Shown: piece after piece, positions 1-64,000 of the stretch
Layout of the letters: the number at the start of each line of letters is the position of its first letter
Numbering within the stretch: position 1 is the stretch's first letter
The notes under the pieces: model-generated
Database searches by the model: none
The model's input: only the letters and a program-made list of their open reading frames with translations
What the model was told of the DNA's origin: nothing
Program-made: the position numbers and the translations under genes
From: Peptococcaceae bacterium
GTDB taxonomy: Bacteria > Bacillota > Peptococcia > Peptococcales > BICA1-8
NCBI GenBank assembly: GCA_049366715.1
Contig: JBMNCQ010000059.1
Location: forward strand, 113,607 to 177,606
Direction: 5' to 3'
Length of the DNA: 64,000 bases

Positions 1-1924
1 GCCAGGAAGTAAATATTTTAGGCAGGAAAGAGGAGATGAAAATTGTATATGCCGCTACAAAGCCGGCGGGAATTACCGGGGAAAGTTTTTTAAGCTTAGA
101 GGCTAATAAGCTGCCAATTCCTCCACTTGTCAATAATACTGCAATTATGAGGCTAAAGGTTAAAGTGGGGTGACCGATAAATAGGACAAATTTTTGCAAA
201 ACAGGTATCTCGATAAGCATAAATCCTAATCCCAGCAAGCTAAAATAGTAAAAATACCCCTTATTTCCCGGAGCTGTTAGGACAGCACGGTAGGGTAGTA
301 ATGCTCTGCCTCCGATGAAAAGAATCGCTGCCAAGACAAACCATATTGTACCGGGTATTTTCTTCCCGGCAGAATTATAAAAGAAGGGCGAATTATCTGT
401 CACAATCCAATTACTCATATCTTCTTGCAGGAGAGAATCGTCCCGGTGTATAAAAGGCAGGTGAATGACTTTATGTCCGCCTAAAGCAGTTAAAGCTTTG
501 AGTTCAGTAGCCTCTTCTTGGGTAAAGGGGCTGTTTTTAACAAGCAGCAGGGGGTAGTATATACCGGAGTGGTGGTTACTGTTCTCATTGTTGGTATTCA
601 GATAAGCAATGGAATTTATCGCCTCTGCTCTTGTTAAGCCCTGTTTCTCTAAAGTACTGATGGCTGTTGCAACGGCTTTCTGCAGGTCATTTTTTCCATG
701 GAGTACAAGGGCCAGCCGGCCGGAGGGCTTTAAATGCCGGAGGTATTCCTGGAAGGCCTCCCGGGTATAGATATAATTTTCAGATAGGGCATAGCCTAGA
801 GTTTCTGAAGCCTGAGTCATTACCATTGATAAATATATAACATTATATTTCCCCTTATCCGTTGATATAAAGCTTCTTCCGTCCTTAATACGGGTTTTTG
901 TCCCTGGCAGATCATAGATGTTGCCGTTAAAGTCGGCATATTTTCGAGCTGCTTCGATAGTACCTTGATTAATTTCAACAGCGGTAATATCTGTAATACC
1001 TGCATAACGGGCTAAAAGCAAATCCATCCCCCCGCCGGGACCAATCAGAAGTGCATTGCTATTATTCCCCGGGGCAAAGGCAAGATAACCAATTTCCTGT
1101 TCCAGATAATTTAGGCTCTCTGTATCTCCATTAAAGGGCAGCATTTTAGAAACGGCACTTCCGTCAACTAGTACCAGCTTTTCTTTGCGGTCCTCGGTCT
1201 CAATTACATCTGTCCGGGCAAAGGAGTTCCATGTCGTGAACACAGATTGAGGGTTTTTTAAGGCACTAAGAGTTTTGGCTTCCCCGGAATATGCTGTGAA
1301 ATCAGCAATAATATGATCAATCCTTTGACCGGAAATAATGATTACGGCTAGGAAGGTAAATATCCCCAGGGTTTTGAGAAAAATTTTTTCTTTTGCAGTA
1401 ACAGATAAATAGGCTGTGAAGCTTAGCAGCGCTAGAATTAATACAGAAGTAAGGGGACTAAAATTGTCTAAGAGCTTGACAATTATAATGCTGCCAATCC
1501 CTGAGCCTGCCAGGTCTGCAAAGTAAATTAGCAGACTATGGGGAGAAAACTGATAAAAGGCTTCGGCTAGGAACATTCCTCCGAGCATAAATGGCAAAGA
1601 TCCTAAAAACAGATAGAGCAAAAATGCCAGTGGAAAAAAGGGCACCTTGTAAATGATTAAAGTTATGACAAAGGTGCTTAGGGAAAATAATAAGGAGCTT
1701 CTTTCCAGAATATTATCCTTTTTAAACCCATAAATTTTTTTATCTCCGGTCCTGATTTTATAGACCCAGATACCACCCAGGCCTAAAGACAGAATAGCTA
1801 TTGAAACTGCTAAGAAAACAAAATGGTAAAACATTAGAGCCGAGAACAATCTGGTCAGGGTAATTTCAAACATAAATAAAGATAAAGATATTAAAAATAT
1901 TGCCGCTAGTATTGATTTCTTCAA
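1..1924 (-). CDS. Spermidine-synthase-like (class I SAM fold) protein flanked by multi-pass membrane regions; partial, C-terminus runs off the left edge
   Basis: My minus-strand translation has a TTG start at 1924, 6 nt after GGAGGAG, then a hydrophobic N-terminus (LKKSILAAIFLISLSLFMFEITLTRLFSALMFYHFVFLAVSIAILSLGLGG). The central region reads NALLIGPGGGMDLLLARYAGITDITAVEINQGTIEAARKYADFNGNIYDLPG...VIYLSMVMTQASETLGYALSENYIYTREAFQEYLRHLKPSGRLALV. The C-terminal part is hydrophobic (LLGLGFMLIEIPVLQKFVLFIGHPTLTF). It is absent from the ORF track because no stop lies inside the window. Confidence 0.7.
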   Translation of the reverse strand, partial: MKKSILAAIFLISLSLFMFEITLTRLFSALMFYHFVFLAVSIAILSLGLGGIWVYKIRTGDKKIYGFKKDNILERSSLLFSLSTFVITLIIYKVPFFPLAFLLYLFLGSLPFMLGGMFLAEAFYQFSPHSLLIYFADLAGSGIGSIIIVKLLDNFSPLTSVLILALLSFTAYLSVTAKEKIFLKTLGIFTFLAVIIISGQRIDHIIADFTAYSGEAKTLSALKNPQSVFTTWNSFARTDVIETEDRKEKLVLVDGSAVSKMLPFNGDTESLNYLEQEIGYLAFAPGNNSNALLIGPGGGMDLLLARYAGITDITAVEINQGTIEAARKYADFNGNIYDLPGTKTRIKDGRSFISTDKGKYNVIYLSMVMTQASETLGYALSENYIYTREAFQEYLRHLKPSGRLALVLHGKNDLQKAVATAISTLEKQGLTRAEAINSIAYLNTNNENSNHHSGIYYPLLLVKNSPFTQEEATELKALTALGGHKVIHLPFIHRDDSLLQEDMSNWIVTDNSPFFYNSAGKKIPGTIWFVLAAILFIGGRALLPYRAVLTAPGNKGYFYYFSLLGLGFMLIEIPVLQKFVLFIGHPTLTFSLIIAVLLTSGGIGSLLASKLKKLSPVIPAGFVAAYTIFISSFLPKIFTSW

Positions 1925-1939
1925 TTGATGCTCCTCCTT

Positions 1940-2773
1940 TTAACCTTGAACTAAATAAAATAGTGCCAGCGAGAACATTATGACTGCAAAAACTATCATG
2001 ACTACCGGAGTAATTTTTTTAATAGATAGAGGTTCTCGATTAATGAGCTGCTGCAACCTTTGCTTTAATAGATAATGTCTCAGGGTTAAGCCGGTCATAA
2101 AGAGAATAATACTCAATAAATGGGATATGCTGAAACTGCTGAAAACGGTAGGATTATCCCTAAACAGTTCCACAAAACTTCTAATCAAGGGGAAGAACAA
2201 TAAATAACTAACTAATAATTGACCGTTATACTTAATATTAGTACGCTTTAGCCATAGGTAGCCAAAAAATAAATAATCTAAAGTAAATTCATACATTTGC
2301 GCAGGATGGAGCAGGGTATTGTTAATTTTTATTCCCCAGAAGTAAGGCTGGGACATTGGTACTCCAAAAACATCACAGCCCACTCTGCCTATAGCCTGGC
2401 CTAGAATAAGCGCCGGAACAATTGCATCAGCTGTTTGCCAAATTGCAAGACCCTTCTGCCTGGCATAAAGAAAGCCTGTTAAAGTTCCTCCTATTATCCC
2501 GCCGTGGATGGATAAACCGCCGGATATAATTGCAAAGATTTCTAAGGGATTGGCTAGGTAGTATAAAGGATTATAAAAAGCAATATAGCCGATTCTGGCC
2601 CCGATAATTCCGCCAAGGATTGAATAGAGCACTAGATTTGTTACAGGCTCTTCATCTAAATTTTTCCGGCGTGCTTCCTTTAGTGCTAAAAGATAACTGA
2701 CTAGTATTCCCACAGCAATCATAACCCCGAAAAAGTGTATGGAAAAAGGTCCCAGTGAAAAAAGTATTTTCAT
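1940..2773 (-). CDS. lgt: Prolipoprotein diacylglyceryl transferase
   Basis: 277-aa polytopic membrane protein. The N-terminus FSLGPFSIHFFGVMIAVGILVSYLLA, the HGGIIGG motif and GRVGCDVFG are typical of Lgt. Confidence 0.9.
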   Translation of the reverse strand: MKILFSLGPFSIHFFGVMIAVGILVSYLLALKEARRKNLDEEPVTNLVLYSILGGIIGARIGYIAFYNPLYYLANPLEIFAIISGGLSIHGGIIGGTLTGFLYARQKGLAIWQTADAIVPALILGQAIGRVGCDVFGVPMSQPYFWGIKINNTLLHPAQMYEFTLDYLFFGYLWLKRTNIKYNGQLLVSYLLFFPLIRSFVELFRDNPTVFSSFSISHLLSIILFMTGLTLRHYLLKQRLQQLINREPLSIKKITPVVMIVFAVIMFSLALFYLVQG

Positions 2774-2881
2774 TATTTGCCTCCTATAATTAACTTGTTT
2801 AAACCTTAACCTGGCGCAGTGAAAACAAAGCAGCGGTAGCGTGTTTTATTTTACAAGATGACAGATTCTAATAAAATATAC

Positions 2882-2961
2882 TTCACAAATTCTACATAAA
2901 GTGTTACCAATTAGGACAAATTTGACTGCAAAGTTCACAATTTGGACAAGATTATTCCGTA
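2882..2961 (+). promoter_or_regulatory. TTCACA-repeat regulatory module A, upstream of the two-CW gene; about 85 nt resemble module B at 11932-12011
   Basis: TTCACA at 2882-2887 and TACATA at 2893-2898 are 11 bp apart start to start. AAGTTCACA at 2931-2939 is followed by N17 then CCGTA at 2957-2961. The shared block AAAGTGTTnnCAATTAGGACAAnTTT also occurs in module B. Confidence 0.5.
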
Positions 2962-3155
2962 GCTTAACTCATTCACAGGTATAAATAACCTGCGAAATCA
3001 GGTCCGGTCTTTTCATGGATTAATATGAATATTTACTAGTTATTTGTCCATAAATTTATCAAATTTTGCTTAAGAATTAGACAAATCTAGCCGCTAAGAT
3101 TGGTTTAAAGCAAAATTAATTTAAGAACTGTAAAAGCAAAGGGGGAGATTATCTT

Positions 3156-3425
3156 ATGAAGAAAAATTGTTGGGAGTATAAAAAATGCGGCAGGGAATAT
3201 GATGGTGAAAAGTCTGCAGAGTATGGTGTTTGCCCGGCTTCGATAGATATGCGATTTGATGGAATGAATGATGGTAAGAATGCCGGGAGATACTGCTGGA
3301 AAGTTGCAGGAACATTTTGTGGGGGGGAGGTTCAAGGGACCTTTGCTCAAAAATTTAAAGACTGCCTAAAATGTAAGTTTTTTAAAGAGGTTGTAAACGA
3401 TGAAAAATTGTGTATTAAAATATAA
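3156..3425 (+). CDS. Stand-alone two-CW domain protein (Cys-rich, 89 aa)
   Basis: NCWEYKKCGRE ... GRYCWKVAGTFCGGEVQGTFAQKFKDCLKCKFF contains two C-W motifs plus a C-terminal CxxC. This matches my recollection of the 'two-CW domain' usually found at the N-terminus of sensor proteins. RBS GGGGGAG lies upstream. Confidence 0.65.
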   Translation: MKKNCWEYKKCGREYDGEKSAEYGVCPASIDMRFDGMNDGKNAGRYCWKVAGTFCGGEVQGTFAQKFKDCLKCKFFKEVVNDEKLCIKI

Positions 3426-3582
3426 AAAATGATTTGTTCATACCTGTTCCCCATAGTCAAAACCAAGGATTTTATCACCAGACGCAGAATTACTGCTACG
3501 GACACAATGGGATGATGAACGGTGATGGTGCCGACCTCTAGGCTTTAGCGGAACGACGGGCTGGTAGTAAACAAGGAGTAAG

Positions 3583-3599
3583 TTCACAATTTTTTCACA
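3583..3599 (+). promoter_or_regulatory. TTCACA direct repeat D, upstream of the ccm operon
   Basis: TTCACA at 3583-3588 and TTCACA at 3594-3599, exactly 11 bp start to start, followed by TTTTATCCTCA. Confidence 0.5.
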
Positions 3600-3640
3600 T
3601 TTTATCCTCAAAATCATCATTAATATTTGCTAAATTCGAT

Positions 3641-3670
3641 AAGGAACCACTATAGTGGTTCCTTATTTTT
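3641..3670 (+). terminator. Rho-independent terminator-like hairpin between the TTCACA boxes and the ccm operon
   Basis: AAGGAACCAC-TATA-GTGGTTCCTT is a perfect 10-bp stem followed by ATTTTT. Confidence 0.6.
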
Positions 3671-3711
3671 GAGATATTACTACAATTTGTAACATTTACG
3701 GAGGGGAAAGA

Positions 3712-4653
3712 ATGACTATCGGCAAAAGATTATTATTCGCATTATTGGTTGCAGCTTTACTATTTCCAGGGGTTGCTGCAGCTGAAGAAGCTATGGAAAT
3801 AAAGGATTTCTCAGTCGATATTTGGCCGGAGTATGATGATCCCGGAGTTCTTGTTATCTATCGAGGAACCTTTATTAATACAGGCAACTCTGATTTTTCC
3901 GGCTATGTTAAATTTAACATACCGGAATTTTCCATTCCTCAAGAGGGTCAAATTAGTATGGCCTGTGAAATAGTAAATGGCGGTAATCATTCCTGTCAGC
4001 CCTATAATTTAGAGGATAAGGGGGATTATGTTGAGCTGAGCTGGAAGACTACCGGAGTGATTAAGCCGGGACAGGAGTACCCGGTATTTTTAGAATTTTA
4101 TTATCTGCCTTATACCGCTGAGCCTCACAAAAGTTTTACCTATGATTTTCTGGCAAACTATGATATTCAAGCTTTAGCAGTTAATATTAAAGAACCGCTA
4201 AGAGCAGAGAAATTTAAGATTTCACCCCGGTCCCCGGTTACAAATGTAGATAGTAAAGGATTTACTGTTCATAAATTTAATGATACTGATCTAAAGGCCC
4301 AAGAAATACAAAATTATCAGGTTGAATACATAAAAAAAGACAATGAACCTTCTGTTCGGAAAGAGCAGCAGCCAAATCAAACTAAGTCTGCAAAGGGGCA
4401 GCTTGAGAAAACAAATGCCTGGAAAAACCCCGGAGTTTACATGATTATTCTAGTGTTTGTGGTTATTTTGGCCGGTTTCTTAGTTTTTGCTCTCTTCAAG
4501 AACAATAAGCAAAGAATAACTAATGAATCCCAGAGTACAAATCCGGAATTAAGCCAAGAAAAGAAAAAGCTCAGACAGATGCTGCTTAAGGGTAAAATAA
4601 CGGAGCAAACCTACCGGGAACTCATAAGGGACCTTGAGGAAGAGTACTTTTAA
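3712..4653 (+). CDS. Secreted/membrane-anchored protein of unknown function with a SHOCT-like cytoplasmic tail; first gene of the ccm operon
   Basis: Signal peptide LLFALLVAALLFPGVAAAEE, one C-terminal TM helix (GVYMIILVFVVILAGFLVFALF), and the tail KKKLRQMLLKGKITEQTYRELIRDLEEEYF. RBS GGAGGGG lies upstream. Confidence 0.6.
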   Translation: MTIGKRLLFALLVAALLFPGVAAAEEAMEIKDFSVDIWPEYDDPGVLVIYRGTFINTGNSDFSGYVKFNIPEFSIPQEGQISMACEIVNGGNHSCQPYNLEDKGDYVELSWKTTGVIKPGQEYPVFLEFYYLPYTAEPHKSFTYDFLANYDIQALAVNIKEPLRAEKFKISPRSPVTNVDSKGFTVHKFNDTDLKAQEIQNYQVEYIKKDNEPSVRKEQQPNQTKSAKGQLEKTNAWKNPGVYMIILVFVVILAGFLVFALFKNNKQRITNESQSTNPELSQEKKKLRQMLLKGKITEQTYRELIRDLEEEYF

Positions 4654-4665
4654 AGAGGTGAAAGT

Positions 4666-5073
4666 GTGGAGAAAAAAGCTCGCTTGTTACTTGCGGTTTT
4701 AATAATAATCGGTGTAATAGGCTATCTAATCTATTTTGGAATGGAGCAGGGTGTGGGGCAGGTTTTAACAATTGAAGAGGCCTTGCAAAAAAGATATGAC
4801 GGTAATATTTCCTTTATCCAAATGGAAGGTAGAGTTGATTATTCTTCAGTTGTTTATGAGCCGGATAAATCCCGTATGATCTTTAATTTAAGCAATGACA
4901 AGAGCTATATTGCTGTCGTGTTTGATGATGTCAAACCGGATAACTTTGATTCCGGCTATCCGGTTATTGTTGAAGGCAGGTTTTTAGATGATGGCAGATT
5001 TTCAGCAGATAAGCTATTAGTTAAGTGTCCCGCAAAGTATGAAGAAGAGATTAAAGCTGGAGGAGAAAGATGA
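4666..5073 (+). CDS. ccmE: Cytochrome c maturation haem chaperone CcmE, variant type with Cys in place of the haem-binding His (CxxxY)
   Basis: 135 aa with an N-terminal TM anchor and an OB-fold-like body (VVFDDVKPDNFDSGYPVIVEGRF). The C-terminal motif LLVKCPAKYEEE sits where canonical CcmE has LAKHDENY. Confidence 0.8.
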   Translation: MEKKARLLLAVLIIIGVIGYLIYFGMEQGVGQVLTIEEALQKRYDGNISFIQMEGRVDYSSVVYEPDKSRMIFNLSNDKSYIAVVFDDVKPDNFDSGYPVIVEGRFLDDGRFSADKLLVKCPAKYEEEIKAGGER

Positions 5074-7067
5074 TAGCAGATATAGGATATTTAGCAATAT
5101 TATTAAGCTTGATGCTAAGCATTTATGCCATCGTTACCATAGGGATATATTTAAAAACGCGAAGCACAAGGTTTTTGCAAAGCAGTTATGGTGCAGTCTA
5201 TGCCATGCTGCTTTTAAGTACCTTAGCAGTTACAAGTTTACTATGGCTGCTTTTTAAGGGTGAGTTTTCCGTTAAATATGTTTATGAATATACCAGCACC
5301 GATTTAGGATGGTTTTATCGATTAACAGCACTATGGGCAGGGAATGATGGGTCACTTCTCCTCTGGCTCTGGGTCTTAGTAATATATACGGCTGTCTTAA
5401 TTAAACAGGATAAAATAAAAGATGCAACTCCCATAACGGTGATAATTCTTCTTCTAAACAGCTTTTTCTTTTTATTCATCATGGCCTTTTTAACCAATCC
5501 CTTTGAAAAGCTGGTGATGACTCCCCTGGAAGGCAGAGGTCTTAATCCGATGCTGCAAAGTCCGGGGATGATTATCCACCCGCTAACTACCTATTTAGGG
5601 TATGTAGGTTTTGCGGTACCCTTTGCTTTTGCTATGGCGGCTTTAATCCTTAACCACAGTGATGATAGATGGATAAAAGTAACCAGGAGTTGGACAGTAA
5701 TTGCCTGGCTGTTTCTAACCATCGGCAACTTATATGGGGCTTTATGGGCCTATGAAGAATTAGGCTGGGGTGGTTATTGGGCCTGGGATCCGGTGGAAAA
5801 TGCTTCCTTTATGCCCTGGTTAACAGGAAGTGCCTTTTTACATTCTGTGATGATCCAAGAACGTAAAAATATGTTGAAAGTCTGGAATATAGTTTTAATT
5901 ATAGTTACTTATGTCCTTACTTTATTTGGTACATATCTTGTACGAAGCGGAATCTTACAGTCAGTTCATGCTTTTGGCAGTGCAGCCCTGGGTAAATATT
6001 TTTTAGCTTTTACTTTAGCTGTGTTGATTGCTTCTTCAGTTCTTATGCTGAGCAGAATGAAGCTATTAAAAGGTGAAAGAGAGTTTGAATCTTTTATCTC
6101 CAAAGAAAGCAGTTTTTTACTTAATAACCTTATCCTGCTGGGGATGGCCTTTGCAACCTTCTGGGGTACGGTATTCCCACTTATATCAGAGGCTGTCACA
6201 GGAAATAAGATTACCGTTTCAATCCCCTTTTTTAATACCGTGAATGCACCTTTAGGTATTGTTCTGGTCCTTTTAATGGGAATTTGCCCCCTTATTGCGT
6301 GGCGCAGGGCAAATTTCAAGAGCATTATTGAAAATTTTACAATTCCCGGTATTTTATCTGTAGTTTTGGGGGTTGTCTTATATGCTGCCGGTATTCGAAA
6401 AATTTATATACTATTAGGACTTATCGTAACATTTTTCGCCTTTGCAGCAACTATCTGGGATGTAATCAAAGGGGTTAAAACCCGCAAAAAAATTACCGGT
6501 GAGAGTTATAGTGCTTCTTTTATAAGGCTTTTACTGAGAAATAGAAGAAGGTATGGCGGCTATATCATTCATCTGGGAATATTAATGATCGTATTCGGCA
6601 TCATAGGCTCCCAGGGATTTGAGGTTGTAAAGCAGGCCACTGTTGAAGTTGGCGAAAGCATACAAATAGGCACCTATAACATAAATTATCAGGATTTACA
6701 ACAAACAAAGGATGGTAAGAATGTAGTTGTTTATGCACAACTACAGGTAAGTAAGAAAAAAATATATTTAGGAGAAATGATGCCTCATAAGGTTTTCTAT
6801 CCAACCCAAAAACAGCCTGCAACGGAGGTGGCCATTCTTAGTAACTGGAGGGAGGATTTATATATAATACTAGCCGGCTGGGAATTAGACGGAACGGCTA
6901 CTTTTAAAATACTGATAAATCCCTTGGTTAAATGGATTTGGACCGGAGGATACTATCTTGTTATGGGAACATTATTTGCCTTATGGCCCGGGAGGGGTAG
7001 TGAGGTTGGAGGTAAGTATGTTAAATACCAAGTCAACTCTGAAGAGGTTGAAAAAAATGCAATATAA
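5070..7067 (+). CDS. ccmF: Cytochrome c-type biogenesis protein CcmF (haem lyase / WWD family)
   Basis: 665-aa polytopic protein with the WWD signature WGGYWAWDPVENASFMPWL. Its start overlaps the ccmE stop (ATGA). Confidence 0.9.
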   Translation: MIADIGYLAILLSLMLSIYAIVTIGIYLKTRSTRFLQSSYGAVYAMLLLSTLAVTSLLWLLFKGEFSVKYVYEYTSTDLGWFYRLTALWAGNDGSLLLWLWVLVIYTAVLIKQDKIKDATPITVIILLLNSFFFLFIMAFLTNPFEKLVMTPLEGRGLNPMLQSPGMIIHPLTTYLGYVGFAVPFAFAMAALILNHSDDRWIKVTRSWTVIAWLFLTIGNLYGALWAYEELGWGGYWAWDPVENASFMPWLTGSAFLHSVMIQERKNMLKVWNIVLIIVTYVLTLFGTYLVRSGILQSVHAFGSAALGKYFLAFTLAVLIASSVLMLSRMKLLKGEREFESFISKESSFLLNNLILLGMAFATFWGTVFPLISEAVTGNKITVSIPFFNTVNAPLGIVLVLLMGICPLIAWRRANFKSIIENFTIPGILSVVLGVVLYAAGIRKIYILLGLIVTFFAFAATIWDVIKGVKTRKKITGESYSASFIRLLLRNRRRYGGYIIHLGILMIVFGIIGSQGFEVVKQATVEVGESIQIGTYNINYQDLQQTKDGKNVVVYAQLQVSKKKIYLGEMMPHKVFYPTQKQPATEVAILSNWREDLYIILAGWELDGTATFKILINPLVKWIWTGGYYLVMGTLFALWPGRGSEVGGKYVKYQVNSEEVEKNAI

Positions 7068-7560
7068 AAAAAGGATTGTTCATGCCGGATTAGTATTATT
7101 TTTATTTTTTTCTTTTGCAGCAGTTCCTCTTACTTCAGCGGAAATTTCAGTTATGCAAAAAGAAACCGAAGAAATGCTGGTTTGTCAGGATGACTGCGGG
7201 ATGCTGGTATCAGCCTGTGACAATCCTACAGCAACCTACATGAGGGGGATAATCACTGAGCAGATCGGCCAAGGCAAGTCCCGGGAAGAGATTCTCCAAT
7301 ACTTTGTTTCTGTCTATGGAGAACAGGTTCTTGCTACCCCAGAACCGCAAGGGTTTAATATGACCGCTTATGTTATTCCTTTTGCAGCTATACTTATGGG
7401 AGGTATCGTAATTTATTCAGCTCTAGAAAAATGGGTTTTGCATAACCGCTTATCTAATTTTGACCTCCTGACTGCTGCTAAAGGGGAAAAAGCTGATGAA
7501 CAGGTTTTTCAAAAAGAGTATGAAGAAAAGCTGGAGCGGGAGCTGAAAAAATATTGGTAA
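7057..7560 (+). CDS. ccmH: CcmH/NrfF-like thiol-disulfide protein with an atypical CX3C (CQDDC) motif
   Basis: I moved the start to ATG 7057 (in frame with track ORF 6958; GAAGAGG upstream; 11-nt overlap with ccmF). Signal/TM segment, then LVCQDDCGMLVSACDNPTATYMRGIITEQIGQGKSREEILQYFVSVYGEQVLATPEP. This parallels E. coli CcmH LRCPKCQNNSIADSNSMIATDLRQKVYELMQEGKSKKEIVDYMVARYG. A C-terminal TM helix follows. Confidence 0.7.
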   Translation: MQYKKRIVHAGLVLFLFFSFAAVPLTSAEISVMQKETEEMLVCQDDCGMLVSACDNPTATYMRGIITEQIGQGKSREEILQYFVSVYGEQVLATPEPQGFNMTAYVIPFAAILMGGIVIYSALEKWVLHNRLSNFDLLTAAKGEKADEQVFQKEYEEKLERELKKYW

Positions 7561-7640
7561 AGATTAAGAAACAGAGTAGCAAATATCTGTGGGTAAGCTC
7601 AAGAGCTATACAGAAATGTCCGCGTTACCGTGATATCGAT

Positions 7641-7820
7641 AAGGCTGAGGTTAAGATTGAGACTAAGATTAAGGTCAAGGTTGAGGCTGAAAAGAGAGTG
7701 GAATAGCGGACCTATAATACAGAGAACAGAGAACCAAAATAACCGAGAACTGGTATCTGAGAACTAAGAACTATAATCTAGCAACTAGGAGCTGCTACCA
7801 GTCACTAATCACCAGTAACT
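7641..7820. repeat. Low-complexity periodic DNA inside the 277-bp ccmH-like/next-gene spacer
   Basis: 7641-7706 has 12-nt periodicity (AAGGCTGAGGTT AAGATTGAGACT AAGATTAAGGTC AAGGTTGAGGCT). 7721-7820 has four GAGAAC copies plus AAGAAC, AGCAAC and AGTAAC variants. Confidence 0.5.
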
Positions 7821-7837
7821 ATTTTGGGGGGATAAAA

Positions 7838-8110
7838 GTGGATAACTTTCTTTTTTCGCTAATCTTTGGAATCATAATGTTGGTCTCTTTGCTATTAATA
7901 GTCCTGCCGCTAGTAGCGGCAGGAAAGATAGAGGGAGATTATTGTGGAGGACTTCAAATAAATAGTAAAGACTCGGTATTTACGACAATAAATGAAATAG
8001 AATTTGACTATCAAATGGGTAAATTAGCTGAAGATGATTACTTATATCTGAAAGATTATTACAAAAAGATAGCCATTGGTTTTTTGCAAAAAAAGATGAA
8101 TAAGAGTTAA
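7838..8110 (+). CDS. Small single-TM protein with a SHOCT-like C-terminal segment; last gene of the ccm cluster
   Basis: GTG start after GGGGGG. TM helix FLFSLIFGIIMLVSLLLIVLPLVAAG, then EFDYQMGKLAEDDYLYLKDYYKKIAI. Confidence 0.5.
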   Translation: MDNFLFSLIFGIIMLVSLLLIVLPLVAAGKIEGDYCGGLQINSKDSVFTTINEIEFDYQMGKLAEDDYLYLKDYYKKIAIGFLQKKMNKS

Positions 8111-8164
8111 TTAGTGAAGAAATATGTTCAAAACCCTAGAAGAAATAGAGTCGGAATTAATAAA

Positions 8165-8201
8165 TCTGCAACTTGATAAGTAGTTGCAGACTGTTGTTTT
8201 T
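8165..8201 (+). terminator. Rho-independent terminator of the ccm operon
   Basis: TCTGCAACT-loop-AGTTGCAGA (9-bp stem) followed by CTGTTGTTTTT. Confidence 0.7.
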
Positions 8202-8367
8202 AAAATAAGGGTATAAAGGTCGGTTGCAAATGTGATGAAATAATAAATAATTTATCACAAAACGTTCATAGCTTGTAGGAACTTTATACACACCTCTCTA
8301 ACACTTTTTATATTTTTAAACCTTATAATACAGTTAACATAACAAAAAGATTAGGGAGGATGCCAAA

Positions 8368-8775
8368 ATGAAGAATGATATGCAAAAAATAGTGAAAGAT
8401 TTCTTTCTAAACATACCAAAGGATAAATATGGAATAGATTTGTTTGAATTTGAATCTTTAGTAACCTGGGGAAATATCAATAAGTATTTCTTATTAGATG
8501 TGCGGGAATTTGATGAGTTTCAGCAAGTAAGAATTCCAGGATCAGTAAATATTCCATGTTCCCGGTTAGCACAGAAAATTAATGATATTCCTGTTAATCA
8601 GCAAGTCATAATTATTAGCGAGAAAGGTATAGTGGCTGCACAAATTTCCTCTCTGTTAAATTCCTGTGGATTTAAAACCTGGACTTTACGGGAAGGAATC
8701 GAAGGCTATCTAGATATTGGCGGGGATATTGAAGGGAAAAGCTTAACCCTTGTTTATCAGCAGCGAGGTAGGTAA
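8368..8775 (+). CDS. Rhodanese-homology-domain protein lacking the catalytic Cys (Ser at the active-loop position)
   Basis: LLDVREFDEFQQVRIPGSVNIP and REGIEGY are rhodanese-like. The active-site loop reads IIISEKGIVAAQ where CxxGxR is expected. Confidence 0.7.
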   Translation: MKNDMQKIVKDFFLNIPKDKYGIDLFEFESLVTWGNINKYFLLDVREFDEFQQVRIPGSVNIPCSRLAQKINDIPVNQQVIIISEKGIVAAQISSLLNSCGFKTWTLREGIEGYLDIGGDIEGKSLTLVYQQRGR

Positions 8776-8810
8776 TTTAATAATAAATCCTGATAAAAGG
8801 GGAGAACCCT

Positions 8811-9437
8811 ATGGAAATAGATGTTACCGAGGAGATTAAATCTAAATATAATGAAAAAGCCGAGTCATATGATAAGATGCTGGCGCCCATGGAAAAAATG
8901 ATGATGGGTAAGTGGAGAAAGATACTTTTCGCAAAAGCCGAAGGATTAATTCTTGAAGCAGGGGCTGGGACGGGTGCCAACATTCCCTATTATCCCGAAA
9001 AAGCAGTAAAGGTAATAGGTATTGATTTTAGCCCCAAAATGTTAGAAAAAGCCAAGGAAAAACTATCTTTAGCCAAAGTATCTGTGGAGCTTATGGAAGG
9101 GGACGTCCAACATTTACCTTTTAAGGACAGTTATTTTGATACAGTTGTTGCAGCCTGTGTATTCTGCTCTGTCCCAGACCCTGTACAGGGATTTAAAGAA
9201 CTAAGGCGGGTCATAAAGCCTGAGGGTGAACTTTATATGCTGGAGCATGTACGAAGTGAAGGGAAGTTCTTAGGTCTGCTGATGGATAAGTTAAATCCCT
9301 TATCTTTAAAATACGGCGGAGTTAATATCAATAGAAGGACTGAAAATAATATAAGGTTAGCAGGCCTGAAAGTTACTTCAGTAGAACTACTGTTTAAAGA
9401 TATCGTCAAATTAATAACGGTTTCCCCCAATAAATAA
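8811..9437 (+). CDS. Class I SAM-dependent methyltransferase (Methyltransf_11-like)
   Basis: Motif I ILEAGAGTGANIPYY, post-I VIGIDFSPKML, and LKPEGELYMLEH. Confidence 0.8.
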   Translation: MEIDVTEEIKSKYNEKAESYDKMLAPMEKMMMGKWRKILFAKAEGLILEAGAGTGANIPYYPEKAVKVIGIDFSPKMLEKAKEKLSLAKVSVELMEGDVQHLPFKDSYFDTVVAACVFCSVPDPVQGFKELRRVIKPEGELYMLEHVRSEGKFLGLLMDKLNPLSLKYGGVNINRRTENNIRLAGLKVTSVELLFKDIVKLITVSPNK

Positions 9438-9541
9438 TATCTTTCCCTCCAAGCAGTCGATATGCTAATGACTGTGGAGGGGTATCTAAATAACCAATTT
9501 CACTACCTTGGTTATTACTGGATACTAATATTAAAATAAAG

Positions 9542-9575
9542 GCTGCATTCCGCGAAGGAATAGCAGTCTTTATTT
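9542..9575 (+). terminator. Terminator after the methyltransferase gene
   Basis: GCTGCATTCC-GCGAA-GGAATAGCAG stem followed by TCTTTATTTCTT. Confidence 0.55.
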
Positions 9576-9576
9576 C

Positions 9577-9593
9577 TTCATGTTTTATTCACA
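9577..9593 (+). promoter_or_regulatory. TTCACA direct repeat E, upstream of lemA
   Basis: TTCATG at 9577-9582 and TTCACA at 9588-9593 are 11 bp start to start, followed by AATTAG. The architecture matches site C. Confidence 0.45.
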
Positions 9594-9715
9594 AATTAGA
9601 CAAATATATATCATAGCTGCTCCAAATTTTTAGATTATTCTATATTAAAAGTTAAAGGGGCTAGTATGATGACCGGCTTAAAAAGCAGCATTAACAAGCG
9701 TAAAGGAGAGGTAGT

Positions 9716-10279
9716 ATGAAAAAAAGTTTACTTGTAATTGGCGGGATACTTTTAGTAGTATTGTTAACGATAAGTCCCTTGATCGGAGTATACAACAATT
9801 TAATAACGGCTGAAGAAAACGTTGGCGGTCAATGGGCCCAGGTCGAGAACCAGCTCCAGCGCAGACTGGATTTAATTCCTAATTTAGTGGAAACTGTAAA
9901 AGGTTACGCAGCCCACGAAAAGGAAACCTTCACTTTAGTGACCGAAGCAAGATCTAAAGCAGCCGGTGCCGTCGGCGTAAAAGAGAAAGCCGAAACAAAT
10001 AGTGAGCTTACTTCGGCCTTAAGCAGGCTTATGGTGGTAGTAGAACGTTATCCGGAACTGAAGGCCAATGAAAACTTTATTAGACTTCAAGATGAACTGG
10101 CAGGAACAGAAAACAGAATTGCCATTGCCAGGAAGGATTATAATGATGCAGTACAAAGCTTTAATACCTTAATAAAACGTTTCCCAAATAATGTTATAGC
10201 GGGAATGCTGAATTTTATGGAGAAAGCATATTTTGAAGCAGAAACAAGTGCCCTTAAAGCCCCTGAGGTAAGCTTTTAA
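9716..10279 (+). CDS. lemA: LemA family membrane protein
   Basis: N-terminal TM helix, then YNNLITAEENVGGQWAQVENQLQRRLDLIPNLVETVKGYAAHEKETF ... RYPELKANENFIRLQDELAGTENRIAIARKDYN, a classic LemA signature. Confidence 0.9.
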   Translation: MKKSLLVIGGILLVVLLTISPLIGVYNNLITAEENVGGQWAQVENQLQRRLDLIPNLVETVKGYAAHEKETFTLVTEARSKAAGAVGVKEKAETNSELTSALSRLMVVVERYPELKANENFIRLQDELAGTENRIAIARKDYNDAVQSFNTLIKRFPNNVIAGMLNFMEKAYFEAETSALKAPEVSF

Positions 10280-10292
10280 GAGGGGGGAATAG

Positions 10293-11012
10293 ATGAAACT
10301 CGCAAAAAGGATTTCGCTGTTAAGCTTATTACTGTTGTTTATACTAAATACAACGCTCTGGGCTGCACCAGAGCTTCCTGATTATTGGGGCGATATATAT
10401 GTTCAGGATTTTGCTGAGATGATTTCGTCCCCCATGGAACAAAGCATATTAAAAGCTGCTAGAGAAATAGAAGACAGAACAGGAGCTCAAATATCGATTG
10501 TTACCTTAGAAAGTCTAGAGGGGAGGGATATTGAAACTTACAGTAATGAGCTCTTTAGAAAATGGGGTATCGGGGATAAGGACAAAGAAAATGGAATACT
10601 TTTTTTAGCCGCTGAGAATGAAAAAGAATTTCGGATTGAGGTGGGTTATGGACTTGAAGGCAGGATAAATGATGCCAAAGCAGGGGATATCTTAAGAAAT
10701 ATTATCCCCTATTTTCAAAAAGGTGATCTTGACAGTGGTTTTGCTTTAGCTTTTAACAGCTTGGCCCAGGAAATCAGTCAAGAGTACCCTGATGCTAACC
10801 AAGAGAAAACACAAAACGGGAAAGCTGCTAAGATTCCCTGGTGGGCACAATTATTAGGCATTGCTTTACTTATTTATCTGGCAATTTTTCATCCGGATAT
10901 TTTAATGCTGCTCATCTATACTTTATCCAGAGGAAATATGGGCGGTTCCGGTGGTTCACGAAGAGGAGGAGGAGGTTCATCCGGTGGTGGAGGTGCCTCA
11001 GGGGGCTGGTGA
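10293..11012 (+). CDS. TPM-domain (YgcG-like) protein with a TM helix and Gly-rich tail
   Basis: Signal peptide, then YVQDFAEMISSPMEQSILKAAREIEDRTGAQISIVTLESLEGRDIETYSNELFRKWGIG and FRIEVGYGLEG. The C-terminus is GGSGGSRRGGGGSSGGGGASGGW. LemA-TPM is a typical pairing. Confidence 0.85.
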   Translation: MKLAKRISLLSLLLLFILNTTLWAAPELPDYWGDIYVQDFAEMISSPMEQSILKAAREIEDRTGAQISIVTLESLEGRDIETYSNELFRKWGIGDKDKENGILFLAAENEKEFRIEVGYGLEGRINDAKAGDILRNIIPYFQKGDLDSGFALAFNSLAQEISQEYPDANQEKTQNGKAAKIPWWAQLLGIALLIYLAIFHPDILMLLIYTLSRGNMGGSGGSRRGGGGSSGGGGASGGW

Positions 11013-11021
11013 GGTGAGCAT

Positions 11022-11072
11022 AAATAGTAATTAAGGATAATCCTTTAGAAGGGTTATCCTTAATTACTATTT
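11022..11072. terminator. Bidirectional terminator hairpin between convergent genes
   Basis: AAATAGTAATTAAGGATAA..TTATCCTTAATTACTATTT forms a ~20-bp stem flanked by T/A runs on both strands. Confidence 0.75.
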
Positions 11073-11105
11073 ATAAAAAGAGCAACATACAGAGTAGGAT
11101 GTTCT

Positions 11106-11483
11106 TTATTTATTAAATTGGTTAAGTTCCAATTCGATTTGGTAGTGATTAATAGTTGATCTTTGAATTTTATCTTCTAATAAAGCAGTATGTATTTTCT
11201 GTTCAATTTTATCCAGCTCTTTAAGCTGCTGTTTTAAATCCTCCAGCCTGGATTGCAAGCGGATTATTTGGTGGTTAATTTGAAAATCATCAAATTCATG
11301 GGAATAGTCCTGAGGATTTTGCTTTTTTAGTTTTTTAAGATGTTCCGTAGTTTCAGATATTAATTTGTTTGTTTCGTTATGCTGATAATTAACCTTACTT
11401 AATAATGAATAATAATCAGATTTAGTATCATTAACGGTGTCGCCGAGGATAAGACTGGAAAACATTTCTTTTAAAGTAGTCAT
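11106..11483 (-). CDS. Coiled-coil protein of unknown function (125 aa)
   Basis: Heptad-rich, charged sequence (LQSRLEDLKQQLKELDKIEQKIHTALLEDKIQ). RBS AAGAAAAGGGG upstream. It sits 27 nt downstream of the preceding gene. Confidence 0.5.
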   Translation of the reverse strand: MTTLKEMFSSLILGDTVNDTKSDYYSLLSKVNYQHNETNKLISETTEHLKKLKKQNPQDYSHEFDDFQINHQIIRLQSRLEDLKQQLKELDKIEQKIHTALLEDKIQRSTINHYQIELELNQFNK

Positions 11484-11510
11484 ACTGATCCCCTTTTCTT
11501 AAATATTAAG

Positions 11511-11813
11511 CTAAACATTGGAAACACGATCCTTGTATTTCCGGAGGGTATTATTGATGAATATTTTTTTTTGGAGCCAAAACCGTGCTTCTTGCTCATT
11601 ATCTTCTCGTAAAGCAGCCCGGATTTGTTCGGTACATTCCTGATCGTCTCCTTCTAAGTCATTTATTAAGTCTTGGAGGACATCTTCAATGGAATTTTTT
11701 ACATATGGATTCTTTAAATCCCCGGATGCATGCTGCCGGATAGTTTTTTTAGCTACCTGTGACGTAGAGAATATGTTTTTAAATGTTAACAAAAGGCTTC
11801 TAATAAATTTCAT
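11511..11813 (-). CDS. Small helical protein of unknown function (100 aa)
   Basis: ORF with RBS AGTGAGGGG upstream. Acidic helical segment DVLQDLINDLEGDDQECTEQIRAALREDNEQEARFWLQKK. No family recognised. Confidence 0.45.
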   Translation of the reverse strand: MKFIRSLLLTFKNIFSTSQVAKKTIRQHASGDLKNPYVKNSIEDVLQDLINDLEGDDQECTEQIRAALREDNEQEARFWLQKKIFINNTLRKYKDRVSNV

Positions 11814-11931
11814 AACATATTTCCCCTCACTTTCTGCTAAATGATATAAAAAATAAGTGACGGTTTTTTAATAAAAGTTTGAGGAAACTGTGTATTTTTT
11901 TAAAACAGGTAATTTACCAATACAATAGCAA

Positions 11932-12011
11932 TTCACAAATTTCACACAAAGTGTTGTCAATTAGGACAAGTTTATTTTATAAGTTCACAATTTGCACAAA
12001 ATTAATCCATA
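11932..12011 (+). promoter_or_regulatory. TTCACA-repeat regulatory module B, upstream of the tauE-ccdA operon
   Basis: TTCACA at 11932-11937 and 11941-11946. AAGTTCACA at 11981-11989 is followed by N17 then CCATA at 12007-12011. An extended -10 TGTATATAAT lies at 12027-12036. Confidence 0.5.
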
Positions 12012-12078
12012 ACTTAATCAAACTGGGTGTATATAATTCAAACGAGCAAAATGTTACAAATAGGGGGTAATTGTTTTA

Positions 12079-12843
12079 ATGGATATAGCTTTAGCAGTTA
12101 CTGTACTTGGTTTTATAGGTGCTTTTATTGCCGGAATGGCCGGTATAGGCGGGGCAATAATTATGGTTCCTTTACTGTATTTTGTTCCTCCTCTTTTAGG
12201 TTTTGAACAATTAAGTATGCAAACTGTGGCAGGTTTGACAATTGTCCAGGTTTTAATAGCTACGGGAACAGCCGCCCTTGTTCATAAAGCCAATAATTAT
12301 CTAAATAAAGAGCTTGTTAAATGGATGGCCGCTACGATAATAATAGCCTCATTTGGGGGCGGTCTGGCCTCAAAATACGTCACTGAGTTGATGATGCAGC
12401 AAATATTTGCAATTCTTGCCCTTATTGCAGCAGTGATGATGTTTATTCCCAAGAAGGAAAAAAACGAAAGGAATCATGTTAATTTTAATAAGGGATTAGC
12501 CGTAGTGTGTACTTTCATTGTCGGGGCGCTGGCGGGGATGATTGGTGCGGGCGGTGCTTTCCTCCTTGTCCCCATAATGCTTTATGTGCTCAATATTCCC
12601 TTAAGAATCACCGTAGGAAGCTCTTTAGCCATTGTATTCTTTTCGGCCTTAGCAGGTTTTCTGGGTAAGGTTTATACCAACCAGATTGTCTGGAGTCTGG
12701 CCGTCGCAATTATTTTAGGTGCTATGCCCGGTGCTTACTTAGGGGGCAAAATAAGCAAATATATACCGATTAAAGCCTTGAAAGGTATTTTAGCAATTCT
12801 TATAACAGGAACTGCAATCAAAATGTGGATGAATATCCTATAA
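12079..12843 (+). CDS. TauE/SafE family sulfite-exporter-like membrane protein
   Basis: 254 aa with about 8 TM helices and an internal duplication carrying Gly-rich motifs (GAFIAGMAGIGGAIIMVPLL / GALAGMIGAGGAFLLVPIML). Confidence 0.8.
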   Translation: MDIALAVTVLGFIGAFIAGMAGIGGAIIMVPLLYFVPPLLGFEQLSMQTVAGLTIVQVLIATGTAALVHKANNYLNKELVKWMAATIIIASFGGGLASKYVTELMMQQIFAILALIAAVMMFIPKKEKNERNHVNFNKGLAVVCTFIVGALAGMIGAGGAFLLVPIMLYVLNIPLRITVGSSLAIVFFSALAGFLGKVYTNQIVWSLAVAIILGAMPGAYLGGKISKYIPIKALKGILAILITGTAIKMWMNIL

Positions 12844-12863
12844 TTAAACGGAGGATGAGCGGG

Positions 12864-13400
12864 ATGAATAAAAAGTTGATGATTTTGTTGGTCATTATAG
12901 GTTTTGTTTTAGTATTAGCAGGGTGTAATAAAGGAAATGACAATAAAGAGGCTCCAGCTTTACAAAAAAGTGAACAGACGGAAAATAAGCAAGAAACAAG
13001 TGAAAACTCCGACAAACCGCTTAATCCCAGAGACCTGGAACGCTATAATAGTGAGGGTGCGGTCCAGATGGGGGTTATTTTTGCCAACCCCTTAGGACAG
13101 GAAAAAAAGGGTTATTTAACCTTTGTAGTGCAAATGGATAATCATTCCTATAACCTTAATGAGTATGATTTGAGCAAATATGCCCGTTTGGTCGATGACA
13201 AAGGAAACAGTCCCCAGGGTAAGGCCGAATGGGAAGTATACAGCGGTGGAGGACATCATGTTATAAATCACCTGTTATTTCCTGATAATGGTTTTATAAC
13301 CGCCGATACAAAGTATGTAAAGCTGGTAATCAAAGATTTCATTGATCTGCCGCTACGGGAATTTGTCTGGGAAAAAGAATTTTTAGGTATAAAGGAGTAG
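12864..13400 (+). CDS. Lipoprotein of unknown function
   Basis: Start moved to ATG 12864, 9 nt after GGAGG. Lipobox LVLAGC, a low-complexity linker, then a beta-rich domain with GGGHH. Confidence 0.6.
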   Translation: MNKKLMILLVIIGFVLVLAGCNKGNDNKEAPALQKSEQTENKQETSENSDKPLNPRDLERYNSEGAVQMGVIFANPLGQEKKGYLTFVVQMDNHSYNLNEYDLSKYARLVDDKGNSPQGKAEWEVYSGGGHHVINHLLFPDNGFITADTKYVKLVIKDFIDLPLREFVWEKEFLGIKE

Positions 13401-13407
13401 GCCGAAG

Positions 13408-14142
13408 ATGTCAATATATGTGCTTACATTTTTAGCGGGAATTATCTCTTTTATTTCTCCTTGTATCATATCAATGTTAGCCGTTTATTTTTCCATGATT
13501 ACGGGTTTGTCATTGAAGGAACTGCGCAACTTACCTTCAGATAAAAAGCTTAGGAAATATATTATCGGCAATACTTTAATGTTCGTCTTAGCCTTTACCG
13601 TTGTCTTTACCTTAGCCGGTGGAGCTGCAGGGCTGATAGCAGGATTTTTAACAACCTATGGCCGGTACTTTGAGTTTTTAGGCGGCTCCTTAGTAATACT
13701 TTTAGGGCTTAATATGCTTGGAATAATAAAGCTTAATTTTGTCAATAGCTGCAACATGTCCGAGAAAAAAAGTAAATTTGGGTCCGGCTATCTTTCTTCC
13801 TTTGTGGTAGGTTTAATATTTGCAGTTGCTTGTTCCCACTGTATCGGTCCGGTTTTGTATTCCATCTTAATTATGGCCGGGTCTTTAGGCTCGGTTTCCA
13901 ATGGTATGCTGGTCATGTTCCTCTTCTCCAGCGGTTTAGCCATACCTTATTTAATTGCCGGATTATATATGGACAAGATTATTAAAATTATTCATAAAAC
14001 CCATAAGGTTTCGACAACCCTTAATATTGTCACGGGAGCCATTATTATTACTTTGGGTATCTTGATTCTGACGGGGAACTTCTATTTAGTAACCGGTTTT
14101 ACAGCAAAACTGATTCCCTTTAAGTTACCCCTCGGTATGTAA
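13408..14142 (+). CDS. ccdA: Cytochrome c biogenesis thiol-disulfide transporter CcdA (DsbD-beta family)
   Basis: Six TM helices with two conserved Cys-bearing helices (FISPCIISMLAVYF and ACSHCIGPVLYS). Confidence 0.85.
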   Translation: MSIYVLTFLAGIISFISPCIISMLAVYFSMITGLSLKELRNLPSDKKLRKYIIGNTLMFVLAFTVVFTLAGGAAGLIAGFLTTYGRYFEFLGGSLVILLGLNMLGIIKLNFVNSCNMSEKKSKFGSGYLSSFVVGLIFAVACSHCIGPVLYSILIMAGSLGSVSNGMLVMFLFSSGLAIPYLIAGLYMDKIIKIIHKTHKVSTTLNIVTGAIIITLGILILTGNFYLVTGFTAKLIPFKLPLGM

Positions 14143-14150
14143 AAACAAAA

Positions 14151-14167
14151 TTCATAAAAAGTTCACA
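14151..14167 (+). promoter_or_regulatory. TTCACA direct repeat C, upstream of the SHOCT/two-component operon
   Basis: TTCATA at 14151-14156 and TTCACA at 14162-14167 are 11 bp start to start, followed by AATTATCCATAAC. Confidence 0.5.
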
Positions 14168-14237
14168 AATTATCCATAACTATAACAAGAATATATTCTA
14201 GTATTAATTTTAAATAAAGTCAAAAGAGGTGTTAGAT

Positions 14238-14468
14238 ATGATGCATTGGGGGTATGGAATGGGTTTCGGAATGCTTCTTTGGTGGGCTGTGATTATTGGC
14301 GGAATAGTATTGGCTGTCTACGGCTTAATCAGTCTCTTTAAAGGTCAGCCTGTAAAAAAAGGGTTAGCCAATGATAACCAATCTCTTCATATTTTAAAGG
14401 AACGTTTTGCTAAAGGTGAAATAAATGAAGAAGAATATAAACAAAAGAAGCAGATTCTGTTAAAATAG
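14238..14468 (+). CDS. SHOCT-domain small membrane protein
   Basis: One TM helix (LLWWAVIIGGIVLAVYGLISLF) and the C-terminus LKERFAKGEINEEEYKQKKQILLK. ATG 14238 lies 8 nt after AAGAGG. Confidence 0.75.
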   Translation: MMHWGYGMGFGMLLWWAVIIGGIVLAVYGLISLFKGQPVKKGLANDNQSLHILKERFAKGEINEEEYKQKKQILLK

Positions 14469-14481
14469 GATTATTGACATA

Positions 14482-14508
14482 AAATCGCCTTGCTCAAGGC
14501 GATTTTTT
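14482..14508 (+). terminator. Hairpin terminator/attenuator between the SHOCT gene and the response-regulator gene
   Basis: AAATCGCCTTG-CTC-AAGGCGATTT plus TTT, immediately followed by the RBS AGGAGG of the regulator. Confidence 0.65.
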
Positions 14509-14523
14509 AGGAGGTGCGAATAA

Positions 14524-15222
14524 ATGAGTATACCCAAAGTTTTAGTAGTTGATGATGAAGAGGGCATCAGGGATTTAGTGGCTATGTATCTTGAAAAGGA
14601 AGGTTTAGAGCTTGATTTTGCTGCTGATGGGCAGGCAGCTCTTCTGCAAATAGAAAAAAAAGATTACGATCTATATATTGTAGATGTTATGATGCCCGGG
14701 CTGGATGGCTTTGGTTTGGTTAAAGAAATCAGAAGGTTTACCGATAAACCTGTGATCATGCTTACTGCCAAAGGTGAGGAATATGAAAGAGTCCTGGGTT
14801 TTGAGCTGGGTTGTGATGACTATGTAGTGAAACCCTTCAGTCCCCGGGAGTTAGTTCATCGGGTAAAGGTACTTTTAAAAAGAACCCTCAATGTGGACAG
14901 TAATGACCAGGGAGTTCTCAAATATTCCCGCTTAACAATTGATAAATTATCCCGTCAGGCCAAGATTGATGGTAATGAAGTCGTTTTGACACCCAAGGAA
15001 TTTGAACTGCTGCATTATTTGGCGAAAAGTCCCGGACGGGTTTATACCCGGGAACAAATACTTGAAAATGTCTGGGGGTATGACTATTTTGGAGACCTTA
15101 GGACGGTTGATACCCATGTAAAGAAATTAAGGGAAAAATTAGGGAGAGACAGTGGTCCGGATTACATTAATACGGTCTGGGGCGTAGGCTATAAATTTGA
15201 GGTTGGTAATGTTCAGAAATAG
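14524..15222 (+). CDS. OmpR/PhoB-family response regulator, ResD-like
   Basis: The receiver domain VLVVDDEEGIRDL...DLYIVDVMMPGLDG...VIMLTAKGEEYERVLGFELGCDDYVVKPFSPRELVHRVKVLLKR closely parallels B. subtilis ResD as I remember it. A winged-helix C-terminus follows (LTPKEFELLHYLAKSPGRVYTREQIL...VWGVGYKF). Confidence 0.85.
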   Translation: MSIPKVLVVDDEEGIRDLVAMYLEKEGLELDFAADGQAALLQIEKKDYDLYIVDVMMPGLDGFGLVKEIRRFTDKPVIMLTAKGEEYERVLGFELGCDDYVVKPFSPRELVHRVKVLLKRTLNVDSNDQGVLKYSRLTIDKLSRQAKIDGNEVVLTPKEFELLHYLAKSPGRVYTREQILENVWGYDYFGDLRTVDTHVKKLREKLGRDSGPDYINTVWGVGYKFEVGNVQK

Positions 15223-16966
15223 CATTATAGGTAAGCTCTGGATATCAATCGTTGTCTTGATTGTAATTGTCTTGCTATCCCTGAGTTTAGGTCTCTCAAG
15301 TTTGCTGGAAGAGTTTTATTTTTCCAGAATAGCTGATGAATTAGTAATTGAAGGGAAACAAATAATTGAAGTCATTAATTCTGAGAATGACCGTCAGGAG
15401 CTTATTGAAAAGCTGGATATCTTAAGTGATTTTACAAACGCTTATATTGTTATTGTTGACCGCGGGGGCTTAGTGGAGGTTTGTAATACCATGATGGGGC
15501 TTCCGGCGGGATCTGTATTTGACCCGGGAGATTTAGAGAAGGTCTTTTCCGGTCAGGTAGTAACCAAAAGAGGTTATCATCATCATTTTGAAGCCCCTAT
15601 GCTTTCAACGGCGATTCCTATCTTTGCCGGACAAGAGGTTGAGCGAGCAATCATGCTTTTTAAGCCGGTAGCTCCCATTTCCGAAACAATAGGCTCCATG
15701 AGAAGGTTAACGATTTATGCAGCAATAGGTGCTATTTTATTAGCCAGTATCATAAGCTTCTTCTTATCAAGGACTCTTTCCAGGCCTTTAGTACAAATGA
15801 ATAAGGTAGCTACCGAAATGGCTAAAGGTAATTTTGAACATAAAGTTGAGGCCCGCAGTGATGATGAGGTAGGGCTTTTAGGCGCCAGTTTAAACTATAT
15901 GTCCAATCAGCTCAAAAAAAATATTTCGGAACTATCCCATGAAAAAGAGAAACTGGAAAATATCATAGCCAGTATGTCGGACGGAGTAATAACTCTGGAC
16001 CCGCAGGGAAATATTATTTTGATTAACCAGCCGGCAGAGAAATTACTGGCTAAGTGCATGGCGCAAATTGATTCTCTGCATAAGGTTTTGGATTGCTTAA
16101 CAATGTCTGATTTTAAACTGCTGTTCGAGGAAGTAAATACAGCAATGAAAATGCAGAAAAAAGATATCGAATTAGCAGATAAGATTATCGCTACGCGCAT
16201 GACCCCTTTGTTCGATAACGACAGAAATGAAATTATCGGCGTGGTGGGGATTTTGCAGGATGTCACAAAGGAAAGAGAATTGGAGCAGATGAGGCGCGAT
16301 TTTATCGCCAATGTATCCCATGAACTCCGCACACCTTTAAGTTTGATGCAAGGTTATACGGAAGCGCTTTTAGATGGTATGGCGGACGATTTCAAAAAAC
16401 GGAAAAAGATCATGACAATTATTCACCAGGAAACATTAAGATTAAAACGGATGGTCGATGAATTGCTGGATTTATCAAGGCTGCAGACAGGGCATTTTAA
16501 ATTAAATAAACAGAATGTAAATGTAGCGGAGATGCTCAAGACAATAGAAGAAAAATATAAGCCGGTAGTTTTGCCGGCAGGCTTAGATTTTAAAATTAAG
16601 CCGTCAGCAGATTTACCCTTGATAAAAGCAGACCCCGACCGGATGCAGCAGGTTTTAATCAATCTTGTGGAAAATGCTTTAAAACATACGGAAAAAGGAG
16701 AAATTTCAATTGCGGCCTTTAAAGAAAAAGAGCAAATATGCATAGAGGTAACAGATACCGGGGCAGGGATTGCTAAAGAAGATTTGGACTTAATCTGGGA
16801 AAGGTTTTATAAGGTGGATAAATCCCGCAACAGAACTAAAGGCGGAACCGGCTTAGGGTTAGCTATTGTTAAAAATATCGTGAAAGCCCATGATGGTGAG
16901 GTATGGGTAAGATCTCAAGAAAATAAAGGCAGCACATTCGGCTTTTGTATTCCGGTCAGGATGTGA
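15209..16966 (+). CDS. Sensor histidine kinase (2 TM, HAMP, PAS, HisKA, HATPase), ResE-like
   Basis: The N-terminus FRNSIIGKLWISIVVLIV resembles ResE (FWRSIVGKLWFTILLL). H-box FIANVSHELRTPL, N-box NLVENALKHT, G-boxes TDTGAGI and GGTGLGLAIV. Its start overlaps the regulator's stop. Confidence 0.85.
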   Translation: MFRNSIIGKLWISIVVLIVIVLLSLSLGLSSLLEEFYFSRIADELVIEGKQIIEVINSENDRQELIEKLDILSDFTNAYIVIVDRGGLVEVCNTMMGLPAGSVFDPGDLEKVFSGQVVTKRGYHHHFEAPMLSTAIPIFAGQEVERAIMLFKPVAPISETIGSMRRLTIYAAIGAILLASIISFFLSRTLSRPLVQMNKVATEMAKGNFEHKVEARSDDEVGLLGASLNYMSNQLKKNISELSHEKEKLENIIASMSDGVITLDPQGNIILINQPAEKLLAKCMAQIDSLHKVLDCLTMSDFKLLFEEVNTAMKMQKKDIELADKIIATRMTPLFDNDRNEIIGVVGILQDVTKERELEQMRRDFIANVSHELRTPLSLMQGYTEALLDGMADDFKKRKKIMTIIHQETLRLKRMVDELLDLSRLQTGHFKLNKQNVNVAEMLKTIEEKYKPVVLPAGLDFKIKPSADLPLIKADPDRMQQVLINLVENALKHTEKGEISIAAFKEKEQICIEVTDTGAGIAKEDLDLIWERFYKVDKSRNRTKGGTGLGLAIVKNIVKAHDGEVWVRSQENKGSTFGFCIPVRM

Positions 16967-16979
16967 AATCACTGGGAAA

Positions 16980-17019
16980 GAAGCAGTCAGGAAGAAGATA
17001 ATCCTGACTGCTTCTTTTT
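16980..17019 (+). terminator. Rho-independent terminator of the two-component operon
   Basis: GAAGCAGTCAGGA-loop-TCCTGACTGCTTC (13-bp stem) followed by TTTTT. Confidence 0.85.
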
Positions 17020-17122
17020 ACTAGGGCCGTATCAGGGCGGCTTTGTTTTTGCTAGCGAAGGGATATTTAACATAATCTTAACAATCATAAATATTGACCG
17101 GGAAAAATAATTAAGATAATGT

Positions 17123-17146
17123 ATAGATACATTTAAATATATCTAT
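17123..17146. promoter_or_regulatory. Inverted repeat, candidate ArsR operator
   Basis: ATAGATA-N10-TATCTAT ends 15 bp upstream of the arsR start. Confidence 0.5.
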
Positions 17147-17160
17147 GCGAGGAAGATGAT

Positions 17161-17454
17161 ATGGAAAAAGAAATAGTTGTTTTTAAAGCTTTGTCCGATC
17201 GACACAGAATACTGATCATCGATATGCTTTCCTGCGGAGAACTGTGTGCCTGTGAAATAACGGAGAAGCTTGGTCTTACCCAGCCTACCGTATCCCATCA
17301 TATGAGTATACTGCACAGGGCGGGTTTAATAAATTCCCGGAAAGAAGGTAAGTGGGTCAGGTATTCACTTAATACTGATTCTTTTAAGAATCTGCTGTCT
17401 TTCATTGAGCGCATTTCTTCAGATAAGGAAAATTGTATTTGTAAGAAGCTGTAG
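17161..17454 (+). CDS. arsR: ArsR/SmtB-family metalloregulator
   Basis: 97 aa with FKALSDRHRILIIDMLSCGELCACEI (CxC metalloid site) and a wHTH (LTQPTVSHHMSILHRAGLI). Confidence 0.85.
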   Translation: MEKEIVVFKALSDRHRILIIDMLSCGELCACEITEKLGLTQPTVSHHMSILHRAGLINSRKEGKWVRYSLNTDSFKNLLSFIERISSDKENCICKKL

Positions 17455-17584
17455 CTGTTTAAAAAGGGAAGATACACCCGTTGGTATTTTTCCGGGGAAT
17501 ATATTATTTAAAAATAAGGGATTGACAATGAATCACACTAAATTCTGGTGCAATACTATAAAATGAATTTTTGAGGAGGTAGTA

Positions 17585-17986
17585 ATGAAGAAAAAAGTAG
17601 CTTTTATCTGTGTTCATAACTCCTGCCGTTCCCAAATGGCCGAAGCCTGGGCCAGACATTTAGGAGGGGATGTATTGGAGGTTTACTCCGCCGGTACGGA
17701 AAAATATCCTGAGGTTAAACCGGGGGCTGTCCAGGTTATGGAAGAGTCAGGGATAAGTATGAGGGGGCATTATCCCAAGCTGTTAAAGGACATACCTTGC
17801 CGGTTAGATATTGTTATTACCATGGGGTGTAATGTTCATTGCCCTGATGTCCCTGCAAAACACCGTGAAGACTGGGGGCTGCCAGACCCGTCGGGAGGTC
17901 CTGTTGCAGGATATAGAGTTACGCGAGATTTAATAAAGGAAAAAACGCTGGAGCTTATAAAAAGGGTTAAAAACAACCAATTATAA
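17585..17986 (+). CDS. arsC: Arsenate reductase, thioredoxin-coupled LMW-PTPase type
   Basis: P-loop VAFICVHNSCRSQMAEAWA; 133 aa; adjacent to arsR. Confidence 0.85.
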   Translation: MKKKVAFICVHNSCRSQMAEAWARHLGGDVLEVYSAGTEKYPEVKPGAVQVMEESGISMRGHYPKLLKDIPCRLDIVITMGCNVHCPDVPAKHREDWGLPDPSGGPVAGYRVTRDLIKEKTLELIKRVKNNQL

Positions 17987-18053
17987 AATAAAGAAAACGA
18001 GCAGAATGATAAGTCCTGCCCGCTTTCTTTTAAGGTTAAATTAAAAGTAATCT

Positions 18054-18539
18054 TTAATACTTGATAAAAACCGTACCTTTAGCTCCGCAGATACTGCATT
18101 TCTCCGGGACAAACTTTTCAATATTGCCGCAGACAGGACAGAGATAATAATCGACAGCTTCTTTTTTAGCAAGATTATCCAAAGCTTCCTGGTATAGTTT
18201 CGCATGAACTTTTTCTGATTCATTGGCAAAATGGAAGCTGCGCTGGGCATCGCTGCGATTTTCTTTTTTGGCTTCTTCCAGCATGGGAGGATACATGTTT
18301 TCAAATTCATGGGTTTCGCCGTTAATACCTTCTTGTAAATTCTCTTTGGTTGATTTAATGCCGCTTAAAGCTTTTAAGTGATTATGGGCATGAATCGTTT
18401 CTGCTTCCGCAGCAGCTCTGAATAATCTGGCAACAGTTGCATAGCCTTCTTCCTCAGCTTTCTTGGCAAAGGCTAAATATTTGCGGTTGGCTTGGGACTC
18501 CCCGGCAAAGGCTTCTTGTAAATTTTTGTCTGTATTCAT
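18054..18539 (-). CDS. rbr: Rubrerythrin
   Basis: Start moved to ATG 18539 (GGAGG 8 nt upstream); the track's upstream extension has no RBS. Ferritin-like EAFAGESQANRKYLAFAKKAEEEGY...AAAEAETIHAHNH, plus a C-terminal rubredoxin-like CPVCG...CSICGA. Confidence 0.9.
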   Translation of the reverse strand: MNTDKNLQEAFAGESQANRKYLAFAKKAEEEGYATVARLFRAAAEAETIHAHNHLKALSGIKSTKENLQEGINGETHEFENMYPPMLEEAKKENRSDAQRSFHFANESEKVHAKLYQEALDNLAKKEAVDYYLCPVCGNIEKFVPEKCSICGAKGTVFIKY

Positions 18540-18727
18540 TATTTCAACCTCCAAAAAAATATTATTTTTGATATCACTATATGTATGTGACATGCATTTT
18601 ATATATACACCAAGTTTCCCCGTTTTAAACAGCTCGGGAATAGTTTTTACCATTAATTCAAAAAAATATTAAAAATTAAGCTGTTGTTTAGCCTGGCGGG
18701 ATAACAGGAAGACATCCCCGGTATTTA

Positions 18728-18749
18728 AAACCGGCTGAATAGCCGGTTT
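18728..18749 (-). terminator. Terminator of the 82-aa gene
   Basis: AAACCGGCT-GAAT-AGCCGGTTT. On the minus strand it is followed by TTTAAATA, directly after the stop codon. Confidence 0.6.
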
Positions 18750-18751
18750 GT

Positions 18752-19000
18752 TCATTCTAAATCCATTTTTTTCACGCGAACCAGGTCCAGAGCCTTTAGT
18801 TCCTTTTCTAATTGGCTGATGTCTTCTTTATTCCCGCAGAGCTGGAGCAAGATTAATCCTTCCTCCCGGCAGGCTTCAACCTCATGGACCCCCAGTCTGA
18901 CCCGGATAATACACCCGAATCTGGTCAAAATCTCCTGTACTCTAGGTGCTGCCTCGCTTCGTTTGTTAATTAATACCGCCATGATCGTATCACAATTCAC
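18752..19000 (-). CDS. Small ACT/NikR-C-like protein; resembles the TM1266-type putative iron-only-hydrogenase system regulator family
   Basis: 82 aa: AVLINKRSEAAPRVQEILTRFGCIIRVRLGVHEVEACREEGLILLQLCGNKEDISQLEKELKALDLVRV. Size and pattern match my recollection of that family. This is not verified. Confidence 0.4.
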   Translation of the reverse strand: MNCDTIMAVLINKRSEAAPRVQEILTRFGCIIRVRLGVHEVEACREEGLILLQLCGNKEDISQLEKELKALDLVRVKKMDLE

Positions 19001-19269
19001 GATATCACCCCTTAAATAAGATATAATACTAAAATACCCATTAGGAGACTGATTAAAACCGAAATGCCTTCGGCCTGGTGGAAATATGGAAAAATTTATT
19101 GTTAAATTTTATATTATTTTTTGCTTCATAGAACAACCTTTTATATAATAGTATATAAATAATTTAATGATAAAATAAATGAAAAATTGTTTAGGTTTAG
19201 CCGGAAACGGATATTTATATGTTATGATAAAAAATGGATTAACAATACTTGCGAGTAGGGAGTTTTTTT

Positions 19270-20169
19270 ATGATAAAATTTCAATCAATCCAACTTAGTG
19301 ATAAAGATGTCTTTGACCGTTATTTCCGGGACGCAAGGTATGAAGGCTCCGAAAGTACGTTTACTAATTTATTCATGTGGAAAGAATGTTATCAAATTGA
19401 ATGGGCTATTGTTGATGATTTTCTTTGTGTAAAACCAAAAATAGATAACGTAAATTTCCTGCTGCCTCCATATCCTCTGAAAGATGCAGATCCGACCAAA
19501 CCGCTGGATAAGCTGATTGCATATTTCACAGAGAACAACTTGCCTTTTCTTATGAAGGCTGTTTCTCCCGGGGTTAAAGAAGTCTTAGCTGAAAAATGTC
19601 CGGGGAAATTTGAGTTTTTCGAAGAAAGAGGAGTCTATGACTATGTCTATTTAACAGAAGACTTAATTGAATTAAAAGGCCGGAAATATCATCGCAAAAG
19701 GAATCACTTGAAGAATTTCAAAAAACAATATCCCCATTATCAATACGCGATATTAACCAAGGAACTGATCAAGCCATGTCTGATCAATTTGTACGAATGG
19801 TGCCGGAAAAAAGGCTGTGAGGATGATAAAAGCCTTTTGTGTGAAAGGGATGCGATTACCGCGGCCTTTGAGTGTTTTGGCCGGCTGGATTATATAGGCG
19901 GTGTTATTTTAATTGACGGCAACGTGGAAGCCTTTACCTTTGGAGAAGCCCTGAATAATGATACGGTCTTAATTCATGTGGAAAAAGCAAATCCTGATAT
20001 TAATGGAATTTTTCAGGCCATTAATCAGGAATACCTGGCTAACCATTGGTCCCAGATGAAGTATGTAAATCGGGAAGAGGATCTGGATATCGAAGGATTA
20101 CGAAAAGCAAAATTATCCTATTATCCTGTTGATTTAATAACCAAATACAAGGCAGTGTTAAAGGACTGA
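19270..20169 (+). CDS. DUF2156-like (phosphatidylglycerol lysyltransferase C-terminal-like, GNAT fold) protein
   Basis: Start moved to ATG 19270, 7 nt after AGGGAG. The N-terminus FQSIQLSDKDVFDRYFRDARYEGSESTFTNLFMWKECY is typical of DUF2156 proteins. Confidence 0.6.
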   Translation: MIKFQSIQLSDKDVFDRYFRDARYEGSESTFTNLFMWKECYQIEWAIVDDFLCVKPKIDNVNFLLPPYPLKDADPTKPLDKLIAYFTENNLPFLMKAVSPGVKEVLAEKCPGKFEFFEERGVYDYVYLTEDLIELKGRKYHRKRNHLKNFKKQYPHYQYAILTKELIKPCLINLYEWCRKKGCEDDKSLLCERDAITAAFECFGRLDYIGGVILIDGNVEAFTFGEALNNDTVLIHVEKANPDINGIFQAINQEYLANHWSQMKYVNREEDLDIEGLRKAKLSYYPVDLITKYKAVLKD

Positions 20170-20178
20170 GGTGAAATT

Positions 20179-21345
20179 ATGGAGATCCGCATCACCACAG
20201 AGCAGGATTTACCGGAAGTCAAGGAGTTGTGGGCGTATTGCTTTGAAAACTATGAGCCTTTTTTCAGCTGGTATTTCCGGGAATATTATCAGGCCGGGAA
20301 TACCCTGGCGGCTTTTGCCGCAGACAGAATGTTATCTAACCTGCAGCTTATACCCTATGAAATTAAGCTTAGGGGACAGGTGCTGCCCACCTCCTATATT
20401 GTAGGGGTAGCCAGCTTCCCCGAAGCCCGGAGAGGCGGAATCGTAGGTAAGCTGTTGGAGGCGGCACTGGTGGAGATGCGCCTAAGAGGGCAGGGGATAT
20501 GTTTATTAATGCCTTTTAAAGCAGGTTTTTATTATCCTTACCAGTTTGAATTCTGTTATCATCATTATAAATATAATATTTCTTTAGACCAATTGGGCCC
20601 TGTTTCCGAAAGCTATGGGGAATTTGTGCCTGTCCGGGGACTGGAAAGGGTGGCAGAATTAGCTAAGGTATATCAGGAGTTTGTCGGAGACAAGCATGGT
20701 TATATGGTGCGGGACTCTACCAAGTGGCGCTTAATGCTGGAAGAGCATGCAGGGGAAAAGGGGTATACCTATCTTCTTCGAAACCGGGATATCCCGGAAG
20801 GCTATCTTATGTACTATCTTAAAGATGACAAATTAGTTGTGCGGGAAATGGCCTACAGTAATTTTCGGGCGCAGAAGTCGTTGCTGCAGTTTATTTATAA
20901 TCACCGGTCCCAGGCAGCCGACCTGGAGTGGCATGCACCTATAGACGATGCTATCCATTTCTTGCTGCCGGATCCCAAGGAAGGAATCACGCTGTATCCC
21001 TTTTTAATGGCCCGTATTGTTGATGTGCAGAATATCTTAGCTAAAATATCATTTCCCCGGCAGGTGCGGGGGGAACTGGTAATTAGCTTTCAAGATAAAC
21101 TGGCAGCCTGGAATAATCAAACCTTCTCCATTAAAATAGTTAACGGGCAGGCAGAAGTATCCCCTGTTGACGGGACTGCAGATATTTCCGTGGATATCGG
21201 TGCCTTTACCCAGGTACTGCTGGGAAGGCTCACGGCCCGGGAGATATATAAACAGGGCAGGTTAACAGCGGCTGAGACAAAGAAGCTGGACATACTGGAT
21301 GAGATGTTTCCCCGGTGTTTGAATTATATCAATGAATACTATTAA
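20179..21345 (+). CDS. Eis-like GNAT N-acetyltransferase with a C-terminal SCP2-like domain
   Basis: 388 aa: GVASFPEARRGGIVGKLLEAAL (acetyl-CoA loop), and an architecture and length typical of the Eis/YpeA-like family. Confidence 0.65.
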   Translation: MEIRITTEQDLPEVKELWAYCFENYEPFFSWYFREYYQAGNTLAAFAADRMLSNLQLIPYEIKLRGQVLPTSYIVGVASFPEARRGGIVGKLLEAALVEMRLRGQGICLLMPFKAGFYYPYQFEFCYHHYKYNISLDQLGPVSESYGEFVPVRGLERVAELAKVYQEFVGDKHGYMVRDSTKWRLMLEEHAGEKGYTYLLRNRDIPEGYLMYYLKDDKLVVREMAYSNFRAQKSLLQFIYNHRSQAADLEWHAPIDDAIHFLLPDPKEGITLYPFLMARIVDVQNILAKISFPRQVRGELVISFQDKLAAWNNQTFSIKIVNGQAEVSPVDGTADISVDIGAFTQVLLGRLTAREIYKQGRLTAAETKKLDILDEMFPRCLNYINEYY

Positions 21346-21578
21346 GGCTGGGCAGGAAGCGTGGGGACGGTTCTTTTGCTTCCGCAGGCGGCAGCAAAAA
21401 CAAAGGGGACTTTTCCGCAATCCTAATTTACCCAGGGGCAGGAGACTCTCAGCTGTCTTGGGTAATTGAGCCGGGAAATCTACTGGGCAGCGTATAGACT
21501 AAGAACTGCTAACAGTCCCTGAGAGCCTATTGGTAGACTGTGTCAGAGAACCGTCCCCTGACACTCTCCCCTGACACT
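21310..21578 (+). repeat. Tandem duplication unit 1 (269 bp): last 36 nt of the Eis-like CDS plus stop, then repeat element copy 1
   Basis: CCCCGGTGTTTGAATTATATCAATGAATACTATTAAGGCTG at 21310-21350 recurs identically at 21579-21619. The following ~200 nt are near-identical between the units. Confidence 0.9.
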
Positions 21579-21847
21579 CCCCGGTGTTTGAATTATATCA
21601 ATGAATACTATTAAGGCTGAACAGAAGCGGAGGGACGGTTCTTTTGCTTCCGCAGGCGGCAGCAAAAACAAAGGGGACTTTTCCGCAATCCTAATTTACC
21701 CAGGGGCAGGAGACTCTCAGCTGTCTTGGGTAATTGAGCCGGGAAATCTACTGGGCAGCGTATAGACTAAGAACTGCTGACAGCCCCTGAGAGCTTATTG
21801 ATAGACTGTGTCAGAGAACCGTCCCCTGACATTTTCCCTGATATTTT
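21579..21847 (+). repeat. Tandem duplication unit 2, with an orphan copy of the gene's 3' end plus repeat element copy 2
   Basis: See unit 1. The core element at 21632-21826 is bounded by GGGACGGTTCT ... AGAACCGTCCC. Confidence 0.9.
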
Positions 21848-21853
21848 TGTCCC

Positions 21854-22114
21854 TTGACACTTTCAAATCACCCATTCATAGGTTATATAAGTATAAGTAG
21901 AGTTTTTGCTAAACAGAGAGGGGATGATTTTGAATTGAGCTTTAGTATTTCATTCTACTGGCCGGGAATAGTTTTCTTTATTATTATATTCTGTTTACTT
22001 TTTTCTGCCATTTTATTTTATTATCGTTCTAGGTGGCCCTATTCCATATCTTTTTGGATTGCTGCTATTTTTGGTGCGGCTATAGTTTCATATGTGATCT
22101 CTCTGCTAGTATAG
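21854..22114 (+). CDS. Possible small two-TM protein between repeat copies (no ATG start; doubtful)
   Basis: Hydrophobic segments IVFFIIIFCLLFSAILFYY and FWIAAIFGAAIVSYVISLLV. Only TTG starts are available in frame. Confidence 0.3.
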   Translation: MTLSNHPFIGYISISRVFAKQRGDDFELSFSISFYWPGIVFFIIIFCLLFSAILFYYRSRWPYSISFWIAAIFGAAIVSYVISLLV

Positions 22115-22209
22115 ATCGCAACCTAATAATGAGCATTTTTGGAAGCTCAAGAAAGGTTCGAGATCAGTGAAAAACTGATCTTTTCGTCCCTATTTCGCGG
22201 GGAAGCGGA

Positions 22210-22415
22210 GGGACGGTTCTTTTGCTTCCGCAGGCGGCAGCAAAAACAAAAGGGACTTTTCCGCAATCCTAATTTACCCAGGGGCAGGAGACTCTCAGCT
22301 GTCTTGGGTAAATTGAGCCGGGAAATCAAATCTGCCGGTGCGTAAAGTCTCTAGACTAAGAACTGCTAACAGTCCCTGAGAGCCTATTGGTAGACTGTGT
22401 CAGAGAACCGTCCCC
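22210..22415 (+). repeat. Repeat element copy 3 (dispersed copy, ~200 bp, with terminal inverted repeats)
   Basis: GGGACGGTTCTTTTGCTTCCGCAGGCGGCAGCAAAAACAAA...GTGTCAGAGAACCGTCCCC is near-identical to 21363-21558 and 21632-21826, apart from an internal indel/variable block near 22320-22350. Confidence 0.85.
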
Positions 22416-22430
22416 TGACACCCTGACACC

Positions 22431-22675
22431 TTGACAATTCGCTTAAACGGCCATGGTGATGTGATAAAGCTGACTGATGACAGTGGTAGTATAGTTGCCG
22501 AGTATGAGTACGATGTCTGGGGCAATATTCTAGCCCAAAGCGGAAGTATGGCCGCAAGCAACCCATTCCGCTATGCAGGGTATATGTATGATGAGGAAAC
22601 AGGGCTGTATTATCTGCTGGCCGGTACTATGATGCAGAAACTTATCTTGGCTTATTTGAAGCGGAGGAGAAATAA
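22431..22675 (+). pseudogene. Remnant of an RHS/YD-repeat core C-terminus; 5'-truncated and frameshifted
   Basis: It translates to GHGDVIKLTDDSGSIVAEYEYDVWGNILAQSGSMAASNPFRYAGYMYDEETGLYYLLA. The expected RYYDAET continues only in the +1 frame from 22622, which implies one missing base in GCCGGT. A stop follows at 22673-22675. Confidence 0.8.
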
Positions 22676-22742
22676 GGCAGTTTGTTTCAGTGAAACAAGG
22701 CTGAAAATAAAGTTACCATGATAAATTAATGCCCGCAGCGAA

Positions 22743-22775
22743 GAAGCAAGGGAACCGTCCCCTTGCTTCTTTCCC
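22743..22775 (+). terminator. Hairpin containing a solo copy of the repeat terminus (GAACCGTCCCC)
   Basis: GAAGCAAGGG-AACCGTC-CCCTTGCTTC (10-bp stem) followed by a T-rich tract. Confidence 0.5.
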
Positions 22776-22909
22776 TTGCTTCTTTATTGCTGCCTAATAG
22801 ATAAAGTTATATTGATAAAATTATTATTTCGGTTAATTTACCATCCTTCTCTGAATATGATAGATATTACCACAAAGTTTTAAATCCGTTGGTAAAGGAG
22901 GCAGTTGAA

Positions 22910-24832
22910 GTGATGGAGTTTTCGGAGCTTATTCGGAAGGCTCGGGAAGACCGGAAGCAGAATAATTTTAGCGGAACTTTACTAGAATATCTGGAAGTTT
23001 TAGAAGAGGATCCATCTCTTTATAAGTTAGCTCATCAGCGAATGTATGAAATCATTACGGATAAAGGTTTCCAAAGTATTAATACTAACGAAGACCCCAG
23101 ATTAAGGAGAATTTACGGTAATGATGTCATTAGGAAATATAATTTTTTTAAAGGTGATTTTTTCGGCATCGACAAGACTTTAATGAAAATCGTGCAGTTT
23201 TTTAAAGCGGCGGCTATGGACGGCGAAGAATCCCGGCAGGTTTTATATCTGGTAGGTCCTGTAGGGGCAGGTAAATCTTCGATAATGGAGGCCCTAAAAA
23301 ATGCTTTGGAGCAAAGTGTGCCGATTTATGCGATCAAGGGCTGCCCTATGCGGGAAGAACCCCTGCACTTGATTCCCAAACATTTGCGGCCCGGCTTTGC
23401 GGAGATGTTTAAGATTCGGATAGAAGGGGACCTTTGCCCTGTCTGCCGTTTCCGGCTGAAGAACGAATATAATTATGAGTTCGAGAAATTTCCGGTGGAG
23501 ATGGTTGATTTCAGCATCCGTTCCCGTAAGGGCATCGGGGTTGTGCCTCCTGTTGATCCCAATAATCAGGATACCTCTGTCTTAATCGGGTCTGTTGATA
23601 TCTCCAAGTTAGATTTATATCCTGAGGATGATCCCCGGGTGATGTCTTTAAATGGTGCCTTCAATGTTGGTAACCGGGGTATTGTAGAGTTTATAGAAGT
23701 CTTTAAAAATGAAGTTGAATATTTGCATACCATGATAACTGCTACCCAGGAAAAAAGCATCCCTTCACCGGGCAAAGGTGCAATGATCTATTTTGACGGT
23801 ATCATACTGGCCCATTCTAATGAAGCGGAATGGAATAAATTTAAATCCGATCATACAAATGAGGCTATCCTGGACAGAATTGTGAAAATAGAAGTTCCTT
23901 ATTGCCTGGAGCTGGATGAAGAAGTAAAAATCTATCATAAAATCTTGAAAAAAAGTAAATTCACCACCCATATTGCCCCCCATACCATTGAGGCGGCTTC
24001 AATGTTTGCCATTCTCTCCAGATTAGCGCCTTCGAATAAAGTTGACCCTCTGACAAAGCTGAAAATATATAACGGAGAAGAAATCATTGAAAAAGGAAGC
24101 ACGAAGAAAGTAGATATTTTGGAGTTAAAAGATGAAGCCGCCCGGGAAGGGATGAAAGGGATATCCACAAGATTTATCATGAAAGCCCTGGATACGGCTA
24201 TGTCCGAAGCCGAACACAATTGTATTAATCCTATCGCGGTTTTGGAGACGCTGGTTAAATCGGTTAAGGATTTAACCCTCAGTGATGATGACAAGAAGAG
24301 ATATCTGGGATTTTTGCAGGATACGATTAAAAAAGAGTACCATAAAATTTTGGAGAAAGAAGTGACCAAGGCTTTTATCCATGGTTATCAGGAGCAGGCG
24401 GAAGATCTATTTAATAATTACCTGGATCATGCCGAGGCTTTTGTGAATAAAACAAAAATAAGGGATGAGAATACCGGGGAAGAGCTGGAACCGGATGAAA
24501 AATTTCTGCGGTCCATCGAAGAACAAATCGGTATTACGGAAACTTCTGCCCGCGGTTTCCGGCACGATGTAACCTCCTATATGTTTTATCTGATGAGAAA
24601 CGGGAGCAAAATAGAATATTCTGCTTATGGTCCTTTGCGGGAAGCTATCGAAAAGAAATTGGCCGCTTCCGTTAAAGAGCTGAGCCGGGTTATTACCCGG
24701 ACCAAGGTTAGGGATAAGGAGCAAAATGAAAAATATGACGCGATGGTAGAGGTTATGAAGCAAAATGGGTACTGTGATCACTGCTGTAATGTCATACTTA
24801 AATATGCTGCCAATAACTTATGGAGGGATTAG
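22910..24832 (+). CDS. prkA: PrkA family serine protein kinase (AAA-like P-loop)
   Basis: Start set at GTG 22910 or ATG 22913, after AAGGAGG. Walker A LVGPVGAGKSS; about 640 aa; followed by yhbH and spoVR. Confidence 0.9.
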   Translation: MMEFSELIRKAREDRKQNNFSGTLLEYLEVLEEDPSLYKLAHQRMYEIITDKGFQSINTNEDPRLRRIYGNDVIRKYNFFKGDFFGIDKTLMKIVQFFKAAAMDGEESRQVLYLVGPVGAGKSSIMEALKNALEQSVPIYAIKGCPMREEPLHLIPKHLRPGFAEMFKIRIEGDLCPVCRFRLKNEYNYEFEKFPVEMVDFSIRSRKGIGVVPPVDPNNQDTSVLIGSVDISKLDLYPEDDPRVMSLNGAFNVGNRGIVEFIEVFKNEVEYLHTMITATQEKSIPSPGKGAMIYFDGIILAHSNEAEWNKFKSDHTNEAILDRIVKIEVPYCLELDEEVKIYHKILKKSKFTTHIAPHTIEAASMFAILSRLAPSNKVDPLTKLKIYNGEEIIEKGSTKKVDILELKDEAAREGMKGISTRFIMKALDTAMSEAEHNCINPIAVLETLVKSVKDLTLSDDDKKRYLGFLQDTIKKEYHKILEKEVTKAFIHGYQEQAEDLFNNYLDHAEAFVNKTKIRDENTGEELEPDEKFLRSIEEQIGITETSARGFRHDVTSYMFYLMRNGSKIEYSAYGPLREAIEKKLAASVKELSRVITRTKVRDKEQNEKYDAMVEVMKQNGYCDHCCNVILKYAANNLWRD

Positions 24833-24863
24833 CAGGGCAAAAGCCCCCGGGGAGGTGAAGTAA

Positions 24864-26063
24864 GTGACGATATTCAGGGAATTCGACAGCAGCGGGCGGG
24901 ACCGGGCGGCCGAAGACCGCCGCAGGCACCGGGAATTGGTCGAAGAGGCGATTAAAAAAAATATCACCGATATTATTGCTGAGGAAAGTATCATTGGACA
25001 GAGTAAGGATAAAAAAATAAAGGTGCCGATTAAAGGGATTAAAGAATATCAGTTCATTTTCGGTAAAAATAAACCGGGCTTCGGGTCAGGTGACGGGAGT
25101 GAGCAAAGAGGGGATAAGATCGGCCAGGGGCAAACGGCCCAGGGGCAGCAGCAAGGTCAGGCCGGAAATAATGAAGGGGAGGATATTTATGAAACTGAGG
25201 TAACCATCGAAGATTTAATAAATTATTTGTTCGATGATTTAAATCTGCCCTTTATTGAAAGAAAAAAATTTAATGAAATGGAAGCAGAAAGAAACTTTAA
25301 AAGGCTGGGCTATCAGCAAAAAGGGATTAAACCGCGGCTGGCTAAAAAGAAAACTGTGGTGGAAAAAATTAAAAGACAGAAAGCAACGGGCCGGGCCAGA
25401 AAAGAGCTGCAGGAAATTGCTGAGCAAGAAAGTGAAGAAAGTCAAGAAAGATTCCCTTTTAAAGAAGATGATTTAAGATATCACCGGGTCCGGGAAGAAG
25501 TTAAGAAAGAGAGTAATGCAGTTATAATCTGCATTATGGATACTTCGGGTTCCATGGACCTTACGAAAAAATACCTGGCGAGAAGTTTTTATTTCCTGCT
25601 CTATCAATATATTAAGCTTAAATATGTCAATGTCCAAATTGTATTTATTTCTCATTCTACTACAGCTAAAGAGGTTACTGAGAATGAGTTTTTTCATAAG
25701 GGGGAGTCCGGAGGAACCTATATCAGCAGCGGGTATGAAAAAGCCCTGGAAATAATTGAAAAAAGGTATAATCCCCAAATCTGGAATATCTATACCTTTC
25801 ACTGCAGTGACGGGGATAACTGGAGTGAAGATAATGAAAAAACGGTCCGGCTGGCTGCTAAGTTATGTGAGACCTGCAACCTTTTCGGTTATGGGCAGAT
25901 TATGAGGGGGTATTTTAGTTCGATCAAAGAGCAATTCGAAAATAAGGTGAGATATCCTAATTTCTCAATTGTGACGATTTCCGGGAAGGAGGATGTTATT
26001 CCTGCACTGCAAAAGCTTTTAACGAAAGACAAAGAGTATGCCGGGAATAACCAGAATTTATGA
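24864..26063 (+). CDS. yhbH: YhbH/DUF444 sporulation-associated protein (vWA-like)
   Basis: N-terminus DRAAEDRRRHRELVEEAIKKNI and vWA-like VIICIMDTSGSM; it sits between prkA and spoVR. Confidence 0.85.
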   Translation: MTIFREFDSSGRDRAAEDRRRHRELVEEAIKKNITDIIAEESIIGQSKDKKIKVPIKGIKEYQFIFGKNKPGFGSGDGSEQRGDKIGQGQTAQGQQQGQAGNNEGEDIYETEVTIEDLINYLFDDLNLPFIERKKFNEMEAERNFKRLGYQQKGIKPRLAKKKTVVEKIKRQKATGRARKELQEIAEQESEESQERFPFKEDDLRYHRVREEVKKESNAVIICIMDTSGSMDLTKKYLARSFYFLLYQYIKLKYVNVQIVFISHSTTAKEVTENEFFHKGESGGTYISSGYEKALEIIEKRYNPQIWNIYTFHCSDGDNWSEDNEKTVRLAAKLCETCNLFGYGQIMRGYFSSIKEQFENKVRYPNFSIVTISGKEDVIPALQKLLTKDKEYAGNNQNL

Positions 26064-27427
26064 TGGACTATACCATGAAACAATTGGAGTATTGGGATGA
26101 GCGCATTAGAAATATTGCAGAATCGGCAGGGCTGGATTGCTATCCTCAAGAGTTTGAAATCTGCAGCTATGAGGATATGCTGTGTTATCTGGCCTATACC
26201 GGAATGCCGTCTCATTATCCCCACTGGAGCTTTGGCAAGGCATATGAAAAAAATAAAACTTTTTATCAATATAATCTTCAGGGTCTGCCCTACGAAATGG
26301 TCATTAATTCTAATCCTTGTATTGCTTATTTAATCCGGGAGAATACTTTGCTGCTGCAAATTTTAACAATGGCCCATGTTTACGGGCACAATGATTTTTT
26401 CAAAAATAACAGGCTTTTTAAAGAAGGAACTTCGGCGGATCATACCATTCAAATTTTCAAGAATAATTCCGCCCGGGTTAGAAACTATATTTCTGATCCG
26501 AGTATCGGGTACGGCAAGGTCGAAAGGATTATTAATGCCGGCCATGCCCTCAGGTATCAAACAGTGCGGGCAGTTAATACGAAAAGAATCTCTCCTGAGG
26601 AGCAAAGAGAACGGCTCTTAGCAAAATACTATGCCGAACTGGAAAAAAGAACTGTCTTGGATTCTAAAAAGGATGTTCCTTTTCCGGATCTCCATAAAAT
26701 TCCTCTAGAGCCGGAAGAAGATTTGCTGGGGTTTCTTATGGAGTACAGCCCGTTAGAAGAATGGGAAAAAGATTTACTAGCTATAGTAGCCCAGGAAACC
26801 AGGTATTTTATCCCCCAGATTGAAACAAAAATAATGAATGAAGGCTGGGCCAGTTTCTGGCATTATAAAATATTAAGCGGGCTGGATTTAGCTCAGGAGC
26901 TGCATCTGGAATTCCTCAGCAGGCATAATCAGGTAATCAGGCTGGTGACGGGTTCTCTAAATCCTTATTACGTAGGTTATAAAATTTTTGAGAGCCTGGA
27001 GAAGCACTGCGGGCCGGCTAAAATTTTTGAAGTACGGCAGATGGAAAGGGACTACTCTTTTATTTGGAAATATCTTACCAGAGAGTTATGTACGGAAATG
27101 CATCTTTTTCAATATCAGAGAAAAAGTGACGAATATGTTATTGATGAGCTTGCCGATGAAGAAGGCTGGCAGGAAATCCGCAGGAACCTGGCAGATCATG
27201 TAGGGATGGGAAGTATACCGGTCATAAAAGTAGTGGAGGTTATCGGGAAGGATAAGGTGCTTTTATTAGAACATGAGTATGATCAGCGGGAGCTGGAAAT
27301 GGTTTATGCCCGGGAGACCCTGAAATATTTAAATACGCTCTGGGACGGCAAGGTAATCCTGTTGACCGTTATGGACGGAGCCAGAAAAAAAATAATTTGT
27401 GAAGAAGGTAAAATCAGTATTTCTTAA
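26060..27427 (+). CDS. spoVR: SpoVR family protein
   Basis: 455 aa: PYEMVINSNPCIAYLIRENTLLLQILTMAHVYGHNDFFKNN and MNEGWASFWHYKIL. A 4-nt overlap with yhbH. Confidence 0.9.
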   Translation: MMDYTMKQLEYWDERIRNIAESAGLDCYPQEFEICSYEDMLCYLAYTGMPSHYPHWSFGKAYEKNKTFYQYNLQGLPYEMVINSNPCIAYLIRENTLLLQILTMAHVYGHNDFFKNNRLFKEGTSADHTIQIFKNNSARVRNYISDPSIGYGKVERIINAGHALRYQTVRAVNTKRISPEEQRERLLAKYYAELEKRTVLDSKKDVPFPDLHKIPLEPEEDLLGFLMEYSPLEEWEKDLLAIVAQETRYFIPQIETKIMNEGWASFWHYKILSGLDLAQELHLEFLSRHNQVIRLVTGSLNPYYVGYKIFESLEKHCGPAKIFEVRQMERDYSFIWKYLTRELCTEMHLFQYQRKSDEYVIDELADEEGWQEIRRNLADHVGMGSIPVIKVVEVIGKDKVLLLEHEYDQRELEMVYARETLKYLNTLWDGKVILLTVMDGARKKIICEEGKISIS

Positions 27428-27466
27428 ATCCATTGAGAAAAAATATAAATTTCGTACATATTATGG

Positions 27467-27491
27467 ATCTGCCGTAAGGCAGATTTTTTTA
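27467..27491 (+). terminator. Terminator of the prkA-yhbH-spoVR operon
   Basis: ATCTGCC-GTAA-GGCAGAT followed by TTTTTTT. Confidence 0.8.
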
Positions 27492-27603
27492 CGGAAAGCC
27501 GGAAGGAGGAAGGTTTAAGGCTTGTTTCTGGAAATTCTTGCTGCTTCAAAATGCAAGTGATAAAATTAAAGACAAAAGATAGTAATTTTTTCAAATCAGG
27601 AGT

Positions 27604-28110
27604 ATGAATATGCTTATTGGCGTGATTTCCGATACTCATCTGCCGAAAAAGAGCAGGGGCTTTCCCCCGGAGGTGCGGGAAGGATTAAGGGGAGCCGCTT
27701 TGATCATTCACGCCGGAGATGTTGTAGAGGAGTGTATTTTGGATGAGCTTGCCGGATTGGCCCCGGTTATTGCTGTCGCCGGAAATATTGACAGCGAGAG
27801 AATAAAAGAAAAATATCCTGCAAAACGAATCATGGAAATTGAAAAGGTTAAAATAGGTATCTGTCATGGTCATGGCAAGTCGGGTAAAACAATAGAAAGG
27901 GCTTTTAAGAGCTTTGCCGGTGATAAGGTGAATCTAATTATTTTTGGTCATAGTCATCAGCCGGTGTTAACGGAAATGAACGGGGTAGTGATGTTTAATC
28001 CCGGCTCCCCTACAGATCCCCGCCGGGAGCCACGGCCCTCATATGGCATGATTCAGGTGGCAGAAGGTTTATTTAACTGTACACATATATTTTTGGAAAG
28101 GAGCAGATAA
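27604..28110 (+). CDS. YfcE/MJ0936-type metallophosphoesterase
   Basis: IGVISDTH, HAGDV, GNID and GHSH motifs; 168 aa. Confidence 0.85.
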   Translation: MNMLIGVISDTHLPKKSRGFPPEVREGLRGAALIIHAGDVVEECILDELAGLAPVIAVAGNIDSERIKEKYPAKRIMEIEKVKIGICHGHGKSGKTIERAFKSFAGDKVNLIIFGHSHQPVLTEMNGVVMFNPGSPTDPRREPRPSYGMIQVAEGLFNCTHIFLERSR

Positions 28111-28111
28111 A

Positions 28112-28411
28112 ATGGCTATTGCAGAATTGGTTGTCGTGCCTTTAGGCACAGGTACCAGCATAAGTAAGTATGTAGCGCAATGTCATGAGGTTTTGGACCG
28201 GTCAGGCCTGAAATATCAGCTAACCCCTATGGGCACTGTCGTAGAAGGCTCTTTAGCTGAGATCATGGCGATAGCTGAAAAAATGCATGAGGTGCCGTTT
28301 CAAAATGGAGCGCAAAGGGTTTCTACCTCAATTCGTATTGATGACAGAAGGGATAAAGAAATAACCATGGAAGGAAAAATTGCCGCCGTAGAAGAAAAAA
28401 AGATTAAATAG
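28112..28411 (+). CDS. MTH1187/YkoF-like (DUF77) thiamine-binding-type protein
   Basis: 99 aa: AIAELVVVPLGTGTSISKYVAQCHEVLDRSGLKYQLTPMGTVVEG. Confidence 0.7.
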   Translation: MAIAELVVVPLGTGTSISKYVAQCHEVLDRSGLKYQLTPMGTVVEGSLAEIMAIAEKMHEVPFQNGAQRVSTSIRIDDRRDKEITMEGKIAAVEEKKIK

Positions 28412-28469
28412 TAAAAAAGTGGGTAGATTATTAGTTGTGAAATTGATTACAGGAAAGGTGGTAATTTAG

Positions 28470-28658
28470 ATGCAAGTTTATGTTGAGCAGGATTTATGTA
28501 TCGCATGTGGCGCCTGTATGAGTTTATGCCCGGAGGTCTATGATTGGAATGACGACGGCAAGGCGGATGTAACTGTTGATGAAGTTTCTGCCGATATGGA
28601 AGAATCAGCCGTAGATGCTATGGATAGCTGTCCGACAGAGGCAATTAAAGAAAAATAA
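28470..28658 (+). CDS. fdx: Small [4Fe-4S] ferredoxin
   Basis: 62 aa, acidic, with CIACGAC...CPEV ... CPTEAI. Confidence 0.85.
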   Translation: MQVYVEQDLCIACGACMSLCPEVYDWNDDGKADVTVDEVSADMEESAVDAMDSCPTEAIKEK

Positions 28659-28665
28659 ATTCAAG

Positions 28666-28689
28666 ATCCCTGTCTTTAAAGACAGGGAT
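28666..28689. terminator. Bidirectional terminator between fdx and the convergent PP-loop gene
   Basis: ATCCCTGTC-TTTAAA-GACAGGGAT with T/A runs on both sides. Confidence 0.75.
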
Positions 28690-28690
28690 T

Positions 28691-29434
28691 TTAATTTTCT
28701 TGAGGAGGGTTCCAGATATCCTCGCAGGATATATTATCTAAGGCCTGGACAAATTTTCGGGTAGCATCAGGGTAACTTTTCTTGATTATGTTGAGCAATT
28801 CTTTCATTTCCTGGCGCCGGGTATGCCCGTCGGCAGGACAGGGGCTGGGTATAACCGGTAAATTTTCTTTACGGCACAGGGCGCTTAAGGTTTTTTCTTC
28901 AAGATATACCAGTGGTCTGATGATGCTGAGACCTTTATCCTCATAATCAATACGGGGAGGAAAAACTTTAAACTTAGCGCCTTGTAAAATATTTAATAAT
29001 AATGTTTCGGTGAAATCATCGCCGTGATGTCCCAAGGCGATTTTGGAAAAATTATGCTTGTGGGCCGCCTTGGTCAGAGCTCCTCTCTTTAAACGCGCAC
29101 ATAGTGAACAAGGATTGGCGATTAAATTACCCCGGGGCATAATGGCTTCGCTAATTTTTGTTTTTTCTGTTAATAGTGGAACATTTATTCTTTGACAAAA
29201 GTATTCTAAACTAGAAAGATTATTATTTTTCCAGCCCGGATCTATATGTAAACCAAACAATTCAAAATCAAAATGGGAATAATTCTTCAATAACCAGAGG
29301 ATATACAATAAAGCCGTACTATCCTTGCCGCCGGAGAGTCCTACCGCAATCCGGTCTTTTTCTCCGATTAGCTGATGTTTTTTGACGGTATTTTGAACTT
29401 TACTTAAAAACCATTTGCTATAATTTTTATTCAC
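28691..29434 (-). CDS. PP-loop ATPase, TtcA-like tRNA thiolation enzyme
   Basis: SGGKDS PP-loop (VGLSGGKDSTALL) and Cys motifs CSLCARLKRG and PCPADG. Confidence 0.75.
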   Translation of the reverse strand: MNKNYSKWFLSKVQNTVKKHQLIGEKDRIAVGLSGGKDSTALLYILWLLKNYSHFDFELFGLHIDPGWKNNNLSSLEYFCQRINVPLLTEKTKISEAIMPRGNLIANPCSLCARLKRGALTKAAHKHNFSKIALGHHGDDFTETLLLNILQGAKFKVFPPRIDYEDKGLSIIRPLVYLEEKTLSALCRKENLPVIPSPCPADGHTRRQEMKELLNIIKKSYPDATRKFVQALDNISCEDIWNPPQEN

Positions 29435-29665
29435 AATTTTTACCCCAATTCGATAGGCTAATAAATTATATTATGGTATGATTTAATAAAGCAGTTAAAT
29501 TATAGCATAATATGGGTATATTAAAAACAAGGCTGCCCTTTATGGACAGAGGTTCAATTCTAGATTCTTACTCATGTGGTAATAATTTAACAGAAATTTT
29601 ATTTTTAAAAGTTTGCAAAATATTAAACTTTCCTGCATAATCTTCATAGTAAGGGAGGTAATCTA

Positions 29666-30184
29666 ATGCCCCAGCGGCGTCGCCAGAAGATCATTAAAAC
29701 CCTGGCTAAAGCAGCCAAACCTGTGAAAGGCGCGGAATTATCGGAAATTCTAGGGGTTAGCCGTCAGGTAATTGTCCAGGATATCGCTCTTTTAAGAGCT
29801 GAAGGTGAACAGATCATTGCTACACCCCAAGGCTATTTTCTAATTGATCAATCTGCCAATCATGTGAACAATGTGGTGAGAGTCTTTGCCTGCCGGCATG
29901 ACAGCAGCAGGGGTATGGAAAAGGAACTGAGGATAATGGTGGAAAACGGTGGGAAAGTTTTGGATGTGATTGTTGAACATCCCTTATATGGTGAATTGAA
30001 AGGCAATTTAATGCTGGGTGAGATTAATGATGTGAGTAATTTTATAGAAAATCTAGAAAAATCCGGAGCCGAACCTTTATCGGTATTAACCAAGGGGATT
30101 CATCTGCATACTGTTGAAGCACCTTCTCAAAGTATTCTGGATAAGATACAAGAGGGGTTAAAAAAGGAAAAATTACTGGTTTGA
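29666..30184 (+). CDS. niaR: NiaR (YrxA-type NadR) niacin-responsive repressor, HTH plus 3H domain
   Basis: GAELSEILGVSRQVIVQDIALLRAEGEQIIATPQGY and HPLYGEL...GIHLHTVEAP parallel B. subtilis YrxA. Confidence 0.85.
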   Translation: MPQRRRQKIIKTLAKAAKPVKGAELSEILGVSRQVIVQDIALLRAEGEQIIATPQGYFLIDQSANHVNNVVRVFACRHDSSRGMEKELRIMVENGGKVLDVIVEHPLYGELKGNLMLGEINDVSNFIENLEKSGAEPLSVLTKGIHLHTVEAPSQSILDKIQEGLKKEKLLV

Positions 30185-30292
30185 GGTTATTCTAAAAAAT
30201 GGATACATTATTTTTACGTAAATCCTATTGACTTTGAGTTAGTATAACTTATAATAATTGTACATTCCCCTTCTAATTGGAGGTGGTTACCT

Positions 30293-30901
30293 ATGAAATT
30301 TAAACGTTTAAGTGATGACAAGGTTCAGATCATAGTAAGTAGTGAGGATTTAGAAAAAAGAGATGTGAAAAAATGGGATTTAATGCCTTCCAGCCCCAGA
30401 GCACAAGAGCTTTTTCAGGAAATGTTAGATCAAGCCTATGAGGAATGCGGGTTTGAGGTTGATTCAGAAACTCAGTTAATGGTTGAGGCGTATCCTATGA
30501 CAACAGACAGCTTGGTAATTACCTTAACAAAAGTAAAGCAAAGTGCAAAAGATCTTCTGGAGTCAGATTATGATGAGGATACTGAGGAACTTTACGATGA
30601 TCTGGAAGATGAAGAAATTGCAGAATTAGAAAGTGATGAGCTTGTATATATGTTTAAGGAATTTGAAGATGCAGTACAACTTTGCAAATTAATTAATGGT
30701 GACTACCAAGACAAATGTAATATGTATAAACTGGGGAATGTTTATTATTTAGTTTTTGCCAATCCTGATAGTCTCTCTGACCATGCCTTGGGAATGCTGG
30801 GTGAATACAGTAATTTAGTGCATTTGTCTGAAGCGTATTTGCTGGAGCATAGCAAAATGATGATTGAAGAGAATGCTGTGAAAGTTTTAGCGGGATTGTA
30901 A
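30293..30901 (+). CDS. mecA: Adaptor protein MecA
   Basis: The N-terminus MKFKRLSDDKVQIIVSSEDLEKRDV, an acidic linker, and the C-terminal domain YYLVFANPDS...LGEYSNLVHLSEAYLLEHSKMMIEENAV match MecA. Confidence 0.85.
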   Translation: MKFKRLSDDKVQIIVSSEDLEKRDVKKWDLMPSSPRAQELFQEMLDQAYEECGFEVDSETQLMVEAYPMTTDSLVITLTKVKQSAKDLLESDYDEDTEELYDDLEDEEIAELESDELVYMFKEFEDAVQLCKLINGDYQDKCNMYKLGNVYYLVFANPDSLSDHALGMLGEYSNLVHLSEAYLLEHSKMMIEENAVKVLAGL

Positions 30902-30913
30902 CCGTAAGCTTTT

Positions 30914-30951
30914 AAAGGGTCCTTATTACAACGATAATGAGGACCCTTTTT
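30914..30951 (+). terminator. Terminator of mecA
   Basis: AAAGGGTCCTTATTA-loop-TAATGAGGACCCTTT followed by TTT. Confidence 0.8.
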
Positions 30952-31043
30952 TAGCAAACAGATATAAACAGTGGAAACTATAAAAAGTTTGGCAGGTTTA
31001 GGAATCAGTCACCGGTCATTAGTAACTAATGAGGAGTATTACC

Positions 31044-31682
31044 ATGAATTCTAAAGAGATTTTAAAGAACCTGAAAAGTATTTATCCTCAGGTAAAAACT
31101 GCTTTGCGCTTTAGCAATCCTTTTGAACTGCTTGTTGCTACCATCTTATCCGCTCAGTCGACAGACAAACAAGTGAATAAAGTCACAACCCGATTGTTTG
31201 AAAAATATCCGACTCCCTGTCTACTAAGTAAGCTTACACCACAGCAATTGGAAGAGGAGATAAAAAGCATCGGCTTATATAAAAACAAAAGTAAGAATAT
31301 TATTGCTGCCTGTAAATTATTGGTAGATAAGTTTAAGGGAGAGGTGCCTCAGACCCGGGAGGAATTAATGGAATTACCAGGCGTTGGTAGAAAAACGGCT
31401 AATGTTGTTTTAAGCAATGCTTTTAAGATACCGGCTATTGCTGTTGATACCCATGTGTTTAGAGTTGCCAACAGACTTGGACTGGCAACGAGCAGTACTC
31501 CTGAAGAGACGGAACAGCAGCTTATGGAGGTAGTTCCGCAAAAAGATTGGTCCGATGCCCATCACTGGTTAATCTGGCATGGCAGATTAGTTTGCAAAGC
31601 CCGTAAGCCGGAATGTACAAAATGCAAACTGCATAGTTTATGCAGAGAGTATCATAATAACCTGTCTAATAGTACCAAATAA
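31044..31682 (+). CDS. nth: Endonuclease III
   Basis: Start at ATG 31044, 7 nt after GAGGAG. HhH-GPD LPGVGRKTANVVL and an Fe-S cluster loop CKARKPECTKCKLHSLC. Confidence 0.9.
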   Translation: MNSKEILKNLKSIYPQVKTALRFSNPFELLVATILSAQSTDKQVNKVTTRLFEKYPTPCLLSKLTPQQLEEEIKSIGLYKNKSKNIIAACKLLVDKFKGEVPQTREELMELPGVGRKTANVVLSNAFKIPAIAVDTHVFRVANRLGLATSSTPEETEQQLMEVVPQKDWSDAHHWLIWHGRLVCKARKPECTKCKLHSLCREYHNNLSNSTK

Positions 31683-31896
31683 GTTTAAAGATGATGATCA
31701 GTTCTGTAAAGGCACAGATAACTGATGGATCTGGCCCAAGGGAACAGTTGAGCTTGGTGAAGGACCAAGCTTTTTTCTTGTGGTATACATTGGCAAGGGA
31801 ATGAAAATGCAGGGAATTTTTATATATTATCTTGTTTAAATTTGATAGTATAAGGATAAGAATAGTTGAAGATTATTTGCGCAAGGGGAGGTAGCG

Positions 31897-32619
31897 GTGG
31901 TAAGTAGTAAGAAAATATTGACGATGGCGCTTATTCTTTTTATTTTGCTGAGTCTTTTCGGATGTGCAAAAATCATCGAAGTTAAAAGAATAGGAAATGA
32001 TACAGGTGCTGAATCATCTGTGGATGATGAGGAAGCAAATAGTGTCCCCGAACAGGGCGGTCAAGAATTAAATACCGGTATATTTCCCCCGGAGCAAGCC
32101 GCTAAGCCGGAGACCGAAGGCCAAAGCGGCCCGGCGGAGGATGAATCTCCACAGAATTCATCTAAAGCTGTTTTGCAGGATGATGCTTCCCGGGATTCCG
32201 GGCCGGAAGGAGAAGAGGTAAAAGAAGCTGCCGGTGCCGGGAAGGTTAAGGCCGGAGTGATCAGCTATTTATTCCTGACAGGCACATATCAAGATGAGCT
32301 CCCCGGATTATATCAGGATCAGTACCTTGTGGGGAAAGACCATTTTGTACATCTTGGGGCGGGATTATATGATTCTCTAAAAGATACTGCTGTAATTGAG
32401 ATCGGCTGGTGGGATTATCAAGAAAAGACGATCTATAAAGAAGAACGGGTGGAAGTAAAGTCCCAGGACAAAATTTTTAAAATACATGCAACCTTAGGTC
32501 TGACCAAAAAAGTGCCGGGTCAGGATAAAATACCCGATGCGCTGGGTGATTATTGGGTAATAATACAGAAGGACAATGAAGTGCTTAGCAAAACCAGGTT
32601 CAGCATAGTTGCGGAATAA
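31897..32619 (+). CDS. Lipoprotein of unknown function with an acidic low-complexity linker
   Basis: GTG start after GGGGAGG. Lipobox LSLFGC, and about 90 aa of E/P/G/S-rich linker. Confidence 0.55.
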   Translation: MVSSKKILTMALILFILLSLFGCAKIIEVKRIGNDTGAESSVDDEEANSVPEQGGQELNTGIFPPEQAAKPETEGQSGPAEDESPQNSSKAVLQDDASRDSGPEGEEVKEAAGAGKVKAGVISYLFLTGTYQDELPGLYQDQYLVGKDHFVHLGAGLYDSLKDTAVIEIGWWDYQEKTIYKEERVEVKSQDKIFKIHATLGLTKKVPGQDKIPDALGDYWVIIQKDNEVLSKTRFSIVAE

Positions 32620-32661
32620 ATTGTTGGAAATTTTGCCGGAAAAACCGGAAGGAGAAAGTAT

Positions 32662-33819
32662 ATGACCCTTGATGCGTTAAAAGTTTTAATTTTTTCTGTT
32701 TCTGTAGGAGCGGGGCATGATAGTGTCGCCAATGCTCTGGCTCAGGAAATAAGCAGCAAATCACCGGACTCGCAGGTTCTGGTCGTAGATACGTTTAAAT
32801 ATATAAACCCTATTTTAAATAAAGTCGTTGTCGGCAGTTATATGGAGACCATTAGATTTACCCCTAAAGTATGGGGATACCTTTATGACCAGGCTGAGGA
32901 TGGAGAGAGGCTGATTGACATCGGACAAATCTTATCTAAATTACTGTCTTCTAAACTGGATCAGCTTTTAAAAGAGTTTGAGCCCGATATTTTAATATGT
33001 ACTCATGCCTTTCCCGTAGGAATTTTATCCGTATTAAAGTATAAGAAAAAATTTAAACAACCTATTATAGCATGTATAACCGATTATACAGTACACAGTT
33101 TTTGGATCCATCCCCAGGTAGATTTATTTGTGATACCTGAAAAAGATTTAGTCTATCCCTTTTTAGAAGAAAAAATAAGTTTAACAAAGGTAAAACCTTG
33201 GGGGATACCGATCCGTGTGCAATTCAAAAAAATTCCCGAGCAGATCTTAATCAGGCGAAAATTAGGATTGCAGGATAAGCAAACCGCATTAGTTATGGGC
33301 GGGGGATTAGGCTTAGGGAAAATCGAAGATGCTGTCTATAAGCTGATCAATAAAACGGATTTACAACTTATGGTTGTTACCGGTTCCAATAAAAAACTAA
33401 AAAGTAACCTGGAGCTTTTGCAAAGGGATCAGAGACTTCATGTCTACGGATTCGTGGATAATATTTCCGAACTGATGGCTGCTGCTGATTTTATCGTTAC
33501 TAAGCCCGGGGGCATTACCTGTGCCGAAGCCTTGGCAATGGAGCTCCCGCTGGTGATTATTTCTCCTTTACCGGGTCAGGAGGATAGAAATACCGAATAT
33601 CTCATCAATAAAGGTGTTGCGATCAGAATACGTAAGGTAGAACATCTGGTCCGGGAATTAAACAGTTTAAGCAGCAACCCTTTAAGACTAAAACATATGA
33701 AAGAAATGGCTGCATTTTTGAAAAAGCCTGATGCGGCAGCGATGACAATAAAAGAATCCTGGCGTATTTTGCAAGCCGGCTCTTTGGAAAATGATATCAG
33801 CGATTGTAAAGAAGCATAA
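32662..33819 (+). CDS. MGDG-synthase/UgtP-family diacylglycerol glycosyltransferase (GT28)
   Basis: VLIFSVSVGAGHDSVANALAQEI ... TKPGGITCAEALAMELPLVIISPLPGQEDRN. Confidence 0.8.
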   Translation: MTLDALKVLIFSVSVGAGHDSVANALAQEISSKSPDSQVLVVDTFKYINPILNKVVVGSYMETIRFTPKVWGYLYDQAEDGERLIDIGQILSKLLSSKLDQLLKEFEPDILICTHAFPVGILSVLKYKKKFKQPIIACITDYTVHSFWIHPQVDLFVIPEKDLVYPFLEEKISLTKVKPWGIPIRVQFKKIPEQILIRRKLGLQDKQTALVMGGGLGLGKIEDAVYKLINKTDLQLMVVTGSNKKLKSNLELLQRDQRLHVYGFVDNISELMAAADFIVTKPGGITCAEALAMELPLVIISPLPGQEDRNTEYLINKGVAIRIRKVEHLVRELNSLSSNPLRLKHMKEMAAFLKKPDAAAMTIKESWRILQAGSLENDISDCKEA

Positions 33820-33832
33820 AAGGTGATTAAGG

Positions 33833-34117
33833 ATGATAATCGGAACTATAACCATCAAGATATTTATTGCGTCTTCCCGTTCCTTAAAGGATAAACGCCG
33901 GGTCAGCAAAAGTCTGATCAGCAGATTACAGAATAAATTTAATCTTTCGGTTGCCGAGATCGGCTCTCTTGACCAGTGGCAGATAGCCGAGATCGGCCTG
34001 GCTTTGGTAGCTAACGAATCCCGGCATTTAAACCGGCAGATTTCCCGGATCATAGAGTTTATCGAAAAAGAGCAGTACGAATATGAATTAATAGAAGTCG
34101 CATCAGAAATAATATAA
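33833..34117 (+). CDS. DUF503 (YlxP-like) protein
   Basis: 94 aa: IFIASSRSLKDKRRVSKSLISRLQNKFNLSVAEIGSLDQWQIAEIGLALVAN. Confidence 0.75.
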   Translation: MIIGTITIKIFIASSRSLKDKRRVSKSLISRLQNKFNLSVAEIGSLDQWQIAEIGLALVANESRHLNRQISRIIEFIEKEQYEYELIEVASEII

Positions 34118-34254
34118 ACGGCATATTTTTTTTTGTATAAATTTTTAATCGTTTAAGAAGGAAATATGAGGATAATACAGAATTAGTTATGTGAGTACAG
34201 TTCAGCCATAAGAAATACTGTGCGGCAATATAGAACGACAAAGGAGGATTAGGT

Positions 34255-35103
34255 ATGACTGCAAAAATAATTGATGGTAAAGCAGCAGCTAAAAAATTGC
34301 GTGAGAGTATCAAAGTAGAAGTAGACAAAATCAAAGGTGCCGGAAAAGTTCCCGGATTAGCCGTAGTTTTGGTTGGAAGTGACCCTGCATCCCAGGTATA
34401 TGTCGGAAATAAAGAGAAAGCTTGTAAAGAAGTAGGATTTTACTCCGAGGTTTATCGACTGGCTGAAAATACTTCCCGGGAAGAGTTATTAACTTTAATT
34501 GATAAACTGAACAATAATGATAAAATTCATGGAATTTTAGTACAGCTTCCTCTCCCCAAGCATTTAGATGAGAAAGAAGTAATAAACAGAATCTCTTTTA
34601 AAAAAGATGTGGATGGCTTTCATCCTCTAAGTGCCGGGGCTTTATTTGTAGGTGAGAAGAGTTTGGTTCCCTGTACACCGAAAGGCTGTATTCACTTGAT
34701 AAAAGATATCGGTTATGATTTAAAAGGGAAAAAAGCCGTTGTTGTCGGGAGAAGCAATATTGTCGGTAAGCCGGTCAGCATTTTACTGTTAAATGAAAAT
34801 GCTACCGTTACGATCTGTCATTCCCGGACCCGGGACTTAAAAGCGGAACTTTTAGAAGCCGATGTGGTTGTTGCGGCAGTAGGCAGAGCCAATTTTGTTA
34901 CAGGAGATATGATTAAACCCGGCGCTGTTGTAATTGACGTCGGAATTAATAGATTAGAAAACGGCAAGTTAGCCGGCGATGTTGAGTTTGAATCGGCTTG
35001 CGAGCGGGCAGGATGGATTACTCCCGTTCCCGGCGGTGTCGGACCTATGACTATTGCTATGCTTCTTCAGAACACCTGGGAAGCCTTCAATAGCCCGGAA
35101 TAG
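34255..35103 (+). CDS. folD: Bifunctional methylene-THF dehydrogenase/methenyl-THF cyclohydrolase
   Basis: [21 protein letters not shown]...[18 protein letters not shown]...GILVQLPLP...[12 protein letters not shown]...[15 protein letters not shown]. Confidence 0.95.
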
Positions 35104-35112
35104 AAAATAACC

Positions 35113-35140
35113 AAACCCTGCCGGACGGCAGGGTTTTATT
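35113..35140 (+). terminator. Terminator of folD
   Basis: AAACCCTGCC-GGAC-GGCAGGGTTT followed by TATT. Confidence 0.8.
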
Positions 35141-35148
35141 GATGGAGT

Positions 35149-36510
35149 ATGATAATGGGACTATTAACAATAATCGAAAAAGGCAAACAGGCTATTATTT
35201 TGAGCTATGTTTTGTTGTTTTTAATATATTCTTTTTTCCCTGTAGCTCAGTTAAAGGCTGTCATGTTTCCGGTTGTTATTCTGATTTTACTGATTTCTTT
35301 TCCTTCTGTAAAAGATTATAATAAATACCTGGCTTTAGGATTATTTGCCCTGGGGGCAGCTCTGATGATTTATAATCAAGGCGGCATCTTCGATATCATT
35401 ACAGGGTTTACGGATAATGCGGGCTTAATTAGCCTGATATTGACAGTGCCGCTTTTAAGTATTGTTTTTGATTTTGAAAATTTTGACCGGACAATCAGCA
35501 ACATAACAAATAAATACATAGATTCGTCCCGAAGTTTTTATGTCACAACTCTCCTGACCATTAACAGCTTAGGTATGCTGCTGAATCTGGCAAGCATCCC
35601 CTTGGTGCATCAGGTGTTAGGTAATACCGGTGAGAGATATCCCGCAAAATTGTATTATCGCGCTTTGACCAGAGGCTTTTGCGTAAATTTATTGTGGTCT
35701 CCTAATTTTGTTTCTATAGCTGTCGTTTTAAACTATATAGACATTTCGTGGTATAAGCTTGCTCCGTTGGGTTTTTTGCTGGCTATGGTCAACAATATTC
35801 TGGGCATCTTTCTTGAGCAAAAAGCTTTTCTGCCGGCGGAGGAAAAAAGTGAAGCTAGGAGACCGGTTAAAGCCGTTGAAAAAGGGAAACTTTCGAAATT
35901 GATCCTCTTGATGGTGAGTTTGATTTTATTCATTATTATCTTGGAACTGATTATTCAGAAAAGTGTTTTAGTCGTAGTCCCTTTGGTATCCTTTGCGGCT
36001 CCTGTATTGCTTGCCCTGGCATTTGGCAAAACCCAAATTTTTAGAACTAAGTTTAAAGATTATTATGTTAATGGCTTAGCAGGTAAAACTAATGAAGTAT
36101 TTTTGTTTACGGCAATAGGTTTCTTTGGGTATGCCCTGGGCAGGTCACCCTTTCAAGAGTATATTCCCCTGTTAATAGAAAAATTTGGTATTGCTACCCC
36201 TGCTCCTTTAATGTTTTTAATATTATTTATTATTGGCGGTTTATCTGTGACAGGTGTGCATCCTTTAGTCAGTATTTCCGCAATCGCGGTAACCGTACCC
36301 GTCGCCTCTACTCCTCTTAATGAACTGCAGATGGCTCTCACCCTGTTAACGGGTTATATGATCTACAATTTACTTTCGCCATTCTCGATCCCTACATTGG
36401 TGGTTTCAGATTTAGCAAAGGAAAACCCCTTAACGGTGTCCTTAAAGTTAAATCTGCCGTATGTTTTATTATCAGGATTTTTTACGATTTTGATTGCCTT
36501 ATTTTTATAA
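35149..36510 (+). CDS. Polytopic membrane protein / putative permease, family not recognised
   Basis: 453 aa with at least 10 hydrophobic segments; located upstream of glycerate kinase. Confidence 0.55.
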   Translation: MIMGLLTIIEKGKQAIILSYVLLFLIYSFFPVAQLKAVMFPVVILILLISFPSVKDYNKYLALGLFALGAALMIYNQGGIFDIITGFTDNAGLISLILTVPLLSIVFDFENFDRTISNITNKYIDSSRSFYVTTLLTINSLGMLLNLASIPLVHQVLGNTGERYPAKLYYRALTRGFCVNLLWSPNFVSIAVVLNYIDISWYKLAPLGFLLAMVNNILGIFLEQKAFLPAEEKSEARRPVKAVEKGKLSKLILLMVSLILFIIILELIIQKSVLVVVPLVSFAAPVLLALAFGKTQIFRTKFKDYYVNGLAGKTNEVFLFTAIGFFGYALGRSPFQEYIPLLIEKFGIATPAPLMFLILFIIGGLSVTGVHPLVSISAIAVTVPVASTPLNELQMALTLLTGYMIYNLLSPFSIPTLVVSDLAKENPLTVSLKLNLPYVLLSGFFTILIALFL

Positions 36511-36583
36511 ATTTCAAAAGGAAATGCAGTTAGAAAAGTAGAAAATGATAGTTCATGATTAGTGATTGTAAGGGAGGAATAGA

Positions 36584-37720
36584 ATGAAAAAGATCGTTAT
36601 TGCACCGGATTCTTTTAAAGGAAGCATGTCGGCTAAAGAGGTATGTGATGCGCTGGAGAGAGGAGTGAAAAGTGTCATTCCTGCTGTGGAAATTATTAAG
36701 ATTCCCATGGCAGACGGAGGGGAAGGAACGGTAGAGACTTTAGTAGATGCCACTGAAGGCAGGCTGGTTGAGCTAAATGTGCTGGACCCGTTAGGGAAGC
36801 CGGCTCCTTCCTATTTTGGTATCTTAGGCGATGGAACAACAGCTGTGATTGAAATGGCTCTGGCATCAGGATTAACTATGGTGCCTAAAGAACGGAGGAA
36901 TCCTCTTTTTACTACGACTTATGGTACGGGCCAGCTTATTAAGGCTGCTGTAGAGAGCGGATGCAGGGAATTCATGATCGGCATCGGCGGAAGTGCGACT
37001 AACGACGGCGGAGTCGGCATGGCTCAAGCTCTGGGAATAAAGTTTCTGGATGAGGAAGGCCGGGAAATAGCATACGGGGGAGGAAACCTGGGTAAAATCA
37101 AAAAAATCGACATGACTAATCTGGATAGCAGGATCAGCGAATGTAAATTTAAAGTTGCCTGTGATGTTGACAATCCTTTATGTGGCCCCAAAGGCGCCTC
37201 TCATGTTTTTGGACCCCAGAAAGGTGCTACGCCGGAAATAGCTGCATTTCTGGATCAATCGTTAGCCCATTTGGCGGAAGTGATTAAAAAAGACTTAGGC
37301 CGGGATGTTGCCGCGGAACCCGGTGCGGGTGCGGCCGGAGGATTAGGCGCCGGTTTGCTGGCTTTCTGTAATGCCGAGCTGCAGAGAGGGATCGAATTAG
37401 TTATCGAAGCGACAAACATAGCAGAAAAGATGACAGGGGCGGATTTAGTCATAACAGGGGAAGGACAGATGGATTTTCAAACTGCCCATGGTAAAACCGC
37501 TTATGGAGTTGCCCGGATCGCGAAAAAGAAAAATATCCCGGTAATTGCTCTGGTGGGAACAATTGGAACCGGTACGGAGGTATTATATGAAAAAGGGATA
37601 AATGCAATTTTTTCTATTTTGGAAGGACCGATGTCCCTTGATGAATGTATGCAAGCCGGACCGCAGCTTGCCGAACGGGCTGCAGCCCGCATCATCAGAG
37701 CATTGCAAATCCGCTTTTAA
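36584..37720 (+). CDS. glxK: Glycerate kinase
   Basis: MKKIVIAPDSFKGSMSAKEVCDALERG...MADGGEGT...ITGEGQMDFQTAHGKT. Confidence 0.9.
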   Translation: MKKIVIAPDSFKGSMSAKEVCDALERGVKSVIPAVEIIKIPMADGGEGTVETLVDATEGRLVELNVLDPLGKPAPSYFGILGDGTTAVIEMALASGLTMVPKERRNPLFTTTYGTGQLIKAAVESGCREFMIGIGGSATNDGGVGMAQALGIKFLDEEGREIAYGGGNLGKIKKIDMTNLDSRISECKFKVACDVDNPLCGPKGASHVFGPQKGATPEIAAFLDQSLAHLAEVIKKDLGRDVAAEPGAGAAGGLGAGLLAFCNAELQRGIELVIEATNIAEKMTGADLVITGEGQMDFQTAHGKTAYGVARIAKKKNIPVIALVGTIGTGTEVLYEKGINAIFSILEGPMSLDECMQAGPQLAERAAARIIRALQIRF

Positions 37721-37807
37721 AGGCGGGTTTGCAATGACTTCCGGGGAAGGAACAGGCAGGTTATTCCAGGGAGATTAGCTATCTTTGCAATAGTTTTTAT
37801 AAAATAT

Positions 37808-37836
37808 TTGCATGTAGGCGGTTAAGTGGTTATAAT
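37808..37836 (+). promoter_or_regulatory. Sigma-A-type promoter of tRNA-Pro
   Basis: TTGCAT (37808-37813), a 17-nt spacer, then TATAAT (37831-37836), 9 nt before the tRNA 5' end. Confidence 0.7.
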
Positions 37837-37845
37837 AGTGTTTAG

Positions 37846-37922
37846 CGGGGTGTGGCTCAGTTTGGTAGAGCGCTGCGTTCGGGACGCAGAGGCCGCAGGT
37901 TCAAATCCTGTCACCCCGACCA
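37846..37922 (+). tRNA. tRNA-Pro (anticodon CGG), CCA encoded
   Basis: Acceptor CGGGGTG/CACCCCG, D-arm GCTCAGTTTGGTAGAGC, anticodon stem CTGCG/CGCAG with loop TTCGGGA, T-arm GCAGGTTCAAATCCTGT, and a 3' ACCA. Confidence 0.9.
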
Positions 37923-37935
37923 TTTTTTAGAGAGG

Positions 37936-38490
37936 ATGGCCTTGATGCAGCAAGAGCGGAAAGAGTTGGATCAAAAACTCTTAGAAGCGTACGAGGACCT
38001 AAGCAGAACCTTTTGGAATGTAAAAGACAGCCTGGGAGACCTTCCTCAGGGAAGTTTACCCAGTATAGAAAGACTTAAGATCGTTGAGCGTAAATTAACT
38101 ACCGAACGGAGGCTTTTGGAAGAGATCAGTCTGCCTTGCAGATTTATTCTTGAACACTTTACAACATTCATGGGGAAACTTGATCATACTATAGGTTACA
38201 AAGTGGGACAGTTTCAAGTAGGACGAGCCCTTTTGAGTGATTTCTATATTGAAGAATGGGGCAATATTATTCTGAGCCTGGGGAATGTGCAATTAACCTG
38301 GCGGGATGAAGATTATCACTATTTATTTTATCCGGATAAGGTTATTCTGAGGTCTTGTGACAGGGCTAAGCAGGAAATCCATTTATATTTTAGCTTTGCC
38401 TTTAAATACTCCCATTTATTAGAATTATTCCAGGATTTACCCAAACATGCTCAGGTGGATTACTGGCACGAAGATTTGGTAATGAATTAA
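37936..38490 (+). CDS. Hypothetical protein (184 aa)
   Basis: Track ORF 37852 overlaps the tRNA, so I moved the start to ATG 37936 after GAGAGGA. No family recognised. Confidence 0.5.
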   Translation: MALMQQERKELDQKLLEAYEDLSRTFWNVKDSLGDLPQGSLPSIERLKIVERKLTTERRLLEEISLPCRFILEHFTTFMGKLDHTIGYKVGQFQVGRALLSDFYIEEWGNIILSLGNVQLTWRDEDYHYLFYPDKVILRSCDRAKQEIHLYFSFAFKYSHLLELFQDLPKHAQVDYWHEDLVMN

Positions 38491-38668
38491 GAACTCTTAG
38501 GGGGTTCTTTTTTAATTTTAATTTGCTGCTTTTATTAAAGTCCGGCAAATTTTTACCAGTAAAAATAGGGTATAAAAATTTTCTTGAAATTTATGAAATA
38601 AAAGAGGATAAGAGGCCAGGATGGTGAATATAATTAAATATGAAATTTTCATAAAATTTTTTCAAATA

Positions 38669-38724
38669 ACATGTATGATGTCTCATGTGTTTATTTTTTT
38701 CTTAACTTGTATGATGTCATTTGT
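38669..38724 (+). promoter_or_regulatory. Two direct copies of ACnTGTATGATGTC(T)CAT(T)TGT; candidate GntR/FadR-type operator overlapping the promoter of the first catabolic operon
   Basis: ACATGTATGATGTCTCATGT at 38669-38688 and ACTTGTATGATGTCATTTGT at 38705-38724. The second copy runs into TATAAG, a -10-like hexamer. Confidence 0.45.
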
Positions 38725-38764
38725 ATAAGATGTAACGTAATACAACAGGAAGGGGCTAGATAAA

Positions 38765-39499
38765 ATGACGGTTATTCATAAAGATTTATGCACCGGCTGC
38801 AAAATTTGTAACAAATATTGTACTGTTGATGCGATTCATTATTCTCCTGAGGAGAAGAAATGTTTTATTGACCAGTCCAGGTGTACGGAATGTTATGTAT
38901 GCTTAAGACAGAAGGTCTGTCCGAGGGGTGCGATTCAGCCTGTGGAGTTAGACGGCTTCTATAAACAATTTCAGCACGTAATCAGTGATCCTGTTGAAAG
39001 TCATGGGGTTACGGGAGTAAGCGGCCGGGGGACGGAAGAAGTAAAAACAAATGACGTATCAGGCAGAACCCGCAAAGGTGAAGTAGGGATTTGTATTGAT
39101 ATGGGACGTCCCGGTCTGGGTGTATATTTAAGGGATGCAGAAAAGGTTGCCATGGCAATTGCTGCTGCCGGGGCAGAACTGGCACCCGCTGAACATACTC
39201 CGTTAGCGGCTTTGATGCCGGATTTAAAAACCGGCAGATTAGAGGAAGCCTGCTTGGATTATCATCTCTTGTCGGTCATTGTAGAGGCAAAGTGTCAGGA
39301 GATGCAGCTTAGGGAAGTGTTGCAGGCCCTGCAAAAAATTGCAAAAGAAATCGATACGGTATTTTCTTTGGGATTAATCGTACGCACTGATGAAAAAGGA
39401 AAGACTAAGGTCCTGGATTGTTTGGATGAATTAGGAATACCACGGCCGTATCGCGGCAAAGTCAATGTCGGCTTAGGAAAACCATTATCTTTAGCTTAG
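38765..39499 (+). CDS. Module 1, subunit A: N-terminal 2x[4Fe-4S] ferredoxin domain fused to an unrecognised ~180-aa domain
   Basis: CTGCKICNKYC and CTECYVCLRQKVCP, then the conserved SDPVESHGVTGVSGRGTEEVKTNDVSGR...GEVGICIDMGRPGLG...EIDTVFSLGLI...KVNVGLGKP. Confidence 0.8.
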   Translation: MTVIHKDLCTGCKICNKYCTVDAIHYSPEEKKCFIDQSRCTECYVCLRQKVCPRGAIQPVELDGFYKQFQHVISDPVESHGVTGVSGRGTEEVKTNDVSGRTRKGEVGICIDMGRPGLGVYLRDAEKVAMAIAAAGAELAPAEHTPLAALMPDLKTGRLEEACLDYHLLSVIVEAKCQEMQLREVLQALQKIAKEIDTVFSLGLIVRTDEKGKTKVLDCLDELGIPRPYRGKVNVGLGKPLSLA

Positions 39500-39515
39500 A
39501 AGGGAGGAAAATGAA

Positions 39516-40163
39516 GTGACGCATTCTTTACATCGTTCAGGTTCTCTGGAATCACAGAAAAAAGATTTCAACTGGTTCATGTATCAGACGCAAGGAGTTA
39601 ATGATACAAACATTAAAGAAAAGGCTTTAGAATTTATTGCCGTAGCGGAAGCATTAGGCTCAGAAAACTGGGGAGATGTTAAGACAGGGCCTAAAACCCA
39701 GTACCCTGTAGAATATATCAAGGAAAATATCACGAATAAATCCCGGATCAGGGGAGTATTTACCCGTAAAGAACAGGTAGTAGAATTTCTAAAACAAATT
39801 AAAGCCAAGGATTTAGACCAATCAGTGGTCATTACCGGGGTTTTGTCTGAAGTACTGCCGGCTTGTCAAGAGGCGGAAGTTAAACCCCATTCGATAAATT
39901 ACTCATTAGGCGTATGGGGGAAGAAAGATAACCTGCCTGATGAAACAACCCTCTCTATAACGACCATGTGCGGGCATCATATGATTCCGCCTAAATATGT
40001 TGAATATATGATTGAACAAGTTAACAAGGGACGTCTTACCGCAGATGAAGCAGCAATAAAGTTAGCTAATTTCTGCTATTGCGGTATTTTCAATCAGGTA
40101 AGATGTGCCGAAATTATTCATGAAACGGTTGCCGCCGCAGGCGAAGCTGCCGCTCTGGAATAA
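39516..40163 (+). CDS. Module 1, subunit B: 'MTHSLHR' protein with conserved MCGH and CxCG motifs, unrecognised family
   Basis: GTG start 16 nt after the subunit A stop, behind GAAGGGAGGAA. MTHSLHRSG...KPHSINYSLGVWG...TTMCGHHMIPP...KGRLTADEAAIKLANFCYCGIFN. Confidence 0.8.
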   Translation: MTHSLHRSGSLESQKKDFNWFMYQTQGVNDTNIKEKALEFIAVAEALGSENWGDVKTGPKTQYPVEYIKENITNKSRIRGVFTRKEQVVEFLKQIKAKDLDQSVVITGVLSEVLPACQEAEVKPHSINYSLGVWGKKDNLPDETTLSITTMCGHHMIPPKYVEYMIEQVNKGRLTADEAAIKLANFCYCGIFNQVRCAEIIHETVAAAGEAAALE

Positions 40164-40186
40164 GTATTAAAAAAGTTAACCCCCCT

Positions 40187-40236
40187 GGGAGGATAAATAA
40201 ATTTCTCAGCAACCCCTTTATTTGATTTATCCTCCC
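40187..40236 (+). other. Long imperfect hairpin between module 1 and the Ldh_2 gene
   Basis: GGGAGGATAAATAAAT ... ATTTGATTTATCCTCCC, about 15 bp of pairing with a ~17-nt loop and no clear T-run. Confidence 0.5.
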
Positions 40237-40266
40237 ATCCTAATTTTTATACATGGTGGGATTATT

Positions 40267-41331
40267 TTGACGAATAAATTTAGGTTTCACTACAAGGAAC
40301 TATTTGATTTTTCTGAAAACATCCTGGTTAATTCCGGAGTCCCTGAAAAACATGCGGAGATCGTTGTTAAAGTCTTGATCCAAGCTGATCTTGAGGGGAT
40401 ATCATCCCATGGACTGACCAGGCTGCCTGTTTATCTGGAGAGAATAGAAAAGGGTTTAATCAATACAAATCCCCGGATCGCTTTGGACTTTCCTTTCCCG
40501 GCCTTAGGAGTGCTGGATGCCGATAACAGCTTAGGCCATGTAGCGGCACATACCGCTATGGAGGAATTGATCATTAAAGCCAAGGAGTATGGTATCGCCG
40601 GAATTGGGATTAGGAACAGTAATCATTTCGGTGCCGCTTCATATTACGCCAATATGGCTATGCAACATAACTTGGTGGGAATTGTTCTATCTAACGGACC
40701 TCCGGCAATACCTCCCTGGGGTTCATATGAGCCGTATTTGGGAACAAATCCTATCGCCGTCTCTATTCCCGGCGGAGATGAATATGGTCCCCTGGTCATT
40801 GACTTAGCGACAAGTATTGTTGCCAGGGGGCGGATTATCAAGGCAGCTTTAGAGGGACTGCCTCTTGAACCCGGCTGGGCCTTAGATTCAAAGGGCAAAC
40901 CTACAACAAATGCCGGTGCGGCTTTACAGGGATGTATTTTGCCAATGGCACAGCATAAAGGTGCTGCCTTGGCAATGGCAGTAGAGATATTAGCCGGTTT
41001 GCTGACCGGTGCAGGCTATGGAAAAGATGTCATCTGGCAAATGAGCGACCTGCCATTGCCTGGTAACGTCGGTCATCTCCTGATTTCTTTCAATCCGGAG
41101 GGATTTTTGAATATTCCGGTTATTAAGGCTAAGATGGATTCTATGATGAAAGAGATGAAAAGTTTACCCAAAGCTTATGGCTTTACGGAAATTAGAATTC
41201 CCGGAGAAAAAGGACGAAAAATGGCAGAAAGCAATAAACAAAAGGGAATTATTTTGAGCAGGGAATTGGTAGAAAAGTTTGCACACCTTGCTGTTAAACT
41301 ATCGGTTCCCCTGCCAAAATCAATGATTTAA
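40267..41331 (+). CDS. Ldh_2 family (malate/L-lactate/sulfolactate-type) 2-hydroxyacid or imino-acid dehydrogenase
   Basis: Start moved to TTG 40267. ADLEGISSHGLTRLPVYLERI, NSNHFGAASYY, GTNPIAVSIP, and ATSIVARGRI are typical Ldh_2 motifs. Confidence 0.8.
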   Translation: MTNKFRFHYKELFDFSENILVNSGVPEKHAEIVVKVLIQADLEGISSHGLTRLPVYLERIEKGLINTNPRIALDFPFPALGVLDADNSLGHVAAHTAMEELIIKAKEYGIAGIGIRNSNHFGAASYYANMAMQHNLVGIVLSNGPPAIPPWGSYEPYLGTNPIAVSIPGGDEYGPLVIDLATSIVARGRIIKAALEGLPLEPGWALDSKGKPTTNAGAALQGCILPMAQHKGAALAMAVEILAGLLTGAGYGKDVIWQMSDLPLPGNVGHLLISFNPEGFLNIPVIKAKMDSMMKEMKSLPKAYGFTEIRIPGEKGRKMAESNKQKGIILSRELVEKFAHLAVKLSVPLPKSMI

Positions 41332-41350
41332 CCACTTAGGAGGGAATTTT

Positions 41351-42079
41351 ATGAGAGTAGATCAAGAAAAATGTATGGGCTGCGGGATATGTGTGCCGTA
41401 CTGTCCTGCTAATGCGATTACGATCCGGAACAAAAAGGCGCAGATTGATGAAGAGGCTTGTTTTGAATGTGGCAATTGCCTGAGGACGAGAGTTGTAAGA
41501 TGTCCTCAAGGTGCTTTTTACGAACAGCCCGGCCTTTATGAGAGTACCAGAGCAGCCAGAAGGTTTTTTAGCGACCCGATGACTACTCATTCTGTTACCA
41601 AGATTCCCGGCCGGGGTACGGAAGAGGTAAAAACAAATGATGTTACCGGACGGGTTGTGCGGGGGGAAATCGGTATTGCAATTGAGATGGGACGACCTTG
41701 TTTGGGAACCGATATGAATCAGGTCGAAAAAGTCACAATTGCCCTGGGGGAATTGGGTTTGGAATTTGAAGAAATGAATCCTTTAACTCATCTGATGGAA
41801 GACCGTAATAAAGGTACCATCAAGCCGGAATACAAAGATGAGAAAATGGTTTCCTGTATTATTGAGTTTACCGCACCGAAATCCCTGCTGGTTCCGGTGA
41901 TGAATGTTTTGAAAAAGGTTGCTGCTGAAATCAATACCGTTTTCTCTCTGGATTTAATATACCGCTTTAATGAGGACGGTTCATTACCAATTCTGCCTGA
42001 ATTAGAAAAACTGGGTGTCAGAGTACGCAAAAATTCTAAGGTTAACCTGGGTATGGGTCGGCCGGTTATTACTGTATAG
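41351..42079 (+). CDS. Module 2, subunit A (divergent paralog)
   Basis: CMGCGICVPYCP and CFECGNCLRTRVVRCP, then SDPMTTHSVTKIPGRGTEEVKTNDVTGR...GEIGIAIEMGRPCLG...EINTVFSLDLI...KVNLGMGRP. Confidence 0.8.
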   Translation: MRVDQEKCMGCGICVPYCPANAITIRNKKAQIDEEACFECGNCLRTRVVRCPQGAFYEQPGLYESTRAARRFFSDPMTTHSVTKIPGRGTEEVKTNDVTGRVVRGEIGIAIEMGRPCLGTDMNQVEKVTIALGELGLEFEEMNPLTHLMEDRNKGTIKPEYKDEKMVSCIIEFTAPKSLLVPVMNVLKKVAAEINTVFSLDLIYRFNEDGSLPILPELEKLGVRVRKNSKVNLGMGRPVITV

Positions 42080-42092
42080 GAGGATTTTAGAT

Positions 42093-42740
42093 ATGACACA
42101 TTCATTGCACCGGAGAGGTACCGAAGAAAGTTTAAAGGATGATTATGTCTTATTGGTCACATCAGCTTATGGTTTTAATCATGAAGGATCAAAAGAAAAA
42201 ATGCGTAAAATACTTGATGAAGTTTTTGCTATGGAGCCTTGTAATATTGGCTCCTATGATACGGGTACCATCCTGGGGGGGGTTGATATTCAGGAAATCC
42301 GGGATGCGTTAAATGATGTGCCCCGGGTTAGGTGTGCTTTTTCTTCTAAGGAACAAATGAAAGCCGTATTAAAAAGAATAAAAGAGCTCGATCTCGGTTT
42401 ATCCGTTACGGTCAGCGGTTTAACAGATGAAGTATTAGATATTGCCCGGGAATTAGAAATTAAACCTCATTGTGTTAATCTCTCCTTAGAAGTTTGGGGT
42501 AATGTAGAAAAACTTCCTTCTGAAGAAATATTGGAACTTGTTACGATGTGCGGTCATGGCCTTATTTCTTCCGGTTTGGCCGCAGATTGCCTAGCAAAAG
42601 TAAAAAAAGGCCGGATGACTGCCAGAGAGGCTGCTGTTAAGATATCTCACCCCTGTGTGTGCGGTATCTATAACCCAGATAGAGCAGAAAAATTACTGGA
42701 AAAATACGTACCCTCAAAAGAAGGCCGGGAAATGGCTTAG
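42093..42740 (+). CDS. Module 2, subunit B (divergent paralog)
   Basis: Start moved to ATG 42093, 13 nt after the subunit A stop and behind AGGAGG. MTHSLHRRG...KPHCVNLSLEVWG...VTMCGHGLIS...KGRMTAREAAVKISHPCVCGIYN. Confidence 0.8.
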   Translation: MTHSLHRRGTEESLKDDYVLLVTSAYGFNHEGSKEKMRKILDEVFAMEPCNIGSYDTGTILGGVDIQEIRDALNDVPRVRCAFSSKEQMKAVLKRIKELDLGLSVTVSGLTDEVLDIARELEIKPHCVNLSLEVWGNVEKLPSEEILELVTMCGHGLISSGLAADCLAKVKKGRMTAREAAVKISHPCVCGIYNPDRAEKLLEKYVPSKEGREMA

Positions 42741-42813
42741 TTGGCAGGGGAGGTGGAAAGAAGGGTTAAAATTCTGGTTGTAAGGGTTTTTAAAAATTTT
42801 TGGAGGTGGAAGT

Positions 42814-43824
42814 ATGAAAATTAAGAAAATACTAGCATTATTATTGGCAGTAATGTTAGTCGCGTCTGTGGCTGCCGGATGCACCTCAGGTTCCGAGAAA
42901 GAGGAAGCCAAGCAAGGCGGGGAGAAGCCCGCATATCCGGAAAGACCTATTGAATTAGTTGTTCCTTTCAGTGCCGGGGGCGGCAGTGATATCTTTGCCA
43001 GATCAATGGTCAAAATTATTAATGACAACAAATGGGTGAGCCAGCCTCTCAATGTCGTAAACAAGCCCGGCGGCAGCGGGTCTATCGGTTATGCCTATGT
43101 TGCTGAAAAGAAAGCTGATCCATATTACAGTGCTACGGTAAGTTCCAGCTTCTATACAGCCCCCCTATTAGGAAATTCCCCGGTTTCTTATAAAGATTTT
43201 CAGCCTGTTGCCGGTTTAGCTATGGATACCCTGGCACTTTTTGTGCGGACCGAGTCCGATATCCAGAGTGTTAAGGATGTTGTGGAGAGATCTGAAGCAA
43301 ACCCCAAGAGTCTTTCCATGGGCGGAACAAGCGGAACTTCTGATGATGCCGTAATGCACCGCGTATTGCAGGATGAAGCAGGTATCGAAATTAAATATGT
43401 TCCTTTTGAAAGCGGCGGCCAGGCTATGACGGCCCTCCTCGGCGGACACGTAGATTTAGTATGGGCCAACCCCGGAGAGGCTTTAAACCAGGTTGAAGCA
43501 GGCAAAGCCCGCGCAATAGTCGTGGCCAGTGAAGAAAGAATTCCGGGCTTTGAAGATGTACCTACTTTAATGGAAGAAGGTATTGATGCCAAACTTGCCC
43601 AGTTCCGCGGATTTATTTTACCGAAGGATGCCCCGCCAGAAGCCGTAGAATACTGGGAAGACGTTCTTAAGAAGCTTCATGAGAGTGAGGCCTGGCAGGA
43701 AGACTATATTAAGAAAAACTCAATTACTCCCCGTTTCTTAGGTCAGGAAGAATTTGCTGAAGCCATCGTTGAACTTAGTGACATGTATGCCGAGATCTTC
43801 GAAAAAATCGGAGCAACTAAGTAA
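42814..43824 (+). CDS. tctC: Tripartite tricarboxylate transporter substrate-binding lipoprotein
   Basis: Lipobox VAAGC; Bug/TctC signature PIELVVPFSAGGGSDIFARSM. Confidence 0.9.
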   Translation: MKIKKILALLLAVMLVASVAAGCTSGSEKEEAKQGGEKPAYPERPIELVVPFSAGGGSDIFARSMVKIINDNKWVSQPLNVVNKPGGSGSIGYAYVAEKKADPYYSATVSSSFYTAPLLGNSPVSYKDFQPVAGLAMDTLALFVRTESDIQSVKDVVERSEANPKSLSMGGTSGTSDDAVMHRVLQDEAGIEIKYVPFESGGQAMTALLGGHVDLVWANPGEALNQVEAGKARAIVVASEERIPGFEDVPTLMEEGIDAKLAQFRGFILPKDAPPEAVEYWEDVLKKLHESEAWQEDYIKKNSITPRFLGQEEFAEAIVELSDMYAEIFEKIGATK

Positions 43825-43878
43825 TAAAATGAGGGAGAGCATGCTCTCCCTCATTATGAAAAGAAGGGGGGTTCTATT

Positions 43879-44334
43879 ATGAAAAAGGCTGACCAAATTA
43901 CGGGTAGTATCCTCTTAGCCCTTTCTGTCTATATCATGAAATCGGCGGCTTCCCTTGTGTTATGGAATGAAGGCGCGCCAGGGCCGGGATTTGTTCCTTT
44001 CTGGGTGGGAATATTTTTAGCAATTTGCTCAGTGGTCTTAATTATGACTACTTTAGGTAAAAAATATCAGCAGCAGGACCGGATATTTTCTAAAGAAGGC
44101 TTTCAGTATCTGACAGTAGTATGCGGTTCGGCTATTGTTGCCGGTTTAATCGTAAATGTGGTAGGGATGGTATTGGCAATGGGCTTAATGGCCGGAGTAT
44201 TAGTGACGGTTTTATCGGAAGAAAGAAAAATAATTACTTCCCTGGGCACGGTCGTTGTGCTTCCGATGGTATTCTATCTTATCTTTAAAATAGCTTTAGA
44301 CGTTCCGTTGCCAATGGGAATCTTTGGTTTTTAG
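43879..44334 (+). CDS. tctB: Tripartite tricarboxylate transporter small membrane subunit
   Basis: 151 aa with 4 TM helices, located between tctC and tctA. Confidence 0.8.
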   Translation: MKKADQITGSILLALSVYIMKSAASLVLWNEGAPGPGFVPFWVGIFLAICSVVLIMTTLGKKYQQQDRIFSKEGFQYLTVVCGSAIVAGLIVNVVGMVLAMGLMAGVLVTVLSEERKIITSLGTVVVLPMVFYLIFKIALDVPLPMGIFGF

Positions 44335-44351
44335 AAAGGTAGGGGATACAG

Positions 44352-45866
44352 ATGCTTGAAACATTTTCCAATTTATTATACGGCTTTTCAGTGGCGATAA
44401 CTCCTATCAATATTTTGTATTGCTTGGTGGGGGTAATATCCGGAACTGTTATCGGTGCCCTGCCCGGCTTAGGTCCGTCAGCAGGATTGGCGGTACTTTT
44501 ACCCCTTACCTTCGGGGCTGATCCTGTGTCAGGCATAATCATGCTGGCAGGTATCTACTACGGTGCCATGTATGGCGGTGCGATTACTTCCATCCTGATT
44601 AATACGCCCGGTGACTCGGCTGCGGTTATGACGACCTTGGACGGTTATCCCTTAACGATAAAGGGCAAGGCAGGTCCGGCTATGGGCATGGCTGCTTTCA
44701 GTTCCTTTATCGGCGGGACATTCGGTATAATTGTTTTTACCTTTTTGGCCCCGGCGCTGGCTAAATTTGCCCTTTCCTTCGGACCTCCGGAATATTTTGC
44801 TTTAATGGTATTGGGCTTGACAACTCTGGCCGGAATGACGGGGAGCAATCCTACCAAAGGTTTTATCAGTGCCCTCATAGGCTTAATGCTGGCTGTCGTT
44901 GGTTTGGACCTGGTGACAGGATTGCCCAGGTATACCTTTGGCAGAATGGAGTTATTCAGCGGGATCGATTTTATTCCGGTAGCTATGGGTGTCTTTGGTA
45001 TCGGAGAAATACTGGTTACTGCCGAAGAAAAATTTGATATAGATGCCCTTAAAAAGGCTGATTTAAGCTTTAAAAGATTATTTCCATCCGCCCGGGACTG
45101 GGCGAGATCTAAATGGGTCATTATCAGGGGAACAGTTGCAGGATTCTTTATCGGAATGCTCCCCGGAGCAGGGGCGACAATCGCATCCTTTATCTCTTAC
45201 GGTATGGCTAAAAAATCATCTAAGCATCCGGAAGAATTCGGGCAAGGGGCCATCGAAGGTGTTGCCGCACCGGAATGTGCCAATAATGCTGCATCGGTAG
45301 GAGCTTTTGTACCTTTATTAACCCTCGGTGTACCGGGCTCCGCCAGCACAGCGATTTTAATGGGAGCTTTGATGATGTTTGGGTTACGCCCCGGCCCGCT
45401 GCTTTTTGAGAGAAATCCTGATTTTGTCTGGGGTCTTATCGGAAGTATGTATGTTGGCAATGTTATCCTAATATTAATGGTAATGGTTTTTGTACCCATT
45501 TTTGTCAGGGTATTACAGGTACCCAGGGCATCATTGAATGCTGTAGTCATGGCCTTTATTTTAATGGGTGCTTATAGTTTGAATAACAGTATGTTTGATG
45601 TCTATCTCACAATTGGTTTCGGTGTGCTGGGATATTTCATGAAAAAACTTAATTATCCTGGTGCGCCCCTGGTACTGGCTTTAGTATTAGGACAGCTTTT
45701 AGAGAATTCCCTCCGGCAATCTTTAATATTATCGGAAGGATCCGTAGGAATTTTCTTTGCCCGGCCGATTTCGGCGCTATTAATGATTGTCGCAATCGGA
45801 GCTGTATTTGTGCCAATTTTTAAAGGAATGATCAAGAAAATAAAATCGAACAGCATTTCTGCTTGA
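44352..45866 (+). CDS. tctA: Tripartite tricarboxylate transporter large permease
   Basis: 504 aa: GALPGLGPSAGLAVLLP, INTPGDSAAV, and GMLPGAGATIASF. Confidence 0.9.
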   Translation: MLETFSNLLYGFSVAITPINILYCLVGVISGTVIGALPGLGPSAGLAVLLPLTFGADPVSGIIMLAGIYYGAMYGGAITSILINTPGDSAAVMTTLDGYPLTIKGKAGPAMGMAAFSSFIGGTFGIIVFTFLAPALAKFALSFGPPEYFALMVLGLTTLAGMTGSNPTKGFISALIGLMLAVVGLDLVTGLPRYTFGRMELFSGIDFIPVAMGVFGIGEILVTAEEKFDIDALKKADLSFKRLFPSARDWARSKWVIIRGTVAGFFIGMLPGAGATIASFISYGMAKKSSKHPEEFGQGAIEGVAAPECANNAASVGAFVPLLTLGVPGSASTAILMGALMMFGLRPGPLLFERNPDFVWGLIGSMYVGNVILILMVMVFVPIFVRVLQVPRASLNAVVMAFILMGAYSLNNSMFDVYLTIGFGVLGYFMKKLNYPGAPLVLALVLGQLLENSLRQSLILSEGSVGIFFARPISALLMIVAIGAVFVPIFKGMIKKIKSNSISA

Positions 45867-45946
45867 CAATAATTTATTTAGCCATTAAATTCTGTATGAG
45901 GGTAAATTTATTAAAAAGCGATGTTTTTAATGGCTGGAGGGTAATT

Positions 45947-46666
45947 ATGTTTAAACCTGTAGTAGAAACCCATACAAGTTTATCAGATAAAATTGTTGAG
46001 CAGATTAAAGAAATGATTATTTCCCATGAACTAAAACCGGGAGATAAACTGCCTTCGGAAAATGAATTATGTGATATGTTTAATGTCAGCCGTACTTCCA
46101 TTAGAGAAGCGGTAAAAATTCTTTCCGGGCTGGGCTTCCTGAAAATAAGGCGGGGCTTAGGGATTTTTGTGGAGGAATTAGATGTGACCCATATTATCAA
46201 TCAGCTATCGCCTATTTTAATTCAACGGGAAGATGATCTCCTGGATATTGTCCGGGTGCGTAAGATTTTAGAAACACATGCCGCCGCCTGGGCTGCCGAG
46301 AATGCAAAACCTGAAGATATCAGAGAAATGGAAGCGGCGGTTGAACATTCCCAGGAACTTGTGGACAGCGGCCTGGCTAACGGTGAAAACCTGCCGGAAG
46401 CCAATCTGAATTTTCATATGGTATTAGCCAGAAGTACCGGCTCTAAAATATTGTTCAGGATCATGCAATCTCTCTGGGATATCTTATCTGAGGCGAGAAA
46501 AATCACAGTACAATTGCCGGGACGGAAGAAAAAATCTGTTTCAGGCCATAAAGAAATTTTAAAGGCCATCAAAAATAGAGATCCTCTGGCTGCTCAAAAA
46601 GCCATGCTGGAACATTTAGAGGCTATTGAGACAGTGGTATCTGATTCTGATCATAACAATAGCTAG
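45947..46666 (+). CDS. GntR-family regulator, FadR subfamily (FCD domain)
   Basis: Start moved to ATG 45947 after GGAGG. wHTH LKPGDKLPSENELCDMFNVSRTSIREAVKIL, and a helical FCD-like C-terminus with FH..L and H...I. Confidence 0.85.
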   Translation: MFKPVVETHTSLSDKIVEQIKEMIISHELKPGDKLPSENELCDMFNVSRTSIREAVKILSGLGFLKIRRGLGIFVEELDVTHIINQLSPILIQREDDLLDIVRVRKILETHAAAWAAENAKPEDIREMEAAVEHSQELVDSGLANGENLPEANLNFHMVLARSTGSKILFRIMQSLWDILSEARKITVQLPGRKKKSVSGHKEILKAIKNRDPLAAQKAMLEHLEAIETVVSDSDHNNS

Positions 46667-46681
46667 TGGAGGTAAGGAATA

Positions 46682-47557
46682 ATGAGATTAGCCACAATTA
46701 AATTGAATCAGGAAGAAGTAGCTGCTATTGTTACTGCCCGGGGAGTAGTAACTGTAGCAGCAGTCAATAAAAAATTTGCACAAAGCTGGCCGGTGGATCT
46801 GCTGGAAATTATTCGGACAGGGCAGCTGGCAAAGCTGAATGAATGGTATAAAGGCGGGGGTAAGGACCAGCTTGAGACTGTGGAATATATCCCTCAGAAT
46901 GAGATCCGTTATGCTCCCTTGTATAGACGTCCCAGGAAGATCTGGGGCATTGGTTTAAATTATGTTGATCATGCGGCAGATCTTGCCGAGAAAGCTCCCA
47001 ATACTGAGCCGGCCAGTTTTATGAAACCTGATACCAGTATTATCGGACCGGGGGATACGATTGAAATTCCTGTCCAGTCGGGAAAAACTACTGCCGAAGC
47101 TGAATTAGGTGTAATATTCGGCCAAGAGTGCAAAGATGTAAAAAAAGAAAACTGGCTCAGTGTCGTAGCGGGTTTCACTACGATTATCGACATGACGGCC
47201 GAAGATATCTTAAGGGTGAATCCCCGCTACTTAACAAGGTCCAAAAGTTTTGATACCTTCTTTAGCTTCGGACCTGAACTTGTTACTCCGGATGAGATAG
47301 AGGAAGTTTTAAAACTTCAGGTAGCTACGGTAATAAATGGAGAAGTATTTGCCCGGAATGTTGTGAGCAATATGACTTTCCCTCCCGATTATTTAGTAGC
47401 CTTTCATTCTCAAGTAATGAAAATGCTACCTGGTGACATCATTTCCACAGGAACTCCCCGTGCCGTACACATTCATGACGGGGATGTTGCGGAGTGCCGG
47501 ATTGACGGCTTCAGACCTTTAGTGAATCCGGTTAAAGATTTAAAAGCCGGTAAATAG
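46682..47557 (+). CDS. Fumarylacetoacetate hydrolase (FAH) family hydratase/decarboxylase/isomerase
   Basis: KIWGIGLNYVDHAADL, AELGVIFG, and GDIISTGTP. Confidence 0.85.
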   Translation: MRLATIKLNQEEVAAIVTARGVVTVAAVNKKFAQSWPVDLLEIIRTGQLAKLNEWYKGGGKDQLETVEYIPQNEIRYAPLYRRPRKIWGIGLNYVDHAADLAEKAPNTEPASFMKPDTSIIGPGDTIEIPVQSGKTTAEAELGVIFGQECKDVKKENWLSVVAGFTTIIDMTAEDILRVNPRYLTRSKSFDTFFSFGPELVTPDEIEEVLKLQVATVINGEVFARNVVSNMTFPPDYLVAFHSQVMKMLPGDIISTGTPRAVHIHDGDVAECRIDGFRPLVNPVKDLKAGK

Positions 47558-47585
47558 TTTATCCTCCTCATATCTTTATCGTATT

Positions 47586-47614
47586 GCCTTGGTTTTAGAA
47601 AACCAAGGCCTTTC
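47586..47614 (+). terminator. Terminator after the FAH gene
   Basis: GCCTTGGTT-TTAGAA-AACCAAGGC followed by CTTTCT. Confidence 0.65.
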
Positions 47615-47744
47615 TAAATGCTGATCAGTCAATTGAAAAGGTCAAGTTATTCGTTACTGGGTGACTGTCGGTAAGTCATGTATGTTAGTTCGCGAGATTA
47701 TGGCAACAAAATTAAGTCAATTCAGATTAAAGGAGTTATGTTAA

Positions 47745-48635
47745 ATGAAAATCGAAATCAAGGGTGTTTTTCCACCCATTACCACACCTTTTGATGATCA
47801 GGAAAAGATTGATTTTCGGGCTTTAGAAATAAATTTAAATAAATGGAACAGCACGGATTTAGCGGGATATGTTATCTTTGGTTCAAACGGAGAGTATGCT
47901 TTTTTATCAGAGACAGAAAAGCTGGATATTGTCAAGTCCTGTGTTGGTGCCGCCGGTGCAGGTAAAAAAATCATCGTTGGTTCCGGCTGTGAGTCAACAA
48001 GGGATACAATTGAGCTTACTAACAAATGTGCCGGGCTGGGGGCGGATGCGGGATTAATCATTACCCCCAATTACTACAAAGGAAGTATGAATAAAAGAGC
48101 CTTGCAGGCACATTTTACTAAAGTAGCCGATCATTCTGATATTCCTATCCTGATTTATAATGTTCCTAAATTTACGACAATTAATCTGGATGCCGGCTTG
48201 GTAGCGGAACTAGCTCAGCATCCTAATATTATCGGCATAAAAGACAGTTCTGCTAATATAACTCAGTTAAGTCAAATCATCGATATGACTCCTGAAGATT
48301 TCAATGTTTTGGTGGGAACGGCCGGTGTCCTTTTCCCTGGATTAGTGACGGGAGCTAAAGGCGGGGTTATGGCATTGGCTACCTGCTGCCCTCAGGAGTG
48401 TCTGGATATCTATGATTTATGCGGTCAGGGTAAACTGGAGGAGGCGAAAAAACTCCAGCTCCGGATGATTCCTGTCAATAATGCGGTAACAGGTACTTTG
48501 GGGATACCGGGATTAAAAGCGGCGATGGACTTGTTAGGTTTTGCCGGGGGACCCGTCAGAGGACCGTTACTTCCCCTTGTAGAAAACGAAATGGCTGAAC
48601 TTAAAAACATCCTTGCCAAAGCAGAATTAATTTAA
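47745..48635 (+). CDS. DapA/NAL-family class I (Schiff-base) aldolase or dehydratase
   Basis: GVFPPITTPF, GSNGEYAFLSETEK, IPILIYNVP, and IIGIKDSS (catalytic Lys context). Confidence 0.85.
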   Translation: MKIEIKGVFPPITTPFDDQEKIDFRALEINLNKWNSTDLAGYVIFGSNGEYAFLSETEKLDIVKSCVGAAGAGKKIIVGSGCESTRDTIELTNKCAGLGADAGLIITPNYYKGSMNKRALQAHFTKVADHSDIPILIYNVPKFTTINLDAGLVAELAQHPNIIGIKDSSANITQLSQIIDMTPEDFNVLVGTAGVLFPGLVTGAKGGVMALATCCPQECLDIYDLCGQGKLEEAKKLQLRMIPVNNAVTGTLGIPGLKAAMDLLGFAGGPVRGPLLPLVENEMAELKNILAKAELI

Positions 48636-48678
48636 AACCAACCCTGGTGTACAGTTCTTACACCAGGGTTGGTTTTTT
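48634..48678. terminator. Bidirectional terminator between the convergent dapA-like and DASS genes
   Basis: AAAACCAACCCTGGTGT-loop-ACACCAGGGTTGGTTTT is a 17-bp perfect stem. Confidence 0.85.
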
Positions 48679-50116
48679 AAGGTGCTATTCCTAACAGGGG
48701 CCAGTAAAATTTTGCCAGTACGGTAGTAACTGTGATGATAATCAGTGCGGTATAGCATCCTGCCCGCAGCATATCCTTAATGCTGTAATAACCGGTGTTA
48801 TATGATGTTAAATGGGCCAGGGACTGGGTAGGCAGAAAGACCCCCAGCACAGAAGCGCTGATCCCGATAAGTCCGAACCAGACCGGATTGATGTTTAAGG
48901 AGAAGGAAAGGGTGATAATCATCGGAAAGGTAGTGGCAACCATAGATAAGAGGTTGGGAAAACCCAAGCGGATAAAGCCCATAATGATCATGGTCAGAAT
49001 TCCCAGGGTCAAGGGATTCATACCGTGTAAGGCCGCAAATATTGTTTCGGATATCCATTGGATTGCCTGAGAAGCTGTTAAAGCATCAACGATTGCCAGA
49101 CTTGCCCCCAGGAGGAGGACAACACCCCAATCAATCCCTGCTAAGGCTTTTTTCCAGGAAATGATTTCTATTCCCGGAAGCATCAGCAGTACGGCGATGA
49201 ACATGCAGGTCTGGGAAATGGACATGTTCACTTTGTCTTCTAAAATCCAGAGGATGATCATCAGTGACATCAGAAGAAATATTTTTATTTCCTTCCGGGA
49301 CAGTCTGCCTAATTTAGCTAATTCGGCTTTAATAAACACTGTGCCCCCTGGAATATAATTAATTTCCGGAGGAAATATTTTCAGAAATAAGAGCCAGATT
49401 GCGAAATTTATGATGATTACGCTGGGCATTAAAGCCAGCATCCAGTCAATATAACTCCAGGAATAATTTGCCAGGCTTGTAAAAATTCCTGTGGCATAAA
49501 CCATTGATACCGCACCGGTCATTAAGCCGATACTGCCGATGAAGGAGCAGAATGATATGGATATGAACATGGATTTCCCTATATTACAACCCGGCTCAAG
49601 CTGCATGGCTTTGATCATCCCTAAACAGATCGGAACCATGATCGAGACCCGTCCGGCTGCCGTAGGAATTAAAAAGACAAATAAAGTTGTGGTACAGATG
49701 ACCATGAGAAGGTTAATTCTGGCATTGCCCTTGGCGAGTTTAAGCAGGTGTAAGGCGATCCTTCTGTCCAGGCCTGTTTCCTGCATCGCTGCCGAAATAA
49801 TAAAAACACCTAATAACAGCCAGGTTGATGAATTACCCAAACCTGCAACGGCCTCCTGATATGATAGTATTTTAAAGAAAGGGAAAAGCATCATCAAAAG
49901 TAAAGCCGTTAAAGCGGGGGGGATGATTTCCTTGATCCATAAAGTAACGGCAAAAATAACTAATACCAAAGACCTCCGGCCGGCTTCCGATAAGCCTGCA
50001 GGAAGGGGTAATAATAATAAAAATGCGCAAAGCAAAGCGATCACCACAAATTGTATAAATGAAGAATCTGCCTTGTTTTTTACCTTTGCGGTCTTTTCTG
50101 CTGCATTTGTTACCAA
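48677..50116 (-). CDS. DASS/SLC13-type anion (di/tricarboxylate) permease
   Basis: 479-aa polytopic protein: RRSLVLVIFAVTLWIKEIIPPALTALL, NSSTWLLLGVFIISAAMQETGLDRRIAL, and IPTAAGRVSIMVPI. Confidence 0.7.
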   Translation of the reverse strand: MVTNAAEKTAKVKNKADSSFIQFVVIALLCAFLLLLPLPAGLSEAGRRSLVLVIFAVTLWIKEIIPPALTALLLMMLFPFFKILSYQEAVAGLGNSSTWLLLGVFIISAAMQETGLDRRIALHLLKLAKGNARINLLMVICTTTLFVFLIPTAAGRVSIMVPICLGMIKAMQLEPGCNIGKSMFISISFCSFIGSIGLMTGAVSMVYATGIFTSLANYSWSYIDWMLALMPSVIIINFAIWLLFLKIFPPEINYIPGGTVFIKAELAKLGRLSRKEIKIFLLMSLMIILWILEDKVNMSISQTCMFIAVLLMLPGIEIISWKKALAGIDWGVVLLLGASLAIVDALTASQAIQWISETIFAALHGMNPLTLGILTMIIMGFIRLGFPNLLSMVATTFPMIITLSFSLNINPVWFGLIGISASVLGVFLPTQSLAHLTSYNTGYYSIKDMLRAGCYTALIIITVTTVLAKFYWPLLGIAP

Positions 50117-50187
50117 TTCAACTCACCTCAGATTATCCTTAAAACCAGGATATTTAATTGAATACTTTATATTTTACCGGACAAGAT

Positions 50188-50218
50188 AACCGGTGCGGCC
50201 GGATATAGCCGCACGGTT
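50188..50218 (-). terminator. Weak hairpin after the prpD-like gene (possible partial terminator)
   Basis: GTGCGGC-CGGATATA-GCCGCAC with flanking extension; the T-run is poor. Confidence 0.35.
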
Positions 50219-51548
50219 ATTGGCATAACGCAATAATAGTCCGGACAGGTGTTTTGCGATCCATTTCCCAGATTGCGGAAATAATGCTGTTTTGACGTTC
50301 GAAATCTAAGCCGGTTTTGGTAATCTCTCTAAATTTCTCCTCTAACTGTTCATTAGACATAGGATTTTCTTTGCTTCCTACCACATGCTCCACAAATTCT
50401 TCTATTATTGTGCCGTCAGTAAGCTCGGCCACCAAGCGAGCCTGATCCTCTTTCAGCCGAGAATCTAGCGTTGCCCGGACTTTTCGTCGCAAAGCTATGA
50501 CTTCCGGGCTGTTAACGATATGATCGGCAAACTGCTCTTCTCCGGCATTTCCAAAAATCATCCCTGCCGCCACACAGTGGTAGATACTGAATTTAGCCGC
50601 TAAGTGATTAGCCGGTTCTTGCTTGCCCGTTAATTCCAAAACTAAGGGATGGACGTCTAGCTTAATATTTTTTATCTGCCGGGGGTCAATCCGGTGAATT
50701 TTTTTCAGCCTGCTTGCTGCTTCGATTCCCGGATGGGTAACAATTCCGCAGGCGTACGGTTTATAGGTGTTTTCCAGGATGAGCCAGCTATTTTCCCAGG
50801 GCTTGGTCAGATACGCAAAATCAGGGTCTTCTGATGTAACACGGCAGAATCCCCTGGCGGCCTCCAAGGAATGAGGGGAGCTGGTAAACCCTTTTTGGGC
50901 AAGTAAGGCACTGAACAGGCCATTGCCGGCGGCTTTCCCCGGATGAAACGGCTTGGTCATCGAACCAAACATTTCCCTAAAGCCGGTAGGCTGAGTTGAA
51001 GCCAGTCCCAGGGCGTTTATTAGCTGTCCTTTGTTTAAACCCAGCATTTTTCCGACGGCACCGGCCGCACCAAGAACACCGGCTGTTCCGGTGATATGCC
51101 AGCCCTGCCGATAATGGCTGGGGCAAATGGTCAAGGCTATTCTTTGTTCCACTTCACAACCAACAACAAAGGAAGCAAGCAAATCGAAGGCAGTGAGATC
51201 ATGATACTCGGCAACTGCTAAAAGGGCGGGAAGTACCGGGGCGCTGGGATGAAGAACGGTATTCAGCAGAGTGTCGTCAAAATCAAAAATATGGGAGGAG
51301 GTTCCATTAATTAATGATGCATAATACATATTCGTTTTTAAGTTCCTGCCTAATATGGAAGCTTGGGGATTACCTCCTAATTCCTCGGCTAACCGGATAA
51401 GTATGTCGACAGAAGGGTGATTTGCTGCTCCTAAAGATACGCCCAGCCAATTTAGAAAACTTCTTCTGGCTTCGCGGAGAGCCGCTTCAGGAATTTCATC
51501 CAAGGGAAAATCAACAATATTTTCCGCCAGAATCTCAGTTACATTCAT
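50217..51548 (-). CDS. MmgE/PrpD-family dehydratase/decarboxylase/isomerase
   Basis: 443 aa: NWLGVSLGAANHPSV, FDFDDT, GWHITGTAGVLGAAGAVGKMLGL; RBS GGAGG. Confidence 0.85.
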   Translation of the reverse strand: MNVTEILAENIVDFPLDEIPEAALREARRSFLNWLGVSLGAANHPSVDILIRLAEELGGNPQASILGRNLKTNMYYASLINGTSSHIFDFDDTLLNTVLHPSAPVLPALLAVAEYHDLTAFDLLASFVVGCEVEQRIALTICPSHYRQGWHITGTAGVLGAAGAVGKMLGLNKGQLINALGLASTQPTGFREMFGSMTKPFHPGKAAGNGLFSALLAQKGFTSSPHSLEAARGFCRVTSEDPDFAYLTKPWENSWLILENTYKPYACGIVTHPGIEAASRLKKIHRIDPRQIKNIKLDVHPLVLELTGKQEPANHLAAKFSIYHCVAAGMIFGNAGEEQFADHIVNSPEVIALRRKVRATLDSRLKEDQARLVAELTDGTIIEEFVEHVVGSKENPMSNEQLEEKFREITKTGLDFERQNSIISAIWEMDRKTPVRTIIALCQ

Positions 51549-51593
51549 TTGGATATTTCCTCCATTTCTTAATTTGTTTTCACTATAACATAA

Positions 51594-51609
51594 TGCAAGT
51601 TTTATGCCA
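51594..51609 (-). promoter_or_regulatory. Sigma-54 (-24/-12) promoter driving the prpD-like/DASS genes
   Basis: The minus strand reads TGGCAT-AAAAC-TTGCA (consensus TGGCAC-N5-TTGCA), about 45 nt upstream of the prpD-like start. Confidence 0.75.
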
Positions 51610-51650
51610 TCCTTTATGATATAAATTTATGAGTGAATTAAAAAAAACTT

Positions 51651-51710
51651 ATTTTAGGAGAAAAAGTGCTATTTTAGGAGAATTTGTCGACCTAAAAAGT
51701 CTCCTAAAAG
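51651..51710. promoter_or_regulatory. Candidate enhancer (UAS) for a sigma-54 activator: three copies of TTTTAGGAGA
   Basis: ATTTTAGGAGAA at 51651-51662 and at 51671-51682 are direct copies. TCTCCTAAAAG at 51700-51710 is inverted. All lie between the two divergent sigma-54 promoters. Confidence 0.6.
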
Positions 51711-51744
51711 AGAGCAGGGTAGTGGCAAAGTTGGATTTTTGAGC

Positions 51745-51760
51745 TGGCATAGATTTTGCA
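51745..51760 (+). promoter_or_regulatory. Sigma-54 (-24/-12) promoter driving the ICDH/IPMDH-like gene
   Basis: TGGCAT-AGATT-TTGCA, about 50 nt upstream of the GTG 51809 start. Confidence 0.75.
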
Positions 51761-51808
51761 ATTATTTTTAGTATGCTTTGCCCACTATGCAGATCGGGAG
51801 GTGATGAT

Positions 51809-52891
51809 GTGAGCATTTTTAAACTTGGTATTTTGCAGGGGGATGATATTGGCCTGGAAATCGTCCCGGAAGCTGTTAAAGTTTTAAAAAAGGCCGTGGA
51901 AAAATCAAAAAATATAGCGATTGAATGGGTTGAACTGCCTATCGGATACCCTTCCTATCAGGAAAACGGCGAGACTTTACCCGCGAAAACTTTAGAAACT
52001 TTATATTGCCTTGACGGCTGGATATTAGGACCCATTGGCCATATGGCTTATCCCCAAAATGATGCTAAAGCAATTAATCCCCATCCCATTTTACGAAGAC
52101 AGTTCGATCTGGTTAGTAATATCAGGCCGACAAAATCTTATCCCGGATTACCTTGTCTGTACAAAGATGTTGATTTAGTGATCGTCAGGGAAAATAACGA
52201 GGGCTTTCAGCCTGATAGAAATATGTATCAGGGAAATGGCGAATTTATGCCCAATCCTGATTTGGCAATGTCGGTTAGAGTTATTTCCCGCAGAAATTCG
52301 GAGATGGTAGCCCGGACGGCTTTTCAACTAGCCCGGCAAAGAAACGGACTGAAAAAGGTAACGGCTGTCCATAAAAATACTGTATTTAAGCTGGGATGTG
52401 GTTTATTTATTGAGGCTTGCAGGGATGTAGCCGGGGAGTTCCCGGATATATCATTGGAGACTTTGGTGGTGGATACTTTTGCAATGCATTTAGTGATGCG
52501 GCCTCAGAATTTTGATGTCGTTGTGAGCACCAATATGTTTGGAGATATTTTGACGGATGAGGCAGCCGGTTTAGTCGGCGGTTTAGGCATGGCTCCGGGA
52601 TTATGTGTCGGACCTAAGTATGTGATGGCTCAGGCTACCCATGGTTCGGCACCGGATATCGCCGGTCAAAAGATTGCTAATCCTTATGCGATGATCGTAT
52701 CTGCCCAGATGATGCTATCCTGGTTGGGGGCAAGGAGAAATGACCAATTTGCCCTTGCTGCTGCCGCAAGCATAGAAAAAGCTTTGCAAATAGTCCTAAG
52801 TGATAAAGAGGCGGTCACCGCAGATTTGGGAGGCTGTGCCAGTACCGCGGATATGGGTGATGCAATCTGCGCGGCTTTAGACCGCATGTAA
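51809..52891 (+). CDS. Isocitrate/isopropylmalate/tartrate dehydrogenase-family oxidative decarboxylase
   Basis: Start moved to GTG 51809, 7 nt after GGGAGG. ILQGDDIGLEIVPEA, DLVIVRENNEG, and NMFGDILTDEAAGLVGGLGMAPG. Confidence 0.85.
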   Translation: MSIFKLGILQGDDIGLEIVPEAVKVLKKAVEKSKNIAIEWVELPIGYPSYQENGETLPAKTLETLYCLDGWILGPIGHMAYPQNDAKAINPHPILRRQFDLVSNIRPTKSYPGLPCLYKDVDLVIVRENNEGFQPDRNMYQGNGEFMPNPDLAMSVRVISRRNSEMVARTAFQLARQRNGLKKVTAVHKNTVFKLGCGLFIEACRDVAGEFPDISLETLVVDTFAMHLVMRPQNFDVVVSTNMFGDILTDEAAGLVGGLGMAPGLCVGPKYVMAQATHGSAPDIAGQKIANPYAMIVSAQMMLSWLGARRNDQFALAAAASIEKALQIVLSDKEAVTADLGGCASTADMGDAICAALDRM

Positions 52892-53058
52892 TTTTGCCGG
52901 CAGGCAGCTTGCCGGAGGAGGTGCTTCCGGCAGCAAAAATATTACCTATGCGTTTAGGCAGCTGGGATCAGGGAGAGGCAGCCTAATGCCCCGCACAGTT
53001 CCGGCTGCCTATGTACACTTAGAAAGGGATTTAATCATTATCGAAAGGAGAGAATCAG

Positions 53059-53793
53059 ATGACGGCAATCAATAAAGATTTATGTACCGGGTGTAAAATT
53101 TGTAATAAGTTCTGTACTGTCGATGCCATTCTTTATTCCCCGGAAGAGAGAAAGTGTTACGTTGACCCGGAAAAATGTACAGAATGCTATGTCTGTTTAA
53201 GACAAAAAGTTTGTCCCCGGGGCGCAATAGAGCCGGTTGAACTTGACGGCTTTTACAAGCAGTTCCAGCATGTGATCAGCGACCCTGTAGAAAATCACGG
53301 TGTAACGGGGGTAACCGGCCGGGGGACTGAAGAAGTCAAAACAAATGATGTATCCGGGAGAATTAAAAAAGGAGAGGTTGGAATTTGTATTGATATGGGG
53401 CGTCCCGGCATGGGTGTTTATTTGCGGGATGCTGAAAAAGTTGCGGTGGCTATTGCTCTTGCCGGGGCAGAACTGGCTCCTGCCGAACATACTCCATTAG
53501 CCGCCTTGATGCCTGATATTAAAACAGGCAAATTGGAGGAAGGATGTCTGGATTATCATTTGCTTTCGGTAATCGTGGAAGCGAAATGTCCGGAAAATAC
53601 TCTGCAGGATGTACTGGCAGCTTTACAAAAAGTCGCCCGGGAGATAGATACGGTATTTTCATTAGGACTAATTATTAGAACTGATGAAAAGGGACAAACC
53701 CAAATCTTAGACTGCCTGGATGAATTAGGAATACCTCGGCCGCACCGCGGTAAGGTAAATGTAGGCTTAGGAAAGCCTTTATCATTAGCATAG
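53059..53793 (+). CDS. Module 3, subunit A (close paralog of module 1 subunit A)
   Basis: By my manual alignment it differs from 38765-39499 at about 34 of 244 residues. The same Cys motifs and GRGTEEVKTNDVSGR are present. Confidence 0.8.
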   Translation: MTAINKDLCTGCKICNKFCTVDAILYSPEERKCYVDPEKCTECYVCLRQKVCPRGAIEPVELDGFYKQFQHVISDPVENHGVTGVTGRGTEEVKTNDVSGRIKKGEVGICIDMGRPGMGVYLRDAEKVAVAIALAGAELAPAEHTPLAALMPDIKTGKLEEGCLDYHLLSVIVEAKCPENTLQDVLAALQKVAREIDTVFSLGLIIRTDEKGQTQILDCLDELGIPRPHRGKVNVGLGKPLSLA

Positions 53794-53808
53794 AAGGGAG
53801 GAAGTAAA

Positions 53809-54441
53809 GTGACACATTCATTGCATCGTTCAGGACCAATAGAATCTCAGAAGAAAGATTTTAACTGGTTTATGTATCAAACAAAAGGAGTAAATGATAA
53901 AAATATTAAAGAAAAAGCCTTGGAGTTTATTGCAGTTGTAGAGGCATTAGGATCGGAAAACTGGGGTGATGTTAAAACAGGACCTAAGACCCAGTATCCT
54001 GTCGAATATATTAAAGATCATATAACAGATAAGTCCCGGATCAGAGGTGTATTTACCCGCAAAGAGCAGGTGATAGAATTCCTGAAACAGATTAAAGAAA
54101 AGGATTTAGACCAATCGGTAGTCATTACCGGTGTTTTGGACGAAGTATTGCCGGCTTGTTTAGAAGCAGATATAACTCCTCATTCCATCAATTATTCCCT
54201 GGGAGTTTGGGGGAAAAAGGAGAACCTTCCTGACGAGACGATATTGTCGGTAACAACGATGTGCGGGCATCATATGATCCCTCCCAAATATGTTGAATAT
54301 ATGATTGAGCAGGTCGGCAAAGGACGTTTAACCAGGGATGAAGCGGCCATAAAGCTGGCTAATTTCTGCTATTGCGGAATTTTCAATCAGGTTAGATGTG
54401 CCGATATCATCGCGGAGACGCTGGCTGAAAAAAAGGCTTAA
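53809..54441 (+). CDS. Module 3, subunit B (close paralog of module 1 subunit B)
   Basis: GTG start 15 nt after the subunit A stop, behind GAAGGGAGGAA. MTHSLHRSG...TTMCGHHMIPP...ANFCYCGIFNQVRC. Confidence 0.8.
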   Translation: MTHSLHRSGPIESQKKDFNWFMYQTKGVNDKNIKEKALEFIAVVEALGSENWGDVKTGPKTQYPVEYIKDHITDKSRIRGVFTRKEQVIEFLKQIKEKDLDQSVVITGVLDEVLPACLEADITPHSINYSLGVWGKKENLPDETILSVTTMCGHHMIPPKYVEYMIEQVGKGRLTRDEAAIKLANFCYCGIFNQVRCADIIAETLAEKKA

Positions 54442-54629
54442 AAAATTTTAAGGCAGCCGATACTTCCAATTAACTTAAAGAGTAGATACAGACAAGACAA
54501 GGGCTCTATTAGGTATTAGGACAAGATATAGGTTAGTTAAAATGAAATTAGGATAATAAATAGGTCGAATTTTATGAATATTAATTTTCAAACGACTATT
54601 TTAACTGCAAAAAGCAGGCTAAGATATGC

Positions 54630-54645
54630 TGGCATGAAAATTGCT
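54630..54645 (+). promoter_or_regulatory. Sigma-54 (-24/-12) promoter of the 8-gene operon at 54696-63464
   Basis: TGGCAT-GAAAA-TTGCT, 50 nt upstream of ATG 54696. ATTAGGA/ATAGG repeats lie 40-120 nt further upstream (54508-54580). Confidence 0.75.
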
Positions 54646-54695
54646 AATTATTATAATTGAGGATCCTCTTCAAACTCATAAATTGGAGGTGCAAA

Positions 54696-55661
54696 ATGAT
54701 TGAAATTAGAATGGCAAGAACAGCTAAAATGATTATGGATACCGTATTAGAAGTAAAAGCCGGTGAAAAACTTTGTATCGTTACAGACACAGAAAGGCCG
54801 TCTACGATTACGAAAGTACTGGCGATCGCGGCTGAAATGTGCGGGGCAGAAACAGTTATCGTCACCATGAAACCGACGGGAATGAGCGGGGTAGAACCAT
54901 CTTCTATGGTTACGGCAGCAATGGGTGCTGCTGATGTCATCATAAACCAGACAAGCCATTCCATGACTTTTACAAATGCGCAGAGAAGTGCGGTAGCCAA
55001 AGGTGCCCGGGTATGCAACATCCGTAATTTAAATGAAGATATGATGCTCAGAGGCGGAATAACCGCCGATTACCGGGAGGTCAAACGAATCAGTGAGAAA
55101 TTAGCAGAACGGATTACGAAAGGCAGTGTCGTGCATATTACTACTCCTTTGGGGACGGATTTGAAATTTAGTATTGAAGGACGGAGTGGATTTGTCCTGG
55201 CCGGTTATGCGACTAAACCCGGTGAATTTTCAGGCCTTCCTGACGGCGAAGCAGCTTGTGCACCCTTAGAAGGTACTACGGAAGGTGTAATCGTTAATCC
55301 TTATTTAATAGAAGATATTGATCTAATTAAAGAACCGCTGCGGATTGAATTTGCCAAAGGCTTAGTAACCAAAGTGACAGGCGGTAAAGAAGCCGATATG
55401 CTTCAGAAAGTAATCGAAAAAAATGGGGAAACAGCTCGGAATATTGCTGAATTTGCTTTTGGCACCAATGCCGCCTGCCGGTTAAATGACAGATCCCGTG
55501 AAGCTAAGAAAAAGTTAGGAACCTGCCATGTAGCCATAGGCGATAGTGTGTCTCTGGGAGGCCTGGTAGAAAGTCCGATGCATGCCGATATCATGATGTT
55601 AAACCCCACAATAACCATTGACGATGTATTAATCATGGAGAACGGAAATTTGCTGGTTTAA
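54696..55661 (+). CDS. M29 aminopeptidase-T / NicX-like metalloenzyme, paralog 1
   Basis: Start moved to ATG 54696 after GGAGG. LEVKAGEKLCIVTD, GLPDGEAACAPLEG, FAFGTN, KKLGTCHVAIGD, and SPMHAD (H...HxD). Confidence 0.7.
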   Translation: MIEIRMARTAKMIMDTVLEVKAGEKLCIVTDTERPSTITKVLAIAAEMCGAETVIVTMKPTGMSGVEPSSMVTAAMGAADVIINQTSHSMTFTNAQRSAVAKGARVCNIRNLNEDMMLRGGITADYREVKRISEKLAERITKGSVVHITTPLGTDLKFSIEGRSGFVLAGYATKPGEFSGLPDGEAACAPLEGTTEGVIVNPYLIEDIDLIKEPLRIEFAKGLVTKVTGGKEADMLQKVIEKNGETARNIAEFAFGTNAACRLNDRSREAKKKLGTCHVAIGDSVSLGGLVESPMHADIMMLNPTITIDDVLIMENGNLLV

Positions 55662-55695
55662 GGTGACGTTATCATAAAAACTGGGAGGTTTTAAA

Positions 55696-57573
55696 ATGTA
55701 TCGTATGTTGAATCCGGGAAAGATTGGCAATATATCACTGAAAAACCGTGTGATTATACCGTCGATGTGCCTTTATTATTCCGATAATGAGGGCAATGTC
55801 ACCGATAAACTGGCTGCTTTTATTGAAACAAGGGCCCGGAACGGGGTGGGAGGTTTTATCGTACCGGCCAATCCCTATGGCAAAAATAAGCGTGCCCGCG
55901 GTTCCATCGTTGATGACTCCCGTATTGAGCAGTGGAAGCGTCTCACAGATATGGTTCACAGCTATGATGCCAGGATATTTTGTCAGCTGCATCCGTCAGG
56001 GTTTCAATTCGGCCGGAAAGAATTTACCGAGTCACCTCTGGACTGGACTACTGAAGAAGTTGCCATGATCATAGAGGCCTATGCCCAGGGAGCGCTGCGG
56101 GCTAAGAAAGCAGGTTTCGACGGAGTTGAAATTCACGGTGCCCACGGTCATGAAGTTGCTTTATTTTTATCTACTTTAATCAATAAGCGGACAGATAAAT
56201 ATGGACAGGGAATTGAAGGACACACGGCGATCATAACGGAGATGATTCAGAAGATAAAAGAATATGCCGGGCAGGATTTTCCGGTAATACTCCGGATCAG
56301 CGGTGAAGAAAGATTACCCGGCGGCAGAGAAATTGCTGAAACTCTGGAGATTTGTCTCCTGGCTGAGAAGGCAGGGGCAGATGCCATTCACGTTTCCGTA
56401 GGTATGCCGGAGAGTGAACAATGGGAATGCCCTTCCAGTGAAATTGAGCAAGGACATTTAGCCTGGATGGGCGAAAAATTAAAAGCTAAACTGGCGATAC
56501 CGGTAATTATTGTCGGCCGTATTGTCAACTGGCAAGTTGCCGAGGATATTATTCGTTCCGGGAAAGCCGATTTTATTGCTATTGCCCGGGCGTTCCTGGC
56601 CGAACCTAATTGGATGTCTTCCGTTGGCAAGGAGGATTTAAGTGATATCCGCCGGTGTATTGCCTGTAACCAGGGATGCCGCACAACAAGAGCCTTGAAG
56701 AAAACCATCACCCACTGCCTGCAGAATCCTTTGACAGGTCATGAAGAAGAGATTATCATCGAACCGGATCCGGATAAGAAGAAAATTTGTGTAATCGGAG
56801 CAGGCGTCAGTGGATTGGAAGCTGCTCATGTAATGTCTTTAAGAGGTCATGATGTTACAATCTATGAAAAAGAAAACTTTATCGGTGGTAATTTCCGTTG
56901 GGCCAGCATGCCTCCCGGGAAAAAAGCTTATCTTAATTTGCTTGATTTTTATGAAACAACATTAACCAAACGGGGAGTCGGCATAATTTTAAATCAGGAG
57001 ATCGCAGAAATCCCGGCTCAAAAATATGATATTGTTATTGTCGCCGTAGGGGCTAAAGAAATCATACCGCCTATTGATTATGGGGATGCAGTTGTTTATA
57101 CGGCTGTCGATTTACTTTCTAACGGAAAGCCGGAGGTTGATCAGTATGTGGTTATCGGTGACGGATTGGTAGGTTATGAGGCTGCTGATTATCTTTTAGC
57201 CCAGGGCAAGAAGGTTGTACTGGTAGGGGATACCAGAGAGGAAGCCAGTGAAAAGCTGGGGATAGCCAGATGGCATTTTATGTCGGAAAGATTTAAAGAA
57301 AATACCGAAAATCTGACGATAATCAAATATTCTACAGTCGTATCCGTTAATTCTCAATCGTTTAGAATCAAAGATCAGGATGGAGAGATCAGGGAAATTA
57401 AAGGCGCTTACACCTTTATCCTGGCCTGTGGTTTTAAAGGTAATCTGGAATTATACGAAGAGTTAAAAAGTAAAACAGCGAATGTTTATTTAGTGGGCAC
57501 TGCTAAAAATTGCGGTGATGCGATGGATGCCATCCACGATGCATTTAATACTGCTTTAAATATTAAAATTTAA
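55696..57573 (+). CDS. Enoate-reductase / 2,4-dienoyl-CoA-reductase-type flavoprotein (OYE TIM barrel, [4Fe-4S], FAD/NAD(P) domain)
   Basis: GFDGVEIHGAHGHEV, the Fe-S motif RRCIACNQGC, and the Rossmann motif KICVIGAGVSGLEAA. Confidence 0.85.
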   Translation: MYRMLNPGKIGNISLKNRVIIPSMCLYYSDNEGNVTDKLAAFIETRARNGVGGFIVPANPYGKNKRARGSIVDDSRIEQWKRLTDMVHSYDARIFCQLHPSGFQFGRKEFTESPLDWTTEEVAMIIEAYAQGALRAKKAGFDGVEIHGAHGHEVALFLSTLINKRTDKYGQGIEGHTAIITEMIQKIKEYAGQDFPVILRISGEERLPGGREIAETLEICLLAEKAGADAIHVSVGMPESEQWECPSSEIEQGHLAWMGEKLKAKLAIPVIIVGRIVNWQVAEDIIRSGKADFIAIARAFLAEPNWMSSVGKEDLSDIRRCIACNQGCRTTRALKKTITHCLQNPLTGHEEEIIIEPDPDKKKICVIGAGVSGLEAAHVMSLRGHDVTIYEKENFIGGNFRWASMPPGKKAYLNLLDFYETTLTKRGVGIILNQEIAEIPAQKYDIVIVAVGAKEIIPPIDYGDAVVYTAVDLLSNGKPEVDQYVVIGDGLVGYEAADYLLAQGKKVVLVGDTREEASEKLGIARWHFMSERFKENTENLTIIKYSTVVSVNSQSFRIKDQDGEIREIKGAYTFILACGFKGNLELYEELKSKTANVYLVGTAKNCGDAMDAIHDAFNTALNIKI

Positions 57574-57593
57574 GTAATTGCCGAGGTGGTCAT

Positions 57594-58829
57594 ATGGGGA
57601 TGACAGTGACAGAAAAAATACTGGCTAAAGCAAGTAAAAAAGCTGTTGTGTTTCCGGGGGAGATCGTTAAGGCCAAAGTTGATAAGGCTATGATCCATGA
57701 TAATAACGCTCCGTTGGTGATGAAACATTTCAGTAAGATCGTTGTTGATCAAGTATGGGATCCGGAAAGAATTGTTTTTGTAGTCGACCATCATAGTCCC
57801 TGCACATCGATTAAAGCTGCCCAGCATCAGGCTGAAATGCGGGAGTTTGCCCGGAAGCAGGGTGTGAAAAAGTTCTTTGACTGCGGAGAGGGTATCTGTC
57901 ATGTACTGATGCTGGAAAAAGGGCTGGCAGGTCCGGGTCAGGTAATCGTAGGAACAGATTCCCATACGACGGGGGAAGGAGCACTGGGCAGCTTTGCAAC
58001 GGGGATTGGTGCTACGGAAATGGCCGGTGTTTTGGCAACAGGCGAGATTTGGCTGAGAGTTCCGGAAACCATTAAGGTTGAAATCAACGGGGATATACCT
58101 TCCGGCAGTGATGCCCGGGATGTGATTTCCCTGGTTTTGCAAAAGATAGGTGCTTCCGGTGCTAATTATTTAGCCGTTGAATTTACCGGGACAACTGTTG
58201 AAAAAATGGATTTGAGTGAGAAAACTACCTTATGTGTCATGAGTATGGAGATGGGAGCTAAAAATGCGGTTATTGTACCTGCGGAAGGCAAGAATACCGG
58301 AGATCATCTGGAAAGTGACCCTGATGCCGGATATTATGCCCATTTAGTCTTTGATGTTGCAGATTTAGAACCGCTGGTGGCCTGTCCCAGCTTACCGACA
58401 AATATCAGAAAAGTAGAAGAAGTGGAAAAAGACAGAATCTTTATTAATCAAGCTGCCGTTTCCTCCTGCGCAGGGGCTCAGCTCAGGGATTTAAAAGCTG
58501 CGGCAGAAATTCTCAAGAACAAAAAAATTGCGGAGAATGTCAGGTTACTTGTTATTCCGGCCAGCAGGGAAATATATAATCAGGCGATGCATGAAGGTTA
58601 TCTTAACATTCTTCACGATGCCGGAGCCATCATCAGTTCTCCTGCCTGTGGAGCCTGCGGGGCTCATGATATCGGAGCCCTGGCACCGGGAGAAGTTTGT
58701 ATTAGTTCTACGACCCGGAACATGCCGGGGAGAATGGGGCCGGGCGGGGAAATATACCTGGCCAGTGCAGCAACTGTAGCAGCGTCTGCCTTGAAAGGAT
58801 ATATTTGTGATCCCAGAAAAGTCGTTTAG
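57594..58829 (+). CDS. Aconitase-family hydro-lyase large subunit (LeuC/HacA-like)
   Basis: MTVTEKILAKAS, MIHDNNAPL, GTDSHT, and the Cys ligand contexts SSCAGA and PACGACGA. Confidence 0.85.
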   Translation: MGMTVTEKILAKASKKAVVFPGEIVKAKVDKAMIHDNNAPLVMKHFSKIVVDQVWDPERIVFVVDHHSPCTSIKAAQHQAEMREFARKQGVKKFFDCGEGICHVLMLEKGLAGPGQVIVGTDSHTTGEGALGSFATGIGATEMAGVLATGEIWLRVPETIKVEINGDIPSGSDARDVISLVLQKIGASGANYLAVEFTGTTVEKMDLSEKTTLCVMSMEMGAKNAVIVPAEGKNTGDHLESDPDAGYYAHLVFDVADLEPLVACPSLPTNIRKVEEVEKDRIFINQAAVSSCAGAQLRDLKAAAEILKNKKIAENVRLLVIPASREIYNQAMHEGYLNILHDAGAIISSPACGACGAHDIGALAPGEVCISSTTRNMPGRMGPGGEIYLASAATVAASALKGYICDPRKVV

Positions 58830-58852
58830 TCATTCTAAAAAGAGGTGAAGAA

Positions 58853-59353
58853 ATGTCTGCAAAATGCTGGAAGTTTGGTCATGATATTTCAACTGATGAA
58901 ATTATTCCGGTCCGTTTCATGATCGTTACAGAACCTGCTGAATTGGCAAAGCATATCATGGAGAATTTGGACCCTGAATTTGTTCATAAATTCCAACCGG
59001 GAGAAATATTTATGGCCGGAGAAAATTTTGGTTATGGCTCCAGCCGGGAACATGCCGCATTAGCCTTAAAGGCTGCAGGAGTTCAGGCGATTATTGCCAG
59101 GTCCTTTGCCCGTATTTTTTACAGAAATTCGATAAATATCGGCCTGCCGGTTCTGGTTTGTCCTGAAGCCGTTGACAACAGTGCTGAAGGAGACATAATC
59201 GAAATTGATATCGACAGAAGTTTAATCAGAAATTTGAGCAGAAATATGGAATTTACTTTTCAATCTTATCCTTCTTTTATTATGGAATTCTTTAAACGAG
59301 GCGGTTTAATCAATGCCTTGAATGAAGAGTTAAGTGATAAACTAAATTTATGA
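58853..59353 (+). CDS. Aconitase-family hydro-lyase small subunit (LeuD/HacB-like)
   Basis: 166 aa: ISTDEIIP, GENFGYGSSREHAALALKAAGV, and ARIFYRNSINIGLP. Confidence 0.85.
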   Translation: MSAKCWKFGHDISTDEIIPVRFMIVTEPAELAKHIMENLDPEFVHKFQPGEIFMAGENFGYGSSREHAALALKAAGVQAIIARSFARIFYRNSINIGLPVLVCPEAVDNSAEGDIIEIDIDRSLIRNLSRNMEFTFQSYPSFIMEFFKRGGLINALNEELSDKLNL

Positions 59354-59372
59354 AACGAAAGGGGAGTTTAGT

Positions 59373-60389
59373 ATGTTAAGAGGTAGGAGGAAAGCTTTAA
59401 TCTGGTTATGTGGTCTTATTGCTATCACGTTAGTTCTTTTCGGATGTTCAGGACAAGACGCCAAACAAGAAGCAAAGGATGAGCCTCAACAAGGACAAGC
59501 AGAGAATAGTGAGGCCAGCTGGCCGACTAAGGAAATCGAGGTTGTCTATCACTCTAAAGCCGGTTCCGGGGGAGATATTTTTCTCAGGGCTATGGGGAAA
59601 GCTGCCGAGCCCATGTTAGGACAGCCTTGGGTTGTCAACAACCTTACCGGTGCTTCCGGGGCTAATGCCTGGGATTATGTAGCTAAGGCAGCTCCGGACG
59701 GGTATACCATTTTAGGGATGTCCTCAACGATTGTTACTTCTCCATTGCAGAATAAGATGCCGATTTCCTATCAGGACTTTGACCCTGTAGCTATGATGTT
59801 TATTGATCCCATTGTAATTTTTGTACCTGCTGATTCTCCTTATCAGACCCTAGGTGAAATGATTGAGGCTGCCAGGCAAGAACCGGGCAAACTAAAATGG
59901 GCCGGAGGTACTGCCGGAAATATTGAGTTTGTCGGCGCGAGAGAATTGATGAAAGTAGCTGATTTTAAAGCATCATTAGTTCCCTTTGAAGGAGGCGGCG
60001 ATGCCGTAGTTTCGGTATTAGGCGGACATCTTGATGCCGGTATCGGAGAATATGCTGAAATGAAGGCCAGTGTTGAAGCCGGTAAAATTAGAATCCTCGC
60101 CACTTTCAACCTGCTTCCTGATAATCCTGATATTCAAACTGTGGAAGAAGCAGGTTACCCGGAAGTGAAACTGGAAAAATTCCGCGGAATATTTGTTCCG
60201 AAAGGAACTCCTGCGGAGATTATTGATCGATTAGTGGAAGTAATGAAAGATGTTTATCATGACCCGGACTTTAAAAGGTATTACGAGGAAGGAAACTTAA
60301 TTCCGGCCTTCGCTGCTAAAGAAGAATTCACGAAAGTAATTGAAAATCAATATAAACAGGTTGAGGAATCCCTGAAAAATATTAACTAA
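59373..60389 (+). CDS. tctC: Second TTT substrate-binding lipoprotein
   Basis: Lipobox LFGC; EIEVVYHSKAGSGGDIFLRAMG; a TctC-like fold signature. Confidence 0.85.
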   Translation: MLRGRRKALIWLCGLIAITLVLFGCSGQDAKQEAKDEPQQGQAENSEASWPTKEIEVVYHSKAGSGGDIFLRAMGKAAEPMLGQPWVVNNLTGASGANAWDYVAKAAPDGYTILGMSSTIVTSPLQNKMPISYQDFDPVAMMFIDPIVIFVPADSPYQTLGEMIEAARQEPGKLKWAGGTAGNIEFVGARELMKVADFKASLVPFEGGGDAVVSVLGGHLDAGIGEYAEMKASVEAGKIRILATFNLLPDNPDIQTVEEAGYPEVKLEKFRGIFVPKGTPAEIIDRLVEVMKDVYHDPDFKRYYEEGNLIPAFAAKEEFTKVIENQYKQVEESLKNIN

Positions 60390-60455
60390 TCTTTCTGAGG
60401 GGCGGGTTAAATCCCGCCCTATCATATAAGGATAATCAACAATGGAGGTGAGCTT

Positions 60456-60920
60456 ATGTTTCAGCGCAATGATTGGATTACCGGAATAATCTCCCTGTTC
60501 ATCGGCGTATTTACATTAATCAGGGCTGCTACATGGAATGCACAATCTCTTGATCCCTCGGGGCCGGGAGCAATTCCGATAATTTTGGCCTGGGGCATAA
60601 TTGTAATTGGAATCATTCACCTGATCGGTTCCTGGTCTGCCGTGAAAAAAGGCGAAAGTAAAGAGACCTTTAACTGGGGTGAATATAAAATTATAGCACA
60701 AATTACAGTTATGTGTATTATTTATATTCTTTTATTAAGAAGCATAGGATACTTGATTTTAACGCCTTTATTAATTATGGGCATCATGAAAAGTGTTAAC
60801 GAACCGAATACCTGGAAATCTTTTAAAGTAGGGGTGCTTTCCACCGTAGTTTTGTTCGTGGTATTTTTCTATGGCCTGCATGTCAAATTACCACTAGGAT
60901 TCTTTAACAATATATTCTAA
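60456..60920 (+). CDS. tctB: Second TTT small membrane subunit
   Basis: 154 aa with 4 TM helices, between tctC and tctA. Confidence 0.75.
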   Translation: MFQRNDWITGIISLFIGVFTLIRAATWNAQSLDPSGPGAIPIILAWGIIVIGIIHLIGSWSAVKKGESKETFNWGEYKIIAQITVMCIIYILLLRSIGYLILTPLLIMGIMKSVNEPNTWKSFKVGVLSTVVLFVVFFYGLHVKLPLGFFNNIF

Positions 60921-60953
60921 TACCGTATTTTACTTGAAAGGAGGAAATATATT

Positions 60954-62444
60954 TTGATTGAGCACATTTCATTAGGCCTGGACATGGTACTGCAGTGGCA
61001 ATCTCTGCTGGCAATATTATTTGGCGTAACCTGGGGAATCTTTGGCGGGATGATTCCCGGTATCAACTCTACCATTGCTATGGCCCTGATTTTACCCTTT
61101 ACCTGGGGAATGGATCCTGTAGTGGCAATGATGATGCTGGCCGGGGTTTATGCAGGCGGGGAATACGGCGGGTCTATCCCGGCTATTCTTATCGGAACAC
61201 CAGGTACAAATGCTGCAGCCTGTACGGTTTTAGACGGTTATGAGCTGCATAAACAGGGGAGAACGGGGTTAGCGTTATATACTTCTCTTATCTCTTCATC
61301 TTTTGGAGGATTGATCGGAGCTGCTGTTTTAATTTTGGTCGCCGTACCACTGGCCGGAGTTGCTTTGGCTTTCGGACCGGCAGAGTATTTTAGTCTGGCT
61401 ACGGTGGGTCTTACCCTTGTCTGTTCACTGGGAGAGAAAAATGTCTTAAAAGGCATTTTAGCCGGGATGCTGGGTGTTTTGTTATCGACAGTAGGCTTTG
61501 ACCCTTTTTCGGCAGTACCCAGATTTACCTTTGGCATACTTTCCTTAAATGAAGGGTTTAAGATGATTCCTTTAATGATGGGTTTATTTGCTGTATCAGA
61601 AATGTTTAAACAGTCCCAGAGATTAACAAGTGACAGTGATTTTGTTTTAAGCACCAAAACCGATACCAGTTTTCCGTCCTGGAAAGAAATTAAAAATTTT
61701 CTGCCTTTCTCATCTTTGGCTGCGCTGGCCGGGGTCGTGATCGGGGCTATGCCGGGAGCAGGTGCAACGGCGGCGGCTTTTATTACTTACAGTGAAGCGA
61801 AAAGATGGAGTAAAAATTCTGATTCTTTTGGGCAAGGGAATCCTATCGGCGTTGCCGTACCGGAAGCAGCCAATAATGCAGTAACCGGCGGAGCTATGGT
61901 CCCCCTGTTAGCTTTGGGAATTCCCGGCTCAAATTCTACAGCCATTATGCTGGGCGCTCTGATGATTCATAATGTAACACCGGGCCCCCTGCTTTTTACC
62001 AAAAGTCCGGAGATTCCTTACGGTATTTTTGTCGCTTTGTTCATTGCGAATATTTGTATGTTTATTGCCGGATATTTCTTTATTAAATTTGCCATCAAAG
62101 CGACCAGTATTTCCAAATCGGCTTTAATAGCAGTTGTGATCACCCTTGTATTTACAGGGTCTTATGCTTACAGCGGTGAGATTTTCGATATAGGTGTTGC
62201 CCTTTGTTTTGGTCTTCTAGGTATTTTGATGCGTCATTTTAAAGTTCCCCATACGGCTACTGTGCTGGGATTCGTCCTGGGGTTCATTATGGAAGCCAAT
62301 TTAAGGCGGGCTTTAATTGTATCTGACGGGAGTTATTCCGGTGTGATTTTTAACTCGGGTATCAGTTCTGTTTTATTTATCATAGCGGTAGCATCCGTAG
62401 TTGTGTCCTTAATCAGAGGATTTCGAACGCAAGTAGCTAAGTAG
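60954..62444 (+). CDS. tctA: Second TTT large permease
   Basis: TTG start; GMIPGINSTIAMALILP, IGTPGTNAAA, and GAMPGAGATAAAF. Confidence 0.9.
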   Translation: MIEHISLGLDMVLQWQSLLAILFGVTWGIFGGMIPGINSTIAMALILPFTWGMDPVVAMMMLAGVYAGGEYGGSIPAILIGTPGTNAAACTVLDGYELHKQGRTGLALYTSLISSSFGGLIGAAVLILVAVPLAGVALAFGPAEYFSLATVGLTLVCSLGEKNVLKGILAGMLGVLLSTVGFDPFSAVPRFTFGILSLNEGFKMIPLMMGLFAVSEMFKQSQRLTSDSDFVLSTKTDTSFPSWKEIKNFLPFSSLAALAGVVIGAMPGAGATAAAFITYSEAKRWSKNSDSFGQGNPIGVAVPEAANNAVTGGAMVPLLALGIPGSNSTAIMLGALMIHNVTPGPLLFTKSPEIPYGIFVALFIANICMFIAGYFFIKFAIKATSISKSALIAVVITLVFTGSYAYSGEIFDIGVALCFGLLGILMRHFKVPHTATVLGFVLGFIMEANLRRALIVSDGSYSGVIFNSGISSVLFIIAVASVVVSLIRGFRTQVAK

Positions 62445-62486
62445 CAAAGCATTCCTTACGGATTTTATTTACAAAGGAGGAATAGT

Positions 62487-63464
62487 ATGAAAATTTTGAA
62501 TATGGCCCGTGGTGCTAATATGCTCATTAATCAGGTTTTGGAAGTAAAAAAAGGTGAGACCGTGCTTATTGTTACCGACACCGACCGGCCCCGGATCATC
62601 ACGGAGGCTCTGGCTTACAGTGCAGAATCCGCCGGTGCCGTAGTCACGGTGATTATTATGAAGCCCCAGAGCATCGGCGGGGAAGAACCCCCGAGCCCCG
62701 TTGCCGCAGCCATGGCGAATTCCCAGATTGTGATTAATCAGGCTACTTTCAGCCTTACTCATACCGATGCAGCACGGCAGGCCAGGAAAAATGGTGCCAG
62801 AATAGCAAATCTGCGGAATTTTACCGAAGATATGATGGTTAACGGCGGGATTAATGCCGACTATGACCAAGTGGGGAGAATTAGTGAGCAGTTAGCTCAA
62901 TTATTGACCAAAGCGGATGAAATCAGGCTGACAACCCCCGAGGGGACCGATCTGATCATGAAATCTGCGGGGAGAGAGGCTATTGCTCAGACGGGTATGG
63001 TGAAAGAAAGCGGGCAAATTTCGGGACTGCCTGACGGTGAATCTACCTTGGCACCTTTAGAGGGAACTACTGAAGGAGTGATCGTTGCTCCTTATATCGC
63101 CGATATTCTGGGGGAAATCACCGAGCCGTTCCGGATGCAGGTCACAAAGGGCCGGATTGTGGAGATTCAAGGGGGATTGCAGGCTTTAAAGCTGCGAGAG
63201 CTGTTAAAAAAACATGATGACAACGGTTATAATGCTGCTTCCCAGTTTGCCCTGGGTACGAATCCGGCTTGCCGGGTCATTCCCAACACCCGGGAAGTTT
63301 CCAAAAAACTTGGTACAGCCCATATTGCAATCGGCGATAATCGAAGTTTAGGAGGAAATAGTCCCAGTTCTTTTCATATCGATTTTGTATTTCTGAAACC
63401 CAGTGTTTATTTAGACGGGCGTTGTATTATAGAAAACGGGGAATGTCTCCTTGATTTTGCATAA
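62487..63464 (+). CDS. M29 aminopeptidase-T / NicX-like metalloenzyme, paralog 2
   Basis: LEVKKGETVLIVTD, GLPDGESTLAPLEG, FALGTN, KKLGTAHIAIGD, and SSFHID. Confidence 0.7.
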   Translation: MKILNMARGANMLINQVLEVKKGETVLIVTDTDRPRIITEALAYSAESAGAVVTVIIMKPQSIGGEEPPSPVAAAMANSQIVINQATFSLTHTDAARQARKNGARIANLRNFTEDMMVNGGINADYDQVGRISEQLAQLLTKADEIRLTTPEGTDLIMKSAGREAIAQTGMVKESGQISGLPDGESTLAPLEGTTEGVIVAPYIADILGEITEPFRMQVTKGRIVEIQGGLQALKLRELLKKHDDNGYNAASQFALGTNPACRVIPNTREVSKKLGTAHIAIGDNRSLGGNSPSSFHIDFVFLKPSVYLDGRCIIENGECLLDFA

Positions 63465-63568
63465 TATTTTGGTTAAACGCATAAAAGTTTTACCCTGGAG
63501 TAAATTAAAGGAAAATATTTTGTTTTAGAGAATTCATAACATAAAAGTTTTTCCGGAGGTAAAATTTG

Positions 63569-64000
63569 ATGACTGGGAAAAAGATCGTCTATTTCATGGC
63601 AACCAATGATTTTTCCTGTGAAGTTGTGAAGCAACAGTTGGAACAGTATCTGGGAAATTATATTGAGGTTAAAACCTGGCATTTCCGAAATGCGGTTAAT
63701 GTGCCTACGGACCTGAAGTGTGACTTGTGTCTTGCTTCCGGTCCGGCCTTATATGACAAAATAAAAGAAATTCTTCCAGCAGACACAAAAGTTCTGATTG
63801 CCAATCGTACTCTGGAAATTGATAATTTGGATGAGCTTTTGACACTTAAAGAAGGTACAGAAGTTTTGGTCGTGAGTTCCTGGGAGGAAACTGCAAATGA
63901 AAAAATAACCCTGCTTAATAAACTGGGCTTTGGTAATTTGATTTTTTATCCTTACTGGCGGGGATTGAAAAGCTATCCCAAGCATATTAAATATGCGATT
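63569..64000 (+). CDS. Partial ORF (N-terminal 144 aa) running off the right edge; possibly the sensory N-terminus of a transcriptional activator
   Basis: ATG at 63569, 9 nt after GGAGG, stays open to the window end (MTGKKIVYFMATNDFSCEVVKQQLEQYLGNYIEVKTW...). It is not in the track because no stop is present. The function is a guess from context only. Confidence 0.4.
   Translation, partial: MTGKKIVYFMATNDFSCEVVKQQLEQYLGNYIEVKTWHFRNAVNVPTDLKCDLCLASGPALYDKIKEILPADTKVLIANRTLEIDNLDELLTLKEGTEVLVVSSWEETANEKITLLNKLGFGNLIFYPYWRGLKSYPKHIKYAI

Follow-up and report, generated by a model that had tools for sequence, protein, structure and literature searches.

What does a tightly packed 25-kb run of carboxylic-acid genes do in an uncultured spore-forming anaerobe (a Bacillota MAG), and does it serve one pathway or several? 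We examined this run within a window of 64,000 nucleotides, i.e., the whole stretch of DNA that was analysed. Every gene listed in a preliminary description was found where it had been placed, and the single island with a single pathway proposed there gives way to two regulons (GntR/sigma-70 and sigma-54), the blocks of which lie separately in other genomes. The cluster, with its TTT importers, is a genuine conserved operon set and not a chance run, and the 25-kb stretch brings together two or more units, each with its own regulation and its own conservation. The GC content of the region (43.9%, versus 41.7% for the genome) falls at the 85th percentile among 25-kb windows, so the region is not a foreign island. 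Upstream of its left boundary lie housekeeping and sporulation genes (FolD, glycerate kinase, PrkA/YhbH/SpoVR). The boundary marker and the left unit are as follows:

37846-37922, plus strand: tRNA-Pro(CGG), left boundary marker (ARAGORN)
38671-38725, plus strand: pair of direct TGTATGATGTC boxes within the left-operon promoter region, a candidate GntR operator read from the sequence
38765-39499, plus strand: A1, 244 aa, 2x[4Fe-4S] ferredoxin domain (Fer4 Pfam, residues 1-60) followed by an unassigned alpha/beta domain
39516-40163, plus strand: B1, 215 aa, Cys/His-rich partner protein, start MTHSLHR
40222-41331, plus strand: Ldh_2-family NAD(P)H 2-oxo/imino-acid dehydrogenase (Pfam Ldh_2, 7e-115)
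41351-42079, plus strand: A2, divergent A1 paralogue, 42% identity
42093-42740, plus strand: B2, divergent B1 paralogue, 37% identity, start placed at the Met of MTHSLHR
42814-45866, plus strand: TctC-TctB-TctA importer 1 (Pfam PF03401, PF07331, PF01970)
45863-46666, plus strand: GntR/FCD regulator, NanR/LldR/PdhR-like (Pfam GntR and FCD; NCBIfam)
46682-47557, plus strand: FAH-family enzyme, HpaG/HpcE-like decarboxylase, isomerase or hydrolase
47745-48635, plus strand: DHDPS-family class I aldolase, nearest HOGA1 (1.9e-76, 260 bits)

The left unit, ordered A1B1-Ldh_2-A2B2-TctCBA-GntR-FAH-aldolase, is controlled by its GntR/FCD regulator and an ordinary (sigma-70) promoter. In the profile comparison, none of the enzymes of the cluster reached a curated equivalog cut-off, so each reaction is assignable at the family level only. 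More specifically, the Ldh_2 protein is nearest to sulfolactate, malate and ureidoglycolate dehydrogenases, all under equivalog cut-offs. The aldolase, previously labelled DapA-like, is instead HOGA1-like, scoring 260 bits against human 4-hydroxy-2-oxoglutarate aldolase HOGA1 versus about 150 bits against the best DapA; its candidacy as a dapA equivalog was rejected (187.9, under the cut-off of 206). The GntR/FCD gene had been absent from the earlier gene list. The right unit consists of the following features:

48677-50116, minus strand: DASS-family di/tricarboxylate carrier
50217-51548, minus strand: MmgE/PrpD-family protein, IDS-epimerase/IRG1 branch (Pfam; PDB matches)
51594-51760, both strands: divergent pair of exact sigma-54 promoters (TGGCAY-N5-TTGCW matches)
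51773-52891, plus strand: beta-decarboxylating dehydrogenase, Iso_dh family (IsoDH-like), unusual specificity loop (alignment to ICDH/HICDH)
53059-54441, plus strand: A3 and B3, close A1/B1 paralogues (86% and 88% identity)
54630-54645, plus strand: third exact sigma-54 promoter, with TTAGG(A) repeats ahead of it
54696-55661, plus strand: M29-family metalloprotein a (M29a), hydrolase-like (Pfam Peptidase_M29)
55696-57573, plus strand: OYE + [4Fe-4S] + FAD/NAD(P) flavoenzyme, 2-enoate reductase/BaiCD/FadH class (Pfam, NCBIfam)
57594-59353, plus strand: aconitase-family hydro-lyase, large and small subunits (HacA and LeuD-DmdB subfamilies)
59373-62444, plus strand: TctC-TctB-TctA importer 2
62487-63464, plus strand: M29-family metalloprotein b (M29b)
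63566-64000, plus strand: PAS + sigma-54 activator (bEBP), N-terminus in the window (Pfam PAS, Sigma54_activat, AAA lid)

Here, the DASS and PrpD-like genes diverge from IsoDH-A3B3, which is followed by M29-OYE-LeuCD-TctCBA-M29. This unit forms a sigma-54 regulon, and its driver is the PAS-bEBP whose gene starts at 63566. The three exact predicted promoters (51594-51609 on the minus strand, 51745-51760 on the plus strand, and the third at 54630) occupy fitting intergenic positions and orientations, and by our estimate about 0.1 exact matches per 64 kb, both strands, would be expected by chance. Upstream of these promoters lie shared repeat motifs, and ATTTTAGGAGA repeats, two direct and one inverted, can be read between the divergent pair. 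The full bEBP gene extends past the window end (C59:177172-179271, 699 aa), and its orthologues adjoin A+B in 15 of the best 80 loci. That the open reading frame starting at 63566 encodes the activator for the sigma-54 promoters of this half had previously been missed.

Among the right-unit enzymes, the PrpD-like protein matched IDS epimerase (1e-51) and IRG1 (6e-43) in the PDB; as a true PrpD it was rejected, the equivalogs giving at most 53 bits. The IsoDH-like protein carries the loop KAINPHP, versus SSIN in ICDH, at the position where HICDH carries its Arg, and its orthologues (68-76% identity) adjoin A+B at 11 loci spread over three phyla. The aconitase-family subunits met the subfamily cut-offs and missed the equivalog LEU2 and leud cut-offs; the small-subunit loop reads RFMIVT, a hydrophobic LeuD loop that, in methanogen homoaconitase work, reportedly suggests an uncharged substituent. 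The label NicX-like must be dropped for the M29 proteins because the position of the NicX iron ligand His265 is occupied by Glu in M29a and Gln in M29b; NicX was the sole PDB match of M29a (3e-9). The flavoenzyme shows a CIACNQGC...C motif, and its Pfam and NCBIfam matches were all under equivalog cut-offs. At the family level, the reaction types proposed earlier stand, namely (de)hydration of the aconitase and PrpD types, oxidation with beta-decarboxylation, aldol cleavage and reduction of the enoate type; the OYE reductase occurs in only a few homologous loci, which makes its C=C reduction accessory. Likewise, the anaerobic setting is borne out by the many Fe-S/ferredoxin proteins and by the spread of the family among strict anaerobes.

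We read the A+B pair, present three times in the window (38765-40163, 41351-42740 and 53059-54441), as the core of the cluster: a widespread two-protein iron-sulfur enzyme with no known relative, fold or function. Pfam matched A1 with Fer4 only (residues 1-60), and beyond this ferredoxin domain NCBIfam gave no match and the PDB none by sequence or by fold. Pfam, NCBIfam and PDB searches gave no match for B1, and its predicted model (pLDDT 91) retrieved none in the fold search (best E 0.06). Across 24 A sequences, 8/8 Cys and the loop SDP..H.VT..GRGTEEVKTNDV.GR are invariant, and the invariant residues of B are T2, H3, H6, R7, H125, C152, G153, H154, C187, C189, N193 and R196. The host genome holds 8 A and 8 B copies, adjacent every time; GTDB species-representative genomes hold 429 A+B loci, and the proteins form 855 clusters at 50% identity, with 70-90% sequence conservation between phyla. 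Fusions of A to B and of B to Fer4_11 (B-polyferredoxin) also exist. The two proteins are invariably found as a pair, in nearly all cases beside a TTT importer.

The neighbours of A+B in the best 80 loci, from several phyla, belong to the same families as in this cluster: by crude ORF calling and BLAST clustering, in a sample biased toward B1-like sequences, TctA was found in 56/80, TctC in 52/80, GntR in 29/80, LeuC in 21/80, DHDPS-family genes in 15/80 and IsoDH in 12/80. Each block is conserved as a unit in other anaerobes: the left half (pattern I) recurs at L013, L019, L020, L021 and L025, the right half (pattern III) recurs at L026, L047, L057, L060 and L065, and a minimal GntR-TctCBA-A-B operon occurs in at least 6 loci and also in Aminivibrio; BRH_c20a has the same parts in changed order. 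Orthologous blocks (60-78% identity) occur in two other genomes of the host's family. In two relatives 6-17 kb separates the two halves, and in more distant genomes each is found apart from the other; they may act on unrelated substrates and be together through shared ancestry in one bacterial family. The gene 3' of B1-type B encodes an NAD(P)H dehydrogenase from one of three unrelated families (NAD_binding_2 11 times, Ldh_2 4 times, a BhcC-like/BhcD-like pair 4 times). In Desulfobulbales, A+B stands alongside PadH-like, PadI/YgfT-like and CODH-N-terminus-like proteins, and relatives add GD_AH (galactarate-dehydratase-type), MR_MLE (enolase superfamily), LarA-like racemase, HpcH aldolase and BhcC/BhcD-like neighbours.

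Taken together, the locus is probably a strict anaerobe's composite catabolic supercluster of two regulons for uptake and fermentation of oxidised di-/tricarboxylic acids, with A+B as a ferredoxin-wired enzyme. The imported acids most likely bear hydroxyl groups or branches, and we read the cluster as a degradation route from hydroxy-/branched polycarboxylates that leads to 2-oxo acids, pyruvate and glyoxylate. From its Cys motifs, fusions and neighbours, we read A+B as a putative heteromeric metalloenzyme, an oxidoreductase that would act on the imported acid. The two [4Fe-4S] clusters of A would form an electron wire that joins ferredoxin to a catalytic Cys3/His site in B, the redox step would proceed directly on the free acid, with neither CoA nor ATP, and the product would pass to the NAD(P)H-dependent reductase; in Desulfobulbales, an NAD(P)H flavoprotein and a polyferredoxin would replace free ferredoxin. 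In the left half, the imported acid would be converted to a 4-hydroxy-2-oxo dicarboxylate, which the aldolase would cleave to pyruvate and glyoxylate or another aldehyde, with Ldh_2 acting on a 2-oxo or imino intermediate and FAH on an oxaloacetate- or acylpyruvate-type one. The right half would run a citrate-to-2-oxoglutarate kind of sequence on a non-standard substrate, i.e., (i) PrpD-type dehydration or epimerisation; (ii) aconitase-type rehydration; and (iii) beta-decarboxylating oxidation to a 2-oxo acid, with M29a and M29b, both metallohydrolase-like, possibly trimming or opening the imported compound. A+B may alternatively have a non-redox role, e.g., as a hydro-lyase, or a regulatory one.

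A single pathway through both halves is unlikely. Here, PrpD-like and LeuCD-like enzymes would isomerise a hydroxycitrate/oxalomalate-type acid, the IsoDH-like enzyme would yield 4-hydroxy-2-oxoglutarate by oxidative decarboxylation, the HOGA1-like aldolase would release pyruvate and glyoxylate, and A+B would change how oxidised or hydroxylated the imported acid is. The HOGA1-like gene does adjoin the PrpD/IsoDH/LeuCD set, the IsoDH loop differs from both ICDH and HICDH at the compared positions, a substrate having several stereocentres would be in keeping with a LarA-type racemase and an IDS-epimerase-like PrpD, and glyoxylate-handling genes occur in a paralogous block and in relatives (BhcC/BhcD-like), with glycerate kinase upstream. 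However, the aldolase sits in the GntR operon with its own importer, L019 has it without IsoDH or LeuCD, the methanogen homoaconitase work would pair the RFMIVT loop with an uncharged substituent, and the availability of hydroxycitrate in the relatives' subsurface habitats lacks support. The chemistry itself has precedent in favour of this route: the Garcinia hydroxycitrate isomer gives 4-hydroxy-2-oxoglutarate with isocitrate dehydrogenase, and the same compound is the decarboxylation product of oxalomalate (review, PMC4945632).

The heterocycle idea raised earlier, here taken as reductive breakdown of a pyridine-dicarboxylate, e.g., spore dipicolinate, we regard as quite improbable. Ring reduction would fall to tandem A'B' and AB, fed with electrons from ferredoxin, and the DapB-like role to an imine reductase of the Ldh_2, OCD or NAD_binding_2 type; the DHDPS-family enzyme would catalyse the reverse of the DapA reaction, giving pyruvate and an aldehyde, and the M29 proteins would open a C-N bond. 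Imine reductases are known in all three post-B dehydrogenase families (DpkA, mu-crystallin/BhcD, IREDs), A-B-A-B tandems are often seen, as are low-potential electron partners, DHDPS-family genes follow in 15 of the best 80 loci across three phyla, the host is a spore former, as are many carriers, and an aspartate-semialdehyde dehydrogenase gene lies beside the Aminivibrio A+B operon. Against this stand the aldolase, far nearer HOGA1 than DapA, and the M29 proteins lacking NicX His265; IsoDH, LeuCD and PrpD, the best-conserved partners of B1-type pairs, would have no role. The molybdenum hydroxylases and amidohydrolases typical of anaerobic N-heterocycle pathways are absent among A+B neighbours in the loci surveyed, and our literature search for anaerobic dipicolinate genes found no paper. 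The neighbours in relatives (galactarate-dehydratase-type, enolase-superfamily, LarA-type and BhcC/BhcD-like) point more to hydroxylated polycarboxylates than to pyridine-dicarboxylates.

It is very unlikely that A+B is a non-enzymatic, redox-sensing PII/ACT-like pair gating the adjacent TTT importer, much as SbtB gates SbtA, and leaving catabolism to the recognisable enzymes. The weak top fold matches of the N-terminal half of B and the C-terminal domain of A are PII-like proteins including SbtB, A+B adjoins TctCBA (TctA in 56/80), and its conservation between phyla is as in PII proteins; however, these matches are not significant (E > 0.05, TM about 0.25), and beta-alpha-beta sandwiches occur in very many proteins. 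In addition, the dedicated NAD(P)H flavoprotein/polyferredoxin partners and the B-polyferredoxin fusion suggest electron throughput, the divergent pairs in tandem and the 8 paralogues per genome are consistent with an enzyme that has diversified in its substrates, and pairs without a transporter occur at L073, L083 and L086. Finally, that housekeeping biosynthetic genes (leuCD, leuB, dapA, prpD) came to lie beside transporters by chance is scarcely credible and contradicted by our results: the family names are those of leucine and lysine biosynthesis genes, but all such genes fall under equivalog cut-offs, the genome holds 11 LeuCD-like pairs and 7 PrpD-like genes, contig C52 carries a leuBCD-like set of its own, and the blocks, with their importers and dedicated regulators, are conserved across phyla, none of the genes being a housekeeping copy.

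All genes named in the preliminary description, which had portrayed positions 38669-63464 as a carboxylic-acid catabolic island, were recovered in their places by ORF listing and Pfam/NCBIfam scans. The transporters, the regulators, and most of the enzymes are ordinary members of large families, set in a catabolic cluster of familiar kind. What is out of the ordinary is a pair of adjacent genes, present threefold here (A1B1, A2B2, and A3B3) and encoding a ferredoxin-fused protein (A) and a Cys/His-rich protein (B), for which we found neither a family nor a fold match nor literature; moreover, neither half of the cluster fits a described pathway.

Features of the cluster (strand in parentheses; from ORF listing and Pfam/NCBIfam scans unless another basis is named)
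37846-37922, tRNA-Pro(CGG), upstream of the cluster
38765-39499 (+), A1
39516-40163 (+), B1
40222-41331 (+), Ldh_2
41351-42079 (+), A2
42093-42740 (+), B2
42814-45866 (+), TctC/B/A set 1 (PF03401, PF07331, PF01970)
45863-46666 (+), GntR/FCD regulator
46682-47557 (+), FAH
47745-48635 (+), DHDPS-family aldolase
48677-50116 (-), DASS carrier
50217-51548 (-), MmgE/PrpD-like protein (superfamily domains)
51773-52891 (+), Iso_dh (IsoDH)
53059-53793 (+), A3
53809-54441 (+), B3
54696-55661 (+), M29a, the first of two M29-like proteins
55696-57573 (+), OYE/Fe-S/FAD flavoenzyme (Oxidored_FMN, Pyr_redox_2)
57594-59353 (+), aconitase-family large and small subunits (LeuCD-like)
59373-62444 (+), TctC/B/A set 2 (PF03401, PF07331, PF01970)
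62487-63464 (+), M29b
from 63566, past the window end (+), N-terminus of a 699-aa PAS and sigma-54 activator (open ORF)

Protein A consists of a 2x[4Fe-4S] ferredoxin domain followed by ~180 residues matching no family, and its gene is separated from that of B by gaps of 13-16 nt. Among 24 diverse sequences, all eight Cys of A and the loop SDP..H.VT..GRGTEEVKTNDV.GR are invariant. In B, the invariant positions are T2, H3, H6, R7, H125, C152-G-H154, C187-x-C189-G, N193, and R196, with C117 nearly invariant. For B and for the C-terminal domain of A, searches of Pfam, NCBIfam, PDB sequences, and PDB folds (Foldseek on good models) gave nothing significant: the AlphaFold model of B (pLDDT 91) had a best PDB fold match at E 0.06 and TM ~0.25, and the model of A matched the PDB through its ferredoxin domain alone. 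Because the invariant loop of A was modelled at low confidence, we take it as possibly packing against B. A profile search with B across 1.84 billion representatives returned 855 clusters at 50% identity, made up of its own family plus a small number of fusions, none of which led to a named family; database names are either "hypothetical" or label A by its ferredoxin domain. The fusions include a single 440-aa A-B chain (P0391) and a 411-aa protein joining B to a Fer4_11 polyferredoxin domain (P0276). Adjacency and fusion show that A and B are obligate partners. A further protein, P0322 (397 aa), carries B together with ~190 residues lacking a Pfam match.

The pair was found at 429 places in species-representative genomes, its carriers belonging to Bacillota, Thermodesulfobacteriota, Synergistota, Chloroflexota, Spirochaetota, Bipolaricaulota, and Bathyarchaeia. 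Among 31 related genomes, six carry it, every one of at least 2.6 Mb. The 4.1-Mb genome under study holds 8 A+B pairs, alongside ~20 TctA and TctC homologues and 5 DASS carriers, a large expansion of acid uptake and isomerisation. The A+B module was not found in literature on anaerobic dipicolinate genes, TctC/TctB/TctA (TTT) importers with Fe-S proteins, Opalinus Clay MAG proteomics, or hydroxycitrate breakdown.

The cluster had been described as one island; instead, two regulons are present, sigma-54 on the right and GntR/FCD on the left, and their blocks are conserved. TGGCAY-N5-TTGCW is matched perfectly at exactly three sites in the 64-kb window, where ~0.1 exact matches would be expected by chance (our own arithmetic).

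Predicted sigma-54 promoters
51594-51609 (-), before PrpD-like/DASS
51745-51760 (+), before IsoDH-A3-B3
54630-54645 (+), before M29a through M29b

Their -24 GG/-12 GC elements lie upstream of operons, and the gene from 63566 encodes an AAA+ activator (bEBP) with PAS and Sigma54_activat domains (3e-65, Pfam). Three promoters and an activator gene at the 3' end point to the right half as a sigma-54 regulon, as far as sequence can tell. ATTTTAGGAGA occurs between the divergent promoters twice in direct and once in inverted orientation, and TTAGG(A) repeats occur upstream of the third promoter; the TTAGGAGA repeats are candidate bEBP sites. The left half begins after a terminator-like hairpin, has its own GntR/FCD regulator (most like NanR, LldR, and PdhR), and contains two TGTATGATGTC boxes in its promoter region as candidate GntR sites. 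A general promoter/terminator scan gave counts at or near chance and was not relied on.

For the neighbourhoods, all ORFs within 10 kb on either side of the B gene were clustered and labelled at 80 loci. In these counts, which come from crude ORF calling at the 80 loci with the greatest similarity to B1, A+B is accompanied by TctA (56/80), TctC (52/80), GntR (29/80), LeuC-like (21/80), DHDPS-family (15/80), sigma-54 activator (15/80), and IsoDH orthologue (12/80) genes. The genes are thus conserved as neighbours in related genomes, their blocks recurring in five arrangements: (I) (GlyK-184aa)-A-B-Ldh_2-A-B-TctCBA-GntR-(FAH)-aldolase, which is the left half here and occurs in L013, L019, L020, L021, and L025 at 63-77% identity; (II) PrpD-like divergent from LeuCD-IsoDH-LeuCD-TctCBA-A-B-(BhcC-like)-(BhcD-like), plus an activator, in L014-L016, L022, L024, and another contig of the same genome (C84); (III) activator, IsoDH-LeuCD-A-B-M29-TctCBA-M29, which is the right half here and occurs in L026, L047, L057, L060, and L065; (IV) in Desulfobulbales, GntR-TctCBA-polyferredoxin-(492-aa protein with a CODH-like N-terminus)-(PadH-like NAD(P)H flavoprotein)-A-B-A-B-NAD_binding_2 dehydrogenase-DHDPS-family gene or MFS; and (V) a minimal GntR-TctCBA-A-B operon in L017, L018, L027, L028, L032, L078, and Aminivibrio. 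A+B is thereby shown to be linked to TTT importers and to electron-transfer proteins.

The IsoDH orthologues adjoining A+B are 68-76% identical, those of Synergistaceae and Rectinemataceae MAGs included. Directly after a B1-type B lies an NAD(P)H dehydrogenase from one of three unrelated families (NAD_binding_2, 11 times; Ldh_2, 4 times; a BhcC-like/BhcD-like pair, 4 times). Other neighbours are mixed (among them GD_AH, MR_MLE, LarA, 2-Hacid_dh, aminotransferases, and glutamate dehydrogenase), and a Pfam tally of 136 unlabelled neighbour proteins was heterogeneous, no family exceeding 6 members. Two families, "c16" and "c23_442", look to us like antisense ORFs over B or A-B, that is, artefacts of crude calling; the aconitase of Desulfobulbales loci, ordinary, full-length, and on the opposite strand, is probably a mere neighbour.

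In the relative BRH_c20a, arrangement I is followed by M29a (75%)-TctCBA-M29b (74%)-activator (51%)-two AbrB-family genes, farther along by galactarate-dehydratase-type, LarA-type racemase, enolase-superfamily, and aconitase-like genes, and then by DASS, PrpD-like, and arrangement II. This layout and the recurring arrangements indicate that the parts in the window are those of a reshuffled ~50-kb supercluster common to the bacterial family; the blocks occur alone in genomes less closely related.

No enzyme of the cluster attains a curated NCBIfam equivalog cut-off, and the reactions can therefore be named at family level only. In both TTT sets, all three families (PF03401, PF07331, and PF01970) scored above cut-off. 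The aldolase, earlier labelled DapA-like, matched human HOGA1 (PDB 3S5N/3S5O) at 1.9e-76 and 260 bits (the best DapA gave ~150 bits) and reached 187.9 bits with the dapA equivalog TIGR00674 (cut-off 206.15). We thus rejected a DapA identity, HOGA1 being the much closer solved relative and, by similarity, the closest within the DHDPS family. The PrpD-like protein reached at most 53.5 bits with PrpD equivalogs, whose cut-offs are 458-950, scores that rule out a PrpD 2-methylcitrate dehydratase; it matches MmgE/PrpD superfamily domains only, and its nearest solved proteins are iminodisuccinate (IDS) epimerase (1e-51), then IRG1/cis-aconitate decarboxylases. Likewise, the LeuCD-like pair scored 417 against a cut-off of 610 (TIGR02083) and 203 against 246 (TIGR02084), matching subfamily models only (hacA_fam and LeuD/DmdB). 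The loop of its small subunit, RFMIVT, appears to resemble the hydrophobic type described in work on methanogen homoaconitase. IsoDH is roughly equidistant from NAD-ICDH, homoisocitrate, and isopropylmalate dehydrogenases and falls below all equivalog cut-offs (isocitrate, isopropylmalate, homoisocitrate, and tartrate dehydrogenases). It retains the general Iso_dh fold, metal and Arg motifs, and, in alignment to ICDH and HICDH, has the loop KAINPHP where ICDH has SSIN and HICDH an Arg (Arg85). The OYE protein fits the 2-enoate reductase/BaiCD/FadH class by its Oxidored_FMN and Pyr_redox_2 domains and its motif CIACNQGC...C (CxxCxxxC...C), and scored below the specific equivalogs BaiCD and BilR. 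Housekeeping identities were set aside in view of the 11 LeuCD-like pairs, 7 PrpD-like genes, and separate leuBCD-like set (contig C52) of the same genome.

The two M29 proteins had been called NicX-like. The Fe(II) triad of NicX comprises His265, His318, and Asp320 in the P. putida numbering. NicX (P. putida, PDB 7CN3) is the sole solved relative of both proteins (3e-9 and 4e-7); in alignment to it, the first iron-ligand His (His265) is replaced by Gln in M29b and by Glu in M29a, the later HxD pair (His318 and Asp320) is retained, and an extra His stands where NicX has Leu. As one iron ligand is missing, NicX-type ring cleavage was rejected, and a dioxygenase reaction is also unlikely because the host is anaerobic; we read both proteins as probable metallohydrolase-like enzymes, not dioxygenases.

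In the mechanism that we propose, A+B would be a heteromeric oxidoreductase acting on the imported free acid, in which the two clusters of A link ferredoxin with a metal or cluster site of Cys3/His type in B; for Desulfobulbales, the NAD(P)H flavoprotein and polyferredoxin would substitute for ferredoxin. The product, a 2-oxo, imino, or aldehyde acid, would be passed to the following dehydrogenase. The right half may then dehydrate or epimerise the compound, rehydrate it, and by oxidative decarboxylation yield a 2-oxo acid, and the left half may end in retro-aldol cleavage to pyruvate and glyoxylate or another aldehyde. As to the substrate, a heterocyclic polycarboxylate had been among the suggestions; GD_AH/enolase-type dehydratases, a LarA-type racemase, an HpcH aldolase, and BhcC/BhcD-like proteins in relatives, as well as the upstream glycerate kinase and a downstream OadA-like gene, tilt the balance toward hydroxylated or branched polycarboxylates and away from heterocycles. 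One more specific, less probable rival route would lead from hydroxycitrate or oxalomalate to 4-hydroxy-2-oxoglutarate, a compound that can be formed by an ICDH (PMC4945632), giving the step chemical precedent. Reductive breakdown of dipicolinate is a second such rival. We think it improbable, yet worth stating, that A+B is a new class of ferredoxin-wired metalloenzyme that needs no CoA or ATP activation to reduce free polycarboxylic acids, by dearomatising or reductive dehydroxylation. If so, the cluster would offer a first genetic entry point into an anaerobic pathway so far without one, for instance one that ferments dipicolinate or some other polycarboxylate, heterocyclic or hydroxylated.

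Several known systems share parts of this design. TctCBA operons (Salmonella citrate and Bug/TctC-linked Betaproteobacteria) likewise set three-component importers beside enzymes and a regulator for the imported acid; in contrast, the host here is a strict anaerobe of the Bacillota with ~20 TTT sets, two of them complete at the cluster, and an uncharacterised Fe-S pair is found among the partner enzymes. The same three superfamilies as here (PrpD, aconitase/LeuCD/HacAB, and ICDH/IPMDH/HICDH) serve the conversion of citrate via isocitrate to 2-oxoglutarate, the methylcitrate cycle, and 2-oxoacid elongation, in a common order of dehydration, rehydration, and oxidation with decarboxylation. The cluster differs from these in its catabolic direction, its sigma-54 control, a PrpD-like protein of the IDS-epimerase/IRG1 branch, and a dehydrogenase loop fitting neither ICDH nor HICDH at the compared positions. 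Human HOGA1, the best solved relative of the aldolase, performs the last step of hydroxyproline breakdown, and its reaction, if shared, would yield pyruvate and glyoxylate here; the present context, however, is bacterial and anaerobic, and hydroxyproline pathway enzymes are absent. Homologues from aldarate and beta-hydroxyaspartate routes (GarD/GudD, GarL/KdgD, GarR, and GlxK; BhcC/BhcD) surround A+B in relatives and on the C84 island, and a glycerate kinase lies upstream of the cluster; these homologues are scattered over loci, all below family cut-offs, and those routes lack an A+B-type protein. The nicotinate fermentation cluster of Eubacterium barkeri (Hnr, enamidase, Hgd, and DmdAB) joins a ferredoxin-dependent ring reductase, an NAD_binding_2 dehydrogenase, and a LeuCD-like hydratase (DmdAB) in one anaerobic route, whereas nicotinate dehydrogenase, enamidase, B12 mutase, and lyase were not seen in our cluster. 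A+B looks unrelated in size and domains to Hnr.

To our knowledge, TTT importers are very numerous in anaerobes and almost none has a known substrate or pathway. The cluster displays a few conserved blocks, which many anaerobes from subsurface, sediment, and digester settings put together in order to use oxidised organic acids; these organisms span Bacillota, Thermodesulfobacteriota, Synergistota, Chloroflexota, and even Bathyarchaeia, and a highly conserved, structurally unmatched Fe-S pair is at the center of the blocks. Once the reaction of A+B is known, anaerobic carbon cycling might gain a ferredoxin-dependent step of a new kind. The locus is convenient for ligand screening and enzymology of the pair, as it packs three paralogues of A+B, along with binding proteins of their own, into 25 kb and as several carriers are in culture, among them Anaerosolibacter carboniphilus DSM 103526, Acetonema longum, and Sporolituus thermophilus. 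Another cultured carrier is Aminivibrio pyruvatiphilus (L011/L012), whose minimal GntR-TctCBA-A-B operon stands back to back with LeuCD-PdxA-like-TctCBA-IsoDH and adjoins GntR-RidA-BhcC-like and an aspartate-semialdehyde dehydrogenase gene.

At loci L033-L059 (Desulfobulbales and related MAGs), three proteins are encoded ahead of the A+B pairs: a polyferredoxin of 183 aa that is like the PadI/YgfT N-terminus, a 492-aa protein with similarity to the CODH/hybrid-cluster N-terminus over its first 90 residues, and a PadH-like NAD(P)H flavoprotein of 420 aa. The trio looks like a dedicated electron-input module.

The host MAG (4.15 Mb, 85% complete) has glycerate kinase, FolD, and PrkA/YhbH/SpoVR genes upstream of the cluster; the latter trio, PrkA-DUF444 (YhbH)-SpoVR at 22889-27427, is a conserved sporulation/stress set and marks the host as a spore-forming member of the Bacillota. 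Two ORFs without a Pfam/NCBIfam match (453 aa, 35149-36510; 184 aa, 37936-38490) flank glycerate kinase and tRNA-Pro and hold the same position in related genomes (L013, L019, and L020); a mechanical ORF call at 37852 overlaps the tRNA. Despite this tRNA-Pro at its edge, the cluster is not a foreign island: its GC content of 43.9%, against 41.7% for the genome, is an unremarkable 85th percentile of 25-kb windows, and the left flank (glycerate kinase and the 184-aa ORF) is syntenic in relatives. Beyond the window (179300-181929 of the contig; L095), the activator is followed by two half-size AbrB-family membrane proteins and an OadA/PycB-like carboxyltransferase (HMGL-like and PYC_OADA); in BRH_c20a, too, the activator is followed by the two small membrane genes.

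A paralogous sigma-54 island lies elsewhere in the same genome (C84:31379-57202). It comprises an activator, TctABC, LeuCD, IsoDH (76% identity), LeuCD, PrpD-like (61%), and DASS (65%), then two more aconitase-family sets, an enolase-superfamily gene, a LarA-like racemase, and a GD_AH dehydratase, and lastly BhcD-like, BhcC-like, B, and A (85%) close to the contig end. The N-terminus of its activator is only 33% identical to that of the activator at 63566, which suggests a related but different inducer.

Follow-up and report, generated by a model that had tools for sequence, protein, structure and literature searches.

Sequence analysis of two anciently diverged copies of a ferredoxin-domain protein pair beside a tricarboxylate transporter in a Peptococcaceae bacterium

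We analyzed a 64,000-nucleotide stretch of DNA from a Peptococcaceae bacterium (the window; the coordinates below refer to its forward (+) strand, on which the three A/B pairs and the genes from A1 to the DHDPS-family aldolase lie) that carries repeated copies of a two-gene module, A and B. Judged from their sequences, A2 and B2 are a functional, anciently diverged paralogue of A1 and B1, and the two copies belong to separate subfamilies of one uncharacterised two-protein family. The module is found widely among anaerobes, next to genes for carboxylate transport, and probably represents a new type of hydroxy-acid-degrading enzyme. The reading as a whole, in which A and B form a soluble two-subunit Fe-S enzyme acting on imported hydroxy-carboxylates, has in our estimate a probability of about 0.45.

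To our knowledge, tripartite tricarboxylate transporters (TTT) are abundant in anaerobes and almost none has a known substrate or linked pathway. In the loci sampled here, the A/B module was the commonest enzymatic neighbour of these transporters. Existing annotations either call A and B just "hypothetical protein" or mislabel them "indolepyruvate ferredoxin oxidoreductase alpha" or "PreA"; the source names of the cluster members were all generic, and exact-sequence look-ups of two window proteins for annotation gave no match. We found no description of the pair in the literature and no expression, proteomic or biochemical datum. The reaction, once known, would correct thousands of annotations, would probably reveal a new Fe-S catalytic site, and would give a view into an overlooked part of how subsurface, gut and rumen organisms degrade carboxylates and sugar acids anaerobically.

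Two copies of the module in one locus

Pfam searches confirmed the gene order A1B1 - Ldh_2 - A2B2 - tctCBA - gntR - FAH given in a preliminary description of the window and placed a DHDPS-family gene after it. A terminator-like hairpin and T-run (38489-38509) closes the upstream unit, and the A1 unit begins beyond it. Two exact copies of TGTATGATGTC (38672-38682 and 38708-38718) lie 47-93 nt 5' of A1, and the same word occurs 5' of A1 in a related locus (L032) and, with one mismatch, in Sporolituus (L078). The paired copies are possibly an operator, with the GntR regulator as a possible binder. A1 (38765-39499) encodes 244 aa, consisting of a 2x[4Fe-4S] ferredoxin domain and a C-terminal domain without known type, and B1 (39516-40163, GTG start) encodes 215 aa without known family. 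The 103-nt spacer between B1 and Ldh_2 contains a 19-bp hairpin followed by a U-rich stretch (40184-40237; dG -24 kcal/mol, z -2.0), a possible attenuator or processing site. The Ldh_2 frame (40222-41331), whose true start is probably the TTG at 40267, encodes an NAD(P)-dependent 2-hydroxyacid/imine dehydrogenase of the Ldh_2 family, with L-sulfolactate and malate dehydrogenases as its nearest PDB entries.

The second module follows Ldh_2 directly. It is intact, and, as described previously, the open reading frames coincide exactly with A2 (41351-42079, 242 aa) and B2 (42093-42740, 215 aa, ATG start). The ferredoxin domain of A2 occupies residues 1-56 (41351-41518) and has eight Cys; an invariant loop, GRGTEEVKTNDVTGR, spans residues 87-101 (41609-41653), and the invariant tail K230-N232-G234-G236 lies at 42038-42058. 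B2 begins with MTHSLHR (42093-42113) and has KPH126 at 42462-42470, MCGH at residues 152-155 (42546-42557) and CVCGIYN at residues 188-194 (42654-42674). A longer GTG frame from 42015 was rejected as the B2 start; it overlaps A2 and does not begin at the start used in the family.

Downstream of B2, tctC (42814-43824), tctB (43879-44334) and tctA (44352-45866) encode a binding protein and both membrane subunits of a TTT side by side (42814-45866), with a palindromic hairpin 3' of tctC (43828-43855). The tctC product matched Pfam TctC (E 2.8e-35), and its nearest PDB entries are TTT binding proteins; the TctB and TctA frames are orthologous to Pfam-annotated genes of related loci. These genes are followed by a GntR/FadR-family regulator of the FCD type (45863-46666; true start probably the ATG at 45947) and by an HpcE/HpaG-like FAH-family enzyme (46682-47557), from a family that also holds 2,4-diketo-acid hydrolases. 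The DHDPS-family aldolase (47745-48635) has 4-hydroxy-2-oxoglutarate aldolase HOGA1 as by far its best solved relative (E 1.9e-76, compared to 8e-43 for a dihydrodipicolinate synthase). The sequence is consistent with a single operon from A1 to FAH. A glycerate kinase gene lies upstream of this presumed operon, and no dehydratase was recognised in it. A third pair, A3 (53059-53793) and B3 (53809-54441), is of the A1 type and lies in a tricarboxylate-type neighbourhood; together with A1B1 and A2B2 it makes up the "six proteins" of the preliminary description. Besides the tctC product, the window encodes a second TctC protein (59373-60389). An Rfam search of the window gave one tRNA as its only match.

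By BLASTP, A1 and A2 are identical at 102 of 243 positions (42%; E 2e-59) and B1 and B2 at 79 of 208 (38%; E 2e-49), similarities that, at the sequence level, are far beyond chance. A3 has 86% identity with A1, and B3 has 88% with B1. The motif skeleton that had been noted as common to both copies is present: GRGTEEVKTNDVTGR of A2 corresponds to GRGTEEVKTNDVSGR of A1, MCGH and MTHSLHR occur in both, and the CxCGIYN motif reads CVCGIYN in B2 and CYCGIFN in B1. All eight ferredoxin Cys were retained in both A1 and A2, as had been claimed, and A1 has one extra, non-conserved Cys. The proposed coupling gap of 13-16 nt was found in all three pairs (A1-B1, 16 nt; A2-B2, 13 nt; A3-B3, 15 nt), and each comes with a GGAGG-type ribosome-binding site.

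Family spread, conserved residues and the age of the duplication

Clustering of B at 50% identity gave 831 clusters. At least 579 A/B loci occur in species-representative genomes; most of the carriers are anaerobes, and they range over Bacillota, Desulfobacterota-type lineages, Synergistota, Chloroflexota and even a Bathyarchaeon. Cultured carriers include Sporolituus thermophilus DSM 23256, Anaerosolibacter carboniphilus and Desulfosporosinus lacus DSM 15449. A was directly upstream of B in 72 of 72 loci that captured both genes (locus L010 begins inside the pair), and the gap between them was mostly -4 to +20 nt (103 pairs). In one natural case (P0388), A and B are fused into a single 440-aa protein and so are physically coupled; an apparent fusion in L021 was a frameshift artefact. 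A and B co-evolve, for which congruence of their trees had been suggested as an indicator: the distance matrices were correlated (Pearson r = 0.87, with 0 of 999 Mantel permutations as high), and the subfamily clusters of A and B agreed (ARI 0.99 at the 50% cut).

We determined conservation in 234 full-length B and 104 A sequences, taking residues present in at least 95% as invariant. In B, these are M1, H3, H6, R7, D17, G102, S104, G109, H126, G136, C153-G154-H155, C188, C190 and N194. There are thus exactly three invariant Cys (C153, C188 and C190) and several invariant His, with H155 adjoining C153; among the arginines, R7 is invariant and R197 is conserved at 91%. In A, the invariant residues are the eight ferredoxin Cys (each conserved in 100% of the 104 sequences), G87-V98, R101, G114-R115-P116, E172 and K230/N232/G234/G236. 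The claim that the motifs retained in A2 and B2 define the functional core of the family was supported, with one qualification. The invariant residues are those that had been named plus a few more, and A2 and B2 keep all of them, but a subfamily of short B proteins (~140 aa) in Desulfosporosinus and Gracilibacter is missing the whole MCGH/CxCG domain. MCGH and CxCG are therefore not indispensable to every member.

The duplication is old, as had been proposed: A1-type and A2-type pairs belong to different subfamilies, each found in several phyla, and dS is saturated even against the closest orthologues. Both types are under strong purifying selection (dN/dS 0.03-0.06 against orthologues; ≤0.06 for either type). 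The idea that A2 and B2 are a redundant, decaying duplicate can be dismissed almost outright. It is refuted by the intact frames and ribosome-binding sites, the low dN/dS at saturated dS, the retention of all family-invariant residues, and the state of A2-type pairs elsewhere, which show none of the routine pseudogenisation that had been named as evidence against a functional core; among pairs that passed length and motif filters, 61 of 61 were intact. We also regard it as quite improbable that A1B1 and A2B2, rather than being two enzymes, depend on each other as parts of a single hetero-oligomeric complex. The order A1B1-Ldh_2-A2B2 is kept from Peptococcaceae-like MAGs to Sporolituus (continuing into TctCBA in Sporolituus thermophilus, of the Negativicutes), and short-B pairs always occur with a full-length pair at the same locus, both of which favor such a complex. 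However, A2-type pairs occur alone in many loci (e.g., L005, L007 and L013), and A1-type pairs do so in Anaerosolibacter, in a Desulfotomaculum and, in the form of A3B3, in the window itself.

The suggestion that A1B1 and A2B2 have two different substrate specificities is plausible because each type is also found alone beside a transporter and because the subfamilies differ at clade-specific residues. In B these are T23Y, S54D, P77S, C81G, K88Q, T106V and G156H, the last of which adjoins the CGH motif; in A they are G41Y, E58P, E112D, T129A, D201G, R226P and N228R. Sequential steps around the Ldh_2 reaction fit these data equally well. The paralogy provides a ready comparison, in which invariant residues would point to the core and clade-specific residues to candidates for specificity.

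Domain and fold searches

Residues 1-56 of A, and only these, have the two CxxCxxCxxxCP-type Cys motifs, with eight cluster-ligand Cys, and the fold of a bacterial 2x[4Fe-4S] ferredoxin. A2 matched Pfam Fer4 (E 7.7e-12) and Fer4_7 (E 1.5e-7), and the structural matches of the domain had a Foldseek probability of 1.0 with an rmsd of 1.2-2.9 A over 53-61 residues. The two motifs and the fold are those of clostridial-type 2x[4Fe-4S] ferredoxins (HgcB, the C-terminus of HydB, C. acidurici ferredoxin). A differs from these in the long spacer of its second motif (CxxCxxC-x7-CP in A2, x5 in A1), and neither its other 180 residues nor any part of B is related to them. The ferredoxin domain makes up about a quarter of A, followed by ~180 residues of unknown type. 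The names IorA-alpha, PorD and PreA given to A homologues in databases stem from this domain alone. IorA has thiamine-diphosphate and pyruvate-ferredoxin-oxidoreductase domains and is about 600 aa long, and PreA has an FMN dihydroorotate-dehydrogenase-like domain; A, at 242-244 aa and with only Fer4-type matches, was rejected as a member of any of the three.

B and the non-ferredoxin part of A matched no known family or fold. In Pfam and NCBIfam scans, A gave only Fer4-type matches, below equivalog cut-offs, and B gave none; a PDB sequence search gave no match for B or for the C-terminal domain of A, and Foldseek searches of the PDB with confident models (pLDDT 91.5 for B) gave no match at E ≤ 1e-3 for either protein. 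Catalytic domains and flavin, molybdenum, tungsten or thiamine-diphosphate sites were not recognisable in A or B. Searches for Fe-S hydro-lyase domains (aconitase, class-I fumarase/TtdAB, IlvD/EDD and L-serine dehydratase) found none in A2 or B2 at E ≤ 0.01 and no Foldseek match. These families, and likewise zf-CDGSH, were absent from the 25 most frequent families in a census of weak Pfam matches (E ≤ 5) of 122 B members. The weak matches that B did have (GatB_Yqey in 45 members, best E 0.004; DUF2180; DUF2102) were scattered and sub-threshold, and we set them aside as uninformative. A mitoNEET CDGSH domain was also rejected: that motif has the order C-x-C-x2-(S/T)-x3-P-x-C-D-G-(S/A/T)-H, and B has CGH (153-155) before CxC (188-190), with 32 residues between them.

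The predicted structures of the C-terminal domain of A and the N-terminal domain of B fit a beta-alpha-beta-beta-alpha-beta topology, and their structural neighbours appear to be ferredoxin folds of the ACT, PII, DUF77, CutA and McrD types. These matches are weak (Foldseek E 0.02-0.5 and query-normalised TM-scores 0.2-0.3 for the whole group; E 0.018-0.08 and TM-scores near 0.23 for ACT-, PII- and DUF77-like domains, with a best E of 0.028 for B). There was no sequence signal for ACT, PII, DUF77 (MTH1187/YkoF), CutA or McrD, and those domains are without this family's invariant set of His, Arg and Cys. An alignment of A 174-236 with B 80-133 (hhalign E 0.0034, probability 9.6%) suggests internal homology between the two proteins as a lead, not as evidence.

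Genomic neighbours and possible functions

We counted neighbours in 73 loci ranked by similarity to B2, a ranking that biases the frequencies toward A2-type contexts. TctA was present in 46, TctC in 44 and TctB in 36 of the 73, and in 43 a tct gene of the same strand was no more than 400 nt away; in several loci, A and B are placed between tctC and tctB. Two or three paralogous pairs were present in 34 loci. Recurrent partners were Ldh_2 (20 loci), HIBADH-like proteins (14), HOGA1-like DHDPS-family proteins (13), PdxA (12), a xylose-isomerase-like TIM barrel (10) and an adjacent DUF1932 NAD-binding protein (7). The minimal unit, GntR-TctCBA-A-B, was found in Anaerosolibacter, and in the minimal unit of a Desulfotomaculum a CitA/DcuS-type sensor adjoins A-B-TctCBA. 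B is fused to a polyferredoxin in ~20 clusters, with A still upstream; in four loci a Pyr_redox_2 gene precedes A by 0-6 nt, and a flavoprotein with Fer4_11 and Pyr_redox_2 domains is just 5' of A in L081. The pair often adjoins AFOR with an AorA-like Fe-S protein (AFOR at 25-431 nt in five loci) or flavoproteins, and a Gracilibacter locus is closed by NuoE/NuoF-GltD-like genes. The neighbours (TTT, Ldh_2 and the HOGA1-like aldolase) point to hydroxy- or sugar-acid catabolism that would use dedicated electron-transfer partners. A role in sulfonate (sulfolactate) metabolism came into consideration because Ldh_2 has L-sulfolactate dehydrogenase as its closest relative in NCBIfam and the PDB, and was set aside; the score was 295 bits, far below the equivalog cut-off of 500, and nothing sulfur-related is nearby. 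A hydroxyproline or imino-acid pathway, with Ldh_2 as an imine reductase and the DHDPS-family gene as a deaminase, is a possible alternative.

What we infer for the proposed enzyme (formation of a complex, a further metal site, a redox reaction and a class of substrate) is as follows. The N-terminal 2x[4Fe-4S] domain of A would carry electrons between an external carrier and a catalytic centre. The carrier would be ferredoxin or NAD(P)H, the latter in some lineages and by way of an adjacent flavoprotein. A would contribute its invariant polar loop and tail (GRGTEE-KTND, GRP, E172, K230/N232) to the catalytic centre, and B would contribute H3, H6, R7, D17, H126 and a Cys3-His site (C153, H155, C188, C190) that probably holds another Fe-S cluster or a metal. 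The adjacent TTT would import the substrate, a small di- or tricarboxylate of the hydroxy, oxo or polyhydroxy type. The reaction type is a guess; the likeliest chemistry would be an electron-dependent removal or conversion of a hydroxyl, that is, reductive dehydroxylation or electron-assisted dehydration. Ldh_2, the HOGA1-like aldolase and the FAH-family enzyme would process the products, and A1B1 and A2B2 would either have different substrates or convert consecutive intermediates of a single pathway. Against an enzyme stand the searches above, in which no catalytic domain or cofactor site was recognisable, and the small ferredoxin-fold domains predicted in the models of A and B, since such domains often bind ligands and are not catalytic. 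In addition, the Cys3-His domain cannot be a universal active site, because it is absent from the whole short-B subfamily.

It is possible, though we doubt it, that the pair is instead a redox-neutral Fe-S hydro-lyase for polyhydroxy-dicarboxylates of the tartrate or aldarate type. A1B1 and A2B2 would then be two substrate-specific dehydratases, comparable to GudD and GarD or TtdAB and FumA in E. coli, and their 2-oxo or 2-keto-3-deoxy acid products would pass to the HOGA1-like aldolase, Ldh_2 and FAH. The window operon, with an aldolase for a 2-keto-3-deoxy-type acid, a glycerate kinase upstream and no recognised dehydratase, fits this proposal, as do gar/glx-like neighbours (tartronate-semialdehyde-reductase-like HIBADH, Hyi-like TIM barrel and glycerate kinase). 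So do the exactly three invariant Cys of B, as in 3-Cys [4Fe-4S] dehydratases, and the two subunits, as in class-I fumarase and L-tartrate dehydratase. Fe-S hydro-lyases use three Cys to bind a [4Fe-4S] or [2Fe-2S] cluster and leave one iron site open. However, A has an invariant ferredoxin domain, and polyferredoxin fusions or translationally coupled NAD(P)H flavoproteins come on top of it in some lineages, whereas we know of no Fe-S dehydratase with a ferredoxin domain. Five A/B loci already contain an IlvD/EDD dehydratase, the short-B forms are without the three Cys, and neither sequence nor fold resembled any hydro-lyase family in the searches run. An explanation without catalysis seems improbable to us. 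The pair would be an accessory for ligand binding or electron transfer, namely a specialised ferredoxin that bears ACT-like sensor domains and couples partner oxidoreductases (AFOR, flavoproteins, Ldh_2-type enzymes) or regulates TTT-dependent uptake. The ACT- and PII-like models, the frequent adjacency to AFOR or flavoproteins and the placement between tctC and tctB are in its favor, but minimal loci consist only of a regulator, TctCBA and A/B and offer no further redox enzyme for which the pair could work. The abundance of invariant polar, His, Arg and Cys residues, together with conservation under saturated dS, looks catalytic, and the multiple paralogous pairs in 34 of the 73 loci fit pathway enzymes better than an adaptor.

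A bolder form of the preferred reading, that of a ferredoxin-wired Fe-S enzyme, strikes us as unlikely. It holds that the pair founds a new class of such enzymes, with a new B fold and without flavin, molybdenum, tungsten or thiamine diphosphate, that would remove or convert hydroxyls of free hydroxy-dicarboxylates and sugar acids not activated by CoA, through reductive dehydroxylation or electron-assisted (radical) dehydration. If true, it would supply the step that is lacking from the oxygen-independent breakdown of aldarates, tartrate or hydroxy acids in many anaerobes, and paralogous pairs such as A1B1 and A2B2 would represent different specificities in one operon.

Several known systems share features with A/B. 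IspH and IspG, a working analogy only, have three invariant Cys and a His and receive electrons via ferredoxin or via flavodoxin with an NAD(P)H reductase. A/B differs from them in having no LYTB or GcpE signature or fold (no Pfam or fold match was found), in presumed carboxylate rather than diphosphate substrates, and in having short-B forms without the Cys domain. TtdAB and the archaeal and clostridial fumarase alpha/beta proteins are, as proposed for A/B, two small translationally coupled subunits in anaerobes; they act on C4 hydroxy-dicarboxylates, and their paralogous pairs differ in specificity. A/B has no Fumerase or Fumerase_C homology to them, and only A/B has a ferredoxin domain. LutABC/YkgEFG and GlcDEF are soluble or peripheral multi-subunit Fe-S systems in which the 2x[4Fe-4S] protein LutB or GlcF wires electrons for the oxidation of free 2-hydroxy acids, and their genes adjoin those of carboxylate transporters and GntR regulators. 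Pfam and NCBIfam detected no CCG, LUD (DUF162) or FAD-binding domain in A or B, which also differ from these systems in having two subunits instead of three and other folds. A/B resembles them in including a protein with a 2x[4Fe-4S] domain and in having transporter and GntR genes as neighbours.

Three AB pairs in the window

The window contains three copies of AB, a two-gene module encoding a ferredoxin-domain protein (A) and its partner (B). In the ORF list, A1 (38765-39499, 244 aa) and B1 (39516-40163, GTG start, 215 aa) are followed by an Ldh_2 gene that ends at 41331, and then by A2 (41351-42079, 242 aa) and an ORF ending at 42740. The family start, MTHSLHR, places the beginning of B2 inside this ORF at the ATG at 42093, 13 nt past the A2 stop and preceded by a GGAGGA site. 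A1 and A2 are 42% identical (102/243, E 2e-59) and B1 and B2 are 38% identical (79/208, E 2e-49) by BLASTP. The divergent second copy proposed in the preliminary description is therefore real, and every motif named there was found in both copies. Pfam agreed with the proposed gene order, A1-B1-Ldh_2-A2-B2-TctC-TctB-TctA-GntR-FAH, in which TctCBA is a tripartite tricarboxylate transporter (TTT), and added a DHDPS-family gene at 47745-48635. A tblastn search of the window with the four proteins located A3 (53059-53793) and B3 (53809-54441), which share 86% and 88% identity with A1 and B1; this third pair explains the earlier reference to six proteins.

Two starts in this region probably lie downstream of the longest-ORF starts. 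The Ldh_2 gene more likely starts at the TTG at 40267, behind GGTGGGA, than at 40222. The ATG at 45947 is favored over 45863 for GntR because its profile matches start around residue 36-43 and the orthologues are about 237 aa.

A conserved family with a single recognized domain

The first ~56 residues of A form a clostridial-type 2x[4Fe-4S] ferredoxin domain (Fer4, E 7.7e-12). The other ~180 residues of A, and all of B, had no match in Pfam or NCBIfam, and a sequence search of the PDB had no hit to B, while its hits to A were confined to ferredoxin domains. AlphaFold2 models of A2 and B2, built with about 120 homologues each, were confident (pLDDT 81.0 and 91.5, respectively), and neither matched a PDB structure at E≤1e-3 with Foldseek. 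By probability, only the ferredoxin domain of A matched strongly (HgcB, HydB and ferredoxins). Foldseek likenesses were weak for the C-terminal domain of A (DUF77/MTH1187, PII, ACT, CutA and McrD) and for the N-terminal half of B (other small ferredoxin-fold proteins). The C-terminal half of the B model is helical, and its CGH and CxC loops lie between helices. Model confidence for A2 is low in the invariant loop region (residues 61-100; pLDDT only 63-69) and drops below 50 in the tail, which would fit segments that perhaps become ordered only against a partner. Profile-profile comparison aligned A 174-236 with B 80-133 ('ELGI..P...VN.GLG' and 'ELEIKPH.VNLSL') at a probability of only 9.6%, and the two segments may be distantly related.

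By profile and fold searches, only the ferredoxin domain of A belongs to a known family; neither protein was placed with IorA/PorD/PreA, the Fe-S hydro-lyases, IspH/IspG, the CCG/LUD systems or the CDGSH domain. A literature search for the AB pair found no description. We regard AB as a new protein family with a new fold and a putative function. Its interest lies in this novelty beyond the ferredoxin domain, in its wide distribution, and in its tight tie to an under-studied class of transporter.

A search with B2 found 1549 clusters at 90% identity; among the 120 clusters listed, all names given by a source read 'hypothetical protein', and Pfam domains are absent throughout. Across 1.84 billion representatives, an exhaustive HMM search gave 831 B clusters (50% identity) at E≤1e-3, including 486 at E≤1e-10 and 227 at E≤1e-30. 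The profile of the A C-terminal domain matched at least 6577 proteins. Among the 120 matches listed, most are 242-244 aa with Fer4 only, and the few shorter ones are probably partial. Names in this list are generic or taken from other ferredoxin proteins ('indolepyruvate ferredoxin oxidoreductase alpha', 'PreA'). Scanning one genome per species confirmed at least 579 AB loci, of which 73, ranked by similarity to B2, were studied. Their source organisms are mostly strict anaerobes, comprising Bacillota (Peptococcaceae-like MAGs, Desulfosporosinus, Desulfitobacterium, Negativicutes, Lachnospiraceae, Erysipelotrichaceae and Tissierellia), Synergistales, deltaproteobacterial lineages, Anaerolineae and one Bathyarchaeon.

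The motifs singled out from the window correspond to the core of the family, defined as positions conserved in ≥95% of proteins. In 234 full-length B proteins these are M1, H3, H6, R7, D17, G102, S104, G109, H126, G136, C153, G154, H155, C188, C190 and N194. In 104 A proteins they are eight Cys, P76, T83, G87-R88-G89-T90-E91-E92-x-K94-T95-N96-D97-V98, R101, G108, G114-R115-P116, P144, G155, S168, I170, E172, F198, K230, N232, G234 and G236. The core also extends beyond those motifs, to D17 and H126 in B and to the GRP, E172 and KxNxGxG elements in A. Desulfosporosinus and Gracilibacter have a subfamily of shorter B proteins (about 140 aa) that retains MTHSLHR and KPH, has SPVMC in place of PRVRC, and is without the MCGH/CxCG Cys/His domain. 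These genes (L020 13432-13854, L025 17070-17489, L030 13420-13839 and L043 7965-8381) end at a similar position in the four genomes, always with a full-length pair alongside.

Co-inheritance of A and B and the age of the two types

In all 72 loci that capture both genes, A directly precedes B on the same strand; the one exception, L010, starts within the AB pair. The commonest A-to-B gaps among 103 extractable pairs were -4 nt (17), 3 nt (12), 13 nt (9), 4 nt (8) and 11 nt (7). The distance matrices of A and B were correlated (Pearson r = 0.87, a value inflated by shared descent), with 0 of 999 permutations as high. Partitions of the A and B trees at 50% distance were nearly identical (ARI 0.99), the congruence that the preliminary description proposed to test for. 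The telling observation is that paralogues from the same genome sort alike for A and B. One natural A-B fusion was found (P0388, 440 aa), in which the A loop is divergent. Fusion of B to a C-terminal polyferredoxin occurs in about 20 clusters (P0308 and relatives), from MAGs of Bacteroidota and Chloroflexota, and A was upstream in both contexts examined (L081 4216-6088 and L082 7231-9239). An apparent A-B fusion in L021 proved to be a frameshift artefact.

The pairs fell into an A1-type cluster (14 pairs, including A1B1 and A3B3) and an A2-type cluster (61 pairs, including A2B2), numbers that are not a guide to natural abundance because the sample was ranked by B2 similarity. Each cluster spans different phyla, so the split is either ancient or reflects early spread by gene transfer; the separate clusters, each in several phyla, agree with the old duplication that had been proposed. 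The types differ at a few positions in B (T23Y, S54D, P77S, C81G, K88Q, T106V and G156H, the last immediately following the CGH motif) and in A (G41Y, E58P, E112D, T129A, D201G, R226P and N228R). Two or three pairs occur in 34 of the 73 loci, and identity between paralogues sharing a locus is typically 46% for A and 40% for B. In comparisons with the closest orthologues (76-89% amino acid identity), dN was 0.07-0.17 and dS was saturated, above 2, or not computable; dN/dS was 0.03-0.06 where computable. A1B1 against A3B3 gave the same picture. Pseudogenisation was checked in A2-type relatives, and none of the 61 pairs passing length and motif filters was disrupted.

The order A1B1-Ldh_2-A2B2-TctCBA recurs in four close MAGs (L002, L003, L004 and L032) as well as in a cultured negativicute, Sporolituus thermophilus. 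Each type is also found alone: A2-type pairs accompanied by TctCBA (L005, L007 and L013, among others), and A1-type pairs in Anaerosolibacter carboniphilus (GntR-TctCBA-A-B), in a Desulfotomaculum (a CitA/DcuS-like two-component system beside A-B-TctCBA-AbrB) and in the window (A3B3). The pairs therefore appear to be autonomous units and not obligate halves of one complex. Paralogy in itself is ordinary biology. Sequence comparisons support the evolutionary reading of an old duplication with a conserved core, co-evolution and no decay, and it is plausible that A1B1 and A2B2 have two substrate specificities.

Genomic context and possible function

A tct gene was present in 47 of the 73 loci, within 400 nt of A or B on the same strand in 43, and AB sits between tctC and tctB in several. 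Other neighbors were Ldh_2 (20 loci, adjoining AB in 10), GntR (17), an HIBADH-like dehydrogenase (14), a DHDPS-family gene (13), PdxA-like and sigma-54 activator genes (12 each), a xylose-isomerase-like TIM barrel, LysR and a Fer4_11 protein (10 each), a DUF1932 NAD-binding protein (9, at 0-74 nt from AB in 7), an AbrB-type membrane protein (7), and IlvD/EDD dehydratase and AFOR (5 each). The DHDPS-family protein of the window is far closer to HOGA1, the human 4-hydroxy-2-oxoglutarate aldolase (E 1.9e-76), than to a dihydrodipicolinate synthase (8e-43). The FAH protein is HpcE/HpaG-like and also similar to 2,4-diketo-3-deoxyrhamnonate hydrolase. A glycerate kinase gene (36584-37720) lies upstream of the AB genes, as in L003 and L032. 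Taken together, this context looks like the breakdown of small di- and tricarboxylates (hydroxy, oxo or polyhydroxy) of the tartrate, aldarate or sugar-acid type.

Within such a pathway AB could be a ferredoxin-wired two-subunit Fe-S enzyme acting on imported hydroxy-carboxylates, or a redox-neutral Fe-S dehydratase. The second is a serious rival, with a working analogy in TtdAB and class-I fumarase, paralogous two-subunit Fe-S enzymes on C4 hydroxy-dicarboxylates; no dehydratase or Fe-S step besides AB was recognized in the putative A1B1-A2B2 operon of the window. We favor a redox-active enzyme over a plain hydro-lyase because electron-transfer partners recur, both as the polyferredoxin fusions of B and as neighbors of AB. 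In four loci A is preceded, at 0-6 nt, by a Pyr_redox_2 gene, a Fer4_11 + Pyr_redox_2 flavoprotein is immediately upstream of A in L081, and a Gracilibacter locus ends with NuoE and NuoF-GltD-like genes. In five loci with no TTT transporter (L028, L029, L042, L044 and L051), one or two AFOR genes flank AB, beside an AorA-like Fe-S protein and an HIBADH-like dehydrogenase. Two of these, L042 and L044, are from the MAGs that also contain L001 and L002; further AB pairs are thus present in close relatives of the window's organism. Working analogies for a redox role would be LutABC and GlcDEF, for the oxidation of free hydroxy acids by Fe-S systems, and IspH and IspG, for dehydroxylation at a 3-Cys cluster with ferredoxin-supplied electrons.

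The A3B3 region (48677-63464) has a different, tricarboxylate-flavored neighborhood. A DASS/CitMHS symporter and PrpD/MmgE are both encoded on the (-) strand; the other genes are for an Iso_dh-family dehydrogenase, A3, B3, an M29-like protein, a 2-enoate-reductase-like OYE + Pyr_redox flavoenzyme, large and small subunits of aconitase type, a second TctCBA and another M29-like protein. In L002, L045, L047 and L064, too, an M29-like gene lies next to TctC.

Several other features were noted. A direct repeat, TGTATGATGTC, occurs upstream of A1 as two exact copies 36 nt apart (38672-38718); the repeat unit also precedes A1 in L032 and, with a single mismatch, in Sporolituus. This sequence includes ATGA-N2-TCAT and is a candidate operator. 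A TGAAAT-N3-TGAAAT repeat (about 38585-38602, ~170 nt upstream of A1) is, by eye, common to L003, L032 and L080. The B1-Ldh_2 spacer contains a 19-bp hairpin (40184-40237, dG -24 kcal/mol, z -2.0) with a U-rich stretch after it, possibly an attenuator or RNA processing site within the putative operon. Immediately 3' of tctC is a perfect 12-bp palindromic hairpin (43828-43855), as is typical of elements that favor expression of the binding protein over the membrane subunits. A tRNA-Pro(CGG) (37846-37922) lies just upstream of the A1 unit, and the listed start of ORF 37852-38490 is inside it, so the real start, if this is a gene, must be later. Immediately upstream of the glycerate kinase gene, in a pairing kept in L032, is a gene for a 453-aa multi-pass membrane protein (35149-36510) that had no Pfam match at E≤1e-5 and may be an uncharacterized carboxylate permease. 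A PrkA / DUF444 / SpoVR-like trio (22889-27427), a conserved stress- and sporulation-associated set, agrees, along with the relatives identified, with an origin of the window in a spore-forming, Peptococcaceae-like member of the Bacillota; the GC content is about 36-46%.
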